Source of the DNA: a virus
Lineage: Duplodnaviria > Caudoviricetes
Strand: one strand, 5' to 3'
IMG/VR virus record: IMGVR_UViG_3300005529_000010
Location: 827-64,826 of that record
DNA: 64,000 nt
Made by a program: the position numbers and the translations under genes. Under the pieces are notes generated by a model. It had not been told where the DNA came from and did no database searches. It saw only the letters and a list, made by a program, of their open reading frames with translations. Below, piece by piece: positions 1 through 64,000 of the stretch. Position 1 is the first letter of the stretch; each line of letters starts with the position of its first letter.

Positions 1-120
1 GCGCTTCTTAAAGTTCTTCGTGAACGGCCGACCCGTTTTCGGGTTGGCGCCCCACCGCGCCTCATAGGTTGTCTTCCCCGTCCGCTTGCTGACACGCGGG
101 AATATGCTGCTGCTTGCCAT
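1..120 (-). CDS. int: Tyrosine integrase, N-terminal part (runs off left edge)
   Basis: Manual translation from ATG at 120: MASSSIFPRVSKRTGKTTYEARWGANPKTGRPFTKNFKKR, open to base 1; resembles an integrase arm-binding N-terminus; same strand as the C-terminal part at the right edge. Confidence 0.7.
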   Translation of the reverse strand, partial: MASSSIFPRVSKRTGKTTYEARWGANPKTGRPFTKNFKKR

Positions 121-159
121 CTCACCACACAACCCGTCCGTTGACCGTCCCAGCTTATT

Positions 160-174
160 CGGACAAACTGTCCG
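160..174. promoter_or_regulatory. Palindromic operator copy 1 (CGGACAAACTGTCCG)
   Basis: Perfect CGGACA-N3-TGTCCG in the divergent gap between int and the 220 gene; TTGACC at 141-146. Confidence 0.8.
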
Positions 175-219
175 GAAAAGCAACTGTTAAAACACGACAT
201 TTCACAGGAGAACAGGACT

Positions 220-1260
220 ATGGCGGTACAGCCAAAAGGATACGTGAACGGCGTTCGGAAGCTCTCATGCGAGATCATCGACGTCGACAAGCGCCTGGCT
301 GGACATCTTTTGAAATCAACGCTCTTCCCCCGTCAGAGGGACGTGTCTCAGCAGCAGGTGGACCGCTACGTAAGCGAGATGCGTCACGGCTGGTGGATAC
401 CCGGCTCACCTCTGTTTTTTGCGGTCCTGCCGAACGACGACATGTTTCTCTTAAATGGCCAGCATTCTTTATCGGCCGTCGTCGCCTCGGGGATCAGCCA
501 GCCCTTCACGGCCACGTTTTACGGTTGCCGCGACATGGATGAAGCCGGGCACCTCTACTCGCGATTTGATATCCATCGCCGCCGGAGCTGGAACGATGCC
601 TATAAGGCGGCCGGCTTCCACGAGAAATTCAGCCTTCACAAAACCTGGATCGGCGCCTTTGGGTCGTCGATTCGGCTGCTGCTCGCCCGCTTCCGCCCAT
701 ACGATCGGGAATTCAGCGAAATGCTGTACAGCCGCGAAATGCAGCTCCGGATCTTCGAGGGCTACATCCCGCACGCGAACGCCTACATCGACGCGTTGGC
801 CCACACGACCGGCGTCCGGTCGCTGGTATGGCGCCGGTCCGGCGTGATGAGCGTCGCGATGGAGCTGTTCCGCTACCAGCCCAAGAAGGCGGCGGAGTTT
901 TTCCGCCTCGCCTCGAACGACGATAGGCTGCCGAAGGGCGAAGGCCCCAAGGTGCTCCTCGACTATCTGAACTACACGAACGGCATGTCGTGGGAGAACC
1001 GCCAGCTCATGGCCTACACGACCATGCTGTGCTGGAACGCCTTTTGGCGCGGCGACCTGGTCGGCCAGGTGCAGCCTGGCCGCGTCACCGATATGAGGCT
1101 CCTCGGCACGCCCTGGTCGAAGGCGGGCTATGATCCTTTCGCCGGCCAGTTCGCCGAGCTGGAAAAGACCGTCAAGCCGGTAAAATACGAGAAGTTCACC
1201 ACGGGCATGCTTTTCACCGGCCAGGGCGAGCGAATTCCGGTCACGCAGGCGGCCCAATGA
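220..1260 (+). CDS. ParB/Srx-fold (DGQHR-like) phage protein
   Basis: RDVSQQQVDRYVSEM..GWW...LLNGQHSLSAVV matches the degenerate DGQHR pattern; RBS AGGAG/AGGA upstream. Confidence 0.6.
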   Translation: MAVQPKGYVNGVRKLSCEIIDVDKRLAGHLLKSTLFPRQRDVSQQQVDRYVSEMRHGWWIPGSPLFFAVLPNDDMFLLNGQHSLSAVVASGISQPFTATFYGCRDMDEAGHLYSRFDIHRRRSWNDAYKAAGFHEKFSLHKTWIGAFGSSIRLLLARFRPYDREFSEMLYSREMQLRIFEGYIPHANAYIDALAHTTGVRSLVWRRSGVMSVAMELFRYQPKKAAEFFRLASNDDRLPKGEGPKVLLDYLNYTNGMSWENRQLMAYTTMLCWNAFWRGDLVGQVQPGRVTDMRLLGTPWSKAGYDPFAGQFAELEKTVKPVKYEKFTTGMLFTGQGERIPVTQAAQ

Positions 1261-1458
1261 ATGATGTTTCTCAATGTGCTGATGGCGCTAAATTTCGGGC
1301 TATCGGCCGGCAACCTCTACCTGCTGCGCCAGAACCGGAAATTACATCTCGTTCTCAGTAATGAGATCGCCGCTTGGCAATCCATGAACAACGAAATGAT
1401 CGGCACTCTCGCGGCGGAGCGCAGGCGAGCAAGCGACTCTCACCACGGAGCGGAATGA
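1261..1458 (+). CDS. Small protein with N-terminal hydrophobic helix
   Basis: Abuts previous stop; tightly packed operon. Confidence 0.55.
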   Translation: MMFLNVLMALNFGLSAGNLYLLRQNRKLHLVLSNEIAAWQSMNNEMIGTLAAERRRASDSHHGAE

Positions 1459-1707
1459 ATGGCCTGGAAAGCAAGGACGGGACAGAGGATCGAGACGATC
1501 TATGCCTGGGTCGCAACCGAGCCTGACGGCGGCGAGGGCATCGTGGCGTCGAACTTCGGCGGCGGCACGATGTATCCGCTGATCGGCGCCGACACGGAGC
1601 GCATCGAAAGCATGCGGGAGGAAGCTCTCCGGATCGCGAAGCTGACCGGCTTTCCGATCAAGCTGGTCGAGTTCACAGCCCGGCGCGAGCTGGAGAGCCA
1701 CGGGTGA
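1459..1707 (+). CDS. Hypothetical phage protein
   Basis: GGAG RBS; coupled to neighbours. Confidence 0.65.
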   Translation: MAWKARTGQRIETIYAWVATEPDGGEGIVASNFGGGTMYPLIGADTERIESMREEALRIAKLTGFPIKLVEFTARRELESHG

Positions 1708-1985
1708 GCTGGCACCCCTACATCATCCTCGCGATGAACATCGTTATCGTGATGCTGGCTGGGCTGCTGTGGATCAAGCGGCTCCGGCGCTGGCTCCACG
1801 CGATTGTTATCATCGTCAACCTCGGCTCGGCCTCACTGTTTTTGTACGAGATCTGGCCGAACGCATCGGCGGGCTGCTTCCCGTGGAGCCCGGCCGAGGT
1901 CGAGTTCTATCAGGGCATGACCCTCTGCCCGCACCAGCGGGCCCGCGTGACAATCCCCTTGGCGCTGCCATGGCCGAACACGTAA
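1704..1985 (+). CDS. Small membrane protein
   Basis: GTGA overlap; two hydrophobic segments. Confidence 0.6.
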   Translation: MSWHPYIILAMNIVIVMLAGLLWIKRLRRWLHAIVIIVNLGSASLFLYEIWPNASAGCFPWSPAEVEFYQGMTLCPHQRARVTIPLALPWPNT

Positions 1986-2254
1986 AAAATCAGCAAGAGA
2001 TCATGCGGGCGATATGGCTCGTCATCGACTCCCAAAAGGAGGTCGGCGCCGACGCGCACACGATCCACGAGATGGCCCGCACGCCAGGCGCGCGCGGCGG
2101 CTTCCGTCCGATCGACTTTTCGGTTCTGATGTTCGTGCTCGGATTGATGCACGGGATGAACCGGATCGACTTCGCCGATCGCGACCAGCCTTGGACCGGG
2201 GAATGGTCGGACGTCCGATGGAAGACGGTCCCGCAGGCGGAGTGGCGCGAATGA
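1970..2254 (+). CDS. Hypothetical protein
   Basis: Internal ATG (MAEHVKNQQE) of ORF 1769..2254 fits operon packing. Confidence 0.55.
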   Translation: MAEHVKNQQEIMRAIWLVIDSQKEVGADAHTIHEMARTPGARGGFRPIDFSVLMFVLGLMHGMNRIDFADRDQPWTGEWSDVRWKTVPQAEWRE

Positions 2255-2454
2255 CCCTGCTGCATGTTGCCTGGATTCTCGACGCCGTCCTGTTGGCGCG
2301 ATCGTGGGTCTATCTGGTCAACGTCACCGACCACTACGTGGTCGTGCAGGGCCGGAAGATTGCCGACAACAACACCGGCAAGCCGGTATGGCTGAAAGAG
2401 TATCCGCACCGTCGAGCGCGCGTGTGGAAGACTTGGCGAATTGTGAAAAAATAA
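2251..2454 (+). CDS. Small membrane protein
   Basis: ATGA overlap; MTLLHVAWILDAVLLARSWVYL. Confidence 0.5.
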   Translation: MTLLHVAWILDAVLLARSWVYLVNVTDHYVVVQGRKIADNNTGKPVWLKEYPHRRARVWKTWRIVKK

Positions 2455-2462
2455 AAGCCACG

Positions 2463-2500
2463 AAAAAGCCCCGGCCGGGTTGCTGCGCCTGGTCGGGGCT
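2463..2500 (-). terminator. Intrinsic terminator between convergent operons
   Basis: Stem agccccggccggg / cctggtcggggct with an A-run on the left (U-tract on minus strand). Confidence 0.65.
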
Positions 2501-2556
2501 AAGGTTTCCATTGGGTATGGAAGTGATGCTGCGCCCGAGTCGCGGGCGCGTCAATA

Positions 2557-3900
2557 CTATCCGTTGTCTCCCGGGTACTGCCCGTTCTGGAACAGTGCCA
2601 GCACCTCCGGCGGGAACGGGATCGGCGCGGTCGCCGGCAGATCCTGCGGCGTGCCCGTGATCACAACATTGCCGGTGAAGTCCGGCCGGGGCCCGATGAA
2701 GATCGGGTTGTTGAGCGTGATCGTGCGGCCGCCCTCGACCACGATGTGAGCGACCCCGACATAATTCACAAAGACCGGGCTATCGTCGAACCAATCCTGC
2801 TGCCAATCGCCGGCCTCGGCATCCTGGTCATGGGTGATGAAATTGTGGTTCGGGGCGCCGGCGCCCTTGATGTAGATATTGTTCTTCCCCTGCCATTTGC
2901 CGCCGTCTGAATTGTCGACGCACGCGCCGTTGCCGCCCAGCCCAGAGCCCGGGATCAGCCGCGAATCGAACACGCAGCCGGTCATGATGTGCGAACCGGC
3001 GCGGCTCTTGAATTCGTGGGCGTAAAGCGACTTCCGCCACACCGAATGAGTCGCGGTCACGACGTCGAGATCAGAGATCCCGCCGTCTTCGTTCAGGTAC
3101 GTGTTGTGCGTGCAGCCGGTCGTCGAGCACGAGTCGGTGCCGTTGTGGTGGAAATGGGAGTTGAAGAAATTCACGTTGCCGCCGAGCCCGCGCGCGCCCT
3201 GCTGGCAGCCGTACACCTCGACGTGATCGAGGGTGTAGTCATAGGGCGCGGCCGGATGCCCGTGAGCGCCGTTGCACACACCCGCCGCGTTCTGCCCGTC
3301 GGCCTGCGACACGTCCCATTGCCGGATCGTGATGTTCGACAGTACCGCGCCGCCAGGCACCGAGGAGCCTTCGAACACAGCCATGGCCTTGCGGTAGATC
3401 GGCCGCTTTTTTGTGCCGTCAAAAATCGTCGCGGCCGCCGTGCCGACCTGGCACTCCATGCCGGCGCCGGTCACCTTGGCGTTGTTCGTGATGTCCATCA
3501 CCTGCGTAAAGAGCCCGGACGGAATCACAGTGTCGACCGAGATCGGCCCGGTGTCCGGATTGGGCGGAACCGGCAGCACGGGGTTTGAATATTTCTGCTG
3601 GTCGGTCGATGTCGCGCTCGGCGTCGGCACCGGCATGAACGGCTGATCCGACGGCGCGGCCGTGCGCTGGACCCAATCCGCCGGCGGGGGCGGAGGCGGA
3701 GGCGACGGCGGCGAGACCGGGATGGCATGGATCGCCGCGAGCACCGAAGCGAACTGCGCGTCCATGTCCGCCTTCAATGCGGCGATGGCCTGCAGGATCG
3801 CCGGCTGGGTCGCAGCAGATATGTCGGCGGCGGAGGGGATCGACCCCGCAAGCGTGATCGGCTTGCCCTGAAATGTCCCCGTGAGAATGAGATTTTGCAT
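2557..3900 (-). CDS. Right-handed beta-helix (pectin-lyase-like) protein, possible depolymerase
   Basis: NAAGV..LDHVEVYGCQQG..NSHFHHNG..THNTY..HEFKSRA pattern; N-terminal helix and poly-Pro linker; GGAGG RBS before ATG 3900. Confidence 0.7.
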   Translation of the reverse strand: MQNLILTGTFQGKPITLAGSIPSAADISAATQPAILQAIAALKADMDAQFASVLAAIHAIPVSPPSPPPPPPPADWVQRTAAPSDQPFMPVPTPSATSTDQQKYSNPVLPVPPNPDTGPISVDTVIPSGLFTQVMDITNNAKVTGAGMECQVGTAAATIFDGTKKRPIYRKAMAVFEGSSVPGGAVLSNITIRQWDVSQADGQNAAGVCNGAHGHPAAPYDYTLDHVEVYGCQQGARGLGGNVNFFNSHFHHNGTDSCSTTGCTHNTYLNEDGGISDLDVVTATHSVWRKSLYAHEFKSRAGSHIMTGCVFDSRLIPGSGLGGNGACVDNSDGGKWQGKNNIYIKGAGAPNHNFITHDQDAEAGDWQQDWFDDSPVFVNYVGVAHIVVEGGRTITLNNPIFIGPRPDFTGNVVITGTPQDLPATAPIPFPPEVLALFQNGQYPGDNG

Positions 3901-3931
3901 GGGGCCTGCCCCCTCCTCCGGTTTTGGGCCT

Positions 3932-4372
3932 TTACGGGGTCGTGCCGGGCACGAAGGAGCCGAACTGGCCAGAGACCGGGCCACCAGCCACGCTTTGATC
4001 GGTGACGTCGGTCGTGAAGCTGAACGGGCCGTTGGCGCCGGTGCCGCTCCAGGTCAGCGTCGAGGTGATGTTGGCGGCCGTCATGGTGGCGTTGACCGCC
4101 TGGCCGTCGGCCGACAGCGCGACCTGCACGGTCGGGTCAGAAGACGAGACAGAGCCGCCGGCCGGGCCCGGAACGTTGTTGCCGTTTGCGTCCTGGAAAA
4201 TCAGCGGACAGGTAAACGGCGTATTCACGGTGAGTTGTTGCATAGCCACGATGATCTCTCCTTTGGGGGTGGTGGTGTAAGCGCCGGCAAACCGCCCTCT
4301 CACAGGCGGGCCGAATTCTTCCGCAAGCAGGGCTTGGAGAAGCTCGATGATCAGTTTTTTGAACAGGCTCAT
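3932..4372 (-). CDS. Ig-like beta-sandwich protein
   Basis: ATGA-coupled to the protease; DANGN...SSSDPTV beta-rich pattern. Confidence 0.55.
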   Translation of the reverse strand: MSLFKKLIIELLQALLAEEFGPPVRGRFAGAYTTTPKGEIIVAMQQLTVNTPFTCPLIFQDANGNNVPGPAGGSVSSSDPTVQVALSADGQAVNATMTAANITSTLTWSGTGANGPFSFTTDVTDQSVAGGPVSGQFGSFVPGTTP

Positions 4373-5145
4373 GTCTTGCTCGTGAGCGTGACGGTCCAAA
4401 AATCCGCACAAAGATCGGAGTCGGTGATGTAGGTGTAGGGCATCCAGAAATGGCCGTTCAGCGTCGGGTCGCTCCAGCCGGTGCCCCAGCCCGTGCCCCA
4501 GCTATTGCGGCACAGGACGGCCTGCATTGCGTTGTCGTAGCCCACTGCGCACACGGCATGTCCGCCGATCGGTTCGTCCGCTGGATTCGGCAGCTCGACG
4601 ATCGGGATCGTCGCCGGATCGATGTTCTCGAATTGCTGGAAGACGGAAAATCCGAACACGAACGGCAGACCGCTCGCCAGGCAGGTTTTCAAAACCGAGA
4701 GCGCCGTCCCGTCGATGCTGCGGTAGGCGTAGGCGCGGTGCTCCAGAGCGTTCGTGAAGTCACCGATCGGGGGCTCGTCCGCAAACTTCGTGATGTCGTA
4801 AGGCCAGTCCGCTTCCGTGCAGACGCCGTTCCAACCCAGCGTGTGCAGCCCGTCGCGGATCTCGGCGCCAGCATCGACCCCAACCGTGCCCTCGATGGCG
4901 CGCTCATTGAAATAGATGAACAGCCGAGACGGCGTGATGAACGGCAGACCTTCCTTGCCGCGTACGAAGTCGAAAGCGGCGGCGATGGCGTTGGCGGTGC
5001 AGCTCCCGAGCTGGCCTTGGTCGTAAATCGGCGGCGCCTTGGCGTGCAGATCGACGGCCGGCGGAAGCGCAATTGCTGTCGGCCGATACATGTAATCTCG
5101 ATGATCGAGGCGATCACGGCGCCAGCCGTAGCGCGCGATCTTCAT
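4369..5145 (-). CDS. Papain-like C1A cysteine protease (xylellain-like)
   Basis: YGW..D..D.RD pro-segment, DQGQLGSCTANA (catalytic Cys), GGHAV (His), RNSWG (Asn). Confidence 0.92.
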   Translation of the reverse strand: MKIARYGWRRDRLDHRDYMYRPTAIALPPAVDLHAKAPPIYDQGQLGSCTANAIAAAFDFVRGKEGLPFITPSRLFIYFNERAIEGTVGVDAGAEIRDGLHTLGWNGVCTEADWPYDITKFADEPPIGDFTNALEHRAYAYRSIDGTALSVLKTCLASGLPFVFGFSVFQQFENIDPATIPIVELPNPADEPIGGHAVCAVGYDNAMQAVLCRNSWGTGWGTGWSDPTLNGHFWMPYTYITDSDLCADFWTVTLTSKT

Positions 5146-5432
5146 GGGCGGATGACCTGCATCGGCATGTTCGCCGGCATGACGATTGTCGGAACCGGCG
5201 GCACGACGTTCATGCCCTGCTTCACGTCGCATTGCGGGGAGACTTCGGTCGAGTTCTGGTTCACCCGATTCACGGTGATGTCCTCGAAAGCCGAATTGAT
5301 GTGCACGCACCCGGTCGCCGTCACCGGCAGAGCGGCCGCGATTTTCGAGGCGTCGCTACAGCCGCCGCTGAGCCCGAGGGCACACATCAGGCCAACGAGC
5401 GCGAGCGCGCCCGAGATCGAGCGCCAGTTCAT
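5142..5432 (-). CDS. Lipoprotein, putative spanin component
   Basis: Hydrophobic signal ending LSGGC lipobox-like; follows the holin candidate; Pro-rich tail. Confidence 0.55.
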   Translation of the reverse strand: MNWRSISGALALVGLMCALGLSGGCSDASKIAAALPVTATGCVHINSAFEDITVNRVNQNSTEVSPQCDVKQGMNVVPPVPTIVMPANMPMQVIRP

Positions 5433-5629
5433 TGCCCACCAATCTGGTGCGGCGTGAAAAACACGGCGGCGGAAACGATGAGCGTCTGCAGCGCGCCGAC
5501 CACCTCATTCGGGAGCTGGTGGCCGGAGTCGGCGACGTAGGTATCGAACAGATAGACGAGGATTATGGTCAGCGCGCCGGCCAGCGCGGAGGCGACCGTT
5601 TTCGCTACTCCAGGTGTCGGGTCGGCCAT
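5429..5629 (-). CDS. Putative holin (2 TM)
   Basis: 66 aa, two hydrophobic helices, downstream of endolysin. Confidence 0.6.
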   Translation of the reverse strand: MADPTPGVAKTVASALAGALTIILVYLFDTYVADSGHQLPNEVVGALQTLIVSAAVFFTPHQIGGQ

Positions 5630-5674
5630 TTTTGCGGCCTCAATTTCGAAGGTTGATTTCGCGGCAACAATAAC

Positions 5675-5689
5675 CGGACAGATCGTCCG
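5675..5689. promoter_or_regulatory. Operator copy 2 (CGGACAGATCGTCCG)
   Basis: Extends to AACCGGAC-N5-GTCCGGTT; AT-rich gap between endolysin and holin. Confidence 0.75.
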
Positions 5690-5742
5690 GTTCAATTACT
5701 GTTTTTGCGGGAAATTCGCCAATAAAAGAAATGGATAATATT

Positions 5743-6153
5743 TTATGTGAGGTCATAGAATTGCTGTCGTCCGATCACCGCGAGCGGCTCGCGCGGCGGC
5801 AGCGGCCAATGCGCTGGCCACCCTTCCCAGTTCGCCTTGTAGCTTGTGGCTCCGTGGGTGATGTCGGCGAGGTCGCCCGAGATCGCCTCGGCCGCGATCG
5901 TCAGTGCTTCGGCGAACGTCGGATCGGTCTCGTCGACCTCTTCGAGCTGCTTGCGGTTCACGTCGTGCGGCATCCAGCAATCGAATTGCTCGCGCGCCAG
6001 GCATACCGAGATCACGTCGTGCCCCCACCAGGTCGGATCGGACACGCGGTTCATGACCACGTTGGCGACGGCCTGCATGCCGTCCCAACCGTCGCCGCGC
6101 GCCTCCCCCCAGATTGTGCGCGCAAGCACGTCACGAGGGTCGGCGAGATTCAT
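5743..6153 (-). CDS. Endolysin, SleB/Hydrolase_2 cell wall hydrolase
   Basis: LARTIWGEARG..GMQAVANVVMNRV..QFDCW..DITHGAT. Confidence 0.9.
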   Translation of the reverse strand: MNLADPRDVLARTIWGEARGDGWDGMQAVANVVMNRVSDPTWWGHDVISVCLAREQFDCWMPHDVNRKQLEEVDETDPTFAEALTIAAEAISGDLADITHGATSYKANWEGWPAHWPLPPREPLAVIGRQQFYDLT

Positions 6154-6548
6154 TTGCCGAATAGCTTGGTCAGCACGAAGCCTATGGCGGTGCCGACCAG
6201 GCCGGCGATCCCGGTCCACCAGGCGCGATTGATCGAGCTGTGCAGCGCGCCGCGATCCTGTTCGCGCTCGACGGCGCGCAGCCGCCGCTCCCAATCGAGC
6301 CCATCGACCAACCGGTTTGATGCCTTGTAATCCGAGATGACGCTTTCAAGTGCGCGGAGCCGCTTTTCATATTCGATGTAATCGATCTGCAGCTTGTTCG
6401 CCCGCTCGTGATGTGCCGCGAAGCGGTCGTTCGTCGTCTCATTGAGCGAATCGTATTGTTGCTCCAGTCGTGTTAAGCGGTCGCGTTCTTCGGGCGTCAT
6501 ATCGGCATTCTGGCGGCCGGCAATCTCCACAACCTCCGCGACAGACAT
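6150..6548 (-). CDS. Coiled-coil protein with C-terminal TM (XhlA/holin-associated-like)
   Basis: RLTRLEQ/RLRALE/RLRAVE heptads plus one C-terminal TM; ATGA-coupled to endolysin. Confidence 0.6.
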   Translation of the reverse strand: MSVAEVVEIAGRQNADMTPEERDRLTRLEQQYDSLNETTNDRFAAHHERANKLQIDYIEYEKRLRALESVISDYKASNRLVDGLDWERRLRAVEREQDRGALHSSINRAWWTGIAGLVGTAIGFVLTKLFGK

Positions 6549-6605
6549 CCTAGCAGCCTCGCGCGAGTATTCGTCTCACGAATTTCGCCCCCGGTAGGCC
6601 ACCCT

Positions 6606-9020
6606 TCATCGCATCGCCAGCCGCTTTGAGCGGAAGCTCGGGGCGGCAACGAGCGCCGAGTCCCATTCGGAATAGAGAGCTTGCATGAATTTGGAGCTGG
6701 GCTCGTTGTCGTTGGCCGGGTCGTTCATGCCCATGCCGCGCAAAAGCAGCCCGCCGCCGCCAAGGAATGTCCCGGGCGACTCCGCCATGATCGTCGCGAT
6801 GTCGGTCACCAGCGCGCTTTCCTGCGTGCGGCGCAGATACCAGGCATTGCCCGACGGTGTCGCGTTGAAGCAGTTGTTGTTAACGGTGCAGCCGGTGACC
6901 GCGCCAATCACCTGCGTTGCGTTGTTGCCGCCAGCAACGACCATCCAGCCGCCCTTGCCGCTGAGACCCTGATATGCGTACTGGAACCAATAGGTCCAGA
7001 GGTCCCAGTACGTGCGATAGCAAGCCGCCGCCGGGAAGGACGAACAGCTTGAGCCGCCATGTCCGGCCGCCACTGCCTGGGACGAAGATTTCATCCCATC
7101 TTCGCCCGGCACTGTCGCCGCGTTCAGCGTGTTGACGAAGCCGCCGTAAATCCAGCCTTGGGAGGGGAACGGCACGGAGCCACCGGCCACAGGGTTCGTG
7201 TTCTCCACGCCGGAATAGACGCGCGGGCCGGTGTAATTCGAGGCCAGATTGTTCCAGTCGCTCGGGACCTGGCTGCAATTGTATTCGAGCCCAGTGCTCC
7301 AATACGCCGAGGTCGGCATATTGCATTGCATTAGGATGATGCCGGCGACATTCGCGTTGAGCGTCGACAGGTGATTCGTGACCAGCAGTTGGTCGATCGC
7401 CGACTGGCCACCATTGGCAAGCCAGACACCGGAGTTCGCCGCAATGATGTCGGCCCAAAGCCACTCGGCATCGGGATAGTTGCCGCGATCCGTGTTGGTC
7501 GTCACCGCCGAGAGGGTTGCTCCAGAACCGCCGCCGCTTAGAGAGGTAAGAGTGCAAGCGCTCGTGCAATTCGGCGCGGTCGAATAGCTGGATAGCTGCG
7601 TCATTTGCGCGAGCGTCGAGCCCCAATATTCGCGCATGGTGGCGATGCCAGTGTTCGCTCCGGCTGTCGTCGTCAAAACCTTCCACTGCTGCCGCTGCGT
7701 GGTGTCGTTGGTCTCCAGCGTGCCGCAATTCGTTCCGCCACACGACGCGCCTAGCTGAACGATGTCGCCGACGTTGTAGCCAGTCCCAGCGTTGCCGATG
7801 GTCCAGGCGGTGATTCCGACATCGGTCTTGTCCCAGGGCCGGAAATCGGTCTCGACGTTCCCGAACCCGTCATCGGTGTTGCCGTAGGCCGTGTTCGTAC
7901 CCTGGTACGCACCGACCGGCACCCGCCCATCCAAGGCCCAATAATGCAGCAGCGCGCGGAAAGCGCTGGCGCACGCGACATTGCGCGCGTTCGAAGCCAT
8001 CGACAGAAGCTGATTGGCGTTGCGATACACGCCGTCCGCCAAAATTTGGAACGTGATCCAGTCGTCCGCGTCCGAGCAGTCTTTCTCGAACATGATCTTT
8101 TGGTTTTGCGCTGGCGCGCTGAGCGTCGATCCGTTGTTCTGGTAGAACAGCGAGTGATACGTCAGCGCAATATCCAGCGGGAAATTCGACGACGGTCCGA
8201 GGCGCGAGGTGCTACCTTCCGGCCCATTTACGCTGTAGAGCGCGAGGTCCTGCCAAGTGACGGCAGTGCTGTTGTTCGCCTCGGCAATGATGACTGATGT
8301 GCCGCCATTCCAGCTCGCCGCGCCGGGGTTGCTGCCGCCGGTCAGGACTGCCGGAAACGCGGCGCCGTCCTGATAGAACGTGAAGTCGCTGCTGGTGCCG
8401 GTGCCGCCGCCATTGTCGCAGACTCCGATATGGTGCGGCGACGTGCCGACGAGGTTGGGTGAGTTCTGTGCGGCGAACGTGCCGCCAACGCCCGTAACCG
8501 TCGTCGGACTGAAGAATACGCGGACGTTCGTGCCGTCGATGTTTTCGACGCCGAAATACCAGGACGTGAAGTGCGGGGAGCCGGTGGTCAGTTCGTAAAC
8601 CGCAATCGCGGCGTTGCCGGACGAGGGCAGCGCACCGGAGGGGACCTTAACCAGGACCTCCATGCACCAGCCTTTGTTGTAGTCGATGTTCGAGTATGCG
8701 CTCGATCCGGTGTTGGCGTTGGTCGTCCAGGTCGCTGCGTTCGTGACGCTGATTGCAGTCGGCGGCGACCCGCCACCCTCAAGCGCTGTCACGCCACACG
8801 TCGCGCCCGAGCCCGTCAGAGTCGCGGTGTACGCATTCGAGGAGCTGTCGTGCAGCGTCGTGCACGGACTCGCTGCTTCGTCGAATTTCCAGAGGCTGAT
8901 GAGCGAGGACTGGCTGAGGATGTCCTGCTGGTAGTTGCTTGTGGCGCGCACCTCTCCGATCGCGAGAAGCGCGAGCAGCAACCCGAAAATCGCGCGACGC
9001 ATCATCTTTTGGTTGCTCAC
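6606..9020 (-). CDS. Signal-peptide protein: LamG/concanavalin-like domain plus nucleoside-hydrolase-like domain
   Basis: RRAIFGLLLALLAIGEVRA signal; LISLWKFDE..LHDSS LamG start; IMFEKDCSDADD..EYN..YSGVE..YWD. Confidence 0.65.
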   Translation of the reverse strand: MSNQKMMRRAIFGLLLALLAIGEVRATSNYQQDILSQSSLISLWKFDEAASPCTTLHDSSSNAYTATLTGSGATCGVTALEGGGSPPTAISVTNAATWTTNANTGSSAYSNIDYNKGWCMEVLVKVPSGALPSSGNAAIAVYELTTGSPHFTSWYFGVENIDGTNVRVFFSPTTVTGVGGTFAAQNSPNLVGTSPHHIGVCDNGGGTGTSSDFTFYQDGAAFPAVLTGGSNPGAASWNGGTSVIIAEANNSTAVTWQDLALYSVNGPEGSTSRLGPSSNFPLDIALTYHSLFYQNNGSTLSAPAQNQKIMFEKDCSDADDWITFQILADGVYRNANQLLSMASNARNVACASAFRALLHYWALDGRVPVGAYQGTNTAYGNTDDGFGNVETDFRPWDKTDVGITAWTIGNAGTGYNVGDIVQLGASCGGTNCGTLETNDTTQRQQWKVLTTTAGANTGIATMREYWGSTLAQMTQLSSYSTAPNCTSACTLTSLSGGGSGATLSAVTTNTDRGNYPDAEWLWADIIAANSGVWLANGGQSAIDQLLVTNHLSTLNANVAGIILMQCNMPTSAYWSTGLEYNCSQVPSDWNNLASNYTGPRVYSGVENTNPVAGGSVPFPSQGWIYGGFVNTLNAATVPGEDGMKSSSQAVAAGHGGSSCSSFPAAACYRTYWDLWTYWFQYAYQGLSGKGGWMVVAGGNNATQVIGAVTGCTVNNNCFNATPSGNAWYLRRTQESALVTDIATIMAESPGTFLGGGGLLLRGMGMNDPANDNEPSSKFMQALYSEWDSALVAAPSFRSKRLAMR

Positions 9021-9026
9021 GCCGAT

Positions 9027-9485
9027 TTACTTATAGAGGAAATTCACAAGAAACGTGGTGGCCGCAGGGGCGCCCGTATCATTATCGGCGTAGCCCGTCG
9101 TCACGCAGGCCGTGATAGCCGTGGTGAATGTCACCCCCAAACCTGTCATCGAGACATAGCCGGCGCCGAGGCTTGATGCGTTCGCGGGAATCAACCCGCG
9201 CCACTTCGGCGTTCCGCTCCCACAGGTCGTCGACCCCTGTGAGGCATCATAGATCTTGATGTACGCCATCGTGGCGCCGTTGTTGAAGGTCTCAACGCCG
9301 TAAAGCTGACCAGGGCTCGCATCGACAGCGACAGACGTTGTGTTGTTTGCCACCTGCAGGCTTTTGACGCTGAGTCCGGTCGTCGTGCCCGGGATCGGCT
9401 GAACCTGATTGCCGAGATACGAAGCGGTGGCCGGGTGGGCCAGAAAAAGGAGCGCAAGGAGCGCGATCAGAATCTTCGTTTTCAT
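9027..9485 (-). CDS. Signal-peptide beta-rich virion-associated protein
   Basis: MKTKILIALLALLFLAHPATA; ASPGQLYG..N..YIKIYD..GVTFTTAI pattern. Confidence 0.7.
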   Translation of the reverse strand: MKTKILIALLALLFLAHPATASYLGNQVQPIPGTTTGLSVKSLQVANNTTSVAVDASPGQLYGVETFNNGATMAYIKIYDASQGSTTCGSGTPKWRGLIPANASSLGAGYVSMTGLGVTFTTAITACVTTGYADNDTGAPAATTFLVNFLYK

Positions 9486-10729
9486 CAGTTCACACTCCAC
9501 TCAGTGCCGTTGTAGATGACGTCGATCGCGGCGTAGGGGCTGTTGATCACCGCCGTTGCGCCGCCGTCGATCGTGCCGGCGGCCGGCGTCACGGTGATGT
9601 TGTTGGTTGCCGCGTCGCCCTTGCAGTCCTTGATTTTGTAGTAGAGGCCGGTCGCCGGAGAGGACGGTAGGTTGACCGTCGTCGCCGCGCCGACCGTTTT
9701 GTTGATGCAGACGAAAAAATCCGTCGTCGCCGAAACCGTCACGGCGCCCGCCGCCGTCACGACACGCGTCGGCACCGATAGGCTGCCGGTGAACGTCGTC
9801 GTGCCGGAGTGCGAGACGTTGCCGGTGAAGGTCGACGTACCGGAATAGGTGTTGTTGCCGTTCAGCAGCGGGATCGTCGCGCCAGACGTGCCAGTGTTCT
9901 GCGTCGCGGCCGTGCCAAACGACACTCCGTTCGTCTTCGTGACGGTGAGCGCGCCAGTGCCGGTGTTCAGCGTGCCGTCGCCGCCAACCGTGAACCCACC
10001 GAACGCGCCAGCATTGTTGTACTGCACCTGCCCGGACGAACCGCCAGGCGTGCCGCCGCCACCGCCGCACGTCGAACCGTTGTCGATGAAATTGCCGCTC
10101 GCATCGATCTTCACGCAGTCGTTCGTGGTCAGCGATCCGGTCGTGGTGACGAACGTCGTGGTGTTGCCCGATCGCGTGCCAACCGAGGGGGCAACGCCGG
10201 CGCCGCCGCCGATCACCGGAGCGTTGGCTGTGAGCGCGGCCGACGAAGCCAATGTGCTCGCGCCAGAAAAATAGGGGATGCCGCCGCTGGTGCCGCTCGC
10301 CGTGACCGCTAGCGTGCCGGATGTCGTGATCGGGCTGCCGCCAACCGAGAAGATCCCGGGCATCGTCAGCGCGACCGACGTCACCGTGCCGCTGCCACCG
10401 CCGGCGCCGCAATCGCTACCGGTGCCTGAGAGGACACCCGACGTGTTGACGTGCAGACATTGCGTCGAGCCGGTGATGCCCGAGAACGTCGTACCGCCGA
10501 GCGTCACGCCACCGCTAAAGATGTTCGTGCCCGTGAAGGTGCTGTTGCTGCCCTGCAGCAGATTTGCGATGGCCTGCGTCGTGGTTTTCACCGCCGGATT
10601 GGCGGTCTGAAAGATCGGCACGCTTTCGGTGCCGGTGAGCGACGATGCCGATCCGAGCGCGTTGATCGTGGAGTCCGCAAAGGCGGGCCCGGCGATCAAC
10701 ATCAGAAGCGCGACAAGTATCTTTTTCAT
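9485..10729 (-). CDS. Tail-fibre-like protein with signal peptide
   Basis: MKKILVALLMLIAGPAFA followed by fibre-type N-terminal motif INAL..ASSLTGTESVP..Q..KTT; Gly/Thr repeats; C-terminal TVNLP..IKD..G.AATNNIT..IDG module. Confidence 0.75.
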   Translation of the reverse strand: MKKILVALLMLIAGPAFADSTINALGSASSLTGTESVPIFQTANPAVKTTTQAIANLLQGSNSTFTGTNIFSGGVTLGGTTFSGITGSTQCLHVNTSGVLSGTGSDCGAGGGSGTVTSVALTMPGIFSVGGSPITTSGTLAVTASGTSGGIPYFSGASTLASSAALTANAPVIGGGAGVAPSVGTRSGNTTTFVTTTGSLTTNDCVKIDASGNFIDNGSTCGGGGGTPGGSSGQVQYNNAGAFGGFTVGGDGTLNTGTGALTVTKTNGVSFGTAATQNTGTSGATIPLLNGNNTYSGTSTFTGNVSHSGTTTFTGSLSVPTRVVTAAGAVTVSATTDFFVCINKTVGAATTVNLPSSPATGLYYKIKDCKGDAATNNITVTPAAGTIDGGATAVINSPYAAIDVIYNGTEWSVN

Positions 10730-10741
10730 ATATGCGGCCCC

Positions 10742-11029
10742 TTACTGGACAAGCATCTTGACGCCGGTGTTCACCAGCAGCGCGGAGCCGGTATCCACGA
10801 GCAGGACCGACGTGCCGCAGGCGCCGGCCTGCACAAGCATGTTGATCCCGGTGTTCACGAGCAGGTTGACCCCGGTGTTCACCAGCAGGACCGAGGCCGG
10901 AGAGCAGGTGCCGGCTGTGCGCGGGCCGCCGCCAACTTCGGGCAGCAAAAAGACGCTCTGTCCGATCGCGCCCTGAGACACGACCAGGGCGGCGACGATC
11001 AGCAGCAGAACGGCGGCGATACCCTTCAT
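10742..11029 (-). CDS. Small signal-peptide protein with LLVNTG repeats
   Basis: Hydrophobic N-terminus; two copies of SVLLV(N/D)TG..LLVNTG..MLVQ. Confidence 0.7.
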   Translation of the reverse strand: MKGIAAVLLLIVAALVVSQGAIGQSVFLLPEVGGGPRTAGTCSPASVLLVNTGVNLLVNTGINMLVQAGACGTSVLLVDTGSALLVNTGVKMLVQ

Positions 11030-14000
11030 CGCGCCCTCGCCGACCTTTTGTGTTCGAGGAGATCGAGCCGCCGCTTGAGTTCGGCGTTCTCGGCCGAGAG
11101 CTGCTGGACGGATTTGATCAGCGGCCCGATCAGCTCGTCATAGGCCAGGCCATAGCGCTCATGGTCGTTGGCCGGCTTGTGCAGCCCGCCAAAATCTTCG
11201 CCGTCGAGCGCCGCGTCGAGCTGCTGTGCGATCAGCCCATAATGGCGGTGATGATCTTCACCTGTCCGCCACTGGAAGGAGACCGGGTTCAGTTTGTTGA
11301 TAAAGGCGAGCCCGAGGTCGTCCGGCTGAATGTTTGTTTTGTCGCGACGATCCGACGTCTGGATCGTTCCGTTGACCGCCCACACGTCGATCCACCGATC
11401 GCCAGTGTTGCCGAGATGAGTTGCGTTGTCCGTTGTCGGCCCGAGCGTTGGCGTGTTGACGCCGACTGAGAACGAGCCCTTGAGCAACAGCGTCGTGCTG
11501 CCGGAGCTGCTGACCTGCGCGTTCGTGGCGCCGCCGAAATTGAGCGCGCCGCCGCCGGCAATCCACGCGTTGGCCCATTCCAGAGACGACGTGCCCAAGT
11601 CGTAAGTGTTGTCGGCGTTGGGCTCGATCGTCATGCCGGTTGCGAACTTCAAAGCCGCGCCGGTCAGCGTGACGGTCGAACCGTTGCCCGACAAAACCGC
11701 CGTGGCGCCGAGATCGATGTTGCCGTTGTTCGGCAGGGCCAGCCCGGGCGACCCATTTGCGGTGATCGTGCCCGAGAAGGTCGGGTTGCTGACGACGTTC
11801 AGCGTGCCGCTCCCGGTGATCGGGCTGCTCGGCGAGGCCGAGAGATTCGTGCCCGCCGCGATCGACGTCACCGTTCCACTGCCCGCCGAAGTCCACGACG
11901 GATCAGCGCTCGCGCCATTGCTGGTGAGCACTTGCCCGGCGGTCCCAGGGGCGAGCCAGGTCGGCGCCGGGTGGGCATAGAGGATGGCACCTTGCGAGCC
12001 AGGCGCGAGCTGGCTCCAGCCACCGACCGTCCGCTCGGCAATACCGCCGACGGTGCTGCCGAGGTCGTGATCGAGGACGCCGCCGATACCGGCCAAGCTC
12101 TGCATCGTCGGGGCCGCAGAGCCACCGCTGATATTGGCGAGCACCGTCGCGTCAGAGGCCGAGGCCATGGAAACGGTGACCGCGCCAGTGGTCGGGCTCG
12201 CCGACACGGCGCCGGAGCCGGTGACAGACGAGACGGCGCCACCAGATCCGCACGCGCTGCCCGTTCCGGAGAGAACGCCAGAGCTGTTCGCCTGCACGCA
12301 CTGTGTGGAGCCGGTGATGTTGGTCGTGAGGTTGCCCGACAGCGTCTCGGTGACGGTGCGGACGTCCGAATACCGCAGCAGGTTTGTGCCGAGCGAGATC
12401 GTGTTGTCATTCACCGGATTGAGCGGCGCCTCGGCCAGGAGCTGCGTCGCGTTGATGCCGAGCTGGCGCGCGCCCAAATTGGCCCCGTCGCAGATCGTCG
12501 ACCAACAAAGCTGATCGGCTGCCCCGAGGGCGATGTTCGCGTTGAACGTGTTCACGCCGCTCCAGGTATTTGTGCCGTTCAGGAGCGGAATGTTGGCGCC
12601 GGAGGTCCCCGTATTGTCGAAAGCAGCCGTCCCGAAAGCCGTGCCGTTCGACTTCGTGCAGACGATCACGCCGACAGTGATCGTGCAGTCACCGCTCATG
12701 GTGAAGCCGCCGAAAACGCCGCCGTTATTGTACTGAATTTGCCCGCTGCTGCCGCCAGGCGTTGAGCCCGAGCCGCCGCACACCGCGCCCGTCCCGGAGA
12801 TCACGCCGGACGAGTTCACCTGCAGACACTGTGCCGTGCCGGTGATTCCCGTGGTGATGTTGCCGCTGAACGTCGCGGTGTTGACGTGAAAATCGGACCA
12901 ACGAAGCGCGTTCGTCCCGAGCGTGAGCGTGTTGTCATTGACCGGGTTAAGGGCCGATTCGGCAAGAACCTGAGTGCTGCCGATGCCGAGCTGCCGCGCG
13001 CCGAGCGCCGCACCGTCACAGATCGTCAGCCAGCACGCTTGCTGACCGGAGCCGAAAGCGATGCCGGCATTGGCGGTGATCAGGCCCGAGAACGTTGGGT
13101 TGTTGACCACCGCGATCGTGCCGGTCCCGGTGATCGGATTCGGCGTCGCGGTGATGTTCGTGCTCTGGCTGATCGAGGTGATACCGCCACCGCCACCGCC
13201 GCCCTGGTTGCAGCCGATCAGCGTCATCGACTCGCCTTGGATGCCAGAGCAAAAGGCGAGGTTGGCGTTGCTGCCGATGACGATGCCGCCGACGTTATTG
13301 CTGCTGACGTCGACACCCTGGAACGTCAGCCCTGTTCCATTGAGCGCGCCGATCCCGTACGCCTGCGTCGTGGCGCCGGTGCGATTGGCGTAGCTGCCTC
13401 CCGTGATCAGACCGGTCAGAGTCGTGCCGATCGACAGACCATGATAGGTCGCGCCCGGCGTGGATTGGCCGTTCAGCTCGGAAATGTTCGCATTGGCTTC
13501 GAGGAAATTGAGCGCGCCGGACTGGATCGCGATGCCGTCTTTGGAGGCGCCCTCGATCACGTTCTGAACGAGCGAGAGCTTGTCGTTCTGGCCGGTGACG
13601 TTGATGCCGTTGCCAACGTGGGAGGCCGCCGTCGCTTGCGCGCGGCCGGTCGCGATGACCCCCTCAGAGCCCATCTGTGTGCTCGAAATCAGAATCGGCA
13701 GTTGGCCATAGCTGCTGATCTGGATCGAGTCGTTGCCGTCGCCGTTCAGGATGCCGTTGACGAGCTGGAAATTCTCGATCGCCTTGCCGGTCGATCCTGC
13801 GACCTGAATGCCGCCGCCGCTATTGGCGAATGTCGAGATGTTGTACCAGGGCAGCAGGTAGGACGGCCCGGTGAAATTGGTCGTGACCTGAACGCCCCAG
13901 CCATTATTGAACTGCGCGATGGAGTTCTGAAAATTCCATTGCATCGAACCCGAAAAGAACAGGTTCGTCATCAGGAAGCCGGCGTTGAAATTGCTGTCGG

Positions 14001-14988
14001 CTTCGAGACCGGAGGCGAACGACCAGGCGGACGGCCCCAGCAAAAACCCGTTGTACTGGTTGCGCGCCTTGAGGTCATAGAGCGTGAACTGATTGGTCAC
14101 GCCCGCCATCGACAGGCCGATGGCGCCCGAAGTCGCGGGCGAGCCCGAGCGGTCGAACGTGATGCCCTGAATCAAGCCGTTGGTCGCGGCGTTGTTCAGC
14201 AGCACGTTGTTGGTGCCGGTCGCTTTGAGGGTCACAAGCGCGCTGCCGGCGCCGACGATCGTCGTGTTCGTGCAGGAGCCCGTCGTGAGGTTGCCGGCCA
14301 CCTTGTACGTCCCGGGCGGGAGGTAAGCGGCGCACGTCGCAAGCGCGGTGTTGATCGGCGTCGTGCTGTCGGCGGCGCCGGTCGGATCGGCGCCCTCGGC
14401 GATCACGTTGTCCAGCGTCGACATCAGCGTGTTGATTTGCTCGGGCGTCATTGCCGCCGCCGGCGCCGTCACGCCGGAGATGTTGCCCAGCATCGTGTCG
14501 TTGGGGATCGATATGCTGCCGCCGCTGCCGCACGCCGCGCCCGCGTCGCCGATCGAGGAGGCGCCGGTCCAGGTCGCGCAGTGGCCGCTGGTCGGGGTGC
14601 CCGTGACGGTCACCAGCCCCGTGGTCGAGCCGCTGAGCGAAAGGACGGTGTTCCCGTCGACAACGATGTTCAGCGGCTCGGACGGCGCTCCGCCGAGCGC
14701 TTCAAGATCAAGGGTCGCGCCGCCGTTGGTCGTGGCGCCGATGCACAGCTCTTGATACGGGCCGGAGATCGGCCCGGAGTTGACGCAGATCGCCTTGCCG
14801 CCGTTTTTTGTGACCCCGAATTCGGTGGCGGCGCCGGCGGTCGCGGGCCCAGCGTCCATCAGCACGCCATCGGTGGCCCACATCCCGACATGACCGGGCG
14901 TCACATTGCCGGATTGAACGATGTATCCGGCTTCCGCCTCAAGCGAAAAAGAAATCGCAGCGATTAAGGCGACGAGCCACTTTTTCAT
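11026..14988 (-). CDS. Tailspike/fibre with beta-helix and C-terminal peptidase S74 intramolecular chaperone; N-terminal signal peptide
   Basis: MKKWLVALIAAISFSLEAEA; GADPTGAADST..YLPPGTY (pectate_lyase_3-like start); TSDRRDKTNI..LNPVSFQW..GLIAQ..Y.ELIGPLIKSVQQL. Confidence 0.85.
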   Translation of the reverse strand: MKKWLVALIAAISFSLEAEAGYIVQSGNVTPGHVGMWATDGVLMDAGPATAGAATEFGVTKNGGKAICVNSGPISGPYQELCIGATTNGGATLDLEALGGAPSEPLNIVVDGNTVLSLSGSTTGLVTVTGTPTSGHCATWTGASSIGDAGAACGSGGSISIPNDTMLGNISGVTAPAAAMTPEQINTLMSTLDNVIAEGADPTGAADSTTPINTALATCAAYLPPGTYKVAGNLTTGSCTNTTIVGAGSALVTLKATGTNNVLLNNAATNGLIQGITFDRSGSPATSGAIGLSMAGVTNQFTLYDLKARNQYNGFLLGPSAWSFASGLEADSNFNAGFLMTNLFFSGSMQWNFQNSIAQFNNGWGVQVTTNFTGPSYLLPWYNISTFANSGGGIQVAGSTGKAIENFQLVNGILNGDGNDSIQISSYGQLPILISSTQMGSEGVIATGRAQATAASHVGNGINVTGQNDKLSLVQNVIEGASKDGIAIQSGALNFLEANANISELNGQSTPGATYHGLSIGTTLTGLITGGSYANRTGATTQAYGIGALNGTGLTFQGVDVSSNNVGGIVIGSNANLAFCSGIQGESMTLIGCNQGGGGGGGITSISQSTNITATPNPITGTGTIAVVNNPTFSGLITANAGIAFGSGQQACWLTICDGAALGARQLGIGSTQVLAESALNPVNDNTLTLGTNALRWSDFHVNTATFSGNITTGITGTAQCLQVNSSGVISGTGAVCGGSGSTPGGSSGQIQYNNGGVFGGFTMSGDCTITVGVIVCTKSNGTAFGTAAFDNTGTSGANIPLLNGTNTWSGVNTFNANIALGAADQLCWSTICDGANLGARQLGINATQLLAEAPLNPVNDNTISLGTNLLRYSDVRTVTETLSGNLTTNITGSTQCVQANSSGVLSGTGSACGSGGAVSSVTGSGAVSASPTTGAVTVSMASASDATVLANISGGSAAPTMQSLAGIGGVLDHDLGSTVGGIAERTVGGWSQLAPGSQGAILYAHPAPTWLAPGTAGQVLTSNGASADPSWTSAGSGTVTSIAAGTNLSASPSSPITGSGTLNVVSNPTFSGTITANGSPGLALPNNGNIDLGATAVLSGNGSTVTLTGAALKFATGMTIEPNADNTYDLGTSSLEWANAWIAGGGALNFGGATNAQVSSSGSTTLLLKGSFSVGVNTPTLGPTTDNATHLGNTGDRWIDVWAVNGTIQTSDRRDKTNIQPDDLGLAFINKLNPVSFQWRTGEDHHRHYGLIAQQLDAALDGEDFGGLHKPANDHERYGLAYDELIGPLIKSVQQLSAENAELKRRLDLLEHKRSARAR

Positions 14989-15025
14989 GGCCCATCAAAT
15001 AATACCCTTGCTCAAATACTAGCAA

Positions 15026-15040
15026 AGGACATCTTGTCCG
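15026..15040. promoter_or_regulatory. Operator copy 3 (AGGACATCTTGTCCG)
   Basis: One mismatch; AT-rich gap directly upstream of the fibre cluster. Confidence 0.7.
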
Positions 15041-15072
15041 GACGGAATTACCCGTAATGTTTTTGATTTAAC

Positions 15073-15372
15073 TTATCGTCGTCTGAGCACGACGACGTTC
15101 ACCGCGAGCACGAATAGCCCGTACATCCCGAGCGATAGAAGCTGGTTCATGTCGGGGTCGGGCGTCGAAAGCCAGAGCCAAAACATCGAGCCGACCGTCA
15201 GCAGCGTGAACAGGCTTGCGAGGGCGACTAGCGCCCGCTGCGACAGGCTCTTGAGCGCCAGAGCGAAGAGCTGCGCCGCACGATCGTCTTGAGACGACTC
15301 CGACAGAGTCGAACCGTCGGCCATCTCCGGGGTCGCTTCACGCTCTGCGACCAACTCGAAAGGCTTTGCCAT
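15073..15372 (-). CDS. Two-TM membrane protein
   Basis: Two hydrophobic helices, basic C-terminus; GAGG RBS. Confidence 0.7.
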   Translation of the reverse strand: MAKPFELVAEREATPEMADGSTLSESSQDDRAAQLFALALKSLSQRALVALASLFTLLTVGSMFWLWLSTPDPDMNQLLSLGMYGLFVLAVNVVVLRRR

Positions 15373-15381
15373 GGCTGGACC

Positions 15382-15597
15382 TCATGCAACTTTCTGGATG
15401 CGTTTTTTCATAGCCGTAAATCCGCCGCCTGATCCTTCGTCGTCGCCGAGCTTGGCGTTCGCCTTACGCACCGCCGCGTCATAGCTCGCGAGGATGCGAA
15501 ACGCCTCAAGTCGTTGATCGAGCGTGATATCGGGTTTTTCGAGATCGGCGGCGATTTTGTTCGCCAGGTCCGCGAGGACGTCGCTGATATCGGCCAT
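15382..15597 (-). CDS. Small helical hypothetical protein
   Basis: 71-aa ORF packed against the next gene. Confidence 0.65.
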   Translation of the reverse strand: MADISDVLADLANKIAADLEKPDITLDQRLEAFRILASYDAAVRKANAKLGDDEGSGGGFTAMKKRIQKVA

Positions 15598-15623
15598 GGC
15601 CGGACTATACGCACACCCGCAAC

Positions 15624-15638
15624 CGGACAGCTAGTCCG
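15624..15638. promoter_or_regulatory. Operator copy 4 (CGGACAGCTAGTCCG)
   Basis: Extends to AACCGGAC-N5-GTCCGGTT; divergent intergenic region. Confidence 0.75.
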
Positions 15639-15646
15639 GTTTTGGT

Positions 15647-15675
15647 TTGACGACCGGAAGGAAATAAAATAAAAT
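15647..15675 (+). promoter_or_regulatory. Near-consensus sigma70 promoter
   Basis: TTGACG (15647-52), 17 bp, TAAAAT (15670-75). Confidence 0.7.
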
Positions 15676-15842
15676 ATTGTGAATTAACGTTGGGTATGGA
15701 GAGGGACGATGGATGGTCGAATTCCGGCGAAAGCCCTGCCGCTGGTCGCGGTGTTATTCATGTTCGCCTTAGTAGCCGTCGGCGGCGGGCTTTACATGCT
15801 CCTCGACGCGCTCGGATTTCAGATCGGCGTGATCGGCTGAAT

Positions 15843-15920
15843 ATGCGCATCGTCGCCGGCGTGGTGCTGCTGACGATCGTGTTGTTTTTCTTGGCCCTGG
15901 TGTTCGGCGTGGGAGGCTGA
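15843..15920 (+). CDS. 25-aa hydrophobic peptide
   Basis: MRIVAGVVLLTIVLFFLALVFGVGG; 3' part of ORF 15690..15920, true start uncertain. Confidence 0.4.
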   Translation: MRIVAGVVLLTIVLFFLALVFGVGG

Positions 15921-15921
15921 G

Positions 15922-16146
15922 ATGTACTGGAAATGGTCGGTTGGCACCGGATTTTTCGTGTTCCTCGCCACCTACGTCTATGCGATCTCGGCCTACGGGC
16001 TGTTGCTGGGCGGCGGCCTGGGGTGGTTTCCCGCGATCATCATCGCCGTGGTCGCCGGGGCCCTGTGGCCGGTCCTAGCTTTCGCGACCGTCATGGGCGC
16101 GCTGGTTACGGTGATCGTGACAATCCTGGCGATCCAGCCGCACTAA
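15922..16146 (+). CDS. Small multi-TM protein (moron, possible superinfection exclusion)
   Basis: GGAGG RBS; almost wholly hydrophobic; antisense to virion operon. Confidence 0.7.
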   Translation: MYWKWSVGTGFFVFLATYVYAISAYGLLLGGGLGWFPAIIIAVVAGALWPVLAFATVMGALVTVIVTILAIQPH

Positions 16147-19100
16147 CGGCCATATTGCTGTTTGGACCGGGTGCGCCAGTCTTCGGCCGGAGGTTTCTGT
16201 TCCCCTTGCTCTTGGTCGCCACCCGCGCTGTAGCTCGGGGTCAGCACCTGCCCGACGCCACCGCCGGCGCCGCCGGATTCCTGCAGGATGCGATTGAACT
16301 CCTGGCGCACCGTCTCCCGCTCCGCCGGCGCCCCATCGAGACCCTTCACCACCCATTTGATGAATGACGGGTGCGTGACCCCATAGGTCAGTGCCGCGTA
16401 GTATTTCGCGAGGATGAAGCGGCCGGCTGCATTGCCGCCTGGCAGGTGCGAGAGAAAGCTGATCGGACCGCTGGTGCCGAGCGTGCCCCAGGGGTGCAGC
16501 ACGCGGCTCGCGGCCGCCATGGAGCCGCCGGTGTCGCCGCTCACCTCACCCGCGCTGCCCAGCAAGAAATTCATATCCTTTGCCAGCGCCACGGCCTCAT
16601 CACGGGAGACGCCAGGGAACAGCAGCGCCTGCGTCTCCGGAGAGATCTTTTCACCGAACTCGGCCGCCAGATTTCCGGTCTTACCAAGCGGCCGCTGCAA
16701 CAGCCGCAGCGCTCCGGTCTGACGAAGCAGCGTGAACTCTGGTGACGTCTCGCCGAAGCGACGCGCGGCCGCCATCATGAGATCTGGCGATTTGAGAATC
16801 TTGTCTGCCGATCGGATGGCGAGCGCGGTTGGCTGCGTCAAGAAATTGAGCGCGTCACGGTTTCGCGACTGCTGCAGGGCCGCGCGGTTGCGCGCGAACT
16901 CCTTGTCCATCTTGGACAGCTCGGATGTCAGGTTGCCCAGCGGGTCGCGCTCGGCGAGTGTCTTCACCGCCGCTTCCGCGTCTTCCGCCCGCTTAAGAAA
17001 CGATGCGACGTCGTCGCCTGGCGTGTGCGCGATCGACAGCTTGCCCTCGATCATCATCACCCGCTGCGCCTGCTGCTGCAGCTTGCGCGCCGTGGCCGAA
17101 TCGTACGCCGCGTCAAATATGCCGCTCTGCACGCGATCGAGCACCTCACGCGCGAATGTCGCAGGATCGACTTGCCCCGGCACAAGAGTCTTAGCGGAAT
17201 CGAACATCGATTGGGTGTCGGCCGCCGTGACCGCGTTCCAAAGATTTTTGCCGACGATCTTTCGGATCTCGCGAATGCGCTCCGTCTGGTTCGGCTGCAA
17301 AATCATCTTGGCCAGCCCTTTGGGGTCGGCCGGCATGCCCGCGCGCAGCGCTTCGGTCATCCCGCGAATCGTCTCGTCACGGAAACGCGGCATGTTCTTG
17401 GCGTAATAGGCGTCCGCATGGTCGAGAATTTTAGCGGCGGCTTTCAGCTCGGGGTCTGCCTCGGCGTCATGCAGCACCGCATCGAGCTTGCCGGCAAAGA
17501 GCTTGTAAACGCCGTCCCGCTGCGATGGCGTGAGGTCGAACGGGTCGACATCTTGCCGGAACATGGACCGCAGACGCCGGAGCTGGCCGAACGTGGGCTG
17601 TGTCCCCGTCTTGTCGGGATCGCCGAGGGCTTCGAGCGCCTTCACGATATCCGGATGCTTCGCCTGGAACGGCTCGGGCAAACTTTCCCGCAGCGCCTTG
17701 GCGTCCTCGGTGAGCGCCGAGATATTGGGGTAGTGATCGCCAGCCGCCGCGTCGGCAGCGTCGTACATCTTGCCGGCGCGCGCCTTCACTGCACGGCTGA
17801 GTGTCTGCACCTTTTCCGCCGCCTGACGGAAAAGATCGCCCGGATTGCCGCCGCCTTTGACGGCCTGCACGAAGCCATCGACGTCAGCGCGGATCGCCTT
17901 GAATCCGTCATCGGTGATCTGCTGGGCCGCCTGCCGACTGCTGTCGGCCACCTTCACGAGCTGGTCGTGCGCGGCGGTGAGATCGGCCTGCGCTTCTTTC
18001 TGGCCGATGCCGAAGGCGCGCATGGTAGCTGCCTCGCGCGCGTGGCTCATGGCTTTATCCAGCTCGGCGTCTTCCTGCGCGATCGTCTCGTGGGCCCGGT
18101 CCATGAGGGCGCGGCCGGCCTTTTCGCTCGACGGCGGCGCCGTGGCGCCGGTCAGCGTCTCGCCGGCCGGACGCTCCACGCCCAGCTCGGACAGAATTCG
18201 GCTGCCTTCGCGCTCGTAATATTGCTCGGCCGACGTTTTGAGCACGTTCTGCTTGCGGAACGCAGGGTCGAATTGCTCGACCGCTTTGTGGATATACGGG
18301 GCTTCTGGCGCCCAAGCCGACGGCGGGACCTTCACGCCACGCTCGGCCAACCTCAAAGCCTCGCGCGCGGCGTCGGGCGTCTGGCTGGCCCCGAGGTAAT
18401 CGGCAATAACGCTGGGTCCTTGTTCGGTGACGCGCCGAATGCCGGCCTTGACCGAGGGGATCGCCGCAGTCACCACGCGCCCGGCTCCCTCACCGACCGC
18501 CGATCCGGCGGCGGTTACCGCGAGGTTGCCGGCCTCCTGGCCGACCGAGCGGTCGTAAATGCCCGCCAGCTTGAGCACCAGGTCATTGAAAGCCTGGCCG
18601 CCTGCACCGCCTGCACCAGCGCCGCCAGCCGCGCCAGCGATCACGCCGGCGGGCCCACCGGCGGTGCCGAGAACGCCGCCGCCGATCCCGCCGAGCACAG
18701 CGCCAGCCGTGGGCGCCGCCTCTGACGCGACGAAGCCGCCGAGGGTGGCCAGCTTTCCGTGCCCGGGCTTGTAGCGCTTGCCATCTTTTTCGACGTAGAG
18801 ATCGCCCGCCGGGTCTTCCTTGACGTTGGCGGCCCCATAGCCGGCGGCCAGCGCCTTGCGCCGCTCTTTGGGATTGAGCGACATGTCGTAAAGCGTCTGG
18901 GTTGTCAGATCGACGCCCTCGTACGTCGGCTTGAGGCGCACCTTCCCCTCGGGGTCGGTGTAATGGCTCCCTTCCGGCACGGCTTCATAGCTCTTCGCGT
19001 CAGTGACGGTGTACGCTTTGCGCCGCTTCTGGCCTTCGGGATCGAGATATTCCGCGCCCGCCTGGAGAGCGTCATATCCCGCCTGGTCAGCGATTTTGGG

Positions 19101-19226
19101 GAGGGCATTATCCAGCCCGCCGGGCATCATCATCATTTCCGGCACAACGGCCGGGCCGCCCTTCCGATATAGTCTCGATTCAGGAAGGGCCAGGTCGGAC
19201 GTTTGAAGCTCGACCGGATCGGGCAT
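16143..19226 (-). CDS. Large internal virion/ejection protein
   Basis: 1027 aa, Ala-rich helical, Gly-rich hydrophobic segment, duplicated Y.DPEG motif; last of three such genes after tail genes. Confidence 0.7.
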   Translation of the reverse strand: MPDPVELQTSDLALPESRLYRKGGPAVVPEMMMMPGGLDNALPKIADQAGYDALQAGAEYLDPEGQKRRKAYTVTDAKSYEAVPEGSHYTDPEGKVRLKPTYEGVDLTTQTLYDMSLNPKERRKALAAGYGAANVKEDPAGDLYVEKDGKRYKPGHGKLATLGGFVASEAAPTAGAVLGGIGGGVLGTAGGPAGVIAGAAGGAGAGGAGGQAFNDLVLKLAGIYDRSVGQEAGNLAVTAAGSAVGEGAGRVVTAAIPSVKAGIRRVTEQGPSVIADYLGASQTPDAAREALRLAERGVKVPPSAWAPEAPYIHKAVEQFDPAFRKQNVLKTSAEQYYEREGSRILSELGVERPAGETLTGATAPPSSEKAGRALMDRAHETIAQEDAELDKAMSHAREAATMRAFGIGQKEAQADLTAAHDQLVKVADSSRQAAQQITDDGFKAIRADVDGFVQAVKGGGNPGDLFRQAAEKVQTLSRAVKARAGKMYDAADAAAGDHYPNISALTEDAKALRESLPEPFQAKHPDIVKALEALGDPDKTGTQPTFGQLRRLRSMFRQDVDPFDLTPSQRDGVYKLFAGKLDAVLHDAEADPELKAAAKILDHADAYYAKNMPRFRDETIRGMTEALRAGMPADPKGLAKMILQPNQTERIREIRKIVGKNLWNAVTAADTQSMFDSAKTLVPGQVDPATFAREVLDRVQSGIFDAAYDSATARKLQQQAQRVMMIEGKLSIAHTPGDDVASFLKRAEDAEAAVKTLAERDPLGNLTSELSKMDKEFARNRAALQQSRNRDALNFLTQPTALAIRSADKILKSPDLMMAAARRFGETSPEFTLLRQTGALRLLQRPLGKTGNLAAEFGEKISPETQALLFPGVSRDEAVALAKDMNFLLGSAGEVSGDTGGSMAAASRVLHPWGTLGTSGPISFLSHLPGGNAAGRFILAKYYAALTYGVTHPSFIKWVVKGLDGAPAERETVRQEFNRILQESGGAGGGVGQVLTPSYSAGGDQEQGEQKPPAEDWRTRSKQQYGR

Positions 19227-19229
19227 TTT

Positions 19230-20687
19230 TCAGTGGCCTACTATCGGATCATTCGCCCAAGGCGTACCACCGGCCGGTGGCTGAGCGCCAGGCGCTGGAG
19301 CTGGCCCGCCGCCCAGCGGGGCGCCGCCGGGTTGGAAATCGCCTCCGAGAATACCCAACACATCCTGCCGATCGGACAAATACCAATCGCGCAGCGACTG
19401 CAGAGCGCGGATCGTGTTCGCCGTCGTGTCGCCGAGATTGAGGCCGGCGACCACGTCATTGACCTTGGCAGAATCGGCGGATAGCGGACGCCCGTCGGCG
19501 CCGGTGAGAAGCCTGCCGGCGCTCGCCTGCAGCGTTTCGATGTCGCGCCGAAACTGCACATAGTCGGTCGAATTGCTGCCTAGCAGATTGCCCACGACTT
19601 CGCCGAGCCGCTCGGCGCGACCCGACAGGCCGGCGGCGCCGACATGCGTCTGCAGCACGTTGAGTACCTGGTCGATCTTGTCGAGGTTCAGGTCGAGCTG
19701 CGAAATCTTCCCTTCGTATTTCGCCTTTACGTTGCCGGTTAGGCCGCCCTTCATGCCGTCATTGACGATCTGAGCTTCGACCTGCGCCGGCATTGTCTGT
19801 CCGGGGTGGTTCTTGCGCCAATCGTTCTTGAGATCCTCGATGACCTGGTATTTCTCGGCGTTCAGCGCCGACATGCGCCCTCCGTAGGGCGTCTGGATGA
19901 TTCCCCACCGAACGGCCGCCTGCGCTTTTTGCGTGGAGTCACCGTCCTTCCAATCGGGATCGTTTAGCAGGCCGGTGTACTGGACATGCCGGCGTTCCAG
20001 CTCGGGCATGATGCCAAGCAGGCTGATCGCCGCATTCTGGCGGCCCTGCATGATGCTCTCATAGTCCTGGAGCATGCCGGACTGCCGCTGGAACAGCGCG
20101 ATCTCATCGCCGTGGCGCGCGCCGAACATCGTCATTTCGGCGTCGTACGCGGACATATCGTCCTTGTTCTTGTCGCGGAGCGCTTGCCACTCCTCCATCA
20201 TCGCTTTGTGCCGATCGAGCGCCAGCGCCGTGTTGTCTTTCCAGGCTGAATACGCGTCGTGATAGTTTTCGTAATCGTTTTGCTTGATCGCGTTCATTGC
20301 GGCCGCGCCGGCGTTGAGCGCGTTGATCATCGGCTGATGTGTGAACCCGGCCGCGATCTGGGCGAAGACCGACGCGAACGAGCCGAAGGCGCTCGCCGGA
20401 TCGGTCATGTAGTCTTTTTTCTGGGGCTGCTCCGGGAATCTTAGCGGCTCAATGCGCTTGTAAAACTCGTCCTCTTGCTGCTGCGACTTGTCGAGCCGCT
20501 CGATGTATTTCTTGCGAACAGGCTCCATTTCGCGCTCGTACCGCGCGGTCTCTTCCTGGTCGCGCTTCATCAGCGCCATGATCGGCGCGGCCGAGGCGCC
20601 GCCGCCCTGCGCCTGCGCCATCAGCTTGTCGATGTCGAGCGACGTGTCCTTGGCGCCGCTGTCGGCGGTGGTCTGTGGATCAGCCAT
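19230..20687 (-). CDS. Internal virion/ejection protein
   Basis: 485 aa helical Ala/Gln-rich; position. Confidence 0.65.
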   Translation of the reverse strand: MADPQTTADSGAKDTSLDIDKLMAQAQGGGASAAPIMALMKRDQEETARYEREMEPVRKKYIERLDKSQQQEDEFYKRIEPLRFPEQPQKKDYMTDPASAFGSFASVFAQIAAGFTHQPMINALNAGAAAMNAIKQNDYENYHDAYSAWKDNTALALDRHKAMMEEWQALRDKNKDDMSAYDAEMTMFGARHGDEIALFQRQSGMLQDYESIMQGRQNAAISLLGIMPELERRHVQYTGLLNDPDWKDGDSTQKAQAAVRWGIIQTPYGGRMSALNAEKYQVIEDLKNDWRKNHPGQTMPAQVEAQIVNDGMKGGLTGNVKAKYEGKISQLDLNLDKIDQVLNVLQTHVGAAGLSGRAERLGEVVGNLLGSNSTDYVQFRRDIETLQASAGRLLTGADGRPLSADSAKVNDVVAGLNLGDTTANTIRALQSLRDWYLSDRQDVLGILGGDFQPGGAPLGGGPAPAPGAQPPAGGTPWANDPIVGH

Positions 20688-22053
20688 AGGTTTGGTTCTG
20701 GCGGCCGCCGCCGAGCGACGCGACGAAATTGGCTATCGCGCTGCCGGTCTCCGCGTCCTGCTTCTGGTTGATGCCGATGATCTGAGCCAGGATGTCGGCC
20801 GATATGCCCGTCTGCCGGACGCCGGTGTCCAGTAGGTCCTTCGCCATGGTGAACCGCTGCGCGTCGCTCGCGAGCTTGAGATTAGCGAGGTCCGTTGCCT
20901 CGGCCGAAGAACCCGACATGCCGAGGCCGGAATAGAACGACCGGACCCGCGCCTCGGCGCCCTTGTCCGCGAGCTGGAGCTGCGACTGCGCGCCGGGCGG
21001 CAGCGTGCCGTTTTGGATATAGCCCTGATTCGCGGTGCCTTGCGTGTTGAGCGTATTGGCCAGGCCCTTGAGGTTGTCGAGCCCAGGGATCGTGTTTCCC
21101 GCGAACAGGTTCTTCAACAGCAGCCCGCCGCTGAGCACGGGACCGGCGTTCGATTCGAGCGCCTTCCAACCGGTTTTCAGGCTCGGATCGGCGAGGAATT
21201 TATCGAATGTGCTGGTGCCACCGGCGCCACCGCTTCCGCCGACGCCATACGTCGCGGCGAGGTCGTTCATCGACGCGGCGTTGCCCGCAACGCTTCCCGC
21301 TGCGTTGGTCGGGTCCACCGCCGGAATACCAAAACCACCGCCAGCGTTACCGCCGCCCGCCGCCGCAAGGGTCTGATCGAGCTGACCGACACCGGACACG
21401 CCGGCGCCGTTCCCCGTGGGGTCGGTGACCAGGCTGAAATTCGTGGTGCCGCCGCCCGGCATCCCGGCGAGCGTGGGGTCCGGCACGGTGAGATTTGCCG
21501 TTCCGAGACCAGAAAAATCAGAGGTGACGGAGCCGCCGCCGGTGAGATCGACCGGAGCGCCCGACGCGCCACTGACCGGCGCCGCGCTCGCCGCCGACGC
21601 GCCGCCGCCCGTGGTTCCCGCGCCGCCAGCCGCACCGGCGCCGCTGAATGCCGAATTTGCCAACCCCGGAAGCGCCCCGAGCCCGGCAGAGATGAATGGG
21701 TTGGAGCCGGTGAACGCGCTGGATAGCGCGCCGCCCGCCGCGCCGCCGAGCGCCTCGCCGATTCCTGTCGAAACACCGAGATCGCCGGCAAACGCCCCGC
21801 CGGCGCCGAATCCTGCCCCACCGATCGCGCCGCCCAGCGCGCCGAGGCCGGGATCGCCACCCGTCGCCGCGCCCAACACAGCACCGCCGCCGGCGCCTAG
21901 CAGAGCATCGGCGCCGATCGCGCCGGCCGTGGCGCCCAACCCGATGTCGGTCGCGAGAAACGCGGCGATGCTTTCTGTGACCCCAAAAAACAGCTCGCGG
22001 CGCGCGCGGGCGTGTGCGTGATCGGAAAGAGCGAAACGCGGATCGGTTTTCAT
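20680..22053 (-). CDS. Gly-rich DNA pilot/ejection protein
   Basis: Gly/Ala-rich N-terminal half; GLGMSGSSA motif; position. Confidence 0.65.
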   Translation of the reverse strand: MKTDPRFALSDHAHARARRELFFGVTESIAAFLATDIGLGATAGAIGADALLGAGGGAVLGAATGGDPGLGALGGAIGGAGFGAGGAFAGDLGVSTGIGEALGGAAGGALSSAFTGSNPFISAGLGALPGLANSAFSGAGAAGGAGTTGGGASAASAAPVSGASGAPVDLTGGGSVTSDFSGLGTANLTVPDPTLAGMPGGGTTNFSLVTDPTGNGAGVSGVGQLDQTLAAAGGGNAGGGFGIPAVDPTNAAGSVAGNAASMNDLAATYGVGGSGGAGGTSTFDKFLADPSLKTGWKALESNAGPVLSGGLLLKNLFAGNTIPGLDNLKGLANTLNTQGTANQGYIQNGTLPPGAQSQLQLADKGAEARVRSFYSGLGMSGSSAEATDLANLKLASDAQRFTMAKDLLDTGVRQTGISADILAQIIGINQKQDAETGSAIANFVASLGGGRQNQTYG

Positions 22054-22823
22054 GGCCGGCTCACCTGGATTCGCCCTTCTACAAAGCGCAGCAAGCCGAG
22101 ATCGAAGCGGATAACGGGCGGGTTTTCCTCGACGATCGAAATAACCTTATGGCGAGACACGACGGCCCAACGGTTATAGAGCGCGACGCCCTTTTTGAGC
22201 TGGCCGGCGATGATCATGGCGAGCGCGGCGCCGGCGTAGCGATTGTGATTTTCATCGTCCGTGTGTGCTGGCTCCTGCACATCGAGCCGCGCAGCCTCGC
22301 GCTGCAGCTCGGCGTGGAACCACATGCCCAGCTCGACCAGGCCGGGCGCCTGCCGCATCCAATCCTGGACGCGGAACGACATGATCTCCACCGGTCGCGT
22401 CTCGCCGAGGAATTTGCAGCCGTCGGGCCGCTGGAATTCCGGCATCATGCCGGCGGCAAGCGCCAACGCGCGGGCCGCGACGTGGCCCATCGGAACGCGG
22501 GTCAGGATGTCGTAACAGTCGGTCCGGGTGAACATCCAATCGCTGCCAGCGCGCACGAAGTCGAGCGACCACTTGCCCCGCCCCTCGGGCAGAACCTGCG
22601 TGTGAACCTCATAGACGCCCGGGAAGATCTGGAAACACATGCAGCCGCCGTACTTGCCCATCAGGAGCACGTTTCTCGGGTTGGCGACCTGCTGCGAGAT
22701 GTCGATCTCGCCTTCGCTCATATCCGCGACCCAAGGCCGAATCTCTGGGTGGTTCAAAACCGCGTTGATCCGGCTCGCGTCATGCTCGCGCCAAAGAATT
22801 TTTGCCGAGGAGCCGTCCGGCAT
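22050..22823 (-). CDS. GNAT-fold virion assembly protein (DUF2824-like)
   Basis: GVYEVHTQVLPEGRGKW..WMF; usual position before podovirus ejection genes. Confidence 0.65.
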   Translation of the reverse strand: MPDGSSAKILWREHDASRINAVLNHPEIRPWVADMSEGEIDISQQVANPRNVLLMGKYGGCMCFQIFPGVYEVHTQVLPEGRGKWSLDFVRAGSDWMFTRTDCYDILTRVPMGHVAARALALAAGMMPEFQRPDGCKFLGETRPVEIMSFRVQDWMRQAPGLVELGMWFHAELQREAARLDVQEPAHTDDENHNRYAGAALAMIIAGQLKKGVALYNRWAVVSRHKVISIVEENPPVIRFDLGLLRFVEGRIQVSRP

Positions 22824-22826
22824 TTC

Positions 22827-23345
22827 CTAGCCCACCCTCACAATCGCAAGGTCGTAATCGGTCACCTTGCCGATCGCTTTCACGATCATGTCGCGCGGCA
22901 CATCCGAGAAACGGTCGACCACCATTTCCGTGGCGCCGGCGCCCTTGGCCCAACTGTACATCGCCGAATAGAGCGCGGCGCCCTCTTCGAGTGCATCGTT
23001 GCGGCAAAGCACGAACACCTCTTCGAGATACGGCACCGGATCGAGCGGCCAGCGCGAGAGCTGCGCCAGGCACACCGCGTCATTCGTGCGCAAAAACAGC
23101 ATGTCGTTCGAATTCATGAGCGAGCGCACCCAGCCGGAGAAAATGCGATCCGTCAGGTGCGGGAAATGCTTCACGAGCCGCTCGAACAGCCACATACCCA
23201 TCGGCTCCATGTCGGCCAGGCCGAAGCGGCGGACATTCACATCCGGGGGCGAGATCGGCGGCGGACGGTTGGCGCGCGCCTCCTGCATCTGCCGCATACG
23301 CTCGCTGCGGCGCTTCCGTTCTTCCTCGCTGATGTTATAGGCCAT
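22827..23345 (-). CDS. Hypothetical, possibly GNAT-like virion protein
   Basis: Start MAYNISEE; VRRFGLADM..WAKGAGA. Confidence 0.55.
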   Translation of the reverse strand: MAYNISEEERKRRSERMRQMQEARANRPPPISPPDVNVRRFGLADMEPMGMWLFERLVKHFPHLTDRIFSGWVRSLMNSNDMLFLRTNDAVCLAQLSRWPLDPVPYLEEVFVLCRNDALEEGAALYSAMYSWAKGAGATEMVVDRFSDVPRDMIVKAIGKVTDYDLAIVRVG

Positions 23346-23347
23346 CT

Positions 23348-23683
23348 TCAAACCCCCAGAATTTTGCTCACCTGCAGGTGCTCCTGGAAATTGAGCCAAA
23401 TCCATTCCGCGCGCTGCGTGCGGTCCTGCCAATTGACGTCCGTTAAATCAAATCCGTCAATATTTAGAACGGCGTCCATCTGCTGGTGCATACTTTGATG
23501 GTTATACGCCCAGCCCCCCAAACTATACAGCGGCATTGGGTCGAGCTGATATTCGATTAAATAAATCTTATATATTTCTCGAATGCGCCGAATGATGTCG
23601 CGGTGGTGCGCCATGTGCGAGAACGCCCAGGTGTTCATCGCGGGCTGATCGTTGGGGATGTTGGCGATGCTGGCGACGCTCAT
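23348..23683 (-). CDS. His/Trp-rich hypothetical virion-module protein
   Basis: ATGA coupling; repeated W...H...H motifs. Confidence 0.65.
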   Translation of the reverse strand: MSVASIANIPNDQPAMNTWAFSHMAHHRDIIRRIREIYKIYLIEYQLDPMPLYSLGGWAYNHQSMHQQMDAVLNIDGFDLTDVNWQDRTQRAEWIWLNFQEHLQVSKILGV

Positions 23684-25920
23684 CCGCGATAATTCCAGGC
23701 CACGTCGGTCATCATCACCGACACGAGCGACATGTCAGCCGCGTAGGTCTCAATCGTGACGCCGGTCAGCTCGCCCTGCTGACCGATCGCCTGCGGCTGG
23801 CTCACATAGGCGCCGGGAACCGGAACCGTCGGCGTGAGCGTGTAGACCTGCGTCGTGTCGCCGGTCTGATCGTCGACCGCGTCGATCGTCACGCTGATTT
23901 CCGGCGCCAGGTTGTCGTAATACTGCGCGAGCGCCCAGAGCCGGCTCGCCGTCTTGTTCAGGTGATAGCCGCCGGGCTCCTCCCACAACTTCGATTGCAC
24001 AATCTTTTTGAAGCCCGTGGACGGCCTCGCGAACAGCGGCCGGATGTTGATCCCGTCCGTGCCATAGGCGGTGATGATCGAGTTCAGCTCCTGGTGCTGC
24101 ACGAAGATCAGCGGGAAATCCTGGCTCGCCGCCCACCACCTTTTGCCGTCCCAGCACAGCAGCTTGTTCACCCGCACATTCGTTATCGGGTCGATGATCG
24201 GAAGCAGGAGGCACCAGATCTTGATGCCGAAATGGATGGCTTTGCAGGCTGACGGCGTGAAGCTGCCGAAGAACGGCACCGAGCTATAGACGCCGTCGAG
24301 CTGGTCAGAGACCTTCGTCACCGCGCCGCCATACGAGACATGCACGCCGAACAGGTTGGCGAGCACGATATTGCGGCTGAACACGTCGATCGTGTCCGGC
24401 CAGGCGGTGCCGATCTCGGGGTCCGCGTTCTGGTTCGTGTAGGTCGTCGTCGCCAAGCCGCTGGCGTTGTTGACCGTCGTGCTGACGCCGGAGATGTAAT
24501 TGATCGAGCTGTCGGCGATCAGATAGAGAAAGCCGTTCGTCTGCAGCGGCTTCGTGAACGACACCCGCAGGAAGGAATCGAAGCTCTGCTGCACGCCCCC
24601 GCCGTCGGTGGCTGCGAAATCGGTCACGGACTCGGCGGCCGTGAACAGAAATTTGGGCCCGTCGGTGATCCACACGCGCGAGACATAGGTCTCGATTGCG
24701 GTCCCCTTCACGCCAAACGGCATCAGGCTCACGGTCGCGTCAGCCGCGTTGTTGCCGCCCGAGATCTGCACCTCGGCCTGCGTATAGCCGTTGCCAGGAT
24801 TCACGACATTGATCGCGGTGACCGCGCCGCCGGCGATCTGCGCGACCGCCGTCGCGCCCGTCCCGTCGCCGACGATCGTCACGATCGGCGTCGAGGTGTA
24901 GCCGGAACCGCCGTCGCTGACGGCGATCGAGGCGATACCGCCGAACGCGATCTCGGTGTAGCCGGCGAACCCGGAGCCGTGCGGTGTCGCCGGATCGTTG
25001 AGCGAAATGGCCGGCGGCGAGGTGAAGCCATGCCCGGGGTTGATGATCGTGAACCCCGTCACCGTGCCGTTCTGCGCGTTGATGGAGGCCGAAAAGCCCG
25101 TACCGCCGCCACCGCCGGTGAGCACGATTGTCGTCTGCGCGGTGTAGCCGGCGCCGCCGTTCGTGACGACGACTCCGGAAATCCCGGCCGTCGTGTCGAT
25201 CGTCGCCGTCGCTTTGGCGCTGTTGTCCGACCCGCCGCCCTGGATCGTCACGACCATGTCCTGGTCGGTCACCAGGTATCCGCTGCCCGGGTTGGTGACG
25301 TTGATCTCGCTGATCGCTCCGTTTTCGAGCGTCGCGGTGAATGTCGCGCCCGAGCCCGTGCCGCCGGCGACGGCGATTGTCGGTTGGCTCGTATAATTCT
25401 GTCCGGGATTCGTGACCGTCACGACCGGCCCGAGCGTGCCGGCGGTGAAAACATTCGTGCCGTCCCACAGCCAATATCCATTTGGCTGGTCGGCAACGAA
25501 CAGCAAATATTTCGAGCCCCACTGGCTCAAACCCCATTCGCCCACCGCCGGGTTCTGGATCGCGCCGGCCGGCAGCACGTTCACCTCGACGTTCGTCTGC
25601 AGGTTGATCGCATCGATCGCGCCGTCGCTGCGCAGGACGACGCAATACGGGACCGAGCCGATGTTCCCAAAATCGAACGCGACGATCGTCAGCCCGTCTT
25701 CGATTTTGTAGACGCTGTCGCCCACACCCCACATGGCGCGGAGATTGTTCTTGCCGAACGGCATGAAGCCGTCGATCCAAAAGCACTCTTTCTCGTCGAC
25801 ACCAGGGCGAGACGGCTTCGTGTTCATCCCTTCGAATGAATCGAAGCGGAGCGGTTCCGGGCCCGGCGGAACCCACGGGCCCGATTGCTGGCCGGGAGCT
25901 TGCGGTGCGTCGAGCGGCAT
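23680..25920 (-). CDS. Tail nozzle/stabilisation protein with inserted GSGY repeats
   Basis: 746 aa, beta-rich; position after adaptors; several V..GGSGY..P.V.I.G repeats. Confidence 0.7.
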   Translation of the reverse strand: MPLDAPQAPGQQSGPWVPPGPEPLRFDSFEGMNTKPSRPGVDEKECFWIDGFMPFGKNNLRAMWGVGDSVYKIEDGLTIVAFDFGNIGSVPYCVVLRSDGAIDAINLQTNVEVNVLPAGAIQNPAVGEWGLSQWGSKYLLFVADQPNGYWLWDGTNVFTAGTLGPVVTVTNPGQNYTSQPTIAVAGGTGSGATFTATLENGAISEINVTNPGSGYLVTDQDMVVTIQGGGSDNSAKATATIDTTAGISGVVVTNGGAGYTAQTTIVLTGGGGGTGFSASINAQNGTVTGFTIINPGHGFTSPPAISLNDPATPHGSGFAGYTEIAFGGIASIAVSDGGSGYTSTPIVTIVGDGTGATAVAQIAGGAVTAINVVNPGNGYTQAEVQISGGNNAADATVSLMPFGVKGTAIETYVSRVWITDGPKFLFTAAESVTDFAATDGGGVQQSFDSFLRVSFTKPLQTNGFLYLIADSSINYISGVSTTVNNASGLATTTYTNQNADPEIGTAWPDTIDVFSRNIVLANLFGVHVSYGGAVTKVSDQLDGVYSSVPFFGSFTPSACKAIHFGIKIWCLLLPIIDPITNVRVNKLLCWDGKRWWAASQDFPLIFVQHQELNSIITAYGTDGINIRPLFARPSTGFKKIVQSKLWEEPGGYHLNKTASRLWALAQYYDNLAPEISVTIDAVDDQTGDTTQVYTLTPTVPVPGAYVSQPQAIGQQGELTGVTIETYAADMSLVSVMMTDVAWNYRG

Positions 25921-25933
25921 CGTTCAGCCCGCC

Positions 25934-26896
25934 CTAGAACCGACCGTAGGGGTTCGACCACCTTCCGGGGCGGGCGTAGGCGCCATATCGGGTCATGAAG
26001 CGATCGAACTCGCTCGACATGAAGCGCGCCGAGTTGAAGTTCTGCAGGTCCATGAAGGCGAAATAGGCCGCCATATACGGCACGCCGTCGGTCCACGGCC
26101 GGGGCAGCGCCTCGTAATCCTGGTCGCGGATCAGGTCACTCGGCAGGCACAGACAGTCCCATTCCATCTGATAGGGCTGCGAGGCGATCGGGTAGAAATA
26201 GATCGAGCCGTCGGTGCCTTGCCCATATTGAGCGCAGATCGTCGGGACATACTGATATTGGAACGGATACTGCCGAATATAGGCTTGATAAGTCGAAAAG
26301 CTGTATTGCGGCAGGCTGTAGCGGTAATTCGCGTAGATAATACTTACCGACAGCACTGCGAATATTGCATCGACGCCTGGCCACATCGACGTGTCGACCC
26401 CGGCGAACGGGTACACCTCCTGCCCCTCTTGCTGGAGGTTCATGAAGCTGAGATTGGGCGACAGGATCGCGCCGTTCCCCGTGGGATCGACGATCGACAC
26501 GTTGGGCTGGAAATAGCCGGCGCCGCCGTAGGTCAGGTTGACGCTCGTGATCGATCCGCCGCCGAGGCTGCAAATCGCGGTGGCCTGCTTGCCGTTCGGG
26601 TTCGGCTGTGCGCCGGACGGAAAGTCGGGCGGCGTGATCAGCACCGACGGAGCTGTGTATCCCGAGCCGCCGGCGGTGACGTCGATCGATTTGATCGAGC
26701 CGGTGATCGGCGTCAGGCGGCGCAGGCATTGCGTCCGCATCGCGACCTCACGGCGCGAGCGGTTGACGTACTCGATCAGATCGGCCGGATCGAGCATCTC
26801 CATCTTGCCGTCGTGCAGCAGGCGCTGCGTCTGCTTGAGATATTCGAACAGCGTGCCGCGCGTAGGTGCGGTAGCTGGGCCGGCGTACGAGATCAC
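25934..26896 (-). CDS. Head-tail adaptor paralog 2 with GSGY insertion
   Basis: YLKQTQRLL..DLIEYVN..QYGQG.DG..PWTD.VPY.AAY.A. Confidence 0.7.
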   Translation of the reverse strand: MISYAGPATAPTRGTLFEYLKQTQRLLHDGKMEMLDPADLIEYVNRSRREVAMRTQCLRRLTPITGSIKSIDVTAGGSGYTAPSVLITPPDFPSGAQPNPNGKQATAICSLGGGSITSVNLTYGGAGYFQPNVSIVDPTGNGAILSPNLSFMNLQQEGQEVYPFAGVDTSMWPGVDAIFAVLSVSIIYANYRYSLPQYSFSTYQAYIRQYPFQYQYVPTICAQYGQGTDGSIYFYPIASQPYQMEWDCLCLPSDLIRDQDYEALPRPWTDGVPYMAAYFAFMDLQNFNSARFMSSEFDRFMTRYGAYARPGRWSNPYGRF

Positions 26897-27624
26897 GGTC
26901 CACCTCCGCCACCGCCGTTCGAGAGGCCGAGCTGGTTGTTCCGTACCGGGTTGCCGCTGTTTTCATAGATGAACGGCAGCACGTCCGCGTTCGACATCTT
27001 GCGCGCGCGATTCTGGAATTCCTGATAGCGCTGGAACATCCGGTTCGCATCGTCCTGGCGCGCGGCGCTCTGGGCCGACAGCAGCGCGTAATAGGCCGCG
27101 AAGAACGGCACGCAATCGGTCCACGGGTACGGGATCGCTTCCGGCGTTGCGTCGTCGACCAGCGGGATTGGATAACAGGCCGTGTCCATCAGCAGCGTTG
27201 TGTCGATGGCCGGCACCGGGTCGACATAGATTGTGCCGTCGGCGCCCTGGCCGTATTGCGACCATTCGGTGATCTCACCAGGCGCCGGCGCGGGATTGTT
27301 CAGCCGATAGAAGAAGAACCAGGAGTACGGGCGCGGCCGCAGCCAGATCATCCCGTTGCCGAGCGTCCAGCCCATTTGCCGGATGTTGAAGATCCCCGCC
27401 ACCTTGGGGTTGATCGCCTGCACGGCTGCATTGGGAAACGCGAAGCTGCGCGTTCCCGCCGGCAGCAGGTACGTCGCCTGGACCCGAATACACTCGCCAT
27501 CGCCGGCGGTCTGCCCGCGCGCCGTGTTGATAAAATTCGTGAGGTCCGCCGTCTTGTAGAGCGACTCAGGGGCCGGCGGATTCTGTAGAAGCTCTCGGGT
27601 CGCCGTCAGATAAGCGTTGAGCAT
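26893..27624 (-). CDS. Head-tail adaptor paralog 1
   Basis: YLTATRELL..DLTNFIN..QYGQG.DG..PWTD.VPFFAAYYA. Confidence 0.7.
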   Translation of the reverse strand: MLNAYLTATRELLQNPPAPESLYKTADLTNFINTARGQTAGDGECIRVQATYLLPAGTRSFAFPNAAVQAINPKVAGIFNIRQMGWTLGNGMIWLRPRPYSWFFFYRLNNPAPAPGEITEWSQYGQGADGTIYVDPVPAIDTTLLMDTACYPIPLVDDATPEAIPYPWTDCVPFFAAYYALLSAQSAARQDDANRMFQRYQEFQNRARKMSNADVLPFIYENSGNPVRNNQLGLSNGGGGGGP

Positions 27625-27640
27625 TCATCCCCCGGCGATC

Positions 27641-27663
27641 GGGGCGGGGACCAGCCCCGCCCC
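27641..27663 (-). terminator. GC-rich hairpin after capsid/decoration genes
   Basis: ggggcgggg-accag-ccccgcccc; no clear U-tract. Confidence 0.45.
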
Positions 27664-27673
27664 ATCGGACGTA

Positions 27674-28765
27674 TTACGGGGCGGGCTGGAGGACGACCGT
27701 GTCGTTCACCGAGCCCAGGGTCAGCGTGACCGTGCCGCCGGTGCCAGCACCGACAACGAGCGCGGTCGGCGTGCCGGCGAACAAGCCACCGTCATAGATC
27801 GTGCCGAAGCCCGTGATCGAACCCGCCGACAGCGTTGCACCGATCGATGCCTTGCGCGGACGGTAGAGGTTGAATTCGAACGCCGGATTGACCCACTGCG
27901 GCGTGCCGGCAGGCTGTCCGCCAACCGTCGTGATCTCGGCGGCCGAGCCGTATCCGGAGCCCGCACCGGTGACCACCACGGACGTAACGGTGGTGAGCTG
28001 CACCGCGACGATCGACGCTGCGACCGTGCCGCCGCCCGCCGTCAGCGTGGGAAGCGAGGTCACGGGGCTGCCCGCGTTCGTGCAGAGCACGCCGGTAATC
28101 GAGCCCGCACCCACCAGGCCCAGCGTCACCGTCGGGTTGCTCGTGGGAGGAGACGGATCGTACGGGCTCGGCAAGATCAGCGCCGTCGGCGCCGTCGTGT
28201 AGCCCGCGCCGACATTGGTCAGCGACACACTGGACACCGTGCCGCCGGTCAGCAGCGCGACAGCAGTCGCGGGGATGCCAGGGCTCGGCGGTGCCGGGAT
28301 GAACACGAGCGGCTGCTGCGTGTAGGTGAGCCCGGCCGCGCCGGTCACCGTGACGACGGAGCACTGTCCGCCGACGATCGGCTGCCAGGTCGAGTTACCG
28401 GCCGAAGCGGTCACCGTGGCCTTGGCCTGGGTGTAGCCCGAGCCGCCGGCGACGACGATCGCGCCGATCATGCAGCCCGTCAGGTTGGCGATGCGCGCGT
28501 TGAAGCCATCCGACTTCACGAACTGCATGCCGGTGCGCGCGCTCTCGTGGCCCCTCCACGTCCCGCTGATCGGGTCTTGGAACTGAACCATCGAGACGTT
28601 GCCGCTGCCGACGTACCAATCGCCGGCCGGAAGCGTTATCGCTTCGCCCGGCTCTAGCGTCAGCTCGTTGGTCGAGGTGTCGTACGGAGCGTTGTAAAGC
28701 TCGGACGGATAGAGATAGGTCGGGAGCGGAAGACCGTTGCCCGGGCCATTCAAGGGCTGTGGCAT
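27674..28765 (-). CDS. Capsid decoration/accessory protein with GSGY repeats
   Basis: Directly after major capsid gene; GGSGY/GAGY repeats. Confidence 0.65.
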   Translation of the reverse strand: MPQPLNGPGNGLPLPTYLYPSELYNAPYDTSTNELTLEPGEAITLPAGDWYVGSGNVSMVQFQDPISGTWRGHESARTGMQFVKSDGFNARIANLTGCMIGAIVVAGGSGYTQAKATVTASAGNSTWQPIVGGQCSVVTVTGAAGLTYTQQPLVFIPAPPSPGIPATAVALLTGGTVSSVSLTNVGAGYTTAPTALILPSPYDPSPPTSNPTVTLGLVGAGSITGVLCTNAGSPVTSLPTLTAGGGTVAASIVAVQLTTVTSVVVTGAGSGYGSAAEITTVGGQPAGTPQWVNPAFEFNLYRPRKASIGATLSAGSITGFGTIYDGGLFAGTPTALVVGAGTGGTVTLTLGSVNDTVVLQPAP

Positions 28766-28778
28766 TTGTCAGTCCTCC

Positions 28779-29822
28779 TTACCAGGCGCTTCCGCCGATG
28801 TTGTACACCCACGCTCCAGAGTTCGACTTGGCGCAGACCAAGTTGTACCCAAGAACGACGATCCCCTGCTGGCCGATCTGGCCAAGAGGAACCAGAGAAT
28901 AGAAGCCCGAGAAATCGAGATTCGCGTCCTCCGATATGTACATGTTGAAGTATTTGAGGTTCGGGACGAACATCGAGCCCTTTGGCACGAAGTGATCCGC
29001 GAAGATCGGCACGCCCGAGACATTGAGGTTCGGGAAGCTCGACCGCGCCGGCGTTGAAATCTCGTACTGATTGCCGGGCCTGACGAACTGCTGCTCGGTC
29101 CCGATGAAGTCGGCGTTGAGCGTGGCGTGATCGGCCGGGTTCATGACCCCGAAGGTCGGCGCCTCGCCACCGGCGTTGTCGGTGATGTATTCCAGGACCG
29201 CCGCCATGGCCTTGCGGTTGAAGCCCAGCGTGTTCACCGAATAGGTGGAGAACTGGGTGGCCATGTTGATGTACTGGCCCTGGAAAGCCGAATTGCCGGG
29301 CGCGTTGCGGTTGATGCCGCCGTAGGTCGGAACGTTCGTGCCGTTGTCGAACGCCTCGACGAAACCCTGCGGCAATTGCAAATTGTTCGAATTGTTCGTG
29401 AACATCAGCCGCGCCATGTTCTGGCGGGTGACGGCGTAGGCGTCGTTCATGCGGGCCTTAAGCAGCGAGATCTCTCGCTCCGTGGCCTGGATGACCGTTT
29501 CGCCGAACGGCAGCGGGATCGGCACGACCCAATAGGCTGTCGCCCATTGCCCGTTCTGTATGCCCGGCGTGATGACTGGCGAGTTGAACCCGCCGCCATA
29601 GCCGGTGAACTGGCCCTGCACCATCGACTGTCCCTGCATCGGGATCGTGATCTGGTTGAGGCCGCCGGCGGAACGCTGTGCGTTGCCAAGCAAATAGAAG
29701 AGGGTCGCCGAAGCGAAATAGATTTGGACGAACAGCTTGGGCACGAACGCGCGGCGTGTGACCGCCGTCAATTCGTTGTACAGCCCGCCGGTCGGAACTG
29801 CGCCAATACCTGGTAGCGGCAT
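28779..29822 (-). CDS. Major capsid protein
   Basis: 347 aa after scaffold; GGINR, GVPIFADHFVP..MF..N.KY HK97-type C-terminal pattern; GGGAG RBS. Confidence 0.85.
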   Translation of the reverse strand: MPLPGIGAVPTGGLYNELTAVTRRAFVPKLFVQIYFASATLFYLLGNAQRSAGGLNQITIPMQGQSMVQGQFTGYGGGFNSPVITPGIQNGQWATAYWVVPIPLPFGETVIQATEREISLLKARMNDAYAVTRQNMARLMFTNNSNNLQLPQGFVEAFDNGTNVPTYGGINRNAPGNSAFQGQYINMATQFSTYSVNTLGFNRKAMAAVLEYITDNAGGEAPTFGVMNPADHATLNADFIGTEQQFVRPGNQYEISTPARSSFPNLNVSGVPIFADHFVPKGSMFVPNLKYFNMYISEDANLDFSGFYSLVPLGQIGQQGIVVLGYNLVCAKSNSGAWVYNIGGSAW

Positions 29823-29835
29823 CTCGTGATCTCCC

Positions 29836-30426
29836 TTACTTACGGACGCCGCCGCGCAGCTCGGTCAGAGTGCCGTCGATCATGCGGCGAAGCGCGATTT
29901 CGTCTTCGCCCCGCGTGTCCAAGAGCTTCTTGAATTGCTCGTCGTCCCGCGACGTCGGCTCGAACAGATTCCAGCTCCCGTACCCGTTGGTCGGGGCGCT
30001 GACATCGGTCGGCGGATGACGTTTGCGGAACAGAGCCTCGGCCGCTTCGAGATCCGGAATGCCGCGCTCTTCGGCGAGCTTCTCGATCTCGGCAATGCCT
30101 TCGTCGGTGTAGCCCTCGGCCCGAAGTCCGGCCTTCTGCTTCTCCCAACTGTTGGCGAAAGCGTCGCGGCGGGATTGCGCCTCGCGCTCGGCCTTCTCGT
30201 CGGCGATCTGCTTTTCGAGGGCTAGACGCGCCTCGCGTTCCTTCGCGATCTCGTCGCGAATCTCCGCCTTGGCGTCTGTCAGTGGCGTGGCCGCGTTCGG
30301 GTCGATTTCCCGGATTGCAGCTTCGAGCTTCTCGCGCGATTTCGGATTGCGCAGGAGATTTCCATACAGCTCCCGCAGCTTTACATTCGCGACAAATTCG
30401 CTCTCTTCGATCTCGCGCGTCGCCAT
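29836..30426 (-). CDS. Scaffolding protein
   Basis: Charged coiled-coil protein immediately upstream of capsid gene. Confidence 0.7.
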   Translation of the reverse strand: MATREIEESEFVANVKLRELYGNLLRNPKSREKLEAAIREIDPNAATPLTDAKAEIRDEIAKEREARLALEKQIADEKAEREAQSRRDAFANSWEKQKAGLRAEGYTDEGIAEIEKLAEERGIPDLEAAEALFRKRHPPTDVSAPTNGYGSWNLFEPTSRDDEQFKKLLDTRGEDEIALRRMIDGTLTELRGGVRK

Positions 30427-30429
30427 GGC

Positions 30430-30603
30430 TTAGGTCTTCGAGCCGGCGTTGGGGACGTGCTGGATCGACAGGTCGGGGCTTTTGCCCTGCGACGGAAGGT
30501 GATCCTTCCGGCCGCCGATCTCGTTCTCGTCCATGCGGACGCGGACGATCTGATCGTCCGACTTGGGCACCGTCTTGGTGCTGTCCTGGAAGATGTTAGC
30601 CAT
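30430..30603 (-). CDS. 57-aa head-module protein (absent from ORF track)
   Basis: Manual translation MANIFQDSTKTVPKSDDQIVRVRMDENEIGGRKDHLPSQGKSPDLSIQHVPNAGSKT; GAGGA RBS; fills the gap exactly. Confidence 0.7.
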   Translation of the reverse strand: MANIFQDSTKTVPKSDDQIVRVRMDENEIGGRKDHLPSQGKSPDLSIQHVPNAGSKT

Positions 30604-30612
30604 GTTGTGTCC

Positions 30613-31044
30613 TCACGCGGCGGTGGGCATCGGGCTCGGCGCGGGTCCACCGCCGCCGGCGCCTTGCTGCTGCGCCGCTCGCATTTGAGCGATCTGCGGA
30701 CCGGCCGAGGCCGACCGCAGCATCATGTTTTGAAGCTGATTCTTTTCGGCCGCCGGGTTGAGCGTGCCGGGTGGCGCGTGCTTCGCCAGTCGGCCGATCG
30801 CCTGATGGACGTCTCGGCCGACTTCCGAAGCGGTCCCCACAAGGGGGAGCGCCCGCTCCAATATCTGGACCGCAAGAGCGACCTGCTTGATGCCGGCCAT
30901 CTCCATGCCGCGATTTTGCGTCGGCTGCGTAGCCGGGGAGGAGCCCATAGGCGGCTGACCCGATTGCGCAGCGGCGCCGGGGGGCGAACCACCCGGAGTC
31001 GCGGCCGGAGGAGCACCGGCATTCATGGTCGCGCCGTCAGCCAT
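30613..31044 (-). CDS. Pro/Ala/Gln-rich head-module protein
   Basis: 143 aa in the capsid operon. Confidence 0.7.
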   Translation of the reverse strand: MADGATMNAGAPPAATPGGSPPGAAAQSGQPPMGSSPATQPTQNRGMEMAGIKQVALAVQILERALPLVGTASEVGRDVHQAIGRLAKHAPPGTLNPAAEKNQLQNMMLRSASAGPQIAQMRAAQQQGAGGGGPAPSPMPTAA

Positions 31045-31090
31045 CGGCTAACAGCGACCCTTTACGCTTTTTCATCCGATATCGGAGCAT
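31037..31090 (-). CDS. Basic micropeptide MLRYRMKKRKGSLLADG
   Basis: Starts 4 nt after the previous micro-ORF; overlaps start of the 31044 gene. Confidence 0.4.
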   Translation of the reverse strand: MLRYRMKKRKGSLLADG

Positions 31091-31094
31091 GGGG

Positions 31095-31136
31095 TTAGCG
31101 GTGCTTCCGACCGCGCCGACGATAGCGTACGTCCAT
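31095..31136 (-). CDS. Arg-rich micropeptide MDVRYRRRGRKHR
   Basis: GGAGG RBS 6 nt upstream of ATG; first ORF of the capsid block. Confidence 0.55.
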   Translation of the reverse strand: MDVRYRRRGRKHR

Positions 31137-31305
31137 GACGTGCCTCCGTGGGTTAAGGGTTGCGCAACGACCCGGGAACTCCTCGTTTCAACCGCCACCG
31201 GTCGGGCACACCCGAACCCGGAAGCAAATTGCCTGGGTCGTCTGCAATATTTACGGAGTGGCGTTATTGCCGAAGCTGGCGAAAGGTTGTAATTGACGCG
31301 TCGAG

Positions 31306-31521
31306 ATGACTTACGCTGTTCATCACTCGACAGTGGCGGCGAAGAAAGAAATCAAATGGATTTCGCCGAAGCGCGCCGCGACCATTCTCGGTAAAACGGT
31401 CGAGTGGCTGATGCGGGCCCGAAAAAAAGGGAGCGGCCCGCCCTATTACAATTCCGGTGGTCGCATTCAGTACGATGAAGACGAAGTGATCGCGTTTCGG
31501 GATTCGTGGCGCCGCGAATGA
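31306..31521 (+). CDS. Excisionase/AlpA-like HTH protein
   Basis: WISPKRAATILG..WL...R..G.GPPYY..GGRIQY. Confidence 0.8.
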   Translation: MTYAVHHSTVAAKKEIKWISPKRAATILGKTVEWLMRARKKGSGPPYYNSGGRIQYDEDEVIAFRDSWRRE

Positions 31522-33261
31522 TCAGCGGCGGTGGCCGCCGCTCTTCTCCAGCAATTTGATGAAGCCTTCCGGGTCGGTCTTCTGCAGCTCGGCCATCATC
31601 TTCTGCTGCTGCTCCGCGCGCTTCTTGATGCTCGCGTGCAGTCTCTCCTTATTCGGGAACGGCAGATTGTCGACGGCATAATCCGGGTCGACGAACCCCG
31701 CCTTGAGACCGAACGCGATGAGCTGCTGATGATCGTCGGCGAAGATCGGCGAGCCCGAATGCCCATCGACGCAAACGCGGTAATCGACCGGCAGGTCAGA
31801 CAGCGTGAAGCTGGTATCGTCGATCGTCTTGAGCGACGAACCGTCGGTCCAGAAATTTCGATTTTCCTTCGCCTCCATCATGCGCAACCGGAGATGCGCG
31901 GCCGAGGCGCATTGGCGCTCGACGATCAGCGACCGATCGCGCAGCGTCGGGCTGCCGGTTTTCAGGAGCGTGTTCGCATGGACGCCGGCGCGCACACCCT
32001 GCTCGCCCTTGCCCTGCATCAGCGCTTCGAAGCCGCCGAGGCTGTCGATCGCGCTCATGACCAGCTCCATGAGCGGGATGATCTCCGGCGGAAACTTCGG
32101 CGTCAGGTCCGACACGTTCGAGCCGGCGACGCCGTTGAAGAATCCAGCCGAGCGCATCTGGTCGTAAGTCTCGACCGTGATGCCGTCGAAGCCGGAGAAC
32201 GCGAGGATCTTATCCACCTGCAGTCCTGCCAGGCGCATGATGTCGACGCAGATCGTCGACAGCCAACCCTGCGGCTCGATCAGATCGGTGATCTCGGAAC
32301 GGCCCCAGATATAGCCGGTGACCGCGTTCGGCTGGATCAGCGTATAGGGATGCAGCCGGGTTTTGACCCGCGATCCCATCAGCAGATTTTCGCGCTTGTA
32401 GCGCGTGATCAGCACATCGGGTTCGATGATCTGGATCGTCTTGTAATCGCCGTCATCGCCCCACACCCACAGCTCGTGCATTTTCACGAGATCAACACCC
32501 ACCTCGGGGCCCATGATCGCGTAGTTCGGATCGTTGTTGAGCTGCACGATGCCGCCGGGCACCGGCCGCGTCATGCCGACGTTGCCGGTGTTGAGCGTCG
32601 AGGTCGACAGCACCTGGTGCAAGAACGTGCTGAATTCGGTGTTCGTATTGCCGCGCTGCGCGTGATCCTTGATCCGCTTGAACAGCGTCGGCGCTTCCGG
32701 CATGTGGTAAACGCGCTTCCACACCTCAGGAAGCGACATAAGGGTCGTCTCGCACATGGCCGGCTGCTTGTCGAGGTCGGCCACGTCTTCGCGGTAGACG
32801 CCGAAATGCCATGGCATGACCAGGCGAGCGCTATAGGTCGGCTGGCCGTCGGGCTCCTTCTCCACCCATTGCTTGAGAATGGATGCGCCGTATTTCAGGC
32901 TTTCAAAAACACCCTGCGAAAAGGTGATGTCGGTGTTGTTGTGCTCCCAATCGCGCGACAGCACCTTTGCGACCACCGCGCCGCGCTTCAGAATTTCTTC
33001 CGGATATTCGTTCTCGAAATCCACAGCGAAGCGAAGATCGGTCGGCGAGAACAGGTGAGAGGCCGCGCGATCGACATGCTTGAAGAGCTTGTTGATCAGC
33101 GACCGCGTTCCGTCCTGGCGACCGGTCTCGACGATCGCGTTGATCTGCCGGCAGAACGCGGCGCGAATGCCCTGGCTGACCTGGCACGCCTCGATGTAAT
33201 CGAGCGCTTCCTTGACGGCGCGGCGATTGTCGGGGGAGAGCGAGAGGACGGCGGCGACCAT
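31522..33261 (-). CDS. Portal protein
   Basis: 579 aa from MVAAVLSL; between terminase and scaffold; INKL, GY.WGRSE, QGKGEQGVR motifs. Confidence 0.8.
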   Translation of the reverse strand: MVAAVLSLSPDNRRAVKEALDYIEACQVSQGIRAAFCRQINAIVETGRQDGTRSLINKLFKHVDRAASHLFSPTDLRFAVDFENEYPEEILKRGAVVAKVLSRDWEHNNTDITFSQGVFESLKYGASILKQWVEKEPDGQPTYSARLVMPWHFGVYREDVADLDKQPAMCETTLMSLPEVWKRVYHMPEAPTLFKRIKDHAQRGNTNTEFSTFLHQVLSTSTLNTGNVGMTRPVPGGIVQLNNDPNYAIMGPEVGVDLVKMHELWVWGDDGDYKTIQIIEPDVLITRYKRENLLMGSRVKTRLHPYTLIQPNAVTGYIWGRSEITDLIEPQGWLSTICVDIMRLAGLQVDKILAFSGFDGITVETYDQMRSAGFFNGVAGSNVSDLTPKFPPEIIPLMELVMSAIDSLGGFEALMQGKGEQGVRAGVHANTLLKTGSPTLRDRSLIVERQCASAAHLRLRMMEAKENRNFWTDGSSLKTIDDTSFTLSDLPVDYRVCVDGHSGSPIFADDHQQLIAFGLKAGFVDPDYAVDNLPFPNKERLHASIKKRAEQQQKMMAELQKTDPEGFIKLLEKSGGHRR

Positions 33262-33263
33262 GA

Positions 33264-33842
33264 TTACGATCCGGGTCCGGCGTTGCCGCGTCGCACGACT
33301 TCGAGCGCCGGGCTGTCCGTCACCAAGCCGCCCGCCGCAGCGTGAGCCCGTCGCAACATTTGGGATGTCCGCAGCCCGGCATACGGCTCGGGGCCCTGGC
33401 CGGTGGTTTGCGCATATGCCTCGCCGCCGGCGAACCCGACAGGCATGCCGCGCGCCTGCATCTCGGCCATGCGCCGTGTGACGTCGTTCGCCGGCATCGC
33501 TACAGCAGCGGTGTCGCCCTCGCGCAGATTGTCCTTGAGATCGGTGATCTTCATGTCGGCGAAGTCGGACTCCGGCTGGCCGGTCATCTCGGCGGCCGCC
33601 TCGATGCGCGACTGCGCCTCCGCCTCCATCATGCGGTATGTGGCATCGCCGGCTTTCGCCTTGTTCGTGCCGATCATCGGCGCGGTGATCGCGGGGCTGA
33701 ACTCGGCGGCCCGCTCTTCGGACTGCGTGTCGTATCCGCACAGCGGACAGAAACGCGGCGGAGCTGTGTCGGTCGACGGGTGGTGGAGGTGCGAGAACTG
33801 GCCGCCACACTCCGGGCAATTATATGTGCGAAGTTTCGCCAT
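33264..33842 (-). CDS. FmdB-like zinc-ribbon protein
   Basis: TYNCPECG..CPLCG; between terL and portal. Confidence 0.7.
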   Translation of the reverse strand: MAKLRTYNCPECGGQFSHLHHPSTDTAPPRFCPLCGYDTQSEERAAEFSPAITAPMIGTNKAKAGDATYRMMEAEAQSRIEAAAEMTGQPESDFADMKITDLKDNLREGDTAAVAMPANDVTRRMAEMQARGMPVGFAGGEAYAQTTGQGPEPYAGLRTSQMLRRAHAAAGGLVTDSPALEVVRRGNAGPGS

Positions 33843-35767
33843 CACCTGCGCCCTCTCCATTGAGCGCGCCGCATCATAGCGAGTTGTGCTTGGCGCGCGC
33901 CAGCTTTTGCTTTGAAAAATGAATCCAATTGAGTTTGATTGAACATCGTTATTTGGTCTTTGATTGTCAGCCGCTTCTTGGCTTCTTCCTGCGCGCGCGT
34001 GCGACGGAAGGTGACCATCTCCTTGCGGGCGCGCTCTTCCCAGCAGCGCACGCCGAGCGCGAGCGAGATCACGCGATCATCTTTGTTGTTCTGTGACGCC
34101 TCGATCGAATCGCCCTCGCGCTGGATCGTCTTCATCTCCTCGATCGTGTCGTGCGATCGCAGACGAAGCATGCCGTTCGCGGTGAAATCGCGGAGGCGTT
34201 CCATCACGGCGACCTTGAGCTGAGCGGTCGTCTTGAAGTGCCAATTGTGGCCGGCCCCCATCGAGTCCGAGCGGTTGTAAATGTACTCCCGCACGTTGAA
34301 GAAAATGTTGCGCAGCCCCTTCTCGTCGATCGGCTTGGGCTGATAGCCGACCTGGATCTGATGCTTGAGCGATCGCAGCTCGTTCATCACCGCTTCGCCG
34401 GGACCGTTGATCTCCAGGATGAAATAGACGGTCGCCTTCCCATTGCCGCCGACGGTCGAATAGTGGCCGAGCAAAGACGCGATCACCCACGCGAACTGCC
34501 GCGTGTTGACGAGCGGCCAGGCATATTCGGCGACCTGGTCCATGCCATCGGCGTAGCAGCGCAACACCTGGATCGCCGAGCGATCGTTGTTCTCGTTGGC
34601 GCCGAAGGCGGGATCGGCCGCGATCACATAGACCGCGTCGTTCTCCGGCTCTTCCCACACCTTGAGCTGCACCGATCGCGCGTTCGGCGCCGGATAGATG
34701 CTGGACTCGGCGAACTCGATTCCGGTGCCGTAGCTGTAGGTTTTGAATTTGTTGCTGACGTGATTGTTTTCCTGGTCGGTCAGAGATCCCGGATCGAAGA
34801 ACGTGGCGCCGGTGACCTGGAAAGCCTCTTCCTCGGTCCACGGCTGTTCTTGGATTTCGAGCACGTCGCCCTCGAACTCCGCGTCGGCATCGCCGTCGGG
34901 CTCGGCGAGCGGGTCCATCTTCCAACGAATCCATGCGAGCTGTTCAGCCGTGACTTCCCAGCCGTAGCGATCGCGCACCTCGCGGATCTTCTGCAGCTCC
35001 TTGTCCGATGGCGGCTGCATGCCGTAGCGCAGGAAGTCGGGATGCTCGCGGGAGATGAACTGCGTGTCTTTGGCCCACCAGCCGATAAATATCGGGACCT
35101 GGTGCGAGGTGTCGGCTTTCGCCTCCCGCCACATCTTGTGCCACTGGTTGTAGCCGCGCGCCGTCGATTCCCAGAGATAGAGGCGATCGGGGTACTGGTC
35201 CGACAGCGAGTTCTCGAAGGCCGTCAGGCCCTCGGTATTGTCCCACGAGCACATCTCGCTCGCGTGAACGAAGTTGACACCGGCCGACCGACCGAGCACA
35301 CCGGACGTCTTACCCGCACGCACGCCGGCCGAGGCGAAGTTGCAGATCGAATCGTTTTCGAGCTGCAGCATGGTCCGATTGTTCACGACGATGCCGGGGA
35401 AGTGCAGCGACTTCGGCAGGTTTTCCAGCATGACCGTCAGCTCGGTACGGGCGCGCTCTTTGTTGCCGTCGGTGTCGAACACCATGAAGCCGTTCAGGCC
35501 GTCATGGATGCCGATCCAGAACAGCGTGAGCGCGCGCGACAGCGTCGAGATTCCGAGCTGGCGAGATTTCAGAACCTTGAAATCGTGCTTGTCCTGGCTG
35601 AGCCCGGAAAAGATGCCGTCCAGCAATCGCTGCTGAGCACGGTAGACGTGCTCGCCTAAAATAATCTTTCCTAAATCTTTAGAGTTGACCTGGACGTACT
35701 GCAGGAAATTGAGGAATTCCTGTTCGAATATTTGAACCTTTTCTTTATTCCAGCCGCCGGTCAGCAC
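33842..35767 (-). CDS. terL: Terminase large subunit
   Basis: VLKSRQLGIST (Walker A), FVHASE (Walker B), ESTARG, IAADPA and DDRV nuclease motifs. Confidence 0.92.
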   Translation of the reverse strand: MLTGGWNKEKVQIFEQEFLNFLQYVQVNSKDLGKIILGEHVYRAQQRLLDGIFSGLSQDKHDFKVLKSRQLGISTLSRALTLFWIGIHDGLNGFMVFDTDGNKERARTELTVMLENLPKSLHFPGIVVNNRTMLQLENDSICNFASAGVRAGKTSGVLGRSAGVNFVHASEMCSWDNTEGLTAFENSLSDQYPDRLYLWESTARGYNQWHKMWREAKADTSHQVPIFIGWWAKDTQFISREHPDFLRYGMQPPSDKELQKIREVRDRYGWEVTAEQLAWIRWKMDPLAEPDGDADAEFEGDVLEIQEQPWTEEEAFQVTGATFFDPGSLTDQENNHVSNKFKTYSYGTGIEFAESSIYPAPNARSVQLKVWEEPENDAVYVIAADPAFGANENNDRSAIQVLRCYADGMDQVAEYAWPLVNTRQFAWVIASLLGHYSTVGGNGKATVYFILEINGPGEAVMNELRSLKHQIQVGYQPKPIDEKGLRNIFFNVREYIYNRSDSMGAGHNWHFKTTAQLKVAVMERLRDFTANGMLRLRSHDTIEEMKTIQREGDSIEASQNNKDDRVISLALGVRCWEERARKEMVTFRRTRAQEEAKKRLTIKDQITMFNQTQLDSFFKAKAGARQAQLAMMRRAQWRGRR

Positions 35768-35773
35768 ATGGGG

Positions 35774-36043
35774 CTAATAGCGCCCGTATCCGCTTTGCGC
35801 AACCCGCTGTTTTTCCTCCAGCTCGGCGATCTGCATCTCGGCCGTGGTTTTCAGCAGCGACCAAAACATGGCTGGGCTTTTTTGATTGTTCAGCAACAGC
35901 AGCTCGACCGGATCGCCCTCGGGGGGCACGACGACGAAGGCGCCGGCGAACCCCTCTTGAGCGTTGAGGTCGACGCGATCGGCCATCTTGCGGAACGGCG
36001 CCGATCGCGCGGCCGCGTCGATGTCTTCAATCAGGTTGGTCAC
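35774..36043 (-). CDS. Hypothetical protein upstream of terL
   Basis: GTG start overlapping the upstream stop (GTGA). Confidence 0.6.
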   Translation of the reverse strand: MTNLIEDIDAAARSAPFRKMADRVDLNAQEGFAGAFVVVPPEGDPVELLLLNNQKSPAMFWSLLKTTAEMQIAELEEKQRVAQSGYGRY

Positions 36044-36279
36044 GATGTTGGCTCCGAATACCAGATGTCGACTATAGCCGAAGGGACGAACGCCCGGCGG
36101 GTCACGTTGCAAAGCGAGGCATAGACAGACACGGAGTCGCCGCGCGCGAGATCGACACTAATAAACGACTTGCCAATCTGCCGGGGCTTCATGATCAAAG
36201 CGGCAGGTGGGCTTAAGGCCGAGGTCGCAGCCAGCGCCGCGACTCCACGGAAGAAACCCCTGCGGTTTAGCTTTGTCAT
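36040..36279 (-). CDS. 79-aa protein with Tat-type signal and capsid-like/terminase-like motifs
   Basis: NRRGFFR + hydrophobic stretch; KPRQIGKS; YASLCNVTRRAFVP. Confidence 0.7.
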   Translation of the reverse strand: MTKLNRRGFFRGVAALAATSALSPPAALIMKPRQIGKSFISVDLARGDSVSVYASLCNVTRRAFVPSAIVDIWYSEPTS

Positions 36280-36288
36280 GGTGGCCTT

Positions 36289-36471
36289 TTATCGATGCCA
36301 GAGACCGAGTGGATGCAGCGGCATGTACTGCAGCAGCACCAACAGGAAGATGATCAGGAAGATGATGATCACGACGGTTTTGAAGGGCGGAGGCAGGGGG
36401 ATCATGGTGATCACCGCGTAGATCAGCCCAAAAAACAAAACCAGCACGAGCAAGGTGATTAAAATATCCAT
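36289..36471 (-). CDS. Two-TM small membrane protein (Thivi_2564-like)
   Basis: LLVLVLFFGLIY..IPLPPPFK..IIFL; GGAGG RBS. Confidence 0.7.
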   Translation of the reverse strand: MDILITLLVLVLFFGLIYAVITMIPLPPPFKTVVIIIFLIIFLLVLLQYMPLHPLGLWHR

Positions 36472-36485
36472 TACGGCGTCCTCCA

Positions 36486-36581
36486 TCACCAGAACTTCAA
36501 GATGAAATGGGTGTAGGCGACAAGGATACCAACGATGTAGATGCCAAGAAGAACGAACGCGCCCTTGACCAGCGGGGTCAC
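36486..36581 (-). CDS. 31-aa membrane peptide
   Basis: Manual translation MTPLVKGAFVLLGIYIVGILVAYTHFILKFW; GTGA-coupled. Confidence 0.5.
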   Translation of the reverse strand: MTPLVKGAFVLLGIYIVGILVAYTHFILKFW

Positions 36582-37345
36582 AGCGCGATCCCCTTCATTT
36601 GCAACAGGCGCTCGTAGATCGAGAAATCCTTGCAGTGCGTCAGGTAATCGATCCCATAGGGGAAGGCGTGCGCCAGGTTGTTGACCGTCACCCGATCGAG
36701 GTCGTTGCGCAGCCCGCGCAGCGGCAGGATGAACAGCTCGTCGCCGATCAGCCTCTCGAAAATAACCTCAGGGATCGAGCCAGGCGTTAATGGCTCGTTT
36801 CCACGATTGGGCCAGTCGTATCGCTCGACGAAGCGTGATTTGCGCAGATAGGCGACGTCGAGGAACATCAGGCCGTTTTCGAGGAACTGATAGATCGGGT
36901 CCATCGGACACGCGGCGGCGATGCCGTGCCGAGCAAGCCTGTCGACGATCGGCGCGACCGGCCGCGTGAAGACGATATCGACATCCTTGTACGCGATGAA
37001 GTCGTATTCGTGCTCGATCGCTATCTCGATGCCCCTGCATAGCGCCCGCCCCCATCCGTCCCGTCGTGTCGTGTTTAGGTGGCCGATATTGTCGGCGAAT
37101 TCATAAATAGAATATTTCCGATTTTCCCTTCCGGTCCATCGTTGAAAGCCGTAGGGCTCCAAAAAGTCACGGGGCGGGGTCGGCGACGCGCTGTCGACGA
37201 TCAGGATGTCCGTGTCCGGATTGAGATGCTGCGCCAGCCGCGCCCACAGCGTGACGAGCTTGGCCCCATAGCCCTGCGCGCCCTCGCCGACATAGGACGT
37301 GCCCAGGATGAGCGTGCGGGGCTTAATATCCTGGGAGGTGGTCAT
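36578..37345 (-). CDS. Putative GT-A glycosyltransferase
   Basis: ILIVDSAS and YDFIAYKDVD (DxD) motifs. Confidence 0.65.
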   Translation of the reverse strand: MTTSQDIKPRTLILGTSYVGEGAQGYGAKLVTLWARLAQHLNPDTDILIVDSASPTPPRDFLEPYGFQRWTGRENRKYSIYEFADNIGHLNTTRRDGWGRALCRGIEIAIEHEYDFIAYKDVDIVFTRPVAPIVDRLARHGIAAACPMDPIYQFLENGLMFLDVAYLRKSRFVERYDWPNRGNEPLTPGSIPEVIFERLIGDELFILPLRGLRNDLDRVTVNNLAHAFPYGIDYLTHCKDFSIYERLLQMKGIAL

Positions 37346-37541
37346 ACTTCCCCTCGATCTCCGTTGAAAGCGCCGTCCCCACCGAAGCTGAGTTCATGAC
37401 CTGGTTGGCGAGCGCCTTGGGCACCCCGGCGTAGCGGGAAAATTTGCCGCTGATCCACATCACGACCAGCTCGCCGGTACTATCGTCCCAGCCGATTTTG
37501 CTTACGCGCTTGGAGAACACGTTGCGCATTTCCAAACTCAT
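37323..37541 (-). CDS. KTSC domain protein
   Basis: V.S..VSKIGWD....LVV...SG...RY.GVP......MNSASVG. Confidence 0.8.
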   Translation of the reverse strand: MSLEMRNVFSKRVSKIGWDDSTGELVVMWISGKFSRYAGVPKALANQVMNSASVGTALSTEIEGKYDHLPGY

Positions 37542-37746
37542 GGGCGCGCTCCTGTTCGGGATGGGCCATTATTGCGTCGATGTTCTGTCGCACCCACGCG
37601 AGGGTCGCCGGCAGCCCGGCCTGCCGGTAGTAGGCGAGCACGGTTTCAGACGCGATTTTGATCGGCGCGTAATTGAGGAGCTGACGCAGCTCCGGAGGGA
37701 GCTGATCGTGAGCGGCCATTCGGCCCTCGACGCCGGCCTGAACCAT
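37480..37746 (-). CDS. Hypothetical protein
   Basis: MAAHDQLPPELR motif; fills operon gap. Confidence 0.5.
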   Translation of the reverse strand: MVQAGVEGRMAAHDQLPPELRQLLNYAPIKIASETVLAYYRQAGLPATLAWVRQNIDAIMAHPEQERAHEFGNAQRVLQARKQNRLGR

Positions 37747-37747
37747 C

Positions 37748-38077
37748 TCATGCTCGGCCGACCTTCGGGGGCTCGACGCCGTAATTCTCGGCCGCGTCCT
37801 GCATCAGCTCATGCACGATCGGCCCAAGCACCGTGTCGTTGTCCTCGATCGTCTCGTCGGCGAACAGCAGCATGGGGATGCAGAGGATCGCGCCCTCCAT
37901 CAGCCGCGAGCCGACCGGCACCTTCCACGCGATGATTCGCCGGCGCTCGGGATCATGCCCGCCGAGACCGCGGAACTCCTCCAGCCGCTCGCCGGGCGCC
38001 GGCATGCGGATACGAAACTGCCGATCCGGATGCTCCTGGAAAAAGATGTTGTCGGCGACCTGGGCAAGCGCGCTCAT
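37748..38077 (-). CDS. Hypothetical protein
   Basis: ATGA-coupled; GGAG RBS. Confidence 0.6.
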   Translation of the reverse strand: MSALAQVADNIFFQEHPDRQFRIRMPAPGERLEEFRGLGGHDPERRRIIAWKVPVGSRLMEGAILCIPMLLFADETIEDNDTVLGPIVHELMQDAAENYGVEPPKVGRA

Positions 38078-38496
38078 GTCGGACGCTCCTGCAAAATTTC
38101 CTTCGTGCGGTCCATCATGATCCGGCACCACCGCGCGGCCGCGTGCCATTCGTCATCACCGGTGACGAGCGCGCTCGCCCGGGCAACCTTGGCCAGACTT
38201 TGCGCCATAGCCTCGATCGTGTCTGTAATTTCGAGCTGCGCCCGCATATTGGCTGACCCGCGCTCGATCACCTCGCCAAGCGCGCGATCCACCTCCCGTT
38301 CCTGGCTCTCGTGCGCGTCGCGGCCGGCGTCGGTGATGACGTAATTGAACGCATCCAGCCCGTTCAGCAGGCCGCGCTGCGTGAGCGCGCGAACGGGCTT
38401 TTCCCATCGGCCGATCGGCGCGATCGAGCCGCCGCGCACGCAGATCTCCAGGACGGCCAGCTCGTCGGTCGTGAGCGGCTCGATGACTTCGCTCAT
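38074..38496 (-). CDS. Hypothetical winged-helix-like protein
   Basis: ATGA-coupled; LTQRGLL..YVITDAGR. Confidence 0.6.
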   Translation of the reverse strand: MSEVIEPLTTDELAVLEICVRGGSIAPIGRWEKPVRALTQRGLLNGLDAFNYVITDAGRDAHESQEREVDRALGEVIERGSANMRAQLEITDTIEAMAQSLAKVARASALVTGDDEWHAAARWCRIMMDRTKEILQERPT

Positions 38497-39911
38497 ACCA
38501 GAATCCTCTGCCTGATCGCCTCGATGACGCGGTCCAGCACCGGCCGCCAGGCGCGGCTGTCGTCCTGCATGAAGACGCGGTGTCGGGGATACCAGATCGC
38601 TCCATGCTTTTCGTCGCGGCCGATCCGGTAATCGTGGCCGTCCCGACTGTAGAGGACCCAGCACTCAACCTCGGCGGCGCCGCAGATATGGCCAAGCGAC
38701 GTCTCGATCGTCACGACAAGGTCGAGATCGCGGACGATCTGCGCGGTATCGTGAGCGTCGCGGATGAAGGGCGCCAGGTCTTTGATCAACCCTTGGGCGC
38801 CGACGTCGTACAGGTCGCGCGCCCGCTCGCCGATCTGCAGGCTGTAGAGCTGCAACCCCGGGACCTTCGTCAGCTCCAGAAAGTCTGTGACCTTCATTGC
38901 CCGGTAACGTTCAAGGTCGTTGTTCGGGTCGCCCGCCCAACAGATTCCGACATGGAACTTGCGGCCCGGGAGCTTCCACGGGAACGTGGTTTCCAGGGGA
39001 CGGTAAGGCACCGGCAAGCCTGGCGCCGTCTCGAACTCCTCGTCCGTCAGCCGATAGATCAGAGGCAGCGTCGTCAGCGAACACCAATAGTCGGCCGGCG
39101 GGATGTTTTGCTCCAAGGGCCCGATCAGCACGGTTTGCGTCTTGCCCATCAGCATGCCGGCGGCGAGCTTCATCAGCGGCGGGTGAAGCGTCAGGCACAC
39201 CTGGCCACCATATTCGCCGATGCGCGGCACGAAGCGCAGATAGGAGAGCGCGTCGCCCATGCCTTGCTCGGCGGTCAGCAGCAACACCTTGCCGTCGAGC
39301 CGCTGCCCCTCCCATTTGGGATACGGCATTTGCCGGAAGTGGCGGTAGTTCCCTTGGCCGAAGCGGGACTCGAAATGCAGCAGGCCGCGCATCCATTGCC
39401 GATCGAACAGGCAGGCGAACGCAAGCGCGAGTTCCGTGTCATCGTCGCCGCCAAGCTCCCACGCGCGCTGCGCTGCGTCGCACGCCTCTCGCGTTCGGCC
39501 GGTGATGGACTCGACGAGAGACAGATTCGACCACGACAGCGGCAAGTCCGGCTCCGCCCGGATCGCGGCGCGCAGCACGGTCTCGGCTTCGGCATAGCGC
39601 GCGGCTTCATAGAGCCGGTAGCCGAGATTGCAAAGGCACCGACCCCAGGACGGGTCCAGCTCGATCGCCCGGCGATAACAGGCAATCGCGGCTTCGCGAA
39701 ATCTGAGATCACCATTCGCGTTGCCCAGCTCGTACCAGCCCTCCTTGAAAGTCGGGTCGGTCTCGACGGCCGACGACAGGAGCCGATACGCGGTATGGCG
39801 ATCGGCCTCCGCCAGCTCGACGCCCTTCTGGCGCATGACGACCGCCTGGTTGTGATACCAGATCGCGCGGTTGCGCGGCGTGTCGGGGATCTCGATTTGC
39901 TGGTCCGTCAT
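38493..39911 (-). CDS. TPR-repeat glycosyltransferase (GT9-like C-terminus)
   Basis: TPR helices then W.G..L.GK.LL..AEQGMGD, VGICWAG.P, LDLVVTIETSLGH..GA. Confidence 0.88.
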   Translation of the reverse strand: MTDQQIEIPDTPRNRAIWYHNQAVVMRQKGVELAEADRHTAYRLLSSAVETDPTFKEGWYELGNANGDLRFREAAIACYRRAIELDPSWGRCLCNLGYRLYEAARYAEAETVLRAAIRAEPDLPLSWSNLSLVESITGRTREACDAAQRAWELGGDDDTELALAFACLFDRQWMRGLLHFESRFGQGNYRHFRQMPYPKWEGQRLDGKVLLLTAEQGMGDALSYLRFVPRIGEYGGQVCLTLHPPLMKLAAGMLMGKTQTVLIGPLEQNIPPADYWCSLTTLPLIYRLTDEEFETAPGLPVPYRPLETTFPWKLPGRKFHVGICWAGDPNNDLERYRAMKVTDFLELTKVPGLQLYSLQIGERARDLYDVGAQGLIKDLAPFIRDAHDTAQIVRDLDLVVTIETSLGHICGAAEVECWVLYSRDGHDYRIGRDEKHGAIWYPRHRVFMQDDSRAWRPVLDRVIEAIRQRILV

Positions 39912-41137
39912 GCGTGCAAATTCGGGGTTGGGAAATAGGTGAGAAACCGATCGTCCGAGTTCGGCCGAAGCGCTTTGATCTTGTCGACAATCTCGGCTTC
40001 CATATTCCAGGCGGGGATCAGGAACGCGATCTTGCCCATCTGATCGAGATGGCCGGGCGCCACGATCTCCGCGCCGCACGGGGCGATCTTGCCTTGCTTG
40101 AGCGGGTTGTCATCGAAGATGACGCCCAGCTCGACGCCGGCGAAATTCAGGAACGTCATGCCCTTTGCGGCCGCGCCGTAGCCCGCCGCGTCCCACCCTT
40201 CGCTTTCGAGCTTGACGAGCGTCGTGCGGACCCAATCGGCGGACTGCTGCGCACGCGTCTGCAGCGAATCGTAGATATCCACCTGGTAATAACCGCGCCC
40301 CTTCTCGGCGTGACCCAGCTCGTAATCCTCGGCCACCTGGATCTCGGCAGCGCCCGGCCGGTTGATCAGCTCGACCAGGTAAGACGTGCCGTGCACATCG
40401 ACATGCGAGATCTTGTCGATGAACAAGCCGGCCCGCCGCGCGAGCGCGACCCACGAGCTGACGGTGAAGAACGATAAATGTTCGTGGTAGCAGGTGTCGA
40501 ACTCGCCGCGCTCGATCATGCGGGCCTGGCTCGTCTGGATATAAATCCGCCCGCCGGGCGCGAGCACCTGTTTACAGAGCTGTAGAAAATTCAGTGGATT
40601 GGCGACGTGGCCGAGCACGTTCATCGCCACGACGACATCGTACGGCTCTTCGTCCGCGAGCAGCTCCACGACGCCGCGATGCCAATAATCGCAAATGGTC
40701 GGCACGTCGCCGCTGACCTTGAGGCCGATCGCAAGGTTCTGCGCAGGATCGACGCCCTGGACTTTGTGGCCGCGCGCCGCGAACGACCGCAACAACGTTC
40801 CGTCGTTGGACGCAATCTCCAGCACCCGGAACGGTTTATTAGGAGGAAATCCCTCCTCGACCCGGAAGACGAAGTCGGTGAAATAGTGCCTTAGGCTCGC
40901 GCTCGTTCCGCTGACATAGGGGTAGTCGCGGAACATCAGGTCGGGGTCGACAGACACCAGGTTCTGGCTGTGCCAGCACCGCACGCAGCGCTGCAGCCCG
41001 AGCGGGAAGGTCTTCAACGGCCCGTCGCCGCGCTCGCGGTAGGTGTTGGCGAGCGGCTGTTCGCCGAGATCGAGATACAGCACCAGATCGCCGGCGCCAC
41101 AGGCGAGGCATTCGTCCAGACGGATGAACCCTCTCAT
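39908..41137 (-). CDS. NDP-sugar C-methyltransferase
   Basis: CLACG..LDLGEQPLAN zinc domain, LEIASNDG, YHEHLSFF, GYGAAAKG, DDNPLKQG. Confidence 0.92.
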   Translation of the reverse strand: MRGFIRLDECLACGAGDLVLYLDLGEQPLANTYRERGDGPLKTFPLGLQRCVRCWHSQNLVSVDPDLMFRDYPYVSGTSASLRHYFTDFVFRVEEGFPPNKPFRVLEIASNDGTLLRSFAARGHKVQGVDPAQNLAIGLKVSGDVPTICDYWHRGVVELLADEEPYDVVVAMNVLGHVANPLNFLQLCKQVLAPGGRIYIQTSQARMIERGEFDTCYHEHLSFFTVSSWVALARRAGLFIDKISHVDVHGTSYLVELINRPGAAEIQVAEDYELGHAEKGRGYYQVDIYDSLQTRAQQSADWVRTTLVKLESEGWDAAGYGAAAKGMTFLNFAGVELGVIFDDNPLKQGKIAPCGAEIVAPGHLDQMGKIAFLIPAWNMEAEIVDKIKALRPNSDDRFLTYFPTPNLHA

Positions 41138-41973
41138 GGCGCGAAACTCCCGAGCGGCTGTTCGCGATGCAGCTCGACCAGGCCATCGACGATCGAGGCT
41201 GGAGTGTCCACCGGTGGAAAACCAGGGATATAAGTCGGCTCCATCGTGAAATCGTATGTCGGCGTCGGATCGTGCGTTTCGATCCTGGCGTTCAGCCGAG
41301 CCGCGACGAAATTAGCGAGCTTGCCGATCTGCGCATTGAAGCTCACCAGGTTGATGATCCCCGGCTCGACCCCGCCGCCCAGCAGACCCTCGACGCCGCT
41401 GCAGAGATCGCGCACGCCGAGGATCGGCCGCATCGCCTCCAGGTTGGACGCGTGCACGACTCCCGTTTCCAGGGCGCTCTTGACCATCGCCTGGATCACC
41501 ATGTCAGGCCGCAGGTTGGGCGCGGCGCCGCACACGGTTCCAAAGCGCAGAACGTAGGTGTTTTCATAGATCGGCGGGATCAGCATCTCGGCCGCGATCT
41601 TGGTCAGATCATAGATGTTGCTGGGCCCGCCGAGATCGCGCGACAGCACCGACGCCGACGACGCGAACAGCAGTGGCTGGCCTGTGAGACGTCTGGTGAC
41701 GTCGGCCAGCTCGGACACATTCTCGCGCACGGCGCGCGCCGGCTCGGCGACCGCGCGCCTGACGCTCGATCGGCCGGCAACCCAGATCACGGCTTCTATC
41801 TCTTCGAAATCGAAAGCGCGCGTCGCGCTGCACGAGCACTTCACATTTTCGGGGTTGGTACGGTTGCCGCGCTCTTCGGTGTCGACCGTCTGGACATCAT
41901 GACCGCAGTCGGTGAGGTGAGCGAAAAGTGCGCTGCCGACATAGCCGCAGCCGCCGATGATCAAGATCTTCAC
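41134..41973 (-). CDS. NAD-dependent epimerase/dehydratase (extended SDR)
   Basis: ILIIGGCGYVG, FASSASV, YDLTK, LRFGTVCG. Confidence 0.9.
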   Translation of the reverse strand: MKILIIGGCGYVGSALFAHLTDCGHDVQTVDTEERGNRTNPENVKCSCSATRAFDFEEIEAVIWVAGRSSVRRAVAEPARAVRENVSELADVTRRLTGQPLLFASSASVLSRDLGGPSNIYDLTKIAAEMLIPPIYENTYVLRFGTVCGAAPNLRPDMVIQAMVKSALETGVVHASNLEAMRPILGVRDLCSGVEGLLGGGVEPGIINLVSFNAQIGKLANFVAARLNARIETHDPTPTYDFTMEPTYIPGFPPVDTPASIVDGLVELHREQPLGSFAP

Positions 41974-42089
41974 GGTGTCTCCCTGCCTAGACCGGCGGGA
42001 AGCTGCGAACTGCGGAACCATTCACAGACTTCCCGCCGGGCCGATCAGGAGCGGCACCAGATTGCATCCCTCGGCGGCGGAAAACGTAC

Positions 42090-42104
42090 CGGACGATTTG
42101 TCCG
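42090..42104. promoter_or_regulatory. Operator copy 5 (CGGACGATTTGTCCG)
   Basis: Upstream of the sugar cluster; exact reverse complement of copy 6. Confidence 0.75.
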
Positions 42105-42129
42105 GTGTGAAGAAGGATTTTTGCCCGAT

Positions 42130-42540
42130 TTATGTCGAGATCGTGGATAACTCGGCGGACAAATCGTCCGGTTGGTCGAAGAGCGTGTCGGCCAGCTCCT
42201 CGCCGCGACGATAGACGGCCATGTCGAGATGACCAGCGCGAACCATCTGGCGCCGCTGGTTGCGCGTGAACCGGTTGCGGATTTTCAGAAAGGCTCGTCG
42301 ACAATCGAATGAGCGGCAGATCACCGGGCGCTTGTCATAGATCGTGCAGCCGGCATCGCCGAGAAAGAAGCAATCGCCGTTCGGCTTGTGCTTGAGCACA
42401 GGAGCCAAGCCCGGACGTCTGGGGATGCCTTCTCTCACGCCGTCGCCATAGAGCGAAGGATCGTCGCCTTCGTCGATGTGCAGCGTGACGATCTCGTGCT
42501 TACAGCAGAGCGTGCAGCCGCCGCACGGAACGGCGGTCAT
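42130..42540 (-). CDS. YkgJ-family cysteine cluster (CxxCxxCC) protein
   Basis: CGGCTLCC..CFFL...CTIYDKRP..CRSFDC. Confidence 0.85.
   Translation of the reverse strand: MTAVPCGGCTLCCKHEIVTLHIDEGDDPSLYGDGVREGIPRRPGLAPVLKHKPNGDCFFLGDAGCTIYDKRPVICRSFDCRRAFLKIRNRFTRNQRRQMVRAGHLDMAVYRRGEELADTLFDQPDDLSAELSTIST
42156..42170. promoter_or_regulatory. Operator copy 6 (CGGACAAATCGTCCG)
   Basis: Within the 3' end of the YkgJ-like gene. Confidence 0.75.
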
Positions 42541-42959
42541 GCGGCGCGCAGCGCCTCGGCCGACACCAGGAAATCCGCGAGCGTGACCCGCCGCAGGTTT
42601 TCCTGAAAATGTGACACGAGCTGCGGAAAGATCGGCTCCAACAGCGCGGCCGCATCGGCGTTCAGGCCAAGATCGCGATCGGGCCCGACCTCCGTCGTGT
42701 TGACGCATTCGAGCACGTCCAGCATCGAAATTTCGTTCGCCGCACGCGCCAGTTGATATCCGCCCATTGGTCCACGCAGGCCCTTGATCACGCCGCCCCG
42801 GGTCAAGCTCTGCAGCACCGGTTCGAGATAGCGGCGTTCGCTACCCATGAAGGCCATCAGCTCGGCCGCTTGGATCGACCGGCCCTCTTCCTGGCGCGCG
42901 ATGTGGATCATCGCGACCAACGTCAGCGCGTATTTTCTCGACATCTGAAACAGCATCAT
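42537..42959 (-). CDS. Rrf2-family transcription regulator
   Basis: YAL..MIHIA..RYLEPVLQSL..GG...GLRGPMGGYQLAR..EIS.LDV. Confidence 0.9.
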   Translation of the reverse strand: MMLFQMSRKYALTLVAMIHIARQEEGRSIQAAELMAFMGSERRYLEPVLQSLTRGGVIKGLRGPMGGYQLARAANEISMLDVLECVNTTEVGPDRDLGLNADAAALLEPIFPQLVSHFQENLRRVTLADFLVSAEALRAA

Positions 42960-42985
42960 CGGTCCTGTCTCCTTTCCCTCGGGAT

Positions 42986-43294
42986 TTATGCGTGTCCGCC
43001 CTTTTTGTCGTCTGGCGTGCCAATCGTGTCGCGCATGATCTCCCAGGCGAGCGACATATTGAGCAGCGTCGCCATCGCCTCGGCGTCCAGCTCCTGCCAA
43101 TCGCGCTCTTCGATCTTTCGCACCCGGATATCGTCGGTGAACACCAGGAACCCGCCGCACGAGATGCACATGGAGATGTCGCCCGGCCTCGGCTCTTTCT
43201 TTTCGCCCTCGGCCACGCTGGCGCGATCGAAGCCGTAGCCGCAATGCGGGCAGAGCGCCGTCGGCACCATGACGCCGGGATCTCGCTCGGTCAC
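42986..43294 (-). CDS. Zinc-finger hypothetical protein
   Basis: CPHCG..PGDISMCISCG. Confidence 0.7.
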   Translation of the reverse strand: MTERDPGVMVPTALCPHCGYGFDRASVAEGEKKEPRPGDISMCISCGGFLVFTDDIRVRKIEERDWQELDAEAMATLLNMSLAWEIMRDTIGTPDDKKGGHA

Positions 43295-43731
43295 GCGGCC
43301 CCCGCCTGGTCAGAGACGGCGATCGGTTGCACGACGTTGATCGCGACGTCGCCCGGCCGATCCAGATTCTCAATCCACACCCGGCAGGCATGCAGCCCGT
43401 CCACGAAACCGAGTTCCTTGGCGACGGTCCACACTGCGATCTCGTTCGGCGATCGACCTTCCCGGTCCACGGACATGGACATATGTCGGCAGGTGCCCAC
43501 GGGGTGGTTCAGCTCGATCGAGAACGTCACCCAATAGTCGAACGGGATTTTGATCGTCTGCCGGGTCATCTGTTCTTTGTGCGCGCGCTTGCCGGCCGCC
43601 GATTTGAGCCGCTCCATCAGCGGCAGCATGTCCACCGGATTCGCGGCCGCCAAGGTCCGCAGGCCCTCCAGCGCCAGCAGCTCGTCGCGGCCGATGAACA
43701 TCGGCGTCCCGCCCATCAGCGCATCTCCCAC
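43291..43731 (-). CDS. Hypothetical protein
   Basis: Coupled ORF; RHMSMSV..R.P motif. Confidence 0.65.
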   Translation of the reverse strand: MGDALMGGTPMFIGRDELLALEGLRTLAAANPVDMLPLMERLKSAAGKRAHKEQMTRQTIKIPFDYWVTFSIELNHPVGTCRHMSMSVDREGRSPNEIAVWTVAKELGFVDGLHACRVWIENLDRPGDVAINVVQPIAVSDQAGAA

Positions 43732-44120
43732 AGCCGCGAGACCGCCTCGATCAGCGTCGGCGCCGTCGCCATGCTTTCAGCTCGGGCGCGCGCGATTCCG
43801 CCCCGCGCCGGCGAGACCATGTATCCGACGGGCTCATGCCCTTGGGCCGGATTGAGAGCGATCCCCATCCCTTCGAGCATGCGCACGATGTAGCCGATCG
43901 GCTGACCGTTCACCGTGACGTCGGCGCGATGCGTCGACACGGTCTGCAGCCTGATCCCGGGCATCTGGGTCAGCCGGTTCTGGCAATCATCGCAGACGAC
44001 CGCGCAATCCTCGACATCGACGCCGGGGTATTTGCTCTCCAGCTCCGCGACCGCGTCGGCGTCTGACCACGCCTTGGGGAAGCTCTGTTCGCAGCCATCG
44101 CAGCGAAATGTGTCGGCCAT
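43716..44120 (-). CDS. Zinc-binding hypothetical protein
   Basis: FRCDGC..VCDDC; GGGAG RBS. Confidence 0.6.
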   Translation of the reverse strand: MADTFRCDGCEQSFPKAWSDADAVAELESKYPGVDVEDCAVVCDDCQNRLTQMPGIRLQTVSTHRADVTVNGQPIGYIVRMLEGMGIALNPAQGHEPVGYMVSPARGGIARARAESMATAPTLIEAVSRLWEMR

Positions 44121-44259
44121 CAGAGTCTCCCGCGCAGCCGGCGCACCAACAGCACGCCGGTTCCCCAAAACAAAAAACCGCTCAACGCGACGATCGCAGC
44201 CAGCATCAGCACGACGCCAGCCCCAATGATCAGGTGCGGCAGATCCATCTCTCCCCACC

Positions 44260-44448
44260 TCATCGTTTGGGTTTTACAGCTTCATCGACTTCGTCCATCA
44301 GCGCCCGCATCCGCATGGCGAGCCCGCGCACGCGCGGCCGAGCCTGGCCGCGCTGCAGGACGTAGCGCTCGATCGCAACCGACAGTTCAAGCGAGGCGCG
44401 CGCGACGTCGGCCGAAAGGCGGTGGAACATCAGAGAATCGTCGCTCAC
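44260..44448 (-). CDS. Hypothetical protein
   Basis: GTGA-coupled; GGAGG RBS. Confidence 0.55.
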   Translation of the reverse strand: MSDDSLMFHRLSADVARASLELSVAIERYVLQRGQARPRVRGLAMRMRALMDEVDEAVKPKR

Positions 44449-45056
44449 GATTGCCTCCCCTCGGCAGGGACTTCGATCTTGACCACCAGGCGCGCGAGCT
44501 GGCGGGCCAGGCTCTCGACCTCGCCCCGCACATAGGATTCGTCGCGATACACATCCCGATATTCGGGCGGGATCGCCACCTTGGGAAACGGGAGCCGGGG
44601 CAGCTCGCGCTTGATGGCCTCAAGGCCAGGCACGAGATCGAACGCGTGGCAGCAATCAAACCCAAACCACCAAAGATCCCCCTCGCCCTCCCACTGGGCG
44701 GCATAGGTCAGCCCGCCATGAACCTCGATGTCCTGGACCCGCTCACCGATTCCTGGCACCACCTCCGGCCGTTTGGTGGCCGGCCCATCGCCCGCCTTGA
44801 GCCGCGCAAGCGCCTTCCCCGATCGCATCTCGGCGCGGGACTCGTCCAGGTATTCCTCGAATTCCGAGGCAACGTTGCCATCGTAAGACAGCTCATAGGC
44901 TGGATGCTCGGGCCCCACGCCGACATAGCCGCACCAGCTCCCATGGGTCGCGTGCCGGTTCATCAGACATTCGAGACCGGTTTCCGGGTCGGTCCAGCGG
45001 ACCCGGTCGGGCTCGCGTTGCCACGGCCCATCGCCCCAACGCGATTTGTCGATCAT
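44445..45056 (-). CDS. Conserved-looking phage hypothetical protein
   Basis: GPWQ.EPD, WCGYVGV, VHGGLTY, WWFGFDC.H motifs. Confidence 0.75.
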   Translation of the reverse strand: MIDKSRWGDGPWQREPDRVRWTDPETGLECLMNRHATHGSWCGYVGVGPEHPAYELSYDGNVASEFEEYLDESRAEMRSGKALARLKAGDGPATKRPEVVPGIGERVQDIEVHGGLTYAAQWEGEGDLWWFGFDCCHAFDLVPGLEAIKRELPRLPFPKVAIPPEYRDVYRDESYVRGEVESLARQLARLVVKIEVPAEGRQS

Positions 45057-45149
45057 TGCGGAAAGACCCTCTGGCGCTGCGACGGGCTCATGAGCCGGGC
45101 CTGTTCGCTAACCATAGACTGCAGGAGGCCCGCCGCAGCGAGGAGAGAA

Positions 45150-45164
45150 TGGACAAATTGTCCG
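45150..45164. promoter_or_regulatory. Operator copy 7 (TGGACAAATTGTCCG)
   Basis: On minus strand overlaps TTGCGC-17-CATTCT, upstream of the 45056 gene. Confidence 0.7.
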
Positions 45165-45182
45165 GTCGGCGCAAGAGGGCAG

Positions 45183-45227
45183 AAAAGGAAAAGCCCGGCT
45201 GCGCGCTCGAAACAAGCAGCCGGGCTT
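45183..45227 (-). terminator. Intrinsic terminator
   Basis: 12-bp stem aagcccggctgc / gcagccgggctt followed by a U-rich tract on the minus strand. Confidence 0.7.
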
Positions 45228-45341
45228 CCCTTACGCCAAGGGCCCGGTCGATTTTGCTCGACCAGGCCCCCGACGAAGCAACGAACACAGCAGGGGAGGA
45301 AAAGACCTTTGAGGGGGCATCTTCCGAAACAGACTATACAC

Positions 45342-45638
45342 TCAAATCGGCCGCGTGCACAGCCAATAGAAGCGCTTGCGCCGCCAGCCGCGCCCGGGCC
45401 CGCCCATCGCCTGCCGGAAGGTCACGACACCGGCTGCGTACAGCTCATTTAGGCAGACGTAGAGCGGCACCAGGCCGATGCCGGTTTTGCGGTAAAGGTC
45501 AACCGTCGACAGCTCCCGGTCGGTGTGCAGCAGCGCGATCACGATCGCGTCACGCGCCTTCTGCCCGCCGAAATGCCGCGACCACCACGACAGCTCAGCC
45601 ATCGAAATCCCCGTCCATCGCCCGGGCGGCGATGTCAT
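45342..45638 (-). CDS. Small winged-HTH protein
   Basis: ELSTVDLYRKTGI....LYVCLNEL..AGVV..RRKRFY; start uncertain. Confidence 0.55.
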   Translation of the reverse strand: MTSPPGRWTGISMAELSWWSRHFGGQKARDAIVIALLHTDRELSTVDLYRKTGIGLVPLYVCLNELYAAGVVTFRQAMGGPGRGWRRKRFYWLCTRPI

Positions 45639-45810
45639 CCAGGCCCTCGGTGATCGCGTCGGCGACGAGCTGCATGATCGGGGTGGCGAGCGGCGAGGTG
45701 AAGTCGCCGTAAATTCCTTCCTTGGCCTGGTCGATCATCCACGCCGGCGCCTTGGCCGTCTCAAGCGCCTCGACCAGCCGGGCGCGCGCTTTGTCGCTGT
45801 CAGCTCTCAT
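45595..45810 (-). CDS. Hypothetical protein
   Basis: ATGA-coupled; A.EG.Y.DF.S.LATP..L..D..GDFDG. Confidence 0.6.
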   Translation of the reverse strand: MRADSDKARARLVEALETAKAPAWMIDQAKEGIYGDFTSPLATPIMQLVADAITEGLDDIAARAMDGDFDG

Positions 45811-46123
45811 AATCCAAACGACTGCCGATGCTTGAACTGGGCGAGTCGGCGCCGCAGCTTTTCGATCTCTGCGGCCGCCTCGGCAAACAGCTCGCCGTGA
45901 AGGCTGCCCGATGCCCTGGCGTTCAGCCTGGCGACCAGGTCGGACGGCAGGCCCGGCATACGCTGACGATTTACCTTCAAACGACGATCTCCCGCCGGAT
46001 CGACCACCCGGCCCCGCTTTGTCGCATCCACCCGACGCCCTCCGCAAACGTTGGTGCTGCGCCGACCATGGCCACATGAACCGAGAGGGATTTTCGGGTC
46101 AACACAACCGGCGCAGCGGCCAA

Positions 46124-46348
46124 TCATTCGGACAAAATGTCCGGCGCGTCAACCGGGATCGCGACGCCGGCAGCTATCAGCTCGGGAAGATCACGCCGAA
46201 GCACACACAGACCGCACAGCTCCCGAACCCATTCGCCCGGCAGTTCGCCGGCGAGGGCCGCAACGACGTCACGGGCCAGCGTGAACCCATTGCACAGGCT
46301 GATCGGGCGTCCGCATTCGATGCAATGCCGCTTGCGTTCGGTCGTCAT
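46124..46348 (-). CDS. Zinc-finger hypothetical protein
   Basis: CIECG..LCGLC. Confidence 0.55.
   Translation of the reverse strand: MTTERKRHCIECGRPISLCNGFTLARDVVAALAGELPGEWVRELCGLCVLRRDLPELIAAGVAIPVDAPDILSE
46129..46143. promoter_or_regulatory. Operator copy 8 (CGGACAAAATGTCCG)
   Basis: Perfect consensus; TTGACG 3 nt upstream on minus strand. Confidence 0.8.
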
Positions 46349-46448
46349 GAACGCGTGCCACCGCGTGCCATGAAAGCCTGCCTCGGCAGATTTCGCAGTG
46401 TGCGAAAGCTAGAAATCTGGGGTGAGAAATCTTGACAAATGCGACCGA

Positions 46449-46703
46449 TCATCCTTGCCCCCGGAACCAGGTCAGCGCCTCGGGCATCACTTTGAAGATC
46501 CGGAACAGCGTGCCCGGCTGCATTCCCGAATCCATAATGAACGATACATCGATCAGCCTCACCCACTCCCGGAGCTGCAGCCGCTCCAGCGCCCGTTGCA
46601 TCTCAGGCGAAAGCACCCCGAGCCCGATCGGCACCGCAAATTTGTGCGTGTCGTCGGTCATCACCTTCAACACCGAATATTCGTCGCGCTCGTCTTCCGT
46701 CAT
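46449..46703 (-). CDS. Hypothetical protein
   Basis: ATGA-coupled. Confidence 0.55.
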   Translation of the reverse strand: MTEDERDEYSVLKVMTDDTHKFAVPIGLGVLSPEMQRALERLQLREWVRLIDVSFIMDSGMQPGTLFRIFKVMPEALTWFRGQG

Positions 46704-47308
46704 GCCGGCACCGGCCACGCAGAGTTCTCCGGCACACTGATGTTCGACCGGGTTTCGAACCAATCGCCGTTCGGACTCAGCCCCGGAGCGAGCACCAAAA
46801 ACGCCTCCCACGAGCCGATGCGGACCAACGTCGCCATGCCGAACATCCGCGCGATCTCTTCGATCGCCCGCCGGACGATCGGCGCCCGGTAGGCGTTGGG
46901 AAAGCGCGGGTCGACCCAGAGCTGGATGACGCTGCGCTCCTGCGACTCCCCGGTCACATTGTTCCGGAGCGCGACCGAGTCGGTCATCATGTCGAAAATC
47001 ACATGGCTGCGACGCGGCTGCAGCTCCTCAGGCCATTCCTTCGTCGCGGCCCACAGGCACGACCAGGCCGAGCACGAGAACGGTCGATCGGCATAGATCG
47101 CGCAGCCCTTGCCGCCCATCGCGTGCTGGCACCAGATCCCGGCTGGCTTCTCCAGCTCGGCGACCGGCAGCACCCGGCAGCACAGCGTACAATCACCGCA
47201 CGGCCGCTGACTCGGATTGCCGACGACCTTGTGCTTGCCGGGCTTGGTCGGATGCGGCTCCAGGGTCAGGTTGAGCCACGGCGCCGCCGCCTTGTCACCG
47301 AATGCCAT
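46700..47308 (-). CDS. Second YkgJ-family cysteine cluster protein
   Basis: CGDCTLCC..KPAG.WCQH..GCAIYADRP.SC..WSCLW. Confidence 0.8.
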   Translation of the reverse strand: MAFGDKAAAPWLNLTLEPHPTKPGKHKVVGNPSQRPCGDCTLCCRVLPVAELEKPAGIWCQHAMGGKGCAIYADRPFSCSAWSCLWAATKEWPEELQPRRSHVIFDMMTDSVALRNNVTGESQERSVIQLWVDPRFPNAYRAPIVRRAIEEIARMFGMATLVRIGSWEAFLVLAPGLSPNGDWFETRSNISVPENSAWPVPA

Positions 47309-47573
47309 GCTCCCGGTCCACCTCTTCGAGTTTCGTCGCCGACGCGCCCAGCTCCGCATATTGCTGGCACCACCACGCCATCGCGCCGGCCTGCCGCGCC
47401 AGCGACAGCGAGGTCCGCATGAGCACCGTAATGGCGATTTCCGTGTAGCTCCGGTCGCCCTCGGCAAACCGCCGCACCGCCGCGAACAAGGCCGCGTTGC
47501 GCACCTCCCCCTCGGCATCCAGCAGCGACGCGAGGATAGGATCATCAGCCACCTCGGGTGTCGGCTCAGACAT
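47295..47573 (-). CDS. Hypothetical protein
   Basis: Packed operon. Confidence 0.5.
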   Translation of the reverse strand: MSEPTPEVADDPILASLLDAEGEVRNAALFAAVRRFAEGDRSYTEIAITVLMRTSLSLARQAGAMAWWCQQYAELGASATKLEEVDREHGIR

Positions 47574-47666
47574 GGCAACGCCCGATCATCACGCCCACGC
47601 CCAGCAGGAAGCCGCCGAACATGAACCCGAACACCAGGGCCGCGACCTCCCAATCCTTCCATTCGC

Positions 47667-47924
47667 TCACCGGCGCCTCCACGGATAGTCCTTCGGGAAC
47701 AGCACCGGATCGAGATACAGCAGCGCCGTCGACAGCGCCGGGCCCACCGCGATCAGCAGCACGACCTCCCAAAACGGCCAATGAAACCAGAAATTCGCCG
47801 CCGCCGGCGCGAAGGCCAGATAAGCGAGCCACATCCGATACCGTCGCCGCCGACAATAGCGCTCAAACCGCCGCGCGCTCTCGGCCGCGAGTTCCCACAG
47901 CTCCACGTTGGACGTCTCAGCCAC
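47667..47924 (-). CDS. Two-TM membrane protein
   Basis: GGAGG RBS; two hydrophobic segments. Confidence 0.55.
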   Translation of the reverse strand: MAETSNVELWELAAESARRFERYCRRRRYRMWLAYLAFAPAAANFWFHWPFWEVVLLIAVGPALSTALLYLDPVLFPKDYPWRRR

Positions 47925-48213
47925 CGCGCGCCTCCCGGACCCGGGCAGCTCACCACCGCCCGGGTCTCACTCCCAAAACGCCGCCAGGTGCGAGCGCGCG
48001 GTCTCGACGATCAGGGACACGACAAAGTCGTGCGCCAGATCCCCAGCAGCCGCCGCCGCATGAACCAGCAGCACATGCACATCATGGATCGCGGCCGCCA
48101 CGATCGCCGTAACGGCCGCCCGCGCGCAGACCCGCGCGTAGCGAAACATCGTCATGGCAAACCGTCCGTGGCACGAAACCATCCCCGTCAGAAAAAGAAG
48201 TCGGATCGTTATT

Positions 48214-48228
48214 CGGACAAACTGTCCG
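48214..48228. promoter_or_regulatory. Operator copy 9 (CGGACAAACTGTCCG)
   Basis: Same TTATTCGGACAAACTGTCCG 20-mer as copy 1; fills the spacer of minus-strand TTGACG-17-TAACGA. Confidence 0.82.
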
Positions 48229-48259
48229 CGTCAACATGCTTTCCGGGAATGGCTGGTGT

Positions 48260-48685
48260 TCATGGCCGACGAGCCCGCTCCTCAGGCGCCTCATCCGCCG
48301 CCGCCTCCGCCAACGCGATCAGCGCCTTGAGCCCCGTCGCCCATCGCCGCACCGCAGCCCGCGCGCCCGGCCCCCGGAACGACAGCCGCGACAGCTCAAC
48401 CGTCAGCGCCAACGACGCCTGCCCAATCCGTTCCGCCAGCTCCTGCGGAAGCCGCCGCTTCTGGCTCGGCGTCAATCCCTTCGCCTTCCGCTTAAGCACA
48501 TAGCATTTCCGCGTCATGTCGTACGCCATCAGGTTCGGCGACGCCGCCATCACCTTCCCGATATCGATCGACGCCTGAGGCCGCGAAATCCCAAACCGGT
48601 CCATCACGTCCGCCCGCCGAAGCGTCCCATGCTCGCGAACATGCGCCGCGATCCACGCCAGCCGCTCAATCTCCCCGTGCCTCAA
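48260..48685 (-). CDS. Stand-alone CapW/WYL-regulator-type winged helix protein
   Basis: RLAWI......GTLRRADVMDRFGISRPQASIDI......P..MAYD...KCYV; TTGA-coupled start. Confidence 0.7.
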   Translation of the reverse strand: MRHGEIERLAWIAAHVREHGTLRRADVMDRFGISRPQASIDIGKVMAASPNLMAYDMTRKCYVLKRKAKGLTPSQKRRLPQELAERIGQASLALTVELSRLSFRGPGARAAVRRWATGLKALIALAEAAADEAPEERARRP

Positions 48686-48963
48686 AGCCGGCGCCGCCAA
48701 GCTCGGGCCGTCTCAGCCTCAAACCGCACCCATGGGTCCGGACCAAAATGCCGCCGCCTCATGAACACGACGCCAGGGTTCTCAAAAATAACATCCGTCC
48801 CCGCCACCTGACCGCGCGACCACCGATATCCGTACCGCGCCAAATCATTCACCGTCAGACGCCCCACGATCGCGGACAGCAGCTCAACCGCCGCCTTCCG
48901 GCTCGGCGCCGCCACCGCAATCTCAGGATGGCGCCCATGCATCAAAGTCGCGTGCACCTTCAT
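48682..48963 (-). CDS. Hypothetical protein
   Basis: AGGA RBS; first gene of the leftward block. Confidence 0.6.
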   Translation of the reverse strand: MKVHATLMHGRHPEIAVAAPSRKAAVELLSAIVGRLTVNDLARYGYRWSRGQVAGTDVIFENPGVVFMRRRHFGPDPWVRFEAETARAWRRRL

Positions 48964-49507
48964 CGACGTCCTTAATTCTAAACAGCCCCACCGCCTCGAT
49001 AATAAATCGGTTCGATTTTCCGCGTCGACCCGATTTTTTCCTACAGCTCACGCGCGGGCGGGCGCAGGTCCAGCACGATCGGCTCCGTGTTCTGGCTCGT
49101 CGTGTGCCAGCAGTGGCAGACCGGGCACCGGTAAACCCGCTGACCATACCGCCGCGCCCACCGGTTCGCCTTCCGCTCCGGGCCGTCGCCCTAGCCTCAC
49201 CAATTAAAGAAATGACGCCGATTAACCGCTCCGTCCAGATTTTTTCCTGGGGGGCGGAAGCGTTGGGCACACTTCGATTCGAACCGTCACGGTCCCGACG
49301 GGTGCGGAAAATGGCTCGGCTGGCCGGCCGGCGCCCGCTTTTCAACCCGTCCGCGCGGGTCTCGATGTGGTGAATCGTGTGGTGTGGGACCGGGCCCGCC
49401 TGTAATTCTAAGCACTTATGATCTGTTCAGCGGCGTTGCTGTATCGCCAGGACTATTCATTTCAGCCATCTTGCGGGCTTTTTGCGCCTGTGGAAAACCT
49501 CTCAGCC

Positions 49508-49963
49508 ATGACTGACACAGCGGCGAATTCTCAAATAGAAAAGCGGCGATTTATTCGCGTGCCCCGAAAATTTGCGCGTTCCATTGTTCCCCGGAGAACT
49601 CCGACCCGGGATAATTTAATCAATCGGGCTCTTTTCCTTTTGCTGCCATGGGAGTTTCGGGACTATCCGGGCATTTACCGGGGATCGGCCGAGTTGCTCG
49701 GGATGACGGCTGATTCGATCCGGCAATATCGCAAGGGTCGGCGAGAAATATCGGGCCCGATGGCTCGCAAGCTGTCAGCGGCGATTAAGGCGCGTTTTTC
49801 TCAGGCGGAGAAAATTATCGCCGAGCTTGATGCTTATGCTGACGGTTGGCGAGATGGGCGGGGGCGACCTGCTGGGTTTTGCGTGGTTCGGGATCGCGGC
49901 GGGCTTATGACCGACGGGAGACCGAAGCGAGCGCCATTGAGGGAGCGTCGAGGGAAGGGCTAA
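49508..49963 (+). CDS. Basic HTH protein
   Basis: SAELLGMTADSIRQYRKGRREIS HTH pattern. Confidence 0.6.
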   Translation: MTDTAANSQIEKRRFIRVPRKFARSIVPRRTPTRDNLINRALFLLLPWEFRDYPGIYRGSAELLGMTADSIRQYRKGRREISGPMARKLSAAIKARFSQAEKIIAELDAYADGWRDGRGRPAGFCVVRDRGGLMTDGRPKRAPLRERRGKG

Positions 49964-50170
49964 CGGGCCAAGCGGTTTCGCTTTCGCTGCACCGCAGGGT
50001 CTCGCTTTCGCTCGCATTTGGGCATAGGTCCCCAAAACCCCAGGAAATGAAGAGAAAAACGGGTGGCGCGGCTTCGATGCTACGTCGGTGACGGTGCCAC
50101 CCGTTGGGTCCGGCTTCCGATCTGCTGAGATCGGCGAGGCGCCTCGCGGAGAAATGAATCTCTGGCGGGT

Positions 50171-50521
50171 CTAGCGCGCTCTGTCAGGGCCGGTATGTCG
50201 TGCCATCGAGCGATTGTAGCGGTCTGCGGCCGCCGCTTTTTTGTGCGTTCTTGTTTTATCGACTCGACAATGAGTGAAAGCCTTTTCAATCGATCCAAAG
50301 CCGGCTGCTCGGCGCGGCGGGCAGATTGTGATGTGCGGCGCCTGTCCGCTGATCCGGATCGGCTCCGGGTCGGCTTGGGGCGAGGCGAATTCGTGATACC
50401 GCTCGATATGAAGCCGAACGCGTTTGCGGCCGGCTTTGCCTCGGCAATCTTCGCCAGCGCCCGCCCGGCAATTCGGACAGGCTATGGAGTTGCGCACAAG
50501 GTCTCTGTTCGAGTGCGGCAT
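50171..50521 (-). CDS. Zinc-finger protein
   Basis: CPNCRAGAGEDC..H.ER; 3' part of ORF 50171..51460. Confidence 0.5.
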   Translation of the reverse strand: MPHSNRDLVRNSIACPNCRAGAGEDCRGKAGRKRVRLHIERYHEFASPQADPEPIRISGQAPHITICPPRRAAGFGSIEKAFTHCRVDKTRTHKKAAAADRYNRSMARHTGPDRAR

Positions 50522-50553
50522 GAGGGCGCCGATTTGGCGCCTGAAAAAAATGT

Positions 50554-50582
50554 TTGTCATCGGACAAGTTGTCCGGTATGGT
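50554..50582 (+). promoter_or_regulatory. Promoter with operator copy 10 (CGGACAAGTTGTCCG, 50561-50575) in its spacer
   Basis: TTGTCA-17-TATGGT upstream of the DUF932 gene. Confidence 0.82.
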
Positions 50583-50653
50583 CGGGCTTGGGTTTGGTCA
50601 TGTGACCGACCCGACAGCGGCATTTTCGCCGCGCTTACACGGAGGGTATTCCG

Positions 50654-51631
50654 ATGGCTCATCAAATCGATTTCTCGAACAATCGCGCTAACATTGCCTT
50701 TGTCGGCGAGACGCCATGGCACGGGCTCGGCGAGTGCTTGCCGGAAGGCGAGCCGATTGAGGTTTGGAAGGTCGCGGCGGGCATGAATTGGGAGATCCAG
50801 CGGGCGCCGGTTCAGTATCGAATCGATACGCCTGCCGGTAAGGCTTACGTGAAAATGCCAGAGCGGGATGTGCTCTATCGTTCCGACACGATGGCGGGCT
50901 TGGGCGTGGTTTCGGACAGCTACCAAATCGTTCAGCCTGGCGAGGTTCTCGAATTCTTCCGCGACCTGGTCACGGCATACGATTATCAATTGGAGGTCGC
51001 GGGCTGTCTGTTCGGGGGCAAGCGCTTTTGGGCGCTGGCGCGGACTCCCGACTCCGATTTCGTCGCTGATCGGCGCGACACGATGCGCAAGTATCTGCTG
51101 CTGTGCACTTCGGCCGATGGATCGCTCGCCACGGTCGGCGAGGACACATCCGTCCGCGTGGTCTGCAACAACACGCTGTCGCTTTCCTTGGGCGAGAAAA
51201 ACGACTCCCGCATCAAGATCTCGCACCGGTCGGCGTTCAATGCCGATGAAGTAAAGCGGCGCCTCGGGATCTCGCGCGAGACGTTCGCCGAGTTCATGGA
51301 CACCATGCGGACTCTTGCCGCGACTCCCGTCTCTCGCATCGTGGCAGCCAAGGCGACGGTTGAGCTGTTCCCGACGACGCGCAAGGACGTCGACCCGGTC
51401 TCGACGTTCCCGGTTCAGAGCGTGCTTTCGCTGTTCAACGGGAAGGCGCGCGGCTCGCAATTCTCAGGCGTGCAAGGCACCGCGTACGGCTGGCTTCAAG
51501 CCGTGACCGAATTCGTCGACCACCAGGCGCGCGCGCACAACAACGACAACCGGCTCAATAACGCGTGGTTCGGTCGCGGAAGCGATTTGAAGCGCGACGC
51601 GGTGCGCGTGATCACAGAGCTTGCGGCTTAG
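50654..51631 (+). CDS. DUF932-family phage/plasmid protein
   Basis: MAH..PWHGLG..LGVVS..Y..VQP..AG.L.GGKRFWALA..VRVVCNNTL..AVTEFVDH; GGAGG RBS. Confidence 0.9.
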   Translation: MAHQIDFSNNRANIAFVGETPWHGLGECLPEGEPIEVWKVAAGMNWEIQRAPVQYRIDTPAGKAYVKMPERDVLYRSDTMAGLGVVSDSYQIVQPGEVLEFFRDLVTAYDYQLEVAGCLFGGKRFWALARTPDSDFVADRRDTMRKYLLLCTSADGSLATVGEDTSVRVVCNNTLSLSLGEKNDSRIKISHRSAFNADEVKRRLGISRETFAEFMDTMRTLAATPVSRIVAAKATVELFPTTRKDVDPVSTFPVQSVLSLFNGKARGSQFSGVQGTAYGWLQAVTEFVDHQARAHNNDNRLNNAWFGRGSDLKRDAVRVITELAA

Positions 51632-51788
51632 GCTGTCGGTTCGGTGGAGCGGGCGCCGCGAGCGCCCGCTCTGGGGCCAATCCTGACGGCCTTACTGGAG
51701 GGCCCTGACTCGCGTTCGGGCCCTCTGGCAAGCCCGGCTGTGGCTTGGAGCGGCAATCCCGCCGCGATGCACGGAGAGGAGTCCGATC

Positions 51789-52322
51789 ATGTCCGCTTTT
51801 GTTGTCGGTCACGCGCACATCGATGCGCTGCTTACCTGGTCAATCGACAACCAGGTTAATTACTACGTGTCACCATTCCACGCGGGAAACCCGGGCGGGC
51901 TCCGCGTCACGATCACTGACGCGAATGCGAGCGAGGTAGGCCGGATATTGCTCGACGAGAACGAGCGTTCGGTGCGTTACCGCTACCCCGAGTGCAAGGA
52001 CGATGACTTACCGGGAACGATCGGCGAGTCGTCGAGCAATTATGAGTTCCGGCGCTGGAATTCGCCGCTTGCCGCTCTGTCGATTTTGAAGGCGTGCGAT
52101 TGCCTTGATTACCAGTGCTGTGAAACCGACACATGGGAGCAATCGCTTGCGTGGGCAGTGCTGCACGATATCCGTACGTTCGCGGTGCGTCGCCTGCCAG
52201 GCTATGACAACGCGCCCGGCTGGGAATTCGACCGGGAGAAACACGACAACCCGCACATAGTTCGGTTGTCCGGCCGCCATGCGCGCGGGTTTGCGCGCGG
52301 TCCGCGACACGCCAGAGGGTAA
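51789..52322 (+). CDS. Phage/plasmid hypothetical protein
   Basis: MSAFVV...HID.L, EN.RSV.YRY, LDYQCCE motifs; GAGGAG RBS. Confidence 0.75.
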   Translation: MSAFVVGHAHIDALLTWSIDNQVNYYVSPFHAGNPGGLRVTITDANASEVGRILLDENERSVRYRYPECKDDDLPGTIGESSSNYEFRRWNSPLAALSILKACDCLDYQCCETDTWEQSLAWAVLHDIRTFAVRRLPGYDNAPGWEFDREKHDNPHIVRLSGRHARGFARGPRHARG

Positions 52323-52574
52323 GTGATCATGGGCGCGCATCATTGGGGAAACCTCGATCCCATTGTGCATTGGGCGTTCCCGGCCGTCGTGGCGGTTGGA
52401 ATCCTGGCGCTGGCCTGCGCTGCAATTTGGACGGAGGTTCGGCGCCAACGGTAAAGGCGAAACCGGACGCGCGTGCCCGCGCGCGTCCGGTCACGCGCGG
52501 GCAGTGCCGCGCGTCTGACGAGCCAGCTTGCCTAACCCAGCGGCCCGCGCGCCGCGCCACAAGGAGTCCGTCCT

Positions 52575-53099
52575 ATGTCTCTAATCGAAATGCCACGGTT
52601 TGCCCGAACCGATTTCCCGGCCGGAGATTTGATGGCCCGCATTCGCGAGCTGGAAGCCGAGCTTGCGGCCGAAAGGGCAAAGAATGCCGAGCTGGCCACC
52701 CATACGCGCGTCGCGCGCGTCGCAACGCGGGCCCGCAAGGGGGCGCCGGATTGGCGCACGGCTGCCGAGTGCTGGCTTGCCGGCGAGCCCGTCGTGCGGC
52801 CGTCCCGCGCGGCCTACAAGCGATCCAAGGCGCCGCAAACGGTCCGCGTCGATTTTGCGGACGGAGAAAGCGTCCGGCTGTCGACCACGCTCGACGGGCC
52901 CGAGGGCATCGCCGAGTGCGTCCGCACCGCGCGCGCGTCGCGGCAAGGGCGCCCCCGAATGGTCGACAGATTGCGCGCCCGCGCGGCGAAAAATGAAACG
53001 AGCGGCGAATGGGTCCGCGACGCGGTCGGCCGCTGGAGATGCGTCGAGGTATGGCCGTGCCCGGCCGTTCTGTCGGCCGAATTTGTGGAGTGCGAATGA
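52575..53099 (+). CDS. Hypothetical protein
   Basis: AAGGAG RBS. Confidence 0.65.
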   Translation: MSLIEMPRFARTDFPAGDLMARIRELEAELAAERAKNAELATHTRVARVATRARKGAPDWRTAAECWLAGEPVVRPSRAAYKRSKAPQTVRVDFADGESVRLSTTLDGPEGIAECVRTARASRQGRPRMVDRLRARAAKNETSGEWVRDAVGRWRCVEVWPCPAVLSAEFVECE

Positions 53100-53506
53100 T
53101 GTTCAAATCATCCGTTCAGCCGCTTTGCCGTTGCTGCGGCAAGCCGATCAAAAAATGGACGCGCCCTATATGGGTCCGACCCGAGCCGCGCGACACGCCT
53201 ATGTCCGATCGAACCGTTGTTGGCCTGCTCCGGTCCAAAGAAGATTGCCAGCGGCTGACGAACGAAAAAGTGACAGCAGTCCGATACACCGATTATCCGG
53301 AGCATCTCGGGCGACACGCGGTCAGTTTCAACACTTGGGACGGCGAGAGCTACGAAAGCGAGTTTTTCTGTTCCGGCACCTGTGCGCAAAACTTCGGGTT
53401 GCTAGCGGCGAAGCTGAACCGGCTTACGACGCGCGCATACTCCGAGGCGATCGAAGAACGGAAGGATCGCGAGTGGCTTCGCAATCAACGGAGGGACAAG
53501 CCATGA
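53096..53506 (+). CDS. Zinc-binding hypothetical protein
   Basis: CRCCGK..FCSGTCA; ATGA-coupled. Confidence 0.65.
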   Translation: MMFKSSVQPLCRCCGKPIKKWTRPIWVRPEPRDTPMSDRTVVGLLRSKEDCQRLTNEKVTAVRYTDYPEHLGRHAVSFNTWDGESYESEFFCSGTCAQNFGLLAAKLNRLTTRAYSEAIEERKDREWLRNQRRDKP

Positions 53507-53712
53507 TCGCGCGGGCGCCGGATCTCTTCCCCGAGTCCCCGCGTCGGCCGCGTCGCGTCATGATGCACGTCGTCGATGCTGGCGAGGGCGGATGGTGCAA
53601 GGTGATCCACTTCAAATGTTCCACCTGCGGGTACGATGAGGGGTGGACCGAAGATCACCGGACGATCGGCGAGAACAAGCGCGGCCGTCCATGCCCGAGA
53701 TGCAACACATGA
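53503..53712 (+). CDS. Small zinc-ribbon protein
   Basis: MHVVDAG..CSTCG..GRPCPRCN. Confidence 0.7.
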   Translation: MIARAPDLFPESPRRPRRVMMHVVDAGEGGWCKVIHFKCSTCGYDEGWTEDHRTIGENKRGRPCPRCNT

Positions 53713-53942
53713 TCGCGCAATACAAGCTGGAGCATGCCGGGGGCGGGCGTTGGGTTCTCCTGACGCCCAACCTGGAGCACCTCGCCGGCGATCCCGCGCG
53801 CTGCGGCAAATGGGTTCGCATTTGGGAGGGCGTGGACGTCGATCAGGCGTTGAGCCGGGTCAAGGTGCTCCTGATGACCGAGATCGCGTCAGGCGGCGAA
53901 AAATTCATTGTCACCGTGGATTCTGGCGGCGATTCTTCCTGA
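53709..53942 (+). CDS. Hypothetical protein
   Basis: ATGA-coupled. Confidence 0.55.
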   Translation: MIAQYKLEHAGGGRWVLLTPNLEHLAGDPARCGKWVRIWEGVDVDQALSRVKVLLMTEIASGGEKFIVTVDSGGDSS

Positions 53943-53943
53943 C

Positions 53944-54216
53944 ATGTCCGAGTCGATGCCCCCCGAGACCTTTCGCGAGATTGTCCGCCTGCTATGGGGC
54001 GAGCGCTGGACCGAGCCCGCCTCGGAAGCGCTGGGCGGGGTCGGACCGCGCACCCTGCAACGATACGCGGCCGGCAAGATGCCGATTCCCGATTGGATGC
54101 CCGAGCGCCTCGCGGACGCAGTGGCAACCCGCGCTGAGGATCTGCAGCGGGTATACGATTTGCTAGGGGTGGAGAGCCCGATCGATAAGCAATTCTGGGA
54201 CAGCCCGAACATTTAG
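53944..54216 (+). CDS. Small HTH protein
   Basis: LWGERW....SEALG.V..RTLQRYAAG..PIP. Confidence 0.7.
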   Translation: MSESMPPETFREIVRLLWGERWTEPASEALGGVGPRTLQRYAAGKMPIPDWMPERLADAVATRAEDLQRVYDLLGVESPIDKQFWDSPNI

Positions 54217-54863
54217 AAGAACTCCGGCGCATGACTCGCGCGCGCGGGCGCGTCGCGCGGGCTCACGTCCTCGTCCGTGCAAGCATCGATGCGGTCGAGA
54301 GAAAGCGCGCTCAAATCGACCGAAACGCCAACCTTTCTGCCGGCTTCCATCACGAGATTTCGAGCCACAAAAACCGCCTCGACCGAATAGACCGGGTAAT
54401 ACTGATCGCCGAACTTCTCCCACGTCCCCGCGCCCGCGCGCGCGACCATCGCGTTGCGCATGATCAACCACGGGTCGGCCGCCGCGATGCGAGACAGCGC
54501 GTTGGCGAGCGCCACCAGCGGGTCCTCGGTGCTGTCCCATCGACAGAGCCGCCGCAGCTCGGGCAGCCGCGAATCCCACTTCCACGCGGCCGGCATCGCG
54601 GTCCAGTTCGGACCGCCGGTGATCTCTTCCGGCATGTGGCGCCGGATCACCGCCGGGGTCGGCCAGAACGGCCCTTCATACCCGCCGACAACGCGATCCA
54701 TCGCCGCCTTGAGGCGCGCGGCCGGCGATTCGCGAAACGCTTCAAAATACGCTTCGCATGCCTTCGCGTACGATTTCGGTTCCTTCGCCGGGTTCTTGCG
54801 TGATGACCAAAGGCTCTCCATCCGGTCGATCACGATTTCCTGCACTTCGGTCCGGGTTGCCAT
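54213..54863 (-). CDS. Replication accessory protein (loader-like position)
   Basis: Follows initiator; FWPTPA.I motif. Confidence 0.55.
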   Translation of the reverse strand: MATRTEVQEIVIDRMESLWSSRKNPAKEPKSYAKACEAYFEAFRESPAARLKAAMDRVVGGYEGPFWPTPAVIRRHMPEEITGGPNWTAMPAAWKWDSRLPELRRLCRWDSTEDPLVALANALSRIAAADPWLIMRNAMVARAGAGTWEKFGDQYYPVYSVEAVFVARNLVMEAGRKVGVSVDLSALSLDRIDACTDEDVSPRDAPARASHAPEFF

Positions 54864-55656
54864 TTTCTAGCCCCAAAAACGACGGTTGCTTGCGTTCGGC
54901 CTCTTGGCGATCGGCTTCGGCTGCTGCTGCGCGGACCGCCTCGCGTGTCAGCTCGCCGCGATCCACCGGCGAGGCTCGGGCATACGCACCCTCGCGCAGC
55001 TTGTGGAACGGCTCCGCTCGGATCACGAAATCGAAATCCGCTTTCCAGCCGCGATCGTTGTCGCCCAGCAGGAACGCGCTCTCCGGCACCCGCTCGATCG
55101 CCTGCAAAAAACCCTCGATCCCCACCTCGGCGAGCCTGGCGCGAAGGTGCGTCTTGCGCCCCTCGGTTAGCCGCTGAACGCTCGCCAGCCCGTGCGATTT
55201 AGCGAGCTTATTCCACCCATCTACGGCCTGCTTTTCGACGGAAATAACGCTTAAAGGGGTGGACCCTTTAGGGTCCGGGGTTTCATGGGTTTTAGATCTC
55301 GGTGTAACCTCAGACTCAGAACCAGAAGAGTTATCTACTACACGCACGCGTGAGGGCTTATTTTTGGCTCTGGATAAGGGTTTTCCGACCTTAATAAGCA
55401 GGCGGTCAGCTAACTTTAAGGGCTTAAATAAGCCGTCCTGCCGGCCAAATAAGCCTAATTCATCGAGCCGATTAAGCGCTATTTCGGCCTCATTTAAGGG
55501 CAATCTAAGCAAATAAGCGGCGTCATCTAAGCTCGGAATAAGGCCGCCGTACCGGTTAGAAATAGCGTTGAGATTGATCCAGATTTTGAACAGCTCGGCG
55601 GGCAGTCTTTGCACCTGTGGATCGTCGAGGATATCGCGACGCGTCACCCGGAACAT
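54742..55656 (-). CDS. Replication initiator (lambda O-like position)
   Basis: N-terminal DDPQVQRLP..wHTH; C-terminal WN..LT..RK..L.AR..FLLG.NDRGWKADFDF. Confidence 0.75.
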   Translation of the reverse strand: MFRVTRRDILDDPQVQRLPAELFKIWINLNAISNRYGGLIPSLDDAAYLLRLPLNEAEIALNRLDELGLFGRQDGLFKPLKLADRLLIKVGKPLSRAKNKPSRVRVVDNSSGSESEVTPRSKTHETPDPKGSTPLSVISVEKQAVDGWNKLAKSHGLASVQRLTEGRKTHLRARLAEVGIEGFLQAIERVPESAFLLGDNDRGWKADFDFVIRAEPFHKLREGAYARASPVDRGELTREAVRAAAAEADRQEAERKQPSFLGLENGNPDRSAGNRDRPDGEPLVITQEPGEGTEIVREGMRSVF

Positions 55657-55799
55657 GGCTCGACCCCCACGCCGGCCGGCGAGATGACCGTCTCGCAGCT
55701 TTGGCAGACCCAGCCGACCTTATCCTTCCACACGATCTTTTGATGGCGGGCGCCGCAATGCCGGCAGCGATCGAGCGTCGGACCGACCTTGCGGCTCAT
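55644..55799 (-). CDS. Small zinc-finger protein
   Basis: CRHCG..CQSC; ATGA-coupled. Confidence 0.5.
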   Translation of the reverse strand: MSRKVGPTLDRCRHCGARHQKIVWKDKVGWVCQSCETVISPAGVGVEPCSG

Positions 55800-56005
55800 G
55801 GCGTGCGGTCCAACAACGGGGCCGGCGCGACGATCGCGAACCCCAGCTCCTCGGCGATCGTCCGACGGATCGAATGGACCCCGGAACCGTGTCCGGGCGG
55901 GATGGCGCATTCCTGGCCCTGAGGGGCGTTGCAAGCCGGGCATGGCACCGCCAAGCCGACCTCCTCCCAATCGCTACCCCGGCCGGCCCTCCAAACGACG
56001 GTCAC
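55796..56005 (-). CDS. Small zinc-finger protein
   Basis: CPACNA..GQEC..H..R; GTGA-coupled. Confidence 0.55.
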   Translation of the reverse strand: MTVVWRAGRGSDWEEVGLAVPCPACNAPQGQECAIPPGHGSGVHSIRRTIAEELGFAIVAPAPLLDRTP

Positions 56006-56526
56006 AGCAGCCGCGCGGGATTGCCGATCGCCGTCCGCCGGGGCTCGCTGTTCGGGTAATAGGCATTGACCGCCCAGGCGAGCACGGCAGCGGCGTCCGC
56101 CGCGTTGTCGTCTGGCGGTTCCCAGCCCCGCCGCTCGCACTCCTGAATCACCCGGCCCTTGGCTCGTTTGTTTGACGAGCCATCGCCGATGAAGAATTTG
56201 CGGACGGTCGACACCGGCACCGACGCGACCGGAATGTGCAGCTCGGCCGACACAATCTCGGTCACGTAGGCGAAGCCCATGGCGATCGACGCCACGGCGG
56301 TTGAGCTTTGAAATTTGGGCGGCAACGGCCGCTCGTAGATCACACGCTCCGGGCCCCATGCGATCATTATCCCTCTTAGCCAGCGCATAAATTCGAGCCC
56401 TTGCGGGCCCGTCCGCGCCGTGTTGAAGCGCGGAAAATGCTTGGTCCCCAACAGAGGCGGCACCCCGGGAATCTCGATCGCGTATCCCACCCTAGAAGCG
56501 AGATCGAGAGCGAGAATCCCGGCCAT
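56002..56526 (-). CDS. RuvC-like Holliday junction resolvase
   Basis: ILALDL...GYA, VIYERP, VRKFFIG.G...K, DDNAADA. Confidence 0.85.
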   Translation of the reverse strand: MAGILALDLASRVGYAIEIPGVPPLLGTKHFPRFNTARTGPQGLEFMRWLRGIMIAWGPERVIYERPLPPKFQSSTAVASIAMGFAYVTEIVSAELHIPVASVPVSTVRKFFIGDGSSNKRAKGRVIQECERRGWEPPDDNAADAAAVLAWAVNAYYPNSEPRRTAIGNPARLL

Positions 56527-56539
56527 CGCCTTGGTTTTC

Positions 56540-57097
56540 TTAGGCGGCTTGCTGGTCGCTCTCGTCTTGCTGCTTTTTGCCCGAGCCAGGCGGGCGGCCG
56601 CGACGCGGGACAAGCCCCTCCTCCATCTTCTGCCGCTGCTGGCGGTGTGCTTCGGCCCACGCCGAATGTGCCAGCGTGCCGGCGGTGAAGGGGTTGTTGC
56701 TTGCGGGCTCGTTGTTCTTGGCGGCGTTCAAGCCCTGCTGGCCGGCATCCCACGCGGCTTGCTCTTCCTTCGCTCGCTCGGACAGATCCACCGCCTTGTC
56801 CTGATCGTCGAGTAAGGAAAGTTGAGTGCCGATCGGCACCTGGAGCACGCGAGCGTAGTGAATGAAGGTTCGGAACTCTTCCCCAAGCTCGTCCTGGTCG
56901 CGGCGGGCAAACTCGATCACGCGATCGAGCTGCTTGATATCGATGCCCCAACTCTCGATTTTCTTGCCGCAGTTCCGGTAACGCGCTTTCGCCGTTTCCA
57001 GGGCGTCTTTTGCCTCTGCCCGCTCCCGGCGAGCGGTCAGAATCGTTTCAGGCGTAACGTTGGTCCGCGCAGCGTCTGCGGAGGCGCTTTCTGCCAT
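56540..57097 (-). CDS. GapR(DUF2312)-like DNA-binding protein with Rmf-like segment and AT-hook
   Basis: Coiled coil then GID.K.L..VI...R.D; G..G..A..N....NPF..G.....W; RRGRPPG. Confidence 0.55.
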   Translation of the reverse strand: MAESASADAARTNVTPETILTARRERAEAKDALETAKARYRNCGKKIESWGIDIKQLDRVIEFARRDQDELGEEFRTFIHYARVLQVPIGTQLSLLDDQDKAVDLSERAKEEQAAWDAGQQGLNAAKNNEPASNNPFTAGTLAHSAWAEAHRQQRQKMEEGLVPRRGRPPGSGKKQQDESDQQAA

Positions 57098-57216
57098 TTA
57101 TGATCTCCATGGCCATGTTTTGGCGCTCCGCTACGCCAGGTTGAGGTAAGACAGCCCTTCCATTTTTCCGAATACACCCGTATGTTACCCGTCCAGATTG
57201 GCCGCCGAGATTCTGG

Positions 57217-57453
57217 TTACTCGGCAGCCTCGGATTGGGGTGTTTCGGGGTCGGTTGTGGCTTGGGTTTTCAGGTTCTCAAAAAAGTCCATGGCGACCAT
57301 GCGGCCGTGGCTAGCAAATTGCTTAATCAACGGAACGTGCCAGCGAAATGGAACGTTATTCCGCTCACGCCACTTTCGGACCGCCTCGGGATGGACGCCC
57401 AGCTCGCGGGCGCACGTTTCGATCAGTCCCCATGAACTCTCGTGAGATGCCAT
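57217..57453 (-). CDS. cro: Cro-like HTH regulator
   Basis: ARELGVHPEAVRKWRER..VP.RW; divergent from XRE repressor. Confidence 0.7.
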   Translation of the reverse strand: MASHESSWGLIETCARELGVHPEAVRKWRERNNVPFRWHVPLIKQFASHGRMVAMDFFENLKTQATTDPETPQSEAAE

Positions 57454-57465
57454 GGCCGGCACAAT

Positions 57466-57480
57466 CGTACAATCTGTCCG
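57466..57480. promoter_or_regulatory. Operator copy 11 (CGTACAATCTGTCCG)
   Basis: In the cro/cI gap, overlapping minus-strand TTGACC-17-GATTGT. Confidence 0.75.
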
Positions 57481-57534
57481 GTCGGTCAATGGGGCCGCAA
57501 GAGAGCGGGCAAGCACAAGAGGGACGCCATTCAA

Positions 57535-57849
57535 ATGAAAAAGGTCGTTCAGTTTCCGTTGGAGAAACCAATGCCGGATCGGGTTAGTCTCGAAAGACAA
57601 TTCATCGCTCGAACTCGCGAGCTGCGTGAGCGCGCCCAGCTCACCCAGCGCGAGATCGCGAGCCTGCTGGGCTGCAATGAAGAGGCGTACCGAAAGTATG
57701 AAACGCGGTCGCCGCTGCCCGTGGTGCTGGTCGGCAAGTTTGCCGTCGCGGTCAAGGCGGATCTGCATTTCGTGGTGACCGGCTATCATCGGAAAGCGGA
57801 AAAGGCAGAGGTCGTGACGCGATTGCGAACGGCAGCAGCTCGTCGCTGA
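57535..57849 (+). CDS. cI: XRE-family repressor (CI-like, no S24 peptidase domain)
   Basis: RTRELRERAQLTQREIASLLG....YRKYETRS; flanked by operators 11 and 12. Confidence 0.75.
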   Translation: MKKVVQFPLEKPMPDRVSLERQFIARTRELRERAQLTQREIASLLGCNEEAYRKYETRSPLPVVLVGKFAVAVKADLHFVVTGYHRKAEKAEVVTRLRTAAARR

Positions 57850-57851
57850 AC

Positions 57852-57893
57852 GCAGCCGGCCCCGAGTCGGGGCGCTGTCAAATTAATTTTTTA
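57852..57893 (+). terminator. Terminator after repressor gene
   Basis: gccccga/tcggggc stem followed by a T-rich tract. Confidence 0.5.
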
Positions 57894-57910
57894 AATTTAG
57901 AAATCCGGGC

Positions 57911-57940
57911 TTGACGTGACCGGACAATCTGTCCGATCTT
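57911..57940 (+). promoter_or_regulatory. Promoter with operator copy 12 (CGGACAATCTGTCCG, 57921-57935)
   Basis: AT-rich upstream element, TTGACG at 57911, ATG at 57947. Confidence 0.8.
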
Positions 57941-57946
57941 GCCCGG

Positions 57947-58159
57947 ATGGAAGCGACTTGTGCCCAGCGGGTCAGCGCTTTTCTGCGCTGCGGGCCCGCA
58001 AGCTTTTCTGAGATAATCAAATATTTAGGCGTCGATGACGAGACGCTACGCTTGTGTCTCGGGATCATGCTGCGAGCCGGCCAAATCGTCCGGGACGAAG
58101 CCGGCGAAATCCTCTACATGCTGCCCGGCGAAGCACGCCGGCGGACGGCCGCCGAATGA
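57947..58159 (+). CDS. Small winged-HTH protein
   Basis: FLRCGPASFSEI...LGV....LR..L..M...GQI. Confidence 0.65.
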   Translation: MEATCAQRVSAFLRCGPASFSEIIKYLGVDDETLRLCLGIMLRAGQIVRDEAGEILYMLPGEARRRTAAE

Positions 58160-58497
58160 GCGACGAACTGATGACGCCGCTCGATCCGATCGCGGGCTCA
58201 CCCGGCTTTTATAAAACCAGAAAAGTTCGGCATGGCGCATTCATCCCGGCGCGGCTCTGGACGGAAGAGACGCGCGACGAAGACGGCCATCTGATCGCCG
58301 ACGTCCGCTATTGCGCCGAGATCGGGCTGGAGCCGGTCGACGCTTACGACCCGCCCGGCTGGCCCTGGGTCCGCATCACCGAGTCAGCCTGGCGCTATCT
58401 GCGCGCCGATCTCGAATATTGCTTGAAGCACGAGCGCGATCGGCCGATCGCCAACCCGCACAAGCCTGCCGGCGCCGCCCCACGCGAGGTGTGGTGA
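58156..58497 (+). CDS. Hypothetical protein
   Basis: PGFYKTR.VR.G.FIPARLW; ATGA-coupled. Confidence 0.7.
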   Translation: MSDELMTPLDPIAGSPGFYKTRKVRHGAFIPARLWTEETRDEDGHLIADVRYCAEIGLEPVDAYDPPGWPWVRITESAWRYLRADLEYCLKHERDRPIANPHKPAGAAPREVW

Positions 58498-59132
58498 TGG
58501 GACAGATGAAGGATGCCGCCGCGCGCGGCGAGGCGCCCAAGGATCGCCCGCCGTCGATCGGCCACAACCAGCCACCGCCCGACGATCCGCTGCGCGCCTA
58601 TCTGGAGGATCTGGCTGAGGGCCTAGCGCCGACGCTGGAGCAGCTCAACAAGCTGGTGTCGACGTACAAGCCCAAATACGACACCGAGCGCCCGACACTG
58701 GCCGACAATGCGCAAGCCTGCAAAGCCGTCGAGATGGCGCTGTTCTTGCGTGATCTGCTGACGACGGTTGAGGCGCAGGTGAAGAGCCACCGCAAGCCGC
58801 TCGACGACATGTCGGATCTCATGAAAACCAACGGCGAGGCATGGACCGAGCCTGGCGCGGCGTTCGAGCAAGAAATGCGCGACCGCCTGTTCGCCTACAT
58901 CAATGAACACGGCGAGGTGCGGACCGAGTACGGCTCGCTGGCCTTCATGCAGAATCCGTGGCGGTTCGAGATCACTGACCCGGACAAGGTGCCGCTGTCG
59001 CTGTGCTCGCCAGACGAAGGGCTGATCAAGGAGATGATCAAGGGCCGCGACCCGAACAGCGATCCGCCCGAGGTGCCGGGCGTCCGATTCTTCCGCAAGC
59101 CGATCCTGGTTTTGAAGGATGGGAAATCGTGA
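58497..59132 (+). CDS. Recombination-module protein (Gp157/Gam-like C-terminus)
   Basis: IGHNQPP; FEITDPDKVP..PDE..IK..VPGV. Confidence 0.6.
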   Translation: MGQMKDAAARGEAPKDRPPSIGHNQPPPDDPLRAYLEDLAEGLAPTLEQLNKLVSTYKPKYDTERPTLADNAQACKAVEMALFLRDLLTTVEAQVKSHRKPLDDMSDLMKTNGEAWTEPGAAFEQEMRDRLFAYINEHGEVRTEYGSLAFMQNPWRFEITDPDKVPLSLCSPDEGLIKEMIKGRDPNSDPPEVPGVRFFRKPILVLKDGKS

Positions 59133-60516
59133 GCGAAAGAGCGCAACCATGAACGACATTATCGTCCGCGATACGGGCGCTTTTCAGCCTTCGAACGGCG
59201 GCCGCATCTTCCGGCCGACCGGCGGGATCATGATCAAGGGACTGACCCCGGCGCTCCCCGAGCGCGGCAAGATCAAGATCGGCATCAAGGGCGAGACGAA
59301 GCGTTCGCAGCGCGGAGTCGAATTCCAGCCGCCGGTGAAGCTCGACCATTTTGTGGTCACGACCTTGGAGCGCGACCGCAGCGGCAATTTCAAAATGGAC
59401 TCCGACGTCCATAACCTTCTGGGCTCGCCGAAGCCGACCAAGATCCCGATCTCGCTGCTGTACGACGACCCGACGCTCAACTTCCCGACCCGCTACGGCT
59501 GCTATCACGGCCGCACGCTCTGGTGCTCGGGCGACGGCGAGGCGGCCATGCGGCTGGTCGACGAGAAATCCGACAAGCCGGATGCACCGCGCCATCAGGT
59601 CGAATGCCCGTGCCCGCGCAAGGAGCCCTATTACAAGGGCCAGGACCGTTGCAAGATGAACGGGGTCCTCTCCTGCCTGATCGATGGCGCCGGCGGCCTG
59701 GGCGGCGTCTGGAAGCTGCGCACGACGTCCTACAATACGATCGTCGGCATCCTCTCTTCGATGGCGTTTTTAAAGAGCATCACGGGCGGACCGCTCGCCG
59801 GCATCCCGTTCGACCTGGTGATCCGCCCCAAGCAGGTGGCCGATCCCGAAGGCCGTGCGCAGGTGGTCTATGTGGTCGGGCTCGAATACGCCGGCAACAT
59901 GACCGAGCTGCGGGAGCGCGGCCGGCTGATCGCCCTCGATCGGGCCACAACCCACCTCTACATCGAGACGATCGAGGACCAGGCCCGGGCGGCGCTCAAC
60001 GCCCATACCCCAACGGTGCCGCTGCCAGGTGATACCACCGACGAAATCGTGGAGGAATTTTATCCCGAGCAAGCTCAAGGGGATAGCGCGCCTGTTTCAC
60101 ATGAAACACCAACGGAGCGGCCGAAGCCGGAGGATTTTGAGCCTGCAAAGCCGGGCGACGGCGTCCCCATTACGGATGCGCCGGAGCCGGCGCCAGAGTC
60201 CGACCCGCCGAATCCGGTCTATGCCTTCGAGCTGGTCATGCCCGACGACGAGCGGTTGCCGTACGAAAATATGGCAGACTTTCGAGAGGCTTACGGCAAG
60301 CACTTGGAAGAGAGCTTCAAGCGGTTCGGCGTGGCCGGCGGCGAGGGATTTTTCGAGACCAATCGGCCGGCCTTTTTGAAATGGGCTGAGAAGGATCGCG
60401 CCGGAGCTGTTGAAATGGAACGGCTTTATATGGCCATGCGCAACACCATGCTGCTGCAGCCGCAGAACGACGCGCCGAATCCGCCCCCACCCAACGGGCA
60501 AAGGGAGATGTGGTGA
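59119..60516 (+). CDS. Recombination-directionality-factor (Gp3)-like protein
   Basis: LPERGKIKIG.KG..P.KLDHFVVT..LWCSGDGE..CPC..CK..GGVWKLRTTSYN; alternative start 59149. Confidence 0.65.
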   Translation: MGNRERKSATMNDIIVRDTGAFQPSNGGRIFRPTGGIMIKGLTPALPERGKIKIGIKGETKRSQRGVEFQPPVKLDHFVVTTLERDRSGNFKMDSDVHNLLGSPKPTKIPISLLYDDPTLNFPTRYGCYHGRTLWCSGDGEAAMRLVDEKSDKPDAPRHQVECPCPRKEPYYKGQDRCKMNGVLSCLIDGAGGLGGVWKLRTTSYNTIVGILSSMAFLKSITGGPLAGIPFDLVIRPKQVADPEGRAQVVYVVGLEYAGNMTELRERGRLIALDRATTHLYIETIEDQARAALNAHTPTVPLPGDTTDEIVEEFYPEQAQGDSAPVSHETPTERPKPEDFEPAKPGDGVPITDAPEPAPESDPPNPVYAFELVMPDDERLPYENMADFREAYGKHLEESFKRFGVAGGEGFFETNRPAFLKWAEKDRAGAVEMERLYMAMRNTMLLQPQNDAPNPPPPNGQREMW

Positions 60517-60926
60517 TGGGAGAGATCGGAATTCTGAATGTCGGCGCCGGCGACACGAAGATCACGTTCGACAAATCCAACCCGGCCGAGACGATCCGAG
60601 CTGGCCGCATCGTCCGCGACATGCTCCGGCGGGGCTACGCGCTGTTGGTCGAGGTCGACGTCAAAGGGGACAAGAAGGCTTTTCGGCGCGCGGAGGATTT
60701 CGACGAGAACACCGGCGAATACATCATCGCCGATTTCGATCCCGTAACGGCTGAGAAAGCGGACCAACAGGAGGCGGCGGCAAATGCGGAAGATGGCGGC
60801 GGCGAAGCGGCGGCGGCAGCAACAGCAGCAGAACCGCCAGCGGAAACGCCTCGCAAGCGCGGATACAAGCGGATCGCCGCGTCCTCAACCCGTGGGGTGG
60901 CCGTCGCACGGACAGCCGGCGGATAA
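60516..60926 (+). CDS. Hypothetical protein ending in AGG
   Basis: GGGAG RBS; C-terminus VAVARTAGG. Confidence 0.7.
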   Translation: MGEIGILNVGAGDTKITFDKSNPAETIRAGRIVRDMLRRGYALLVEVDVKGDKKAFRRAEDFDENTGEYIIADFDPVTAEKADQQEAAANAEDGGGEAAAAATAAEPPAETPRKRGYKRIAASSTRGVAVARTAGG

Positions 60927-61644
60927 GGTCGCTGTTCTCAACCAGCACGACAGCTTTTCGACGCTGCGAAATCGTCTCGGCCAGATCGCCGAGGTTCGGG
61001 AGCAATGGGCGGGGATTCCGATCCCGATCGAGGATGCACGCCTGGTGATCGAGCCGCGTTACGCCGAGCTGGCTGCGCTCAAAACGGTCGAAAGCGCCAT
61101 TCATAAAGAACCTGAGGAAGACGACCATAAAGTCAAGCTACGCAACGTTTTTTACTCCACGAAATGGAAGTGCGACATTTACGTGTGGGAGGAGGATGGC
61201 AAGATCCATCACGGCAAGGTGCCGAAGGTCCACCACCTGTCGTACGACATGATGACGATGGGCTGCAGCGTCGTCTGGGGGATCGAGCAAGAGCATCGGG
61301 CTCTCAAGCTGCTAGGCACGCTGATACCGCACCACGCCTTCAAAAAGTACCTGCTGACGGGGATGTTTCTGGAGACCAGCAAGCGGAGCCGCCTCACCTA
61401 CCTTTTCCGCAAGCTGAAACCGACCGTCGTCATCGATGCGCGCAGCAAGAGTTCAGATGAGAGCGCCCGCATCCTCTGTGCCCTCTGCATGCACCCGATC
61501 GCCTATTACGGCGGCTCGTGGGCGGGCGCCATGTGCCCGACGGACGACGTGATCGCCCACCTGATGCTGATGCGCGCGGACGAGCCGATGCTGTGGCGCC
61601 GCGCCAACCAGCACGCCCCCGACCGGCCGGAGGCGGGCCTATGA
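60784..61644 (+). CDS. Cys/His-rich hypothetical protein
   Basis: LCMHP...Y..SWAGAMCPTDDVIAHLML; start uncertain. Confidence 0.65.
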   Translation: MRKMAAAKRRRQQQQQNRQRKRLASADTSGSPRPQPVGWPSHGQPADKVAVLNQHDSFSTLRNRLGQIAEVREQWAGIPIPIEDARLVIEPRYAELAALKTVESAIHKEPEEDDHKVKLRNVFYSTKWKCDIYVWEEDGKIHHGKVPKVHHLSYDMMTMGCSVVWGIEQEHRALKLLGTLIPHHAFKKYLLTGMFLETSKRSRLTYLFRKLKPTVVIDARSKSSDESARILCALCMHPIAYYGGSWAGAMCPTDDVIAHLMLMRADEPMLWRRANQHAPDRPEAGL

Positions 61645-61844
61645 GCGACCTGCTCGGCGGCGCCGAGCCGCCGATCTCGCTCGACGACATGCGCCGCTGC
61701 GCGCGCCGCGAGCTGGCCTACCGCAACCGCGTGTACCCGCGCTGGGTGTCGGAAGGAAAGATGAAGGCCGGCATGGCCGAGCGCGAGCTGGCCGTGATGG
61801 GCGCGATCGTCGACACCCTGGATAAAATGGAGAAGCTGCCGTGA
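61641..61844 (+). CDS. Conserved-looking small phage protein
   Basis: CARRELAYR.RVYPRWV..GKM...A..E...M.AI. Confidence 0.75.
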   Translation: MSDLLGGAEPPISLDDMRRCARRELAYRNRVYPRWVSEGKMKAGMAERELAVMGAIVDTLDKMEKLP

Positions 61845-62038
61845 TCCTACGCATCCCCGAGCGCGAAACCCCAGAAGGCCGCAAAATCACGGAGTTACTG
61901 ATCGCAGCTCACATCGACGCGGAAGGCGTTTGGCACCAAATGGATTGTCCGAACATCGATTCGTCGCGGCGCCTGAACGCGATCGGCATGCTGCGGCTGG
62001 CACATGTCGCCATTCAGCGGGGAGCGGTCGCGCCATGA
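61841..62038 (+). CDS. Hypothetical protein
   Basis: GTGA-coupled. Confidence 0.5.
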   Translation: MILRIPERETPEGRKITELLIAAHIDAEGVWHQMDCPNIDSSRRLNAIGMLRLAHVAIQRGAVAP

Positions 62039-62268
62039 GCGAGCACGACGACACGAGCCGCGAGCTGCTCGAAACCCGCAAACGCTCGTTCGCGCACTTC
62101 ATGGATCATCCGCTCGTCAGGGTGGCCATCCAATCTGTGTCGCAAGAGCAAGGCGACCGGATACGGGCCCTGCTGGAGACTGCCCACAAGTCAGGGTTTG
62201 TCGACGGCATAGGGGCCTGCCTGAACGCGATCGAGAGGCCCGCAAATGTCCCGCCCAACGCGGCTTGA
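62035..62268 (+). CDS. Hypothetical protein
   Basis: ATGA-coupled; GGGAG RBS. Confidence 0.6.
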   Translation: MSEHDDTSRELLETRKRSFAHFMDHPLVRVAIQSVSQEQGDRIRALLETAHKSGFVDGIGACLNAIERPANVPPNAA

Positions 62269-62884
62269 AGACGTTCGGGCCTATCCGCTGCAATGGCCCG
62301 AGGAGCGGCCCCGGACGCCCCCTCGCCAGCGCAGGCTGTCCGAGTGGAACGTGGGAACGTTCGCCGGCGCCGTGCAGGATCTTCAGGTCGAGCTGCAAAG
62401 GGCTACCATCCACAACTGGATTCTCTCGACCGACGTCCGGCCACATTCCCGGCCGACGGACGCCGAGGACCCCGCGTGCGCCCTCTGGTTCAACCAACAC
62501 GTTCGGGGCCGCTGGGTCCTCTCGGTGCTCGCCTGCGACCGCTATCAAAAGGTCTTCGGCAACGTGAAGGCCATCGCCATGACGGTGCAGCGGCTCCGGC
62601 TGATCGATCAATACGGCTGCTATTCGGTCAGCCAGGCGATCGAGGGCGCCGCCTACCTGGCCCTGCCCGGCCCCGAGACGCCGGCCGCCAGGCCCTGGCG
62701 CGAGGTGCTCAAGGTCGACGGGCTGGAGCCCAGCTCGATCGTCGACATCGATGCTCATTACCGATTCCTGGCCCGCCGGTTTGCCTCTGAGGGAAACCAG
62801 GCGGCCATGGTCGAGCTGAACGTCGCCCGCGACGCGGGCAAGAAGGAACTGAACGCCCATGCCCCAACCCCAACCAACTCTTGA
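62246..62884 (+). CDS. Phage J-domain-associated protein (HPD motif absent)
   Basis: AYPLQWP..RT, ACDRY..V..N.KAI..T, ALPGP..PW.EVL..YR.LA..ELN.A. Confidence 0.7.
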   Translation: MSRPTRLEDVRAYPLQWPEERPRTPPRQRRLSEWNVGTFAGAVQDLQVELQRATIHNWILSTDVRPHSRPTDAEDPACALWFNQHVRGRWVLSVLACDRYQKVFGNVKAIAMTVQRLRLIDQYGCYSVSQAIEGAAYLALPGPETPAARPWREVLKVDGLEPSSIVDIDAHYRFLARRFASEGNQAAMVELNVARDAGKKELNAHAPTPTNS

Positions 62885-63071
62885 TCCGGTCGTCACGATC
62901 CCGGAAGCCTATGAGCTGCTGAAAGCGGCGGGCTACAAGGTCACCCTGCGATCAGTCCGGCGCATGGCCGGCGAGCGCAAATTGCCCTTCAAGCGAGGGC
63001 CCGACAACAAGACGCTCTACTGCAAAATGTCCGAGCTGCGAACGGCGCTCGACAAGGGGTTCGACCCATGA
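62859..63071 (+). CDS. xis: Excisionase-like HTH protein
   Basis: TIPEAYELL....VT.RSVRRM...RKLP; close to attP candidate and int. Confidence 0.6.
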   Translation: MPQPQPTLDPVVTIPEAYELLKAAGYKVTLRSVRRMAGERKLPFKRGPDNKTLYCKMSELRTALDKGFDP

Positions 63072-63397
63072 ACGAAGCGCATGGTCGCTATATCCGGGTC
63101 CTGATCCGGATGGCCGGGACAGCCATGTATCGGTTCGACACGCTGGAGCAATTCGAGGCAGCGCTGGAGGCGATCCGGAAGCAATGGATCAACCCGCAAG
63201 GCACGGCTGAATTCGTCACGGCCGGCGGCGGCACTGTCATGCTACGCCCATTCGAGGTGCTGTCTCTCGACTGGGGCGATATGACCGGCAACCTCGACCC
63301 GCTCGTGGAGATCGGGATCTTGGATCAGGCCCGCGATCGGGAGTACGCCCGGAGGGTCGCGGACGCCGCAAATGAGCCGGTTGGATTCACCACATGA
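63068..63397 (+). CDS. Hypothetical protein
   Basis: ATGA-coupled. Confidence 0.6.
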   Translation: MNEAHGRYIRVLIRMAGTAMYRFDTLEQFEAALEAIRKQWINPQGTAEFVTAGGGTVMLRPFEVLSLDWGDMTGNLDPLVEIGILDQARDREYARRVADAANEPVGFTT

Positions 63398-63630
63398 CGC
63401 ACCACAGGCTTATTCGGGCATGACCGGAAAACCCACGGAAATGTTCGGTCAGGATTTGTGATGCGCGTGTGGTGTTCCGGGTCTGTTTTGAGCCTGAAAC
63501 CCGTAGAAATCCTAGGTTTTTTGGCTCAATAGTTTTGGCGCTGGTGTTGCGCCAGGCGACAATGTCTAAGGCATTGTCTCGACAGTGTCTTTAGCGGCCA
63601 AACGTGCCGCTCACCACATTTTCACCACGA
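63384..63630. other. Candidate attP region
   Basis: Non-coding gap downstream of int; CACCACA/TGTGGTG repeats; GACAATG-7bp-CATTGTC at 63558-63578. Confidence 0.5.
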
Positions 63631-64000
63631 GTTTGCTCGGCGGCTGGCGCCTCGCTGCCCGTAAACCGCCGGTCCATCTCCTCGGCGAACGCCACCGCCT
63701 GGTTGGCCTGTTTCTTCTTGTCGTACAGGTGGCCGTACGTGTTCATCGTGGTTTCAATCTTCTTGTGACCCATCGCGCGCTGGAGCTGCTTCGGGTTGGC
63801 GCCCATGTCGATCAGGTTGCTCGCATAGTTATGCCGGAGGGCGTAGGGCGTGTATTTGGGCAGCCCGGTCGCCGGGTCGATCAGCCCGCACCGCCGCATC
63901 AGCGGCACCCAGCAGTGACCCCGGAAATGGGAATAGAAGAGCGGCCCGCCGTTGTCGGTGCGAAACACCGGCGAGTCGTCGTCGGCCGGCGTGGCTTCCA
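63591..64000 (-). CDS. int: Tyrosine integrase, C-terminal catalytic part (enters from right edge)
   Basis: YALRHNYAS..MGH..IETTMNTYGHL (catalytic R, H, Y); frame open to the window end. Confidence 0.93.
   Translation of the reverse strand, partial: EATPADDDSPVFRTDNGGPLFYSHFRGHCWVPLMRRCGLIDPATGLPKYTPYALRHNYASNLIDMGANPKQLQRAMGHKKIETTMNTYGHLYDKKKQANQAVAFAEEMDRRFTGSEAPAAEQTRGENVVSGTFGR

What the first reader, a model, noticed from the sequence alone, without database searches (positions are those of the whole stretch)
160..57935. Genome-wide regulon: twelve copies of the palindrome CGGACA-N3-TGTCCG
Seen at 160, 5675, 15026, 15624, 42090, 42156, 45150, 46129, 48214, 50561, 57466 and 57921, each with at most one mismatch. 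Nearly all are intergenic or at gene ends. Several sit in or over -35/-10 spacers: TTGTCA-17-TATGGT at 50554, TTGACG-17-TAACGA at copy 9, TTGACC-17-GATTGT before cro, TTGACG at 57911. Two flank the XRE repressor gene. Established: lambda-type repressors use clustered operators, while dispersed sites are known from P1 C1 and mycobacteriophage L5 stoperators. Inference: one regulator, probably the 57535 XRE protein, directly controls int, early operons, the sugar cluster, the fibre block and the holin block.
Basis: partly seen in the sequence, partly recalled or inferred. Interest (0 to 1): 0.75.

Follow-up and report, generated by a model that had tools for sequence, protein, structure and literature searches.

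The report
Phage repressor operators scattered genome-wide
A soil phage carries twelve copies of one short mirror-image DNA word at the starts of nearly all its gene blocks, most likely the docking site of its own small repressor: a clean new example of a known way for a dormant phage to keep its genes silent.

Summary
CGGACA-N3-TGTCCG occurs 12 times with at most one mismatch (0.29 expected). It is the top-ranked palindrome of the window. Eleven of the 12 copies are intergenic, in a genome that is about 7% intergenic.

The window is a complete, roughly 64.7-kb circular temperate phage. Seven of the 12 copies fill the spacer of a sigma70-like promoter, against 2-6% of random positions.

The core GGACA-N3-TGTCC flanks homologues of the 57535 XRE gene and of its divergent Cro-like partner in 29 of 31 related loci. 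The geometry there is conserved: TTGACN, 3-4 nt, core, -10, then a leaderless cro.

- Phages with the same capsid but without this XRE lack the motif.
- Three candidate host genomes hold it at background level.
- Rrf2 is absent from motif-bearing relatives.

Relatives keep only 2-5 operators, all beside the repressor gene. Only this phage has spread them to int, early, middle, late, fibre and lysis promoters.

This is a new member of a known kind (P1 C1, L5, phiC31). The scan has noted similar regulons on other DNA.

The parts
160..174 (.). Operator copy 1 (exact), in the divergent gap between int (ATG 120, minus strand) and gene 220-1260 (plus strand)
   Evidence: Minus strand: TTGCTT(183-178)-ttcc-core-GAATAA, the same geometry as the cro promoter. 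Plus strand: TTGACC(141-146)-17-CAAACT(164-169) overlaps the site (read).
5675..5689 (.). Operator copy 2 (1 mismatch), in the spacer of minus-strand promoter TTGAAC(5695-5690)-17-TATTGT(5672-5667). It lies upstream of a holin-like 66-aa gene, a lipoprotein (LSGGC), a papain-like peptidase and two unknown genes (5629 down to 2557).
   Evidence: (8/12 promoter score).
15026..15040 (.). Operator copy 3 (1 mismatch), 4 nt upstream of an extended -10 (TGcTAGTAT, 15024-15016, minus strand). It lies ahead of the 1320-aa tail fibre gene (ATG 14988) and the genes down to the endolysin.
   Evidence: There is no clear -35 (one search score 6).
15624..15638 (.). Operator copy 4 (1 mismatch). It lies over the -35 zone of a minus-strand promoter (-10 TATAGT 15609-15604, leaderless ATG 15597). 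It is also 8 nt upstream of the plus-strand promoter TTGACG(15647)-17-TAAAAT(15670).
42090..42104 (.). Operator copy 5 (1 mismatch), in the spacer of minus-strand promoter TTCACA(42111-42106)-17-TACGTT(42088-42083). It lies ahead of the epimerase, C-methyltransferase and TPR genes and the co-directional late block (41973 down to 16143).
   Evidence: (8/12).
42156..42170 (.). Operator copy 6 (1 mismatch), 66 bp upstream of copy 5 (centre to centre), inside the 3' end of the CxxCxxCC ORF. It is probably an auxiliary or cooperative site, or a roadblock.
   Evidence: no promoter around it.
45150..45164 (.). Operator copy 7 (1 mismatch), with the weak promoter TTGCGC(45174-45169)-17-CATTCT. It lies ahead of the operon 45056 down to 42130, which includes Rrf2 and CxxCxxCC.
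   Evidence: (6/12).
46129..46143 (.). Operator copy 8 (exact), in the spacer of minus-strand promoter TTGACG(46152-46147)-18-AATGAT(46128-46123). It lies ahead of small genes 45810 down to 45342.
   Evidence: 9/12.
48214..48228 (.). Operator copy 9 (exact), abutting the -35 TTGACG (48234-48229, minus strand). It lies ahead of the operon 48155 down to 46449.
   Evidence: 8/12.
50561..50575 (.). Operator copy 10 (exact), in the spacer of plus-strand promoter TTGTCA(50554)-17-TATGGT(50582). It lies ahead of the DUF932 operon (50654 onward).
   Evidence: (9/12).
57466..57480 (.). Operator copy 11 (1 mismatch), in the spacer of the cro promoter TTGACC(57489-57484)-17-GATTGT(57466-57461). The ATG at 57453 follows after 7 nt (leaderless). 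The mismatched half reads TACAAT on the plus strand, a possible -10 for the XRE gene.
   Evidence: 8/12. The geometry is conserved in 12 of 12 loci shown.
57921..57935 (.). Operator copy 12 (exact), in the spacer of the rightward promoter TTGACG(57911)-18-GATCTT(57940). The ATG at 57947 follows after 6 nt.
   Evidence: 8/12. The same arrangement is seen in relatives.
57535..57849 (+). XRE / HTH_31 protein (104 aa), in the CI-like position between the two operator-bearing divergent early promoters. It is the proposed main binder.
   Evidence: Pfam HTH_31 at 30.6 bits, above the cut-off of 27. In the AF2 model, helix 49-57 carries the family-invariant Y52 K54 Y55 E56 R58. Foldseek places it next to 434 Cro/repressor, P22 c2 and C.AhdI.
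57217..57453 (-). Cro-like protein (78 aa), first gene of the leftward replication operon (RuvC-like gene, O-like initiator). It probably binds the same sites.
   Evidence: Family profile A2 hits PDB Cro 3bd1 (E 1.5e-4) and P22 Cro 1rzs (0.024). Homologues lie divergent from the XRE in five relatives.
1..120 (-). 5' end of the tyrosine integrase gene. It continues across the circular junction to its stop at 63591.

Best explanation
The twelve palindromes are operators of the phage's own immunity switch. The 104-aa XRE protein (57535-57849) sits in the position of lambda CI, between two divergent early promoters. It binds as a dimer to aCCGGACA-N3-TGTCCG. Because the site lies in the -35/-10 spacer, or over the -35 or -10, of most promoters that carry it, a bound repressor keeps RNA polymerase off. 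In the lysogen, one protein would therefore directly silence int, the cro/replication operon, the rightward early operon, the DUF932 operon, three leftward middle operons, the sugar/late operon, the tail-fibre operon and the lysis-accessory operon. The divergent Cro-like protein, conserved together with the XRE, probably uses the same sites during lytic growth. What is shown: the motif is real, it lies in promoter-like contexts, and it co-occurs with the XRE/Cro gene pair in other phages. What is inferred: binding, dimer stoichiometry, repression, and which of the two proteins acts at the dispersed sites.
For: - **Enrichment and placement.** There are 12 copies against 0.29 expected. This is the top palindrome of the window. 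Eleven of 12 copies are intergenic against about 7% intergenic sequence, and 11 of 21 gaps of at least 60 bp hold one.
- **Promoter overlap.** Seven of 12 sites have a sigma70-like promoter scoring at least 8 of 12 with the site centre in its spacer. This holds for 2.4% of 5000 random positions and 6.0% of 3000 random intergenic positions. Eight of 12 sites have a TTG-hexamer ending 0-5 nt upstream, against 7.4% of random flanks.
- **Link to the XRE/Cro pair.** The core GGACA-N3-TGTCC (at most one mismatch) lies on both sides of XRE homologues of 32-51% identity. This holds in 7 of 7 IMG/VR loci, 5 of 6 further loci including three Hyphomicrobiales MAG prophages, and 17 of 18 metagenome loci.
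- **Conserved geometry.** In the window and 11 relatives the cro-side copy reads TTGACN (TTTACA once), 3-4 nt, core, a -10-like hexamer. In 10 of the 12 an ATG follows 11-13 nt after the core.
- **Conserved recognition helix.** Y52, K54, Y55, E56 and R58 are invariant, which matches the invariant core.
- **Negative controls.** Eighteen whole records of capsid relatives (MCP 66-75% identical) hold no exact core, and their one-mismatch counts match the control. Seventeen of the 18 lack the XRE family. Three MAG host genomes of 3.4-4.0 Mb hold 4-7 exact cores against 2-4 for the control.
- **Rrf2 excluded.** It is absent from 5 of 5 motif-bearing relatives.
- **Fold.** The model resembles 434 Cro and repressor, P22 c2 and controller proteins. 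From established knowledge, these bind palindromes as dimers.
Against: - No binding, expression or transcription-start data exist. No RNA run holds this DNA.
- The XRE and the Cro-like protein are equally conserved neighbours of the motif, so co-occurrence cannot tell them apart.
- The XRE has no cleavage or oligomerisation domain (104 aa, HTH only). How it dimerises and how it would be inactivated on induction are both unknown.
- Five of 12 sites score below 8 in the spacer test, and two (15624, 42156) score 0. Several -10 hexamers are weak (GATTGT, GATCTT, CATTCT).
- The generic promoter scan of 41.5-58.5 kb is not enriched overall (4 found against 3.0 expected).
- No close relative was found, so conservation of the ten dispersed copies at syntenic places could not be tested.
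- Ten of 21 intergenic gaps of at least 60 bp carry no site, so not every transcription unit need be under this control.
Confidence: 0.75

Rival explanations
1. Only the Cro-like protein (57217-57453) binds the palindrome. The XRE protein recognises something else or acts indirectly. The dispersed sites would then serve lytic-phase turn-down rather than lysogenic silencing.
For: Cro-like homologues accompany the motif in the relatives examined (5 aligned). They have their own invariant helix residues (K27, W28, R31, P35, W38). The family matches solved Cro proteins, which bind palindromes as dimers (established knowledge).
Against: The cro promoter itself carries the site in its spacer in 12 of 12 loci, which is the place expected for repression of cro by the CI-like partner. 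A second operator-bearing promoter lies on the far side of the XRE gene, the usual frame of a repressor gene. In known switches both proteins share the operators (established knowledge for lambda, 434 and P22).
Confidence: 0.1
2. A subset of the copies (42156, 15026, 15624, possibly 45150) are not promoter operators. They would be roadblocks that stop transcription reading through into the late, fibre and lysis genes, in the manner of stoperators.
For: These copies score 0-6 of 12 in the promoter test. They lie between co-directional genes of the long minus-strand block. Copies 42156 and 42090 form a tandem pair 66 bp apart. Stoperators are documented for L5-type phages (PMC9283540, passages read).
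Against: The sites are symmetric, whereas stoperator action depends on the orientation of an asymmetric site bound by a two-domain monomer (PMC9283540, passages). Plausible -10 elements lie next to 15026 (extended -10) and 15624 (TATAGT followed by a leaderless ATG).
Confidence: 0.15
3. Another phage regulator binds the palindrome: Rrf2 (42537-42959), the HTH_17 protein (31306-31521) or the 70-aa protein (57947-58159).
For: All three are predicted or possible DNA-binding proteins. Two copies lie just downstream of the Rrf2/CxxCxxCC pair.
Against: Rrf2 is absent from 5 of 5 motif-bearing relatives, three of them complete genomes. The ORFs after the downstream operators in relatives do not resemble the 70-aa protein. 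This rests only on reading the ORF lists, with no alignment made. The motif tracks the XRE/Cro pair in 29 of 31 loci.
Confidence: 0.03
4. A host transcription factor binds the palindrome, and the phage borrows a host regulon.
For: Phages do sometimes place host-factor sites (such as LexA boxes) on their promoters (established knowledge). The host of this phage is unknown.
Against: Three MAG genomes that carry related prophages hold only 4-7 exact cores per 3.4-4.0 Mb against 2-4 for the reversed control, and some of those lie at the prophage. Eighteen phages with the same capsid type lack the motif. The motif always sits beside the XRE/Cro genes.
Confidence: 0.03
5. The palindrome acts as an RNA hairpin (terminator, processing or stability element), not as a DNA site.
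For: It can form a 5-6-bp stem with a 3-5-nt loop, and several copies lie at gene ends.
Against: No T-run follows the copies, and the terminator scan does not pick them out as a class. At the conserved cro and rightward promoters the site lies upstream of the inferred start of a leaderless mRNA, so it would not be transcribed. The mismatch in copy 57466 breaks the middle of the stem.
Confidence: 0.02

Closest known systems
Lambda / 434 / P22-type CI-Cro immunity switch
   Same: - The repressor and cro genes are divergent, and cro heads the replication operon.
- Palindromic operators overlap the early promoters on both sides of the repressor gene.
- The repressor has the 434-like five-helix HTH fold.
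   Different: - There is a single operator per promoter, not a tripartite OR/OL.
- The repressor is 104 aa with no S24 autocleavage or oligomerisation domain.
- Ten further operators lie 6-42 kb from the repressor gene, on int, middle, late, fibre and lysis promoters.
- The cro mRNA appears leaderless.
Phage P1 C1 repressor with dispersed operators
   Same: One repressor has many operators scattered over the genome and controls separate operons. P1 has 22 of them (PMC8546580, Methods passage read).
   Different: The P1 operators are asymmetric 17-mers (same passage), whereas these are symmetric 15-mers. The protein here is a small XRE/HTH_31 protein; Pfam gave only HTH families. P1 is a plasmid prophage, while this phage encodes an integrase.
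Cluster A mycobacteriophage repressor (L5 gp71) with operators and stoperators
   Same: More than twenty repressor sites are spread through the genome, in promoters and in short intergenic spaces, silencing the whole prophage (PMC9283540, passages read).
   Different: The L5 sites are asymmetric 13-mers bound by a monomer with two DNA-binding domains, and they act in an orientation-dependent way on elongation (same passages). Here the site is a palindrome, the protein is a single small HTH domain, and most copies sit inside promoter spacers.
Streptomyces phage phiC31 repressor and its conserved inverted repeats (recalled, not seen in any call)
   Same: As I recall it, a symmetric inverted-repeat operator is present at many early-region sites near promoters. 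That would make it the closest analogue in being both symmetric and dispersed.
   Different: The host phylum and the repressor family differ. I could not check details, because the search returned nothing relevant.

Membership tests
XRE / HTH_31 (434 Cro-like) DNA-binding proteins | Sequence match to the family model above its curated cut-off | tested here: met
   PF13560 HTH_31 at 30.6 bits against a cut-off of 27, E 4.1e-7.
XRE / HTH_31 (434 Cro-like) DNA-binding proteins | Five-helix lambda-repressor-like fold with a helix-turn-helix | tested here: met
   The AF2 model has pLDDT 81.8 and helices at 16-33, 38-45, 49-57, 63-72 and 77-82. Best Foldseek chains are C.AhdI, C.BclI, 434 Cro, 434 repressor and P22 c2, with target-normalised TM about 0.8 but E only about 1e-2.
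Lambda-type CI/Cro switch | Divergent repressor and cro genes separated by a shared operator/promoter region | tested here: met
   The XRE gene starts at 57535 (plus strand) and the Cro-like gene at ATG 57453 (minus strand), 81 bp apart with copy 57466 between them.
Lambda-type CI/Cro switch | Tripartite, cooperatively bound operators (OR1-3, OL1-3) | tested here: not met
   There is one copy (at most one mismatch) on each side of the XRE gene. The nearest further match (57483) has 3 mismatches and overlaps the -35. Relatives have 1-2 per side.
Lambda-type CI/Cro switch | Repressor with a C-terminal S24 (LexA-like) autocleavage domain | tested here: not met
   The protein is 104 aa, with only HTH families in Pfam. 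The model shows an HTH domain plus one low-confidence C-terminal helix.
Lambda-type CI/Cro switch | Repressor and Cro bind the operators | not testable with these tools
   This needs EMSA, footprinting or ChIP. The only support is co-occurrence in 29 of 31 loci.
P1 C1-type dispersed-operator regulon | Many operators dispersed over the genome at separate operons | tested here: met
   Twelve copies span 160-57935, and 11 of 21 intergenic gaps hold one.
P1 C1-type dispersed-operator regulon | Asymmetric operator | tested here: not met
   The site is a palindrome. The P1 consensus is asymmetric (PMC8546580 passage).
L5-type stoperator system | Asymmetric site whose orientation follows the direction of transcription | tested here: not met
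   The core is symmetric. Only the flanking base is biased: (A3, sites in promoter orientation) the column just before CGGACA is conserved in at least 70% of the 12 rows.
L5-type stoperator system | Sites in promoter-less intergenic spaces that block elongation | tested here: inconclusive
   Seven of 12 sites are clearly promoter-embedded. Five score below 8 of 12, and two of those (15624, 42156) score 0. No transcript data exist.
L5-type stoperator system | Two-domain monomeric repressor (HTH plus stoperator domain, about 183 aa) | tested here: not met
   The protein is a 104-aa single-HTH protein. The L5 architecture is taken from PMC9283540 passages.

The most novel reading that the evidence does not exclude
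This phage has replaced the usual regulatory cascade with a flat circuit. One 104-aa XRE repressor would directly gate nearly every transcription unit, including the late, tail-fibre, lysis and integrase promoters. This state would have arisen recently, by de novo creation of about ten operators inside pre-existing promoter spacers, from an ancestral immunity module that carries only 2-5 operators beside the repressor gene. Two observations point that way: the flanks of the copies share no homology, and all relatives keep their operators clustered. If true, this is a natural case of a regulon expanding within a single genome, in which the order of events could be traced.
Probability: 0.3. Interest if true: 0.55.

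Novelty: new member of a known kind. Interest (0 to 1): 0.4.

Why it matters
The finding gives a testable operator/repressor pair for an uncharacterised immunity module. That module is widespread in phages and prophages of Hyphomicrobiales (rhizobia, methanotrophs), where very few phage switches have been studied.

The contrast between 2-5 clustered operators in relatives and 12 dispersed ones here shows a regulon growing within one genome. It also shows that 'many dispersed sites' is not confined to asymmetric, monomer-bound operators such as those of P1 and L5.

In practice, the 15-bp site and the 104-aa protein could serve as a compact repressor/operator part for alphaproteobacterial genetics. 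None of this changes how phage repression is understood in principle.

Tried and rejected
- **Close relatives by DNA or protein.** Megablast of 20 kb against GenBank phages found no match. tblastn of the XRE against the same set found no match. The terminase finds only relatives of at most 38% identity. The phage therefore has no close described relative.
- **De novo search for dispersed palindromes in five capsid relatives.** The exact 5-mer-arm survey and the 6-mer-arm survey with at most one mismatch found nothing comparable in G006, G013, G014 or G017. G010 has its own palindrome.
- **k-mer counting.** It was swamped by GC-rich coding words and was useless.
- **Generic promoter and terminator scan.** The scan of 41.5-58.5 kb was not enriched overall. 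The site-centred test was needed.
- **RNA evidence.** No RNA holder is listed, and read laying was not used.
- **Homodimer prediction of the XRE.** The complex-prediction job (two copies, alignment A1) never ran.
- **phiC31 literature.** The search returned nothing relevant, so that comparison rests on recall.
- **Duplicated promoter cassette.** Rejected. The flanks of the 12 copies do not align beyond the site.
- **tRNA genes.** There are none in the window, so they give no clue to the attachment site.

Full report
**1. The observation**

CGGACA-N3-TGTCCG occurs 12 times with at most one mismatch, at exactly the coordinates given. Five copies are exact and seven have one mismatch. One hundred dinucleotide shuffles gave a mean of 0.29 and never more than 2. 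First-order Markov simulations (200) expect 0.01 exact and 0.26 one-mismatch copies.

Two-mismatch copies are not clearly in excess (8 against 4.0 +/- 2.1), and all eight lie inside genes. Three-mismatch matches are somewhat in excess (66 against 40.6 +/- 6.6), which I leave unexplained. In a survey of every 6-N(0-12)-6 palindrome with at most one mismatch, this one ranks first in the window (n=12, lambda 0.26).

**2. What the window is**

The contig is 64,826 bp with a 90-bp terminal overlap, so it is a circular assembly. The window is bases 827-64826, and the remaining 826 bases hold no further copy. It is a temperate tailed phage. Its identifiable genes are:
- an SU10-type adaptor, a major head protein, a large terminase, and a 1320-aa tail fibre with an endosialidase-chaperone domain;
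- a SleB-type endolysin;
- a tyrosine integrase that spans the junction;
- an O-like replication initiator, a RuvC-like resolvase, a Gp3-like protein and a DUF932 protein;
- an Rrf2 regulator;
- an epimerase / C-methyltransferase / TPR cluster.

It has no close relative among GenBank phages.

**3. Where the copies lie**

I made my own gene map with a codon log-likelihood caller trained on the long ORFs, supplemented by Pfam and PHROG hits. In that map 11 of 12 copies are fully intergenic, while about 7.2% of the window is intergenic. Eleven of the 21 gaps of at least 60 bp hold a copy. Copy 42156 lies in the last ~40 nt of the CxxCxxCC ORF.

Each copy sits at the head of a block of co-directional genes:
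- int and the divergent gene 220 (copy 160);
- holin-like gene, lipoprotein and papain-like peptidase (5675);
- tail fibre down to the endolysin (15026);
- two small genes starting at 15597 (15624);
- epimerase, methyltransferase and TPR genes, followed without a change of strand by terminase, portal, capsid and tail genes (42090, with 42156 lying 66 bp upstream);
- three leftward operons of small genes (45150, 46129, 48214);
- the DUF932 operon (50561);
- cro and the replication genes (57466);
- the rightward operon with the Gp3-like gene (57921).

**4. Promoter context**

For each site I asked for the best TTGACA-(16-18)-TATAAT match (A2 and T6 required) whose spacer contains the centre of the site. 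Seven of 12 sites score at least 8 of 12. This holds for 2.4% of 5000 random positions and 6.0% of 3000 random intergenic positions. The seven are:
- TTGAAC-17-TATTGT (5675)
- TTCACA-17-TACGTT (42090)
- TTGACG-18-AATGAT (46129)
- TTGACG-18-AACGAT (48214)
- TTGTCA-17-TATGGT (50561)
- TTGACC-17-GATTGT (57466)
- TTGACG-18-GATCTT (57921)

Eight of 12 sites have a TTG-hexamer ending 0-5 nt upstream, against 7.4% of random flanks.

The remaining sites read as follows:
- Copy 15026 lies 4 nt upstream of an extended -10 (TGcTAGTAT).
- Copy 15624 lies over the -35 zone of a TATAGT that is followed 6 nt later by the ATG of a 71-aa gene.
- Copy 160 has the cro-type geometry on the int strand and overlaps a -10 on the other strand (read).
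- Copies 42156 and 45150 have weak or no promoter support.

The flanks of the 12 copies do not align beyond aCCGGACA-N3-TGTCCG, so they are not copies of one cassette. All promoter assignments are inferences from sequence. The generic scan of this region is not enriched in promoter-like sites overall.

**5. Which protein**

The XRE gene (57535-57849, HTH_31 above cut-off) lies between copies 57466 and 57921. Divergent from it, 81 bp away, a 78-aa ORF (ATG 57453) heads the replication operon. Its family profile matches solved Cro proteins (3bd1 E 1.5e-4, P22 Cro 0.024). This is the frame of a lambda-type immunity region.

I then looked for XRE homologues elsewhere:
- IMG/VR gave 7 loci at 33-46% identity. 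All 7 carry the core GGACA-N3-TGTCC (at most one mismatch, A/T-rich centre) just upstream and just downstream of the homologue. L002 and L003 are identical in this region.
- A family alignment (A1) found three more IMG/VR loci and three prophage loci in MAGs labelled Allorhizobium, Hyphomicrobiales bacterium and Methylocystis. Five of these six show the same arrangement, and L097 is unclear.
- The metagenome scan gave 18 loci at 34-65% identity. Seventeen have at least 2 copies within -500/+1200 of the homologue. L115 is cut at the gene and has one copy.

In total, 29 of 31 loci (with those two redundancies) carry flanking copies.

In the window and 11 relatives the cro-side copy has one geometry: TTGACN (TTTACA once), 3-4 nt, the 13-bp core, then a -10-like hexamer. 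In 10 of the 12, an ATG follows 11-13 nt after the core, which implies a leaderless cro mRNA. The downstream promoter repeats the geometry, often with a second copy just upstream of its -35.

The XRE family keeps Y52, K54, Y55, E56, R58, P60 and P62 invariant. In the AF2 model (pLDDT 81.8), residues 49-57 form the third, recognition helix. The nearest solved folds are controller proteins, 434 Cro and repressor, and P22 c2 (E about 1e-2, target TM about 0.8). The Cro-like family is conserved as well, so co-occurrence cannot separate the two proteins. By analogy with known switches, I expect both to use the sites.

**6. Controls against other binders**

- Forty-nine IMG/VR loci encode a major head protein 62-81% identical to this phage's.
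- Eighteen of those records (66-75% identical), 15 of them at least 90% complete, were scanned whole. None has an exact core, and one-mismatch counts (0-7) match the reversed-pattern control (0-4).
- Seventeen of the 18 have no member of the XRE family. G006 has one weak hit (E 2.8e-5) and no motif.
- The three MAG genomes hold 7, 4 and 4 exact cores per 3.4-4.0 Mb against 2, 4 and 2 for the control. There is therefore no sign of a host regulon.
- Rrf2 is absent from 5 of 5 motif-bearing relatives, three of them complete.

**7. What is special here**

Five XRE-module relatives were scanned whole (three of them complete, 43-57 kb). Their good copies number 2-4 and all lie at the immunity region. 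The other one-mismatch hits (0-3 per record) are no more frequent than the control. The metagenome loci with long flanks likewise show almost no distant copies.

This phage alone has ten further copies, 6-42 kb from the repressor gene. The ancestral state of the module therefore appears to be clustered operators, and the genome-wide spread is a feature of this phage. I found no close relative with which to date the spread.

**8. Mechanism proposed**

A dimer of the XRE protein occupies the 15-17-bp palindrome inside or over the core promoter and excludes RNA polymerase. In the lysogen this silences integrase, early, middle, late, fibre and lysis transcription units directly.

The mismatched half of copy 57466 reads TACAAT on the XRE strand. 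The repressor may therefore also limit its own promoter, but this is an inference only.

The tandem pair 42156/42090, and copies with weak promoter support, may add cooperative binding or act as roadblocks. How the repressor is inactivated is unknown, since it has no cleavage domain.

I put 0.75 on the sites being XRE (and Cro) operators acting mainly at promoters.

**9. Comparison with what is known**

- Lambdoid repressors use a few symmetric operators, while mycobacteriophage repressors use many asymmetric ones (PMC1934351, abstract seen in the listing).
- P1 has 22 dispersed asymmetric 17-bp C1 operators (PMC8546580, Methods passage).
- L5 has more than twenty asymmetric 13-mers bound by a two-domain monomer, some of them acting on elongation in an orientation-dependent way (PMC9283540, passages).
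- The present case combines a lambda-type frame and a symmetric operator with P1-like dispersal.
- From memory, phiC31 offers a precedent for symmetric dispersed repeats. I could not verify it.
- This scan has already noted several phages with one palindrome inside many promoter spacers on other DNA. I did not test those notes.

I therefore class this as a new member of a known kind. The repressor/operator family is undescribed as far as my searches could show.

Noticed in passing
window 57453, 57947, 15597 (start codons): Three genes begin 6-7 nt after a -10-like hexamer with no room for a ribosome-binding site, which suggests leaderless mRNAs. In one search the cro homologues of most relatives show the same layout.
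   Followed up: partly
window 42130-42959 (minus strand): A phage-borne Rrf2 regulator (Pfam E 6e-23) is followed by a CxxCxxCC zinc/iron-chelating protein with an overlapping stop and start. This is an unusual pair for a phage, and its function is unknown. Rrf2 is absent from the five XRE-module relatives scanned whole.
   Followed up: partly
window 38493-41973 (minus strand): A NAD-dependent epimerase, a C-methyltransferase with a zinc-binding N-terminus and a TPR protein sit directly upstream of, and co-directional with, the terminase/capsid block, behind the tandem operators. If repressed in the lysogen they are not a classical conversion moron. They might modify a sugar during lytic growth.
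   Followed up: no
window 15647-16146 (plus strand): Two small membrane proteins (43 and 74 aa) lie on the opposite strand, inside the late block. They sit behind the near-consensus promoter TTGACG-17-TAAAAT, which the operator does not overlap. They could be expressed in the lysogen, for example for exclusion.
   Followed up: no
window 4369-6548 (minus strand): The lysis region is split by operator 5675. A 132-aa protein with a C-terminal membrane helix and a SleB-type endolysin lie upstream of it. A two-helix holin-like 66-aa protein, a lipoprotein with an LSGGC lipobox and a papain-family peptidase lie downstream.
   Followed up: partly
G010 (L077:1971 and 14433; L078:3800, 11838 and 15884): A capsid relative without this XRE has its own dispersed palindrome, TGTAGT-N7-ACTACA: three exact copies, one with one mismatch and one with two, spread over 34 kb. 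One copy lies beside a TTGAC hexamer and next to an ORF that reads like a ribbon-helix-helix protein (my reading of the translation, with no family search). Dispersed operators may recur in this phage lineage with other specificities.
   Followed up: partly
G010 60257-60610 (L079): There is a dense array of GC-rich 15-bp-spaced repeats near one end of this relative's genome. I did not examine it.
   Followed up: no
window, whole: Matches with exactly three mismatches to the palindrome are in excess (66 against 40.6 +/- 6.6 in Markov simulations; 86 against 44.7 for at most three mismatches). I cannot tell whether these are weak sites or a codon-composition effect.
   Followed up: no
window 31306-31521 (plus strand): An HTH_17 (excisionase/AlpA-like) gene lies alone on the plus strand between the portal and capsid-assembly genes. 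It is preceded by a 357-bp gap that carries no operator.
   Followed up: no

Follow-up and report, generated by a model that had tools for sequence, protein, structure and literature searches.

Five adjacent phage genes with predicted Sec signals and paired cysteines: a putative exported receptor-binding module in a late operon

Introduction

The mosaic adhesive trimer (MAT) fibres of the predatory species Bdellovibrio bacteriovorus, which by their architecture appear to be the closest known analogue of the proteins analysed here, carry a signal peptide, a conserved beta-rich N-domain of ~130 aa without a PDB homologue and a long fibre trimer; its exchangeable tips end in a lectin/TNF-like domain or in an S74 chaperone/protease with an SDxxxK motif, and the S74-terminated, signal-bearing trimers fold after export (PMC10769870). 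The same paper mentions S74-chaperoned tailspikes and fibres of phages, including the K1F endosialidase and the L-shaped fibre of T5 (PMC10769870). Two further systems are relevant for the location and timing of the proteins described below. In phage SU10, the adaptor bears the long tail fibres (PMC9509320), and Lys44 of phage fOg44 is a Sec-exported endolysin with a bona fide signal, which leaves the cytoplasm early and stays outside the membrane until the holin is triggered (PMC6116005).

Here, we analysed a window of 64,000 nucleotides from a virus (IMGVR_UViG_3300005529_000010:827-64826), which represents a complete phage genome of ~65 kb (64.8 kb) with direct terminal repeats. A preliminary description had proposed that five consecutive fibre- or spike-like genes of this phage code for exported, oxidatively folded proteins.

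Results

ORF calling and reading of the start regions yielded five neighbouring ORFs, designated A to E, on the minus strand between positions 6606 and 14988, with the N-termini quoted earlier. They are tightly packed, with A and B sharing an ATGA, C and D overlapping by 1 nt and gaps of 6–21 nt at the remaining junctions, and are translationally coupled inside a late structural-lysis operon. Gene A is located between the genes for Cys-free internal/ejection proteins and the lysis genes, matching the position of gp17 in the T7 gene order, after the internal/ejection proteins and before lysis. The lysis cassette (5142..6548, minus strand) follows directly downstream of E; it codes for an XhlA-like protein and a Hydrolase_2 endolysin, together with candidates for a holin (2 TM) and a lipoprotein-like spanin (LSGGC lipobox). 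Immediately upstream of A lies g99 (15073..15372, minus strand), which is conserved in the lineage and codes for a small protein whose C-terminal region holds two hydrophobic segments. The interval separating g99 from A contains a terminator-like hairpin followed by a T-run (15005..15028, minus strand), and the count of such hairpins in the region was not above that in shuffled sequences. The gap upstream of the block also shows a lower GC content. An SU10-type tail adaptor, a candidate docking platform for fibres, is encoded at 26893..27624 (minus strand; Pfam SU10_adaptor, 9.4e-11).

Secreted moron products are common in the tail-fibre regions of phages, e.g., lom of lambda. Together with the hairpin and the lower-GC gap, this would fit a set of lysogenic-conversion genes expressed from a prophage and decorating or arming the lysogen. 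We regard this as highly improbable, because the genome is complete with direct terminal repeats, the roughly 55 proteins scanned (of 72 genes called) contained no integrase family, a profile of the A N-domain gave only two weak matches in 401 alphaproteobacterial genomes, and the genes are coupled within the late operon. The display of the proteins by a lysogen, which had been offered as one option in the preliminary description, is not favoured on these grounds.

All 72 genes, called by GC3, were scored for signal-like N-termini with a custom heuristic (not SignalP) based on a net positive n-region, an uncharged hydrophobic core of 7–16 residues and small residues at positions −3 and −1. Genes A to E obtained the five best scores (31.2–48.2), and all of their N-termini show a basic residue, a hydrophobic core of 12–15 residues and a small-x-small site with no lipobox Cys at +1, as expected by this heuristic for substrates of Sec and signal peptidase I. 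The runner-up (30.5) was an internal GTG inside a gene for a Rossmann-type epimerase, followed by a 74-aa membrane ORF on the plus strand (28.1). If five of 72 genes were placed at random, the chance of finding them adjacent would be 4.9e-6. No signal-like N-termini were present in the capsid, adaptor, ejection and terminase genes. Thus, the proposed signal features were recovered on all five adjacent ORFs and, among the 72 genes called, are unique to them, and the claim that ejection, tail and capsid proteins lack them held for the genes named.

Gene D contains only one start codon within the first 40 codons, and the next starts in A (codons 29 and 36) would both cut the conserved QSGNVTPGH motif, so neither protein can lose its signal through the use of another start. 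In-frame ATG/TTG codons at positions 10–11 of C and a GTG at codon 19 of E, together with the modelling of A residues 2–14 as a helix by AF2, would be compatible with uncleaved helices that serve cytoplasmic fibres as structural elements or membrane tethers, or with signals used only in part, internal starts giving rise to cytoplasmic isoforms. We consider either version quite improbable: the cores of 12–15 residues are too short for a membrane anchor, A and D offer no usable internal start, and the relatives described below argue in the same direction.

The N-domain of A retrieved 901 cluster representatives at E<=1e-3, and the best 149 of them were rated by the heuristic as 128 strong, 3 weak and 18 negative for a signal. 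Among the relatives with an N-terminal extension, a small-x-small site occurs at most 10 residues before the conserved Q in 139 of 139 cases, K or R is present within the first 8 residues in 134 of 139, and the median signal length is 20. Gene C has 1917 homologues at E<=1e-3; the 119 listed homologues comprise 97 strong, 7 weak and 15 negative cases, several of the latter visibly truncated. The homologue survey suggested in the preliminary description therefore came out positive (128/149 for A, 97/119 for C), and the predicted signals appear to be conserved across hundreds of uncultured relatives. Ten signal-less relatives of A begin 6–8 residues ahead of the conserved Q of QSGxVTPGH; their existence indicates that the extension is dispensable for the N-domain, which, like the canonical −3/−1 sites in 139/139 extended forms, is difficult to explain with an uncleaved structural helix. 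All ten belong to one 13-tip clade, alongside three signal-bearing proteins (clade support 0.20), and this clade is sister to the query (support 0.75).

The products of A to E contain 18, 2, 6, 2 and 16 Cys, respectively, all within the mature parts and mostly as close pairs, the 18 Cys of A forming nine of them. Cys is 2.6-fold commoner in the five proteins than in those of other structural genes (44/2780 vs. 40/6418, p=2e-5). All Cys pairs quoted before were found again, including CWLTIC at A652/657; C-x15-C units occur at A137, A721, A897, C91 and C205. The pair Cys68/Cys82 of A is present in 139/139 extended relatives vs. 0/10 signal-less ones. Even Cys counts were observed in the mature parts of 119 of 128 signal-bearing relatives of the A N-domain and 92 of 97 of C, none of them being Cys-free, whereas only two of the ten signal-less relatives have an even count. 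This pairing, and its loss along with the signal, is hard to reconcile with cytoplasmic fibres carrying uncleaved helices. The co-variation of signal and Cys pair represents few independent events.

The fibre/spike protein A (11026..14988, minus strand; 1320 aa) consists of a signal-like N-terminus, a beta-rich N-domain, a Cys-paired fibre and a C-terminal S74 chaperone. Its predicted Sec-type signal (residues 1–20; 14929..14988, minus strand; score 31.2) would be cleaved after A-E-A. The following conserved N-domain (residues 21–130; 14599..14928, minus strand) starts with QSGNVTPGH...W...GV..D.G and was modelled by AF2 with a pLDDT >90 for residues 21–110, placing Cys68 and Cys82 in neighbouring strands (67–70 and 78–86). 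We found no fold match for this domain in PDB or BFVD. The pectate-lyase-like beta-helix named in the preliminary description received no support from Pfam: no family matched residues 160–640 at E<=5, and a match to End_tail_spike was sub-threshold (20 bits, cut-off 25). The S74 intramolecular chaperone/protease domain expected at the C-terminus was confirmed at residues 1212–1262 (11203..11355, minus strand) by Pfam Peptidase_S74 (PF13884; 3.2e-14, 53.4 bits at a cut-off of 22, and 59.3 bits in a second search). The SDRRDK motif at residue 1212 fits the catalytic SDxxxK motif of this domain, and PHROG tail spike/fibre families match residues 1135–1313.

Protein B (10742..11029, minus strand; 95 aa) shows a signal-like N-terminus, five LLVNTG-type repeats and two Cys, and had no relatives in the related loci compared and no Pfam or PHROG family. 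Fibre C (9485..10729, minus strand; 414 aa) carries a signal at residues 1–18, two C-x15-C hairpin units and a small C-terminal domain; it contains the GGSSGQVQYNNAG motif and shares internal repeats with A. Protein D (9027..9485, minus strand; 152 aa from MKTKIL) has a signal at residues 1–21 followed by a beta-sandwich with two Cys. Its nearest ESM Atlas clusters are 94–100% viral, and its structure matches are beta-sandwiches, one of them with a weak C1q lead (TM 0.45).

Protein E (6606..9005, minus strand; 799 aa from MMRRAIF) has a signal at residues 1–21, a LamG-like N-terminal part and 16 Cys. The earlier assignment of LamG found support in ESM Atlas structures only: matches to residues ~21–290 name Laminin_G_3 with a TM of up to 0.75 for an Atlas model with a pLDDT of only 0.47, but Pfam gave no LamG match even at E<=5. 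The single homologue found, P0271 (59% identity), has a signal-like N-terminus with a diverged core and the same mature start, SNYQ. E contains RR in the n-region, and RR is also present in P0271; in Tat signals, a twin-arginine motif precedes a longer, less hydrophobic core. The signal of E, however, spans only 21 residues, and its core is strongly hydrophobic.

Seven related loci share g485, g1027, g99 and g746, one of them being the signal-less locus L064. This locus comes from a sister phage within the lineage (L064/G408), whose adaptor is 51% identical. At the same place, the sister phage codes for two fibres (1465 and 485 aa) which lack signals and have the same N-domain, but without its Cys pair; no signal-like gene was found within its 35-kb fragment. 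In another lineage (L066), a fibre of 631 aa without a signal is nevertheless rich in Cys (18 Cys). In five relatives, a signal-less, Cys-free protein of ~163 aa, which shares a 25-residue N-terminal motif with the fibre, is encoded just upstream of the signal-bearing fibre.

This small protein could be the true virion-resident fibre of these relatives, which raises the question of whether A to E are parts of the virion at all. They may be exported and disulfide-bonded, yet act on or from the infected cell's envelope, or free after lysis, either as receptor-destroying or -masking enzymes or lectins which block superinfection and the sticking of progeny to debris, or as adhesins displayed on the cell like the MAT fibres; infectivity would then depend on signal-less tail proteins. 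In keeping with this reading, two genes adjoining the adaptor gene, g320 and g746, code for Ig-like domains and have matches to some of the 'tail fiber' PHROGs. The surface-displayed MAT family has the same layout of signal, beta-rich N-domain, trimeric fibre and tip, the A N-domain lacks a fold match in PDB or BFVD just as the MAT N-domain lacks a PDB homologue, and E resembles secreted bacterial LamG proteins more than any fibre. Still, we regard an exclusive action outside the virion as somewhat unlikely. The ~163-aa protein is absent from the window, and the signal-less orthologues of G408 are the only fibre-like genes in its 35-kb fragment. In the relatives, g746 shows end-to-end conservation with an optional Ig insert, which seems more like a core tail protein than a receptor binder. 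The N-domain of the fibres is conserved and their C-terminal parts are mosaic, as is usual for receptor-binding proteins of virions, and homologues of one adaptor family occur in 10/10 related records bearing the N-domain, a circumstantial sign that the two may dock.

Discussion

Our preferred, still tentative explanation is that A to E represent the receptor-binding module (fibre/spike and accessory proteins) of a T7/SU10-like short-tailed phage, which is exported by Sec and joins the virions at lysis. Judged from the sequences, export and disulfide-dependent folding of the five proteins are well supported because of the conserved signals, the co-variation of signals and Cys, the even Cys counts and the signal-less sister fibres. 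This strongly supports the exported and oxidatively folded set suggested in the preliminary description, as does the start of the signal-less relatives at the predicted mature N-terminus. The fibres probably fold outside the cytoplasm, unlike in the textbook route of tailed phages.

The actual translocation and processing of the proteins, the formation of disulfides and especially the entry into virions at lysis are inferred, and may proceed as follows. Pre-proteins made late in infection would cross the inner membrane unfolded and be cut by signal peptidase I a few residues ahead of the conserved QSGxVTPGH N-terminus. In the periplasm, they would fold and trimerise, oxidation would turn the paired cysteines into disulfides, and A would lose its S74 chaperone by self-cleavage. 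DNA-filled, fibre-less particles would meanwhile build up in the cytoplasm. Once the holin makes the inner membrane permeable, shortly before the wall is broken by endolysin and spanin, both pools would mix at high local concentration, allowing the fibre N-domain to dock on the adaptor/nozzle. Attachment to virions is favoured by synteny and by the orthologous, signal-less fibre locus of the sister phage. As in podovirus tail-fibre genes, the block lies in a late structural operon near the internal-protein and lysis genes, with a conserved N-terminus and a mosaic distal part; the lack of an export signal, which is also characteristic of such genes, is contradicted by the signals of A to E. The feasibility of such a route is illustrated by the MAT fibres, as S74-terminated trimers folding after export, and by the Sec-exported endolysins, as late phage proteins placed outside the membrane in advance. 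We found no report of signal-bearing, exported fibres in tailed phages in our literature search, and no precedent for the pick-up of fibres during the seconds of lysis.

The locus thus combines traits of several known systems. It shares the SU10-type adaptor with SU10, and the location of the fibre gene after the internal/ejection and before the lysis genes, with a conserved N-terminus and a variable distal part, with SU10 and T7 gp17; the A N-domain resembled none of the solved fibre N-termini compared, either in sequence or in fold. With S74-chaperoned tailspikes and fibres of phages, A has in common the C-terminal Peptidase_S74 domain with SDxxxK and the PHROG tail spike/fibre matches. The known members of this group, to our knowledge, lack signal peptides and trimerise in the cytoplasm, whereas A combines a canonical signal with nine closely spaced Cys pairs. 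The resemblance to the MAT fibres, namely a signal, a beta-rich domain (21–130) and an S74 end, is one of architecture. MAT fibres are encoded on the chromosome of a predatory bacterium and displayed on its own surface, whereas A to E occupy the tail-fibre position of a complete phage genome, in a late operon between ejection and lysis genes. Finally, Sec-exported and SAR endolysins are likewise late phage proteins pre-positioned outside the membrane, but they are lysis enzymes rather than virion or receptor-binding proteins.

It is conceivable, although we would not yet call it likely, that a widespread lineage of short-tailed phages with genomes of 54–67 kb finishes its virions in two compartments. 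Heads and tails would be assembled in the cytoplasm, whereas the whole receptor-binding apparatus would be exported by Sec, cross-linked by disulfides in the periplasm and attached to the particles only when the holin opens the inner membrane. If this is true, the Sec machinery, signal peptidase and Dsb enzymes of the host would be obligatory factors for the infectivity of a tailed phage, and the MAT adhesins of Bdellovibrio would be domesticated descendants of exported phage fibres, or donors to them.

Results

The window covers positions 827–64826 of a source record of 64,826 bp with direct terminal repeats and a completeness rating of 100%, and its late operon is made up of minus-strand genes between about 35.8 and about 4.4 kb. 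The gene for the large terminase (TerL) comes first, as indicated by a weak Terminase_6C match and by tblastn hits naming terminases (best 38% identity, to phages from spring metagenomes), followed by those for a 765-aa protein, assigned by its portal-like size, a major head protein (PHROG 9953), an SU10-type adaptor (Pfam, 9.4e-11), two proteins of 320 and 746 aa with Ig-like domains (g320 and g746), four to five internal or ejection-type proteins and two small proteins of 71 and 99 aa (g71 and g99). They lead into five adjacent fibre- or spike-type genes, A to E (1320, 95, 414, 152 and 799 aa; 6606–14988, minus strand), which are followed by a lysis cassette with a Hydrolase_2 endolysin, a holin candidate with two TM segments, an XhlA-like protein and a lipoprotein-like spanin candidate. 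This order, in which the fibre genes lie between those for internal proteins and those for lysis, is of the T7/SU10 kind. The block lies inside this late operon, and it appears highly improbable that it represents lysogenic-conversion genes.

Several other genes were recorded in the window. The gene of g320 (25934–26896, minus strand), next after that of the adaptor, codes for a partly adaptor-like protein, and in all ten relatives the ORF that follows the adaptor gene likewise matches residues ~45–215 of the adaptor, which suggests that g320 may be an adaptor paralogue carrying an Ig-like insert. A very hydrophobic 74-aa ORF (15922–16146, plus strand) in the gap between the genes of g71 and of g1027, an ejection-type protein, breaks the late operon just ahead of the fibre block and has a sigma-70-like site upstream (15647–15675). 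The g99 protein (15073–15372, minus strand) has two hydrophobic C-terminal segments; it is encoded directly upstream of a fibre gene in seven related loci and is kept there whether the fibre has a signal or not. A Peptidase_C1 (papain-family) cysteine protease gene (4369–5184, minus strand; Pfam 1.2e-6), an unusual phage cargo, adjoins the lysis cassette downstream, and further genes code for an epimerase-like protein (nucleotide-sugar, PHROG 540; 41134–42021, minus strand), an Rrf2-family regulator domain (42537–43391, minus strand) and a Gp3-like "recombination directionality factor-like" protein (59119–60516, plus strand).

The preliminary description had assigned Sec-type signal peptides to all five fibre genes, and re-reading the sequence returned the ORFs and their N-termini exactly as quoted there. 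We screened 72 genes, called by third-position GC, with a heuristic of our own (not SignalP), trying every start within 40 codons and demanding a net positive charge, then an uncharged hydrophobic stretch of 7–16 residues (mean Kyte–Doolittle value at least 1.6) and small residues at −3/−1 within 8 residues after this core. Genes A to E scored 31.2, 48.2, 38.3, 40.0 and 35.8, respectively, which are the top five values of the 72 genes; the next-best score of 30.5 came from an internal GTG of the epimerase gene, where the apparent core is a GxGxxG Rossmann motif, and the following one of 28.1 from the 74-aa membrane ORF on the plus strand. The chance of finding five such positives adjacent to each other among 72 genes is 4.9e-6. 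Because only one start codon occurs among the first 40 codons of D and the alternative starts of A would remove a motif kept in hundreds of homologues, mis-called starts cannot explain the signals of A or D. The signal pattern in the five genes is real and far beyond chance. The predicted hydrophobic cores are 12–15 residues long, which fits cleaved signals and not membrane anchors, and we regard it as very improbable that these N-termini remain uncleaved and serve as anchors. In B (10742–11029, minus strand), for which no relatives were detected, the signal is followed by five repeats of the type LLVNTG-x-N-(L/M)LV and two cysteines; the protein could help with assembly in the periplasm or belong to the fibre itself.

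An exhaustive HMMER search with residues 1–180 of A against 1.84 billion cluster representatives gave 901 matches at E ≤ 1e-3, including 414 at E ≤ 1e-10, and the alignments almost always begin within the first 20 residues of query and match. Among the 149 best of these 901 matches (leaving out the near-identical homologue P0122), the heuristic rated the N-terminal signal as strong in 128, weak in 3 and absent in 18, eight of the latter showing long N-terminal extensions or truncations ahead of an evident signal. In all 139 extended forms, a small-x-small site precedes the invariant Q by no more than 10 residues, this Q belonging to the motif QSGxVTPGH, with which the N-domain of A (residues 21–130) begins; K or R occurs within the first 8 residues in 134 of them, and the predicted signals have a median length of 20. 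Homologues of fibre C numbered 1917 at E ≤ 1e-3, and among the 119 listed the signal was strong in 97, weak in 7 and negative in 15, several of these beginning with non-Met residues and representing fragments. The one homologue found for E (59% identity) has a signal of other sequence and similar character, and shares the mature start SNYQ. No relatives of B or D occurred in the loci fetched for comparison, and the ESM Atlas clusters nearest to D are 94–100% viral. The predicted export signal on the fibre block is conserved in a large lineage of uncultured phages.

Scanning IMG/VR with the conserved motif yielded 18 loci, mostly on contigs of 62–67 kb, and 7 of the 65 compared loci share homologues of the window proteins g485, g1027, g201, g746 and g99. 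The adaptor family of the window was present in all ten related records probed (54–67 kb, except for the 35-kb fragment G408), with 45–51% identity in five and profile E-values of 1e-101 to 1e-112 in the five others. Most of these ten contain several adjacent signal-bearing, Cys-rich genes after Cys-free ejection genes, a layout taken from per-locus maps. Clusters of signal-bearing fibre-like genes sharing the C-type repeats also occur in unrelated viral contigs of 36–57% GC. The sister phage G408 (locus L064), with an adaptor 51% and a g746 homologue 41% identical to those of the window, carries at the same position two signal-less fibres of 1465 and 485 aa, in which the N-domain is kept and the Cys pair is absent. 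The heuristic found zero signal-like genes across this 35-kb fragment; the whole-genome scan used a GC3 filter that loses genes of lower-GC relatives and was relied on for G408 and the window only. One lineage thus has, at the same locus, a putatively exported, Cys-paired version of the fibres and a putatively cytoplasmic version without the pair. In five relatives, a signal-less, Cys-free protein of ~163 aa is encoded directly upstream of a signal-bearing fibre (L052:9501–10004, L055:9027–9515, L058:8866–9354, L061:9526–10017, L065:10004–10492); it shares only its first ~25 residues with the fibres (LQSGxVTPGH...W...GV..D.G) and is absent from the window. Three loci also encode signal-bearing proteins of ~240–270 aa with the mature start ADMPVKAP (L006:14277–15086, L061:13064–13879, L065:13997–14722), which may resemble Omp25/Omp31-type porins of Hyphomicrobiales and could be a host clue. 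A scan of bacterial genome contigs with C gave six loci in assorted MAGs and no host signal.

Even numbers of paired cysteines are a classic signature of exported disulfide-bonded proteins. The mature parts of A to E contain 18, 2, 6, 2 and 16 cysteines, respectively; every count is even, and most of the residues lie in close pairs, among them five hairpin units of the C-x15-C type and two units of the C-x4-C type. Cysteine is 2.6-fold enriched over the other structural genes (44/2780 vs. 40/6418, p = 2e-5). Even counts recur in 119 of 128 mature signal-bearing relatives of the A family and 92 of 97 of the C family, none of them Cys-free (binomial 1e-25 and 9e-22, although these are not independent trials, as pairs are inherited among relatives), versus only two of ten signal-less proteins. 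These ten, from the 149 A-domain relatives, start only 6–8 residues ahead of the conserved Q, the predicted mature start of the others. They all lack the Cys68/Cys82 pair of the N-domain, which is present in 139 of 139 extended forms (Fisher 9e-16, a value that ignores kinship and overstates the evidence). In an AF2 model of the A N-domain (mean pLDDT 80.8; >90 for residues 21–110), the two cysteines lie in neighbouring strands (67–70 and 78–86). A tree calculated with both Cys columns masked placed the ten signal-less proteins with three signal-bearing ones in one 13-tip clade (support 0.20), sister to the query (support 0.75); because they share one clade, the signal/Cys pattern may go back to a single evolutionary switch or to just a few. 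A counter-example from another lineage, L066, has a signal-less 631-aa fibre with 18 cysteines. The joint loss of predicted signal and Cys pair agrees in direction with a role of the signal in bringing the domain into an oxidising compartment. From these sequence patterns, we regard it as well supported and highly probable that the receptor-binding block as a whole is exported and folded oxidatively.

The three large internal or ejection-type proteins of the window (1027, 485 and 457 aa, 1969 aa in total; 16143–22053, minus strand) contain zero cysteines. Homologous gene runs in L052, L056, L063, L064 and L065 are also Cys-free, with six consecutive such proteins in L052, and there may be selection against disulfide trapping while these proteins cross the periplasm at ejection.

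Discussion

The fate of the proteins after export can be stated less firmly. We tentatively consider that the exported fibres would be incorporated into virions once the membrane has been opened by the holin. The T7-like position of the block and the combination of conserved N-termini with mosaic C-termini in A-type fibres agree with such a role, and the signal-less orthologues are the sole fibre-like genes in the fragment of G408. The window likewise contains no further fibre-like gene besides the block. Across all relatives, g746 is conserved over its full length, apart from an Ig insert that is optional, as would suit a core tail protein and not a receptor binder. From its position and conservation it may be nozzle-like (an AF2 model from a 7-row alignment reached a pLDDT of 39). 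However, the ~163-aa protein of the five relatives might be a virion-resident element, which the window lacks, E resembles secreted bacterial LamG proteins, and no case in which fibres attach after having been exported is known to us. The proteins might instead act on the envelope or as free secreted proteins, which we consider rather unlikely.

A literature search over listings and abstracts (subscription journals and supplements being outside its scope) did not find signal-peptide-bearing tail fibres in tailed phages. A parallel is provided by Sec-exported endolysins such as Lys44, late phage proteins that are kept waiting outside the membrane until the holin fires (PMC6116005). According to PMC10769870, the mosaic adhesive trimer (MAT) fibres of Bdellovibrio consist of a signal peptide, a conserved beta-rich N-domain of ~130 aa without PDB homologues and a trimeric fibre with an S74 (SDxxxK) or lectin/TNF-like tip, and are displayed on the predator's surface. 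Protein A is laid out in the same way, and its C-terminal S74 chaperone domain carries SDRRDK at residue 1212. Like that of MAT, the N-domain of A had no match in the PDB (Foldseek with the model, E ≤ 0.001), which does not show a new fold, and it also had none in BFVD; with VIA-align, the highest Z against 48,161 chains was 3.2. Sequence searches of the PDB with A, C, E, g746, g457 and g320 yielded no meaningful match, tblastn with the A N-domain and C against 50,697 GenBank phage records gave no match, and related-locus searches with E, g1027, the homologue P0130, A residues 1–200 and the adaptor found no loci. The proteins A to E are a variant of tail fibres or spikes and of MAT-like exported fibres.

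The assembly of tailed phages is taught as purely cytoplasmic. A lineage-wide export signal on the receptor-binding module breaks this picture and would be a notable departure if the route into the virion is confirmed; the signals accompany disulfide-type Cys patterns, and both are lost together in signal-less sister proteins. Either way, recombinant fibres or depolymerases of this type probably need periplasmic or oxidising expression, and signal-bearing "tail fibre" genes should not be dropped as non-structural by annotation pipelines. If the fibres are virion parts, infectivity would depend on host Sec, signal peptidase and Dsb, which would represent new host factors and new resistance routes, and the holin would time fibre attachment. 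If they are not, these phages secrete fibre-like adhesins and enzymes as a complete set in the course of infection, a set that would be a counterpart, and possibly the ancestor, of the MAT fibres of predatory bacteria.

Follow-up and report, generated by a model that had tools for sequence, protein, structure and literature searches.

A 79-residue orphan open reading frame of a soil phage with a tail related to the capsid N-arm

In an uncultured 64.8-kb soil phage with terminal repeats, of which a stretch of 64,000 nucleotides (hereafter the window) was analysed, an orphan open reading frame of 79 codons, ORF79, ends in a segment that by sequence comparison is homologous, at the protein level, to the N-arm of the phage's own major capsid protein (MCP). 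ORF79 lies on the minus strand (36040..36279; ATG at 36279-36277, TGA at 36042-36040), and both its boundaries and its sequence are as an initial annotation of this DNA had given them. Our tentative reading is that of a chimeric accessory gene, specific to one lineage and probably young, with a tail that mimics the capsid N-arm. As the case is built on one sequence, it is offered as a lead and not as a result.

Similarity of the tail to the capsid N-arm

The MCP of this phage (347 aa; 28779..29822, minus strand) adopts the HK97 fold. It matches phrog_9953 (E 5.8e-11) and, under the cutoff of 80 bits, NF033394 capsid_maj_Podo (68.3 bits), and its AF2 model (pLDDT 78), which contains a low-confidence helix at residues 13-24, matches 7f38_A in Foldseek (E 7.5e-10). 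The family counts at least 1462 proteins, and the motif VTRRAFVP is the most conserved part of their N-arm. It had been noticed from the letters alone that this motif is common to the MCP (residues 21-28; 29739-29762) and to ORF79 (residues 59-66; 36082..36105, minus strand), with five of the eight codons differing synonymously. Both observations hold, and non-synonymous differences are absent from the core.

Taken on its own, the exact 8-mer is not beyond chance: six-frame translation of the window gives 394 ORFs of 60 aa or more, seven non-overlapping pairs of which share an 8-mer, some of them of low complexity, and residue-shuffled sets average 1.9 such pairs. In contrast, the 30-residue match to the capsid family greatly exceeds what chance would give. 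BLASTP aligns residues 52-78 of ORF79 with residues 14-40 of the MCP (13/27 identical, 30 bits, E 3e-6 as a single comparison), and in an all-vs-all BLASTP the pair ranks 13th, with an E-value of 5e-4 against the 60,202-aa set. A profile of 119 MCP sequences scores ORF79 at 19.4 bits (E 9.6e-6), while the next of the 394 window ORFs reaches 3.5 bits. In 82 related loci, where 20,253 frames were scored, the highest value outside the MCPs was 11.1 bits. The segments so aligned are residues 49-78 of ORF79 (36046..36135, minus strand) and profile positions 11-40, which correspond to residues 11-40 of the MCP (29703..29792, minus strand). With the core held fixed and the flanks shuffled, the real score was reached in 0/1000 and 0/2000 trials (0/3000 in total); thus, the homology covers about 30 residues. 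Comparison with shuffled sequences, a check proposed in the initial annotation, therefore upholds the family match and withholds significance from the lone 8-mer.

This likeness is one of proteins and not of genes. A DNA profile of capsid genes aligns ORF79 over 24 nt only, the VTRRAFVP core being the sole stretch with DNA-level similarity to capsid genes, and even there most codons differ synonymously as described above. The flanks are only ~40% identical to capsid genes in DNA (about 25/63), yet they contribute most of the profile score (about 17 bits), their substitutions being largely conservative. The earlier proposal of protein-level conservation without a fresh duplication is thus well founded. 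Two possible sources of the tail were examined and rejected: a recent donor capsid gene, as the best core match among 83 capsid-gene segments is 22/27 nt, and a longer captured fragment spanning the end of the scaffold gene and the start of the capsid gene, as the aligned DNA is restricted to the 24 nt.

The residues that have been kept and lost form a pattern. Over residues 14-40 of the MCP, nine columns are invariant in the 119 sequences. ORF79 keeps L18, R23, R24, A25 and V32, whereas the others are altered (E17S, Q33D, Y35W and S38E), E17 and Q33 being retained even in capsids with just 34% overall identity. The change of E17, Q33, Y35 and S38 alongside an intact core suggests that the segment evolved outside a capsid yet retained its core. 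It should be kept in mind that ORF79 was noticed through its 8-mer, so that the contrast between intact core and diverged flanks is in part selected for.

The N-terminal head and the Walker-A-like stretch

The first 29 residues of ORF79 (36193..36279, minus strand) resemble a Tat signal. NRRGFFR (residues 5-11) precedes an uncharged, Ala-rich stretch of 18 residues (residues 12-29), after which basic residues follow, so that a twin-arginine motif and a moderately hydrophobic uncharged stretch are both present. TIGR01409 matches residues 4-24 with 16.7 bits, equal to its cutoff of 16.7 (E 0.0068), and the Pfam model TAT_signal (PF10518) gives 15.3 bits, under its cutoff of 22.7. A strict Tat regular expression of our own making was found in one of 463 window ORFs, namely ORF79, and in 2 of 10,913 ORFs of related loci, and inspection of the head by eye revealed no clear AxA signal-peptidase site. 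The Tat signal put forward in the initial annotation is hence a borderline case, in which the motif, the uncharged stretch and the rarity of the pattern speak for it, the TIGR01409 score stands exactly at its cutoff and the Pfam score falls short. The idea that the capsid N-arm is itself Tat-like, TRRAFV being near the consensus by eye, was discarded: no TAT model matches the MCP or the tail of ORF79.

Residues 29-38 (IMKPRQIGKS; 36166..36195, minus strand) had been likened to the Walker A motif of the phage's terminase, with the caution that the resemblance is short and weak. The caution was justified and the likeness was not, as the stretch is at chance level. BLASTP of ORF79 against the large terminase subunit (TerL) does not report it, and a TerL profile from 43 full-length relatives scores ORF79 at -1.8 bits (E 15, in the mid-range of junk ORFs) and the motif alignment at -3.8 bits. 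ORF79 falls outside the large terminases and Walker-A ATPases.

Genomic setting and coding character

ORF79 is packed into the late operon, its stop overlapping the start of the next conserved gene. Its ATG lies 9 nt past the stop of the upstream ORF and is preceded by AAGG, and the overlap of its stop with the downstream start reads GTGA. An NTGA overlap at this downstream gene is found in 16/33 relatives, compared with 21.5% at random positions (binomial P 5e-4). The gene in question encodes 89 aa (35774..36043, minus strand, GTG start), its start being set by the homologue in related locus L004, which begins MTNLIED at an ATG. With homologues in 33 distinct loci and without a Pfam, PHROG or NCBIfam match, it is possibly the small terminase subunit, a putative assignment. 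TerL follows (33842..35767, minus strand; weak PHROG terminase matches, Pfam Terminase_6C E 3.9e-4).

On the other side, two membrane mini-proteins precede ORF79. The nearer has 66 aa (36289..36489, minus strand), its stop 9 nt upstream of the ORF79 ATG, a codon score of 0.40 and matches to phrog_23151 (E 0.0048) and, below cutoff, NF041949 (E 1e-4). The other has 31 aa (36486..36581, minus strand), overlaps each neighbour by 4 nt and ends in HFALKYW, to be compared with HFILKFW after the P255 homologue in L004. P255 itself (36578..37345, minus strand), a GT-A-fold glycosyltransferase-like protein at the head of a variable insert, is present in some relatives only. It matches Pfam Glycos_transf_2 (E 0.021), and Foldseek searches with its AF2 model (pLDDT 66) retrieve SpsA (1h7l, E 1.3e-6) and also WrtF and GtrB. 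Farther upstream lie genes for a sugar epimerase/dehydratase, a C-methyltransferase-type enzyme and a TPR protein.

The exact ORF79 protein has already been recorded as a called gene on one contig by a public pipeline. Its codon usage is atypical: GC3 is 0.69, compared with 0.81 in the structural genes, 0.53-0.54 in the two other sense-strand frames and 0.68 in the antisense mirror frame. The codon score of -0.04 per codon is the lowest of the six scored ORFs from ORF79 to P133, lies under that of 98% of the 80-codon windows of real genes and is surpassed in 16% of spurious open frames. ORF79 was passed over by a crude gene finder that had the structural genes as its training set. The ESM Atlas model of the protein (pLDDT 0.40) predicts disorder, and its language-model nearest neighbours are Tat-signal proteins, all below 0.9 and to be taken as leads only. 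No RNA run containing the ORF79 stretch was found. The source run holds an identical contig and a second soil run small near-identical pieces only, with no variant listed within ORF79. We infer that ORF79 is translated.

A non-coding element at this position was also considered and set aside. Rfam gave no match above noise, the fold z-score is -1.5 with 19/200 shuffles folding equally well, no repeats were found at the ORF, and a scan of 35600-37700 contained no promoter-like site. The sole terminator-like match of the same scan is on the plus strand at 36574-36592, outside ORF79.

Distribution and the variable slot

Homology searches retrieved nothing but ORF79 itself among 1.84 billion representatives or, at near lengths, in 5.8 billion clusters, and a search of longer proteins with residues 40-79 yielded three candidates, none of which scored. 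tblastn on 50,697 phage records was blank. On 82 IMG/VR, 80 metagenome and 12 genome-collection loci, about 170 related loci in all, every tblastn match fell at a capsid N-terminus. When the capsid profile was run over the neighbourhoods of the 82 related loci, no other non-capsid ORF carried such a capsid piece. ORF79 matched no PADLOC family at E up to 0.1 and no PHROGs family at E up to 0.01. It is present in no relative with the slot covered, the closest one included (TerL 67% and MCP 81% identical), and is thus dispensable for the phage group.

The slot itself, just upstream of the terminase genes and bounded by a KTSC-domain gene and the 89-aa gene, is hypervariable, its content in relatives ranging from nothing to unrelated ORFs. 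In L004 it holds a 77-aa ORF unrelated to ORF79, with the identical 4-nt overlap. Examined as a possible copy of a virion protein, this 77-aa ORF gave no significant match. In L029 and L091 the glycosyltransferase directly abuts the downstream gene, without ORF79. The MAG bins that hold related contigs carry mutually inconsistent taxon labels.

Possible roles of ORF79

The product of ORF79 would consist of a Tat-signal-like head of ~29 residues and a tail of ~50 residues, the last 30 being a diverged copy of the N-arm that comprises its first helix and the segment after it. The tail, in our tentative reading, would have been kept by selection and would act as an N-arm mimic, since both arginines of the pair and the hydrophobic face of the N-arm helix are kept in it, while residues that are universal in true capsids have been lost. 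Such a mimic might engage the usual binding partner of the N-arm. The example of phage 80alpha makes the scaffolding protein, with its C-terminal helix, the likeliest candidate (the putative scaffold of this phage is encoded at 29836-30426), a neighbouring capsid subunit being the other. The head might mediate export, pin the product to the membrane or have no effect. The ~30-residue homology, the protein-level conservation, the pattern of kept residues and the gene-like setting are consistent with mimicry. On the other side stand the singleton status, the weak codon usage, the absence from relatives and the predicted disorder, and an export head of the Tat type fits poorly with a cytoplasmic assembly target. 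It is highly improbable that mimic and export head act jointly by capturing a cytoplasmic protein that docks on the N-arm, be it a host capsid sensor or the phage scaffold, and removing it through Tat hitchhiking or pinning it at the membrane. If this were true, ORF79 would be a motif-level countermeasure or an assembly switch made from a piece of the phage's own capsid gene. The functions that had been proposed from the sequence, as a decoy that tethers host sensors or exports them through Tat, as a membrane anchor or as an inhibitor of procapsid assembly, are all putative.

Among the alternatives, it is unlikely, if a serious contender, that ORF79 is a relic or by-product, that is, an accidental in-frame join of scraps, an old piece from the 5' end of a capsid gene among them, in a slot that is a recombination hotspot. 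The peptide would then be functionless, and translation, if any, would do no more than bring ribosomes to the start of the next gene, with which the stop overlaps. This would suit a singleton without homologue in a hypervariable slot, where the ORF found in L004 (77 aa, same 4-nt overlap) is unrelated, as well as the weakest codon statistics of the six ORFs from ORF79 to P133 and a protein predicted to be disordered. Moreover, an open frame of 79 codons is expected by chance in ~8% of frames at the local G+C, as estimated from base composition. However, neutral decay that erased the DNA similarity of the flanks should have broken the core too: with a residue identity of ~7/22 in the flanks, eight intact residues in a row have, by our own arithmetic, a probability of ~1e-4 per window. 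The largely conservative flank substitutions, worth ~17 bits of profile score, and the position of the Tat-like head at a natural distance from the ATG also argue against a relic, and there is no support for capture of the segment from a divergent capsid gene in recent times, as flanks of this kind occur in no sampled capsid.

In a further possible explanation, which we regard as improbable, ORF79 would encode a functional small exported or membrane peptide of the neighbouring envelope and glycan module, its capsid-derived tail being mere raw material for a role unrelated to capsid partners. The Tat-type head scores at the NCBIfam cutoff. The place of ORF79, immediately behind the GT-A-fold glycosyltransferase and the two membrane mini-proteins, with the sugar epimerase/dehydratase, the C-methyltransferase-type enzyme and the TPR protein farther upstream, is in line with this, as are the Tat-signal proteins among its language-model neighbours (all below 0.9, leads only). 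But relatives have the glycosyltransferase without ORF79, the Pfam Tat model stays under threshold, no signal-peptidase site is apparent by eye, and it would be left unexplained why the kept residues are those most conserved in capsid N-arms. The decoy of the initial annotation, in which the N-arm copy binds a capsid-recognising immune sensor and the Tat head removes or tethers that sensor, is very unlikely. Folded complexes can hitchhike through Tat, and a motif that is the most conserved in the N-arm of at least 1462 proteins would be a logical sensor target. Several defence systems, among them CapRel, staphylococcal Thoeris and CBASS, are triggered directly by capsid proteins (PMC13728456). 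Nonetheless, the MAG bins with related contigs disagree in their taxon labels, PADLOC and PHROG gave no match, and a limited literature search found no capsid-fragment decoy. Furthermore, by our own reasoning, a copied activating epitope should set off a CapRel-type sensor and not block it. As for the possibility that an arbitrary open frame of G+C-rich DNA resembles the capsid by chance, 8-mers shared by unrelated six-frame ORFs are to be expected (1.9 per shuffled set, 7 observed), and the BLASTP E-value becomes ~0.02-0.2, by our own arithmetic, once corrected for the all-vs-all comparison. This explanation is already disfavoured, indeed scarcely credible, given the family profile E-value of 9.6e-6 with its 16-bit gap to the next ORF, the empirical maximum of 11.1 bits over 20,253 frames and the flank shuffles, none of which attained the real score.

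If the tail is an N-arm mimic, as we tentatively favour, the phage would have turned 30 residues' worth of its own capsid gene into a small effector of its own standing. Satellites such as SaPI1 mimic a scaffold motif, and ORF79 would be the mirror image of this. It would clearly exemplify the birth of a new gene from part of a structural one, and VTRRAFVP, kept down to 34% overall capsid identity, would be marked as a functional docking site. Should ORF79 be a relic, it would still show how the variable slot ahead of the terminase genes shuffles scraps of capsid genes and export heads.

Comparison with known systems

With the N-arm of HK97-fold capsid proteins (phrog_9953, NF033394), ORF79 shares VTRRAFVP, L18, V32, I34 and the aromatic and hydrophobic pattern. 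It differs in having 30 residues only, since no more than profile positions 11-40 of 347 align, so that of the full HK97 fold (N-arm, E-loop, P domain with spine helix and A domain) the E-loop, the P domain and the A domain are all missing, and in the position of the segment, which is N-terminal in capsid proteins and C-terminal, behind an export-type head, in ORF79. ORF79 is thus homologous to part of a capsid protein and is itself no capsid protein. With Tat signal peptides (TIGR01409, PF10518) it has in common NRRGFFR, the 18-residue uncharged stretch and the basic residues that follow. The Tat pathway carries folded proteins, whereas the cargo of ORF79 would be ~50 residues that are predicted to be disordered, which is unusual for Tat.

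A short piece of a capsid protein can be an active ligand by itself: the Gol peptide, an internal piece of the T4 MCP gp23, acts in this way on the Lit protease and, as part of a capsid gene, triggers a host defence. While Gol lies within the capsid gene, ORF79 is a separate gene. Sensors such as CapRel are switched on by binding the capsid protein (PMC13728456). That an epitope copied from the capsid should activate and not silence them is, by our own reasoning, a logical weakness of the decoy idea. ORF79 also resembles the accessory ("moron") ORFs of phages, being likewise confined to a single lineage, placed between conserved genes in a variable slot and atypical in its codons, and differs from them in carrying part of the phage's own capsid gene in recognisable and selectively patterned form.

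A parallel in working may be SaPI1 CpmB. Helix alpha1 of the 80alpha N-arm is the docking site for the scaffolding protein's C-terminal helix, and CpmB, which copies the C-terminal capsid-binding motif of that scaffolding protein, competes there (PMC5644958). CpmB and ORF79 are both small proteins with a copied short motif of an assembly interface. CpmB copies the scaffold side of this interface and ORF79 the capsid side; CpmB comes from a parasitic satellite of the phage and ORF79 from the phage itself; and the binding of CpmB is seen in structures (PMC5644958), whereas that of ORF79 is a prediction by analogy. ORF79 may accordingly be likened in its working to assembly-interface mimics of the CpmB type, without being filed as a member of them.

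Genomic Environment and Distribution of ORF79

The virus record (64,826 bp) carries direct terminal repeats and is rated complete, the window corresponding to its bases 827-64826, and the sequencing run which best matches the window is a soil metagenome. ORF79 is embedded in a long series of minus-strand genes encoding, in transcription order, a KTSC-domain protein (37323-37541; Pfam E 5.9e-10), the glycosyltransferase-like protein P255 (255 aa; 36578-37345), a pair of membrane mini-proteins, one of 31 aa (36486-36581) and one of 66 aa (36289-36489), the 79-aa ORF79 itself (36040-36279), a conserved 89-aa protein (35774-36043), the large terminase subunit TerL (33842-35767) and the portal, followed by a scaffold-like protein (29836-30426) and MCP, the major capsid protein (28779-29822). 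MCP matches phrog_9953 (E 5.8e-11) and scores 68 bits against NF033394, below the model cutoff of 80; its AlphaFold model (pLDDT 78) matches HK97-fold capsids (7f38_A, E 7.5e-10). A source-run contig connects 29021 to 35998, omitting 6976 nt, by a joint with 24 letters on its shorter side, below the trust level of 30; this joint does not fall at the two core motifs.

In related phages, P133 and KTSC are followed by a variable slot, which precedes the 89-aa gene and TerL. This slot is hypervariable (window 36040-37345; L004 3500-3850; L008 1911-2401; L022 3097-3321; L029 3050-3790, the L numbers denoting related loci), being empty, occupied by a P255 homologue alone (L029, L091) or filled with unrelated small ORFs. 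In L004, the closest slot-covering relative (MCP 81%, TerL 67%), it contains P255, a small membrane protein and a 77-aa ORF unrelated to ORF79 with an ATGA overlap. The 31- and 66-aa mini-proteins are linked to P255 and to each other by 4-nt GTGA overlaps; L004 encodes a counterpart of the former behind P255 (C-terminal HFALKYW vs HFILKFW), and the latter shows weak matches to NF041949 and phrog_23151. The 66-aa ORF also contains an exact 12-nt tandem duplication (CAGGAAGATGAT x2, 36343-36366).

ORF79 itself was absent from the slot in about 36 IMG/VR, 11 metagenome (partly the same contigs) and 4 genome-collection loci. No homologue was found in 5.8 billion clusters at near lengths, 1.84 billion representatives (scanned in full) and 50,697 phage records, nor among longer proteins when residues 40-79 were used as query. 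All its matches in related loci are at capsid N-termini, the best of which (57% identity over 28 aa) resembles ORF79 more closely than the phage's own MCP does. Genome-collection contigs of this phage group (L165-L176), some of which, at 57-60 kb, are roughly as long as the whole genome, were binned into MAGs whose labels represent very different phyla (Acidoferrum, Hyphomicrobium, Patescibacteria, Verrucomicrobia and a deltaproteobacterium) and give no reliable host indication.

Directly upstream of the slot lies a sugar-modification module (36578-42021, minus strand), which may be involved in glycan modification or protein glycosylation. Pfam identifies an NAD-dependent epimerase/dehydratase at 41134-42021 (E 4.3e-18) and, through Methyltransf_14 (E 6.2e-20), a C-methyltransferase-type enzyme at 39908-41137. 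The module also includes a TPR protein (38493-40079) and P255, whose GT-A fold was recognized by Foldseek (SpsA, E 1.3e-6; model pLDDT 66). Elsewhere, domains of a papain-family cysteine protease (4369-5310; E 1.2e-6), DUF932 (50654-51631; E 4.7e-53) and a Gp3-like recombination-directionality-factor-like protein (59119-60516; E 8.7e-38) were annotated. All-vs-all BLASTP of the window ORFs also revealed paralogous virion genes at 9485-10729 and 11026-14988 (a 122-aa segment, 55% identity, 94.7 bits) and three distantly related ones downstream of MCP (23680-25920, 25934-26896 and 27674-28765; 33-43 bits).

Coding Status of ORF79

Several features argue for ORF79 being a gene. Its ATG, preceded by AAGG, lies 9 nt beyond the upstream stop, and its TGA shares bases with the GTG start codon of the 89-aa gene; in support of this start, the L004 homologue opens with MTNLIED at an ATG. 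Of 33 distinct relatives, 16 show such an NTGA overlap with whichever gene lies upstream, vs 21.5% (2125/9900) of random positions treated identically (binomial P 5e-4). GC3 is 0.69 in the ORF79 frame and 0.53-0.54 in the other two sense frames, the antisense mirror reaching 0.68, and the exact protein is already recorded as a called gene. Against this stands a codon score of -0.04 per codon, compared with 0.31-0.48 for P255, the two membrane mini-proteins, the KTSC gene and P133; this score is below 98% of 80-codon real-gene windows and is exceeded by 16% of spurious frames. In addition, a crude gene finder trained on structural genes passes over ORF79, and its Atlas model reaches a pLDDT of 0.40. 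Searches for a non-coding alternative at this site were negative for RNA families, unusual folds and repeats.

A Capsid N-arm Copy Behind a Tat-like Head

The initial annotation reported this ORF with its sequence, the motif VTRRAFVP shared with MCP (ORF79 residues 59-66) and five of eight core codons differing synonymously, all of which was found as described; outside the core, codons of the two genes differ from each other at 2-3 positions. The exact 8-mer by itself is unremarkable: seven non-overlapping pairs share one among the 394 six-frame window ORFs of at least 60 aa, vs an average of 1.9 in residue-shuffled sets. BLASTP aligned ORF79 and MCP with 13/27 identities (30 bits, E 3e-6 as a single-pair comparison), a pair ranking 13th in the all-vs-all search. 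The decisive test is at the family level. The MCP family is large (1462 of 2907 candidates at E <=1e-5), and a profile of 119 aligned sequences, from 120 members among the matches listed, gave ORF79 19.4 bits (E 9.6e-6) among the 394 window ORFs, the runner-up reaching 3.5 bits. When the profile was run on the 20,253 open frames of 30 aa or more in 82 related loci (1.12 Mb), the best non-capsid score was 11.1 bits. With the core fixed, shuffling all other residues gave a mean of 2.5 and a maximum of 12.7 bits (0/1000 reaching 19.4), and shuffling each flank internally 2.7 and 11.4 bits (0/2000). Since flank shuffles never reach the real score, the homology spans about 30 residues (ORF79 49-78, MCP 11-40). 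The capsid likeness is thus real, and stronger than could be demonstrated initially.

The proposal that it lies at the protein level rather than reflecting a fresh duplication was also borne out, as a DNA profile built on the start of the capsid gene (122 distinct sequences) aligns within the slot only over a 24-nt core. Among 83 capsid-gene segments from related loci, the best core match to ORF79 reaches 22/27 nt, and the flanks are on average identical at 25/63 nt; a recent DNA donor is therefore absent among the sampled capsid genes. Conservation of the N-arm motif is deep: none of the 119 sequences departs from R23, R24 and A25, and capsids just 34% identical overall still have VTRRAFIP or TRRAFVP and retain E17 and Q33. 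Among nine invariant columns at residues 14-40, ORF79 keeps five (L18, R23, R24, A25, V32) and alters four (E17S, Q33D, Y35W, S38E), conservative substitutions (L/V, F/I, Y/W, F/Y) being common in its flanks. This pattern suggests long evolution outside a capsid protein, with selection probably maintaining both the core and the hydrophobic face. The contrast between intact core and diverged flanks is partly ascertainment, because the intact 8-mer drew attention to ORF79.

The Tat signal proposed for the N-terminus is plausible but borderline. It scores exactly at the curated cutoff of TIGR01409 (TAT_signal_seq, 16.7 bits), and a strict regex devised for this analysis (motif plus uncharged stretch) was satisfied by 1/463 window ORFs and 2/10,913 ORFs of related loci; however, Pfam TAT_signal gave 15.3 bits, below its 22.7, and no AxA cleavage site was seen by eye. 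Language-model neighbours are Tat-signal proteins, every score being below 0.9. In MCP, the invariant T-R-R-A-F-V within residues 21-28 (29739-29762), together with the hydrophobic stretch after it, looks Tat-consensus-like by eye; no TAT model matched MCP or the ORF79 tail at E <=10. The suggested Walker-A likeness to TerL is due to chance, BLASTP being silent and a 43-sequence TerL profile giving -1.8 bits (E 15).

Possible Roles of ORF79

Collectively, a protein-level copy of the capsid N-arm follows a Tat-like head in ORF79, which is embedded in an operon and, among the collections searched, occurs in this phage alone. That the likeness is fortuitous is hardly credible: the commonness of shared 8-mers would allow it, and the profile and shuffle controls oppose it. 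It is rather unlikely that ORF79 is a functionless relic retained solely for translational coupling, a reading to be weighed with the overlapping start and low codon score on one side and the apparently selected core on the other. Still less likely is a peptide belonging to the adjoining glycan module that is exported or sits in the membrane, and for which the capsid piece was mere raw material; the Tat-like head would suit it, borderline as that head is. The initially suggested decoy for a host sensor appears highly improbable. Capsid proteins are known to trigger CapRel, Thoeris and CBASS (PMC13728456); a limited literature search found no capsid-fragment decoy.

We tentatively favor ORF79 as a young chimeric accessory protein, whose tail would take the place of the N-arm on its partner, the scaffold or an adjacent capsid subunit. 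Real export would clash with this proposal, because the proposed target is cytoplasmic. The case, which rests on one sequence, is a lead: if functional, ORF79 would represent a new form of motif mimicry; failing that, it would be an instructive fragment within a recombination hotspot. The MCP model has a low-confidence helix at residues 13-24, which is the part copied by ORF79, with a hydrophobic face and two arginines. In phage 80alpha, the scaffolding protein engages the N-arm helix alpha1 through its C-terminal helix, and SaPI1 CpmB competes at this very site (PMC5644958).
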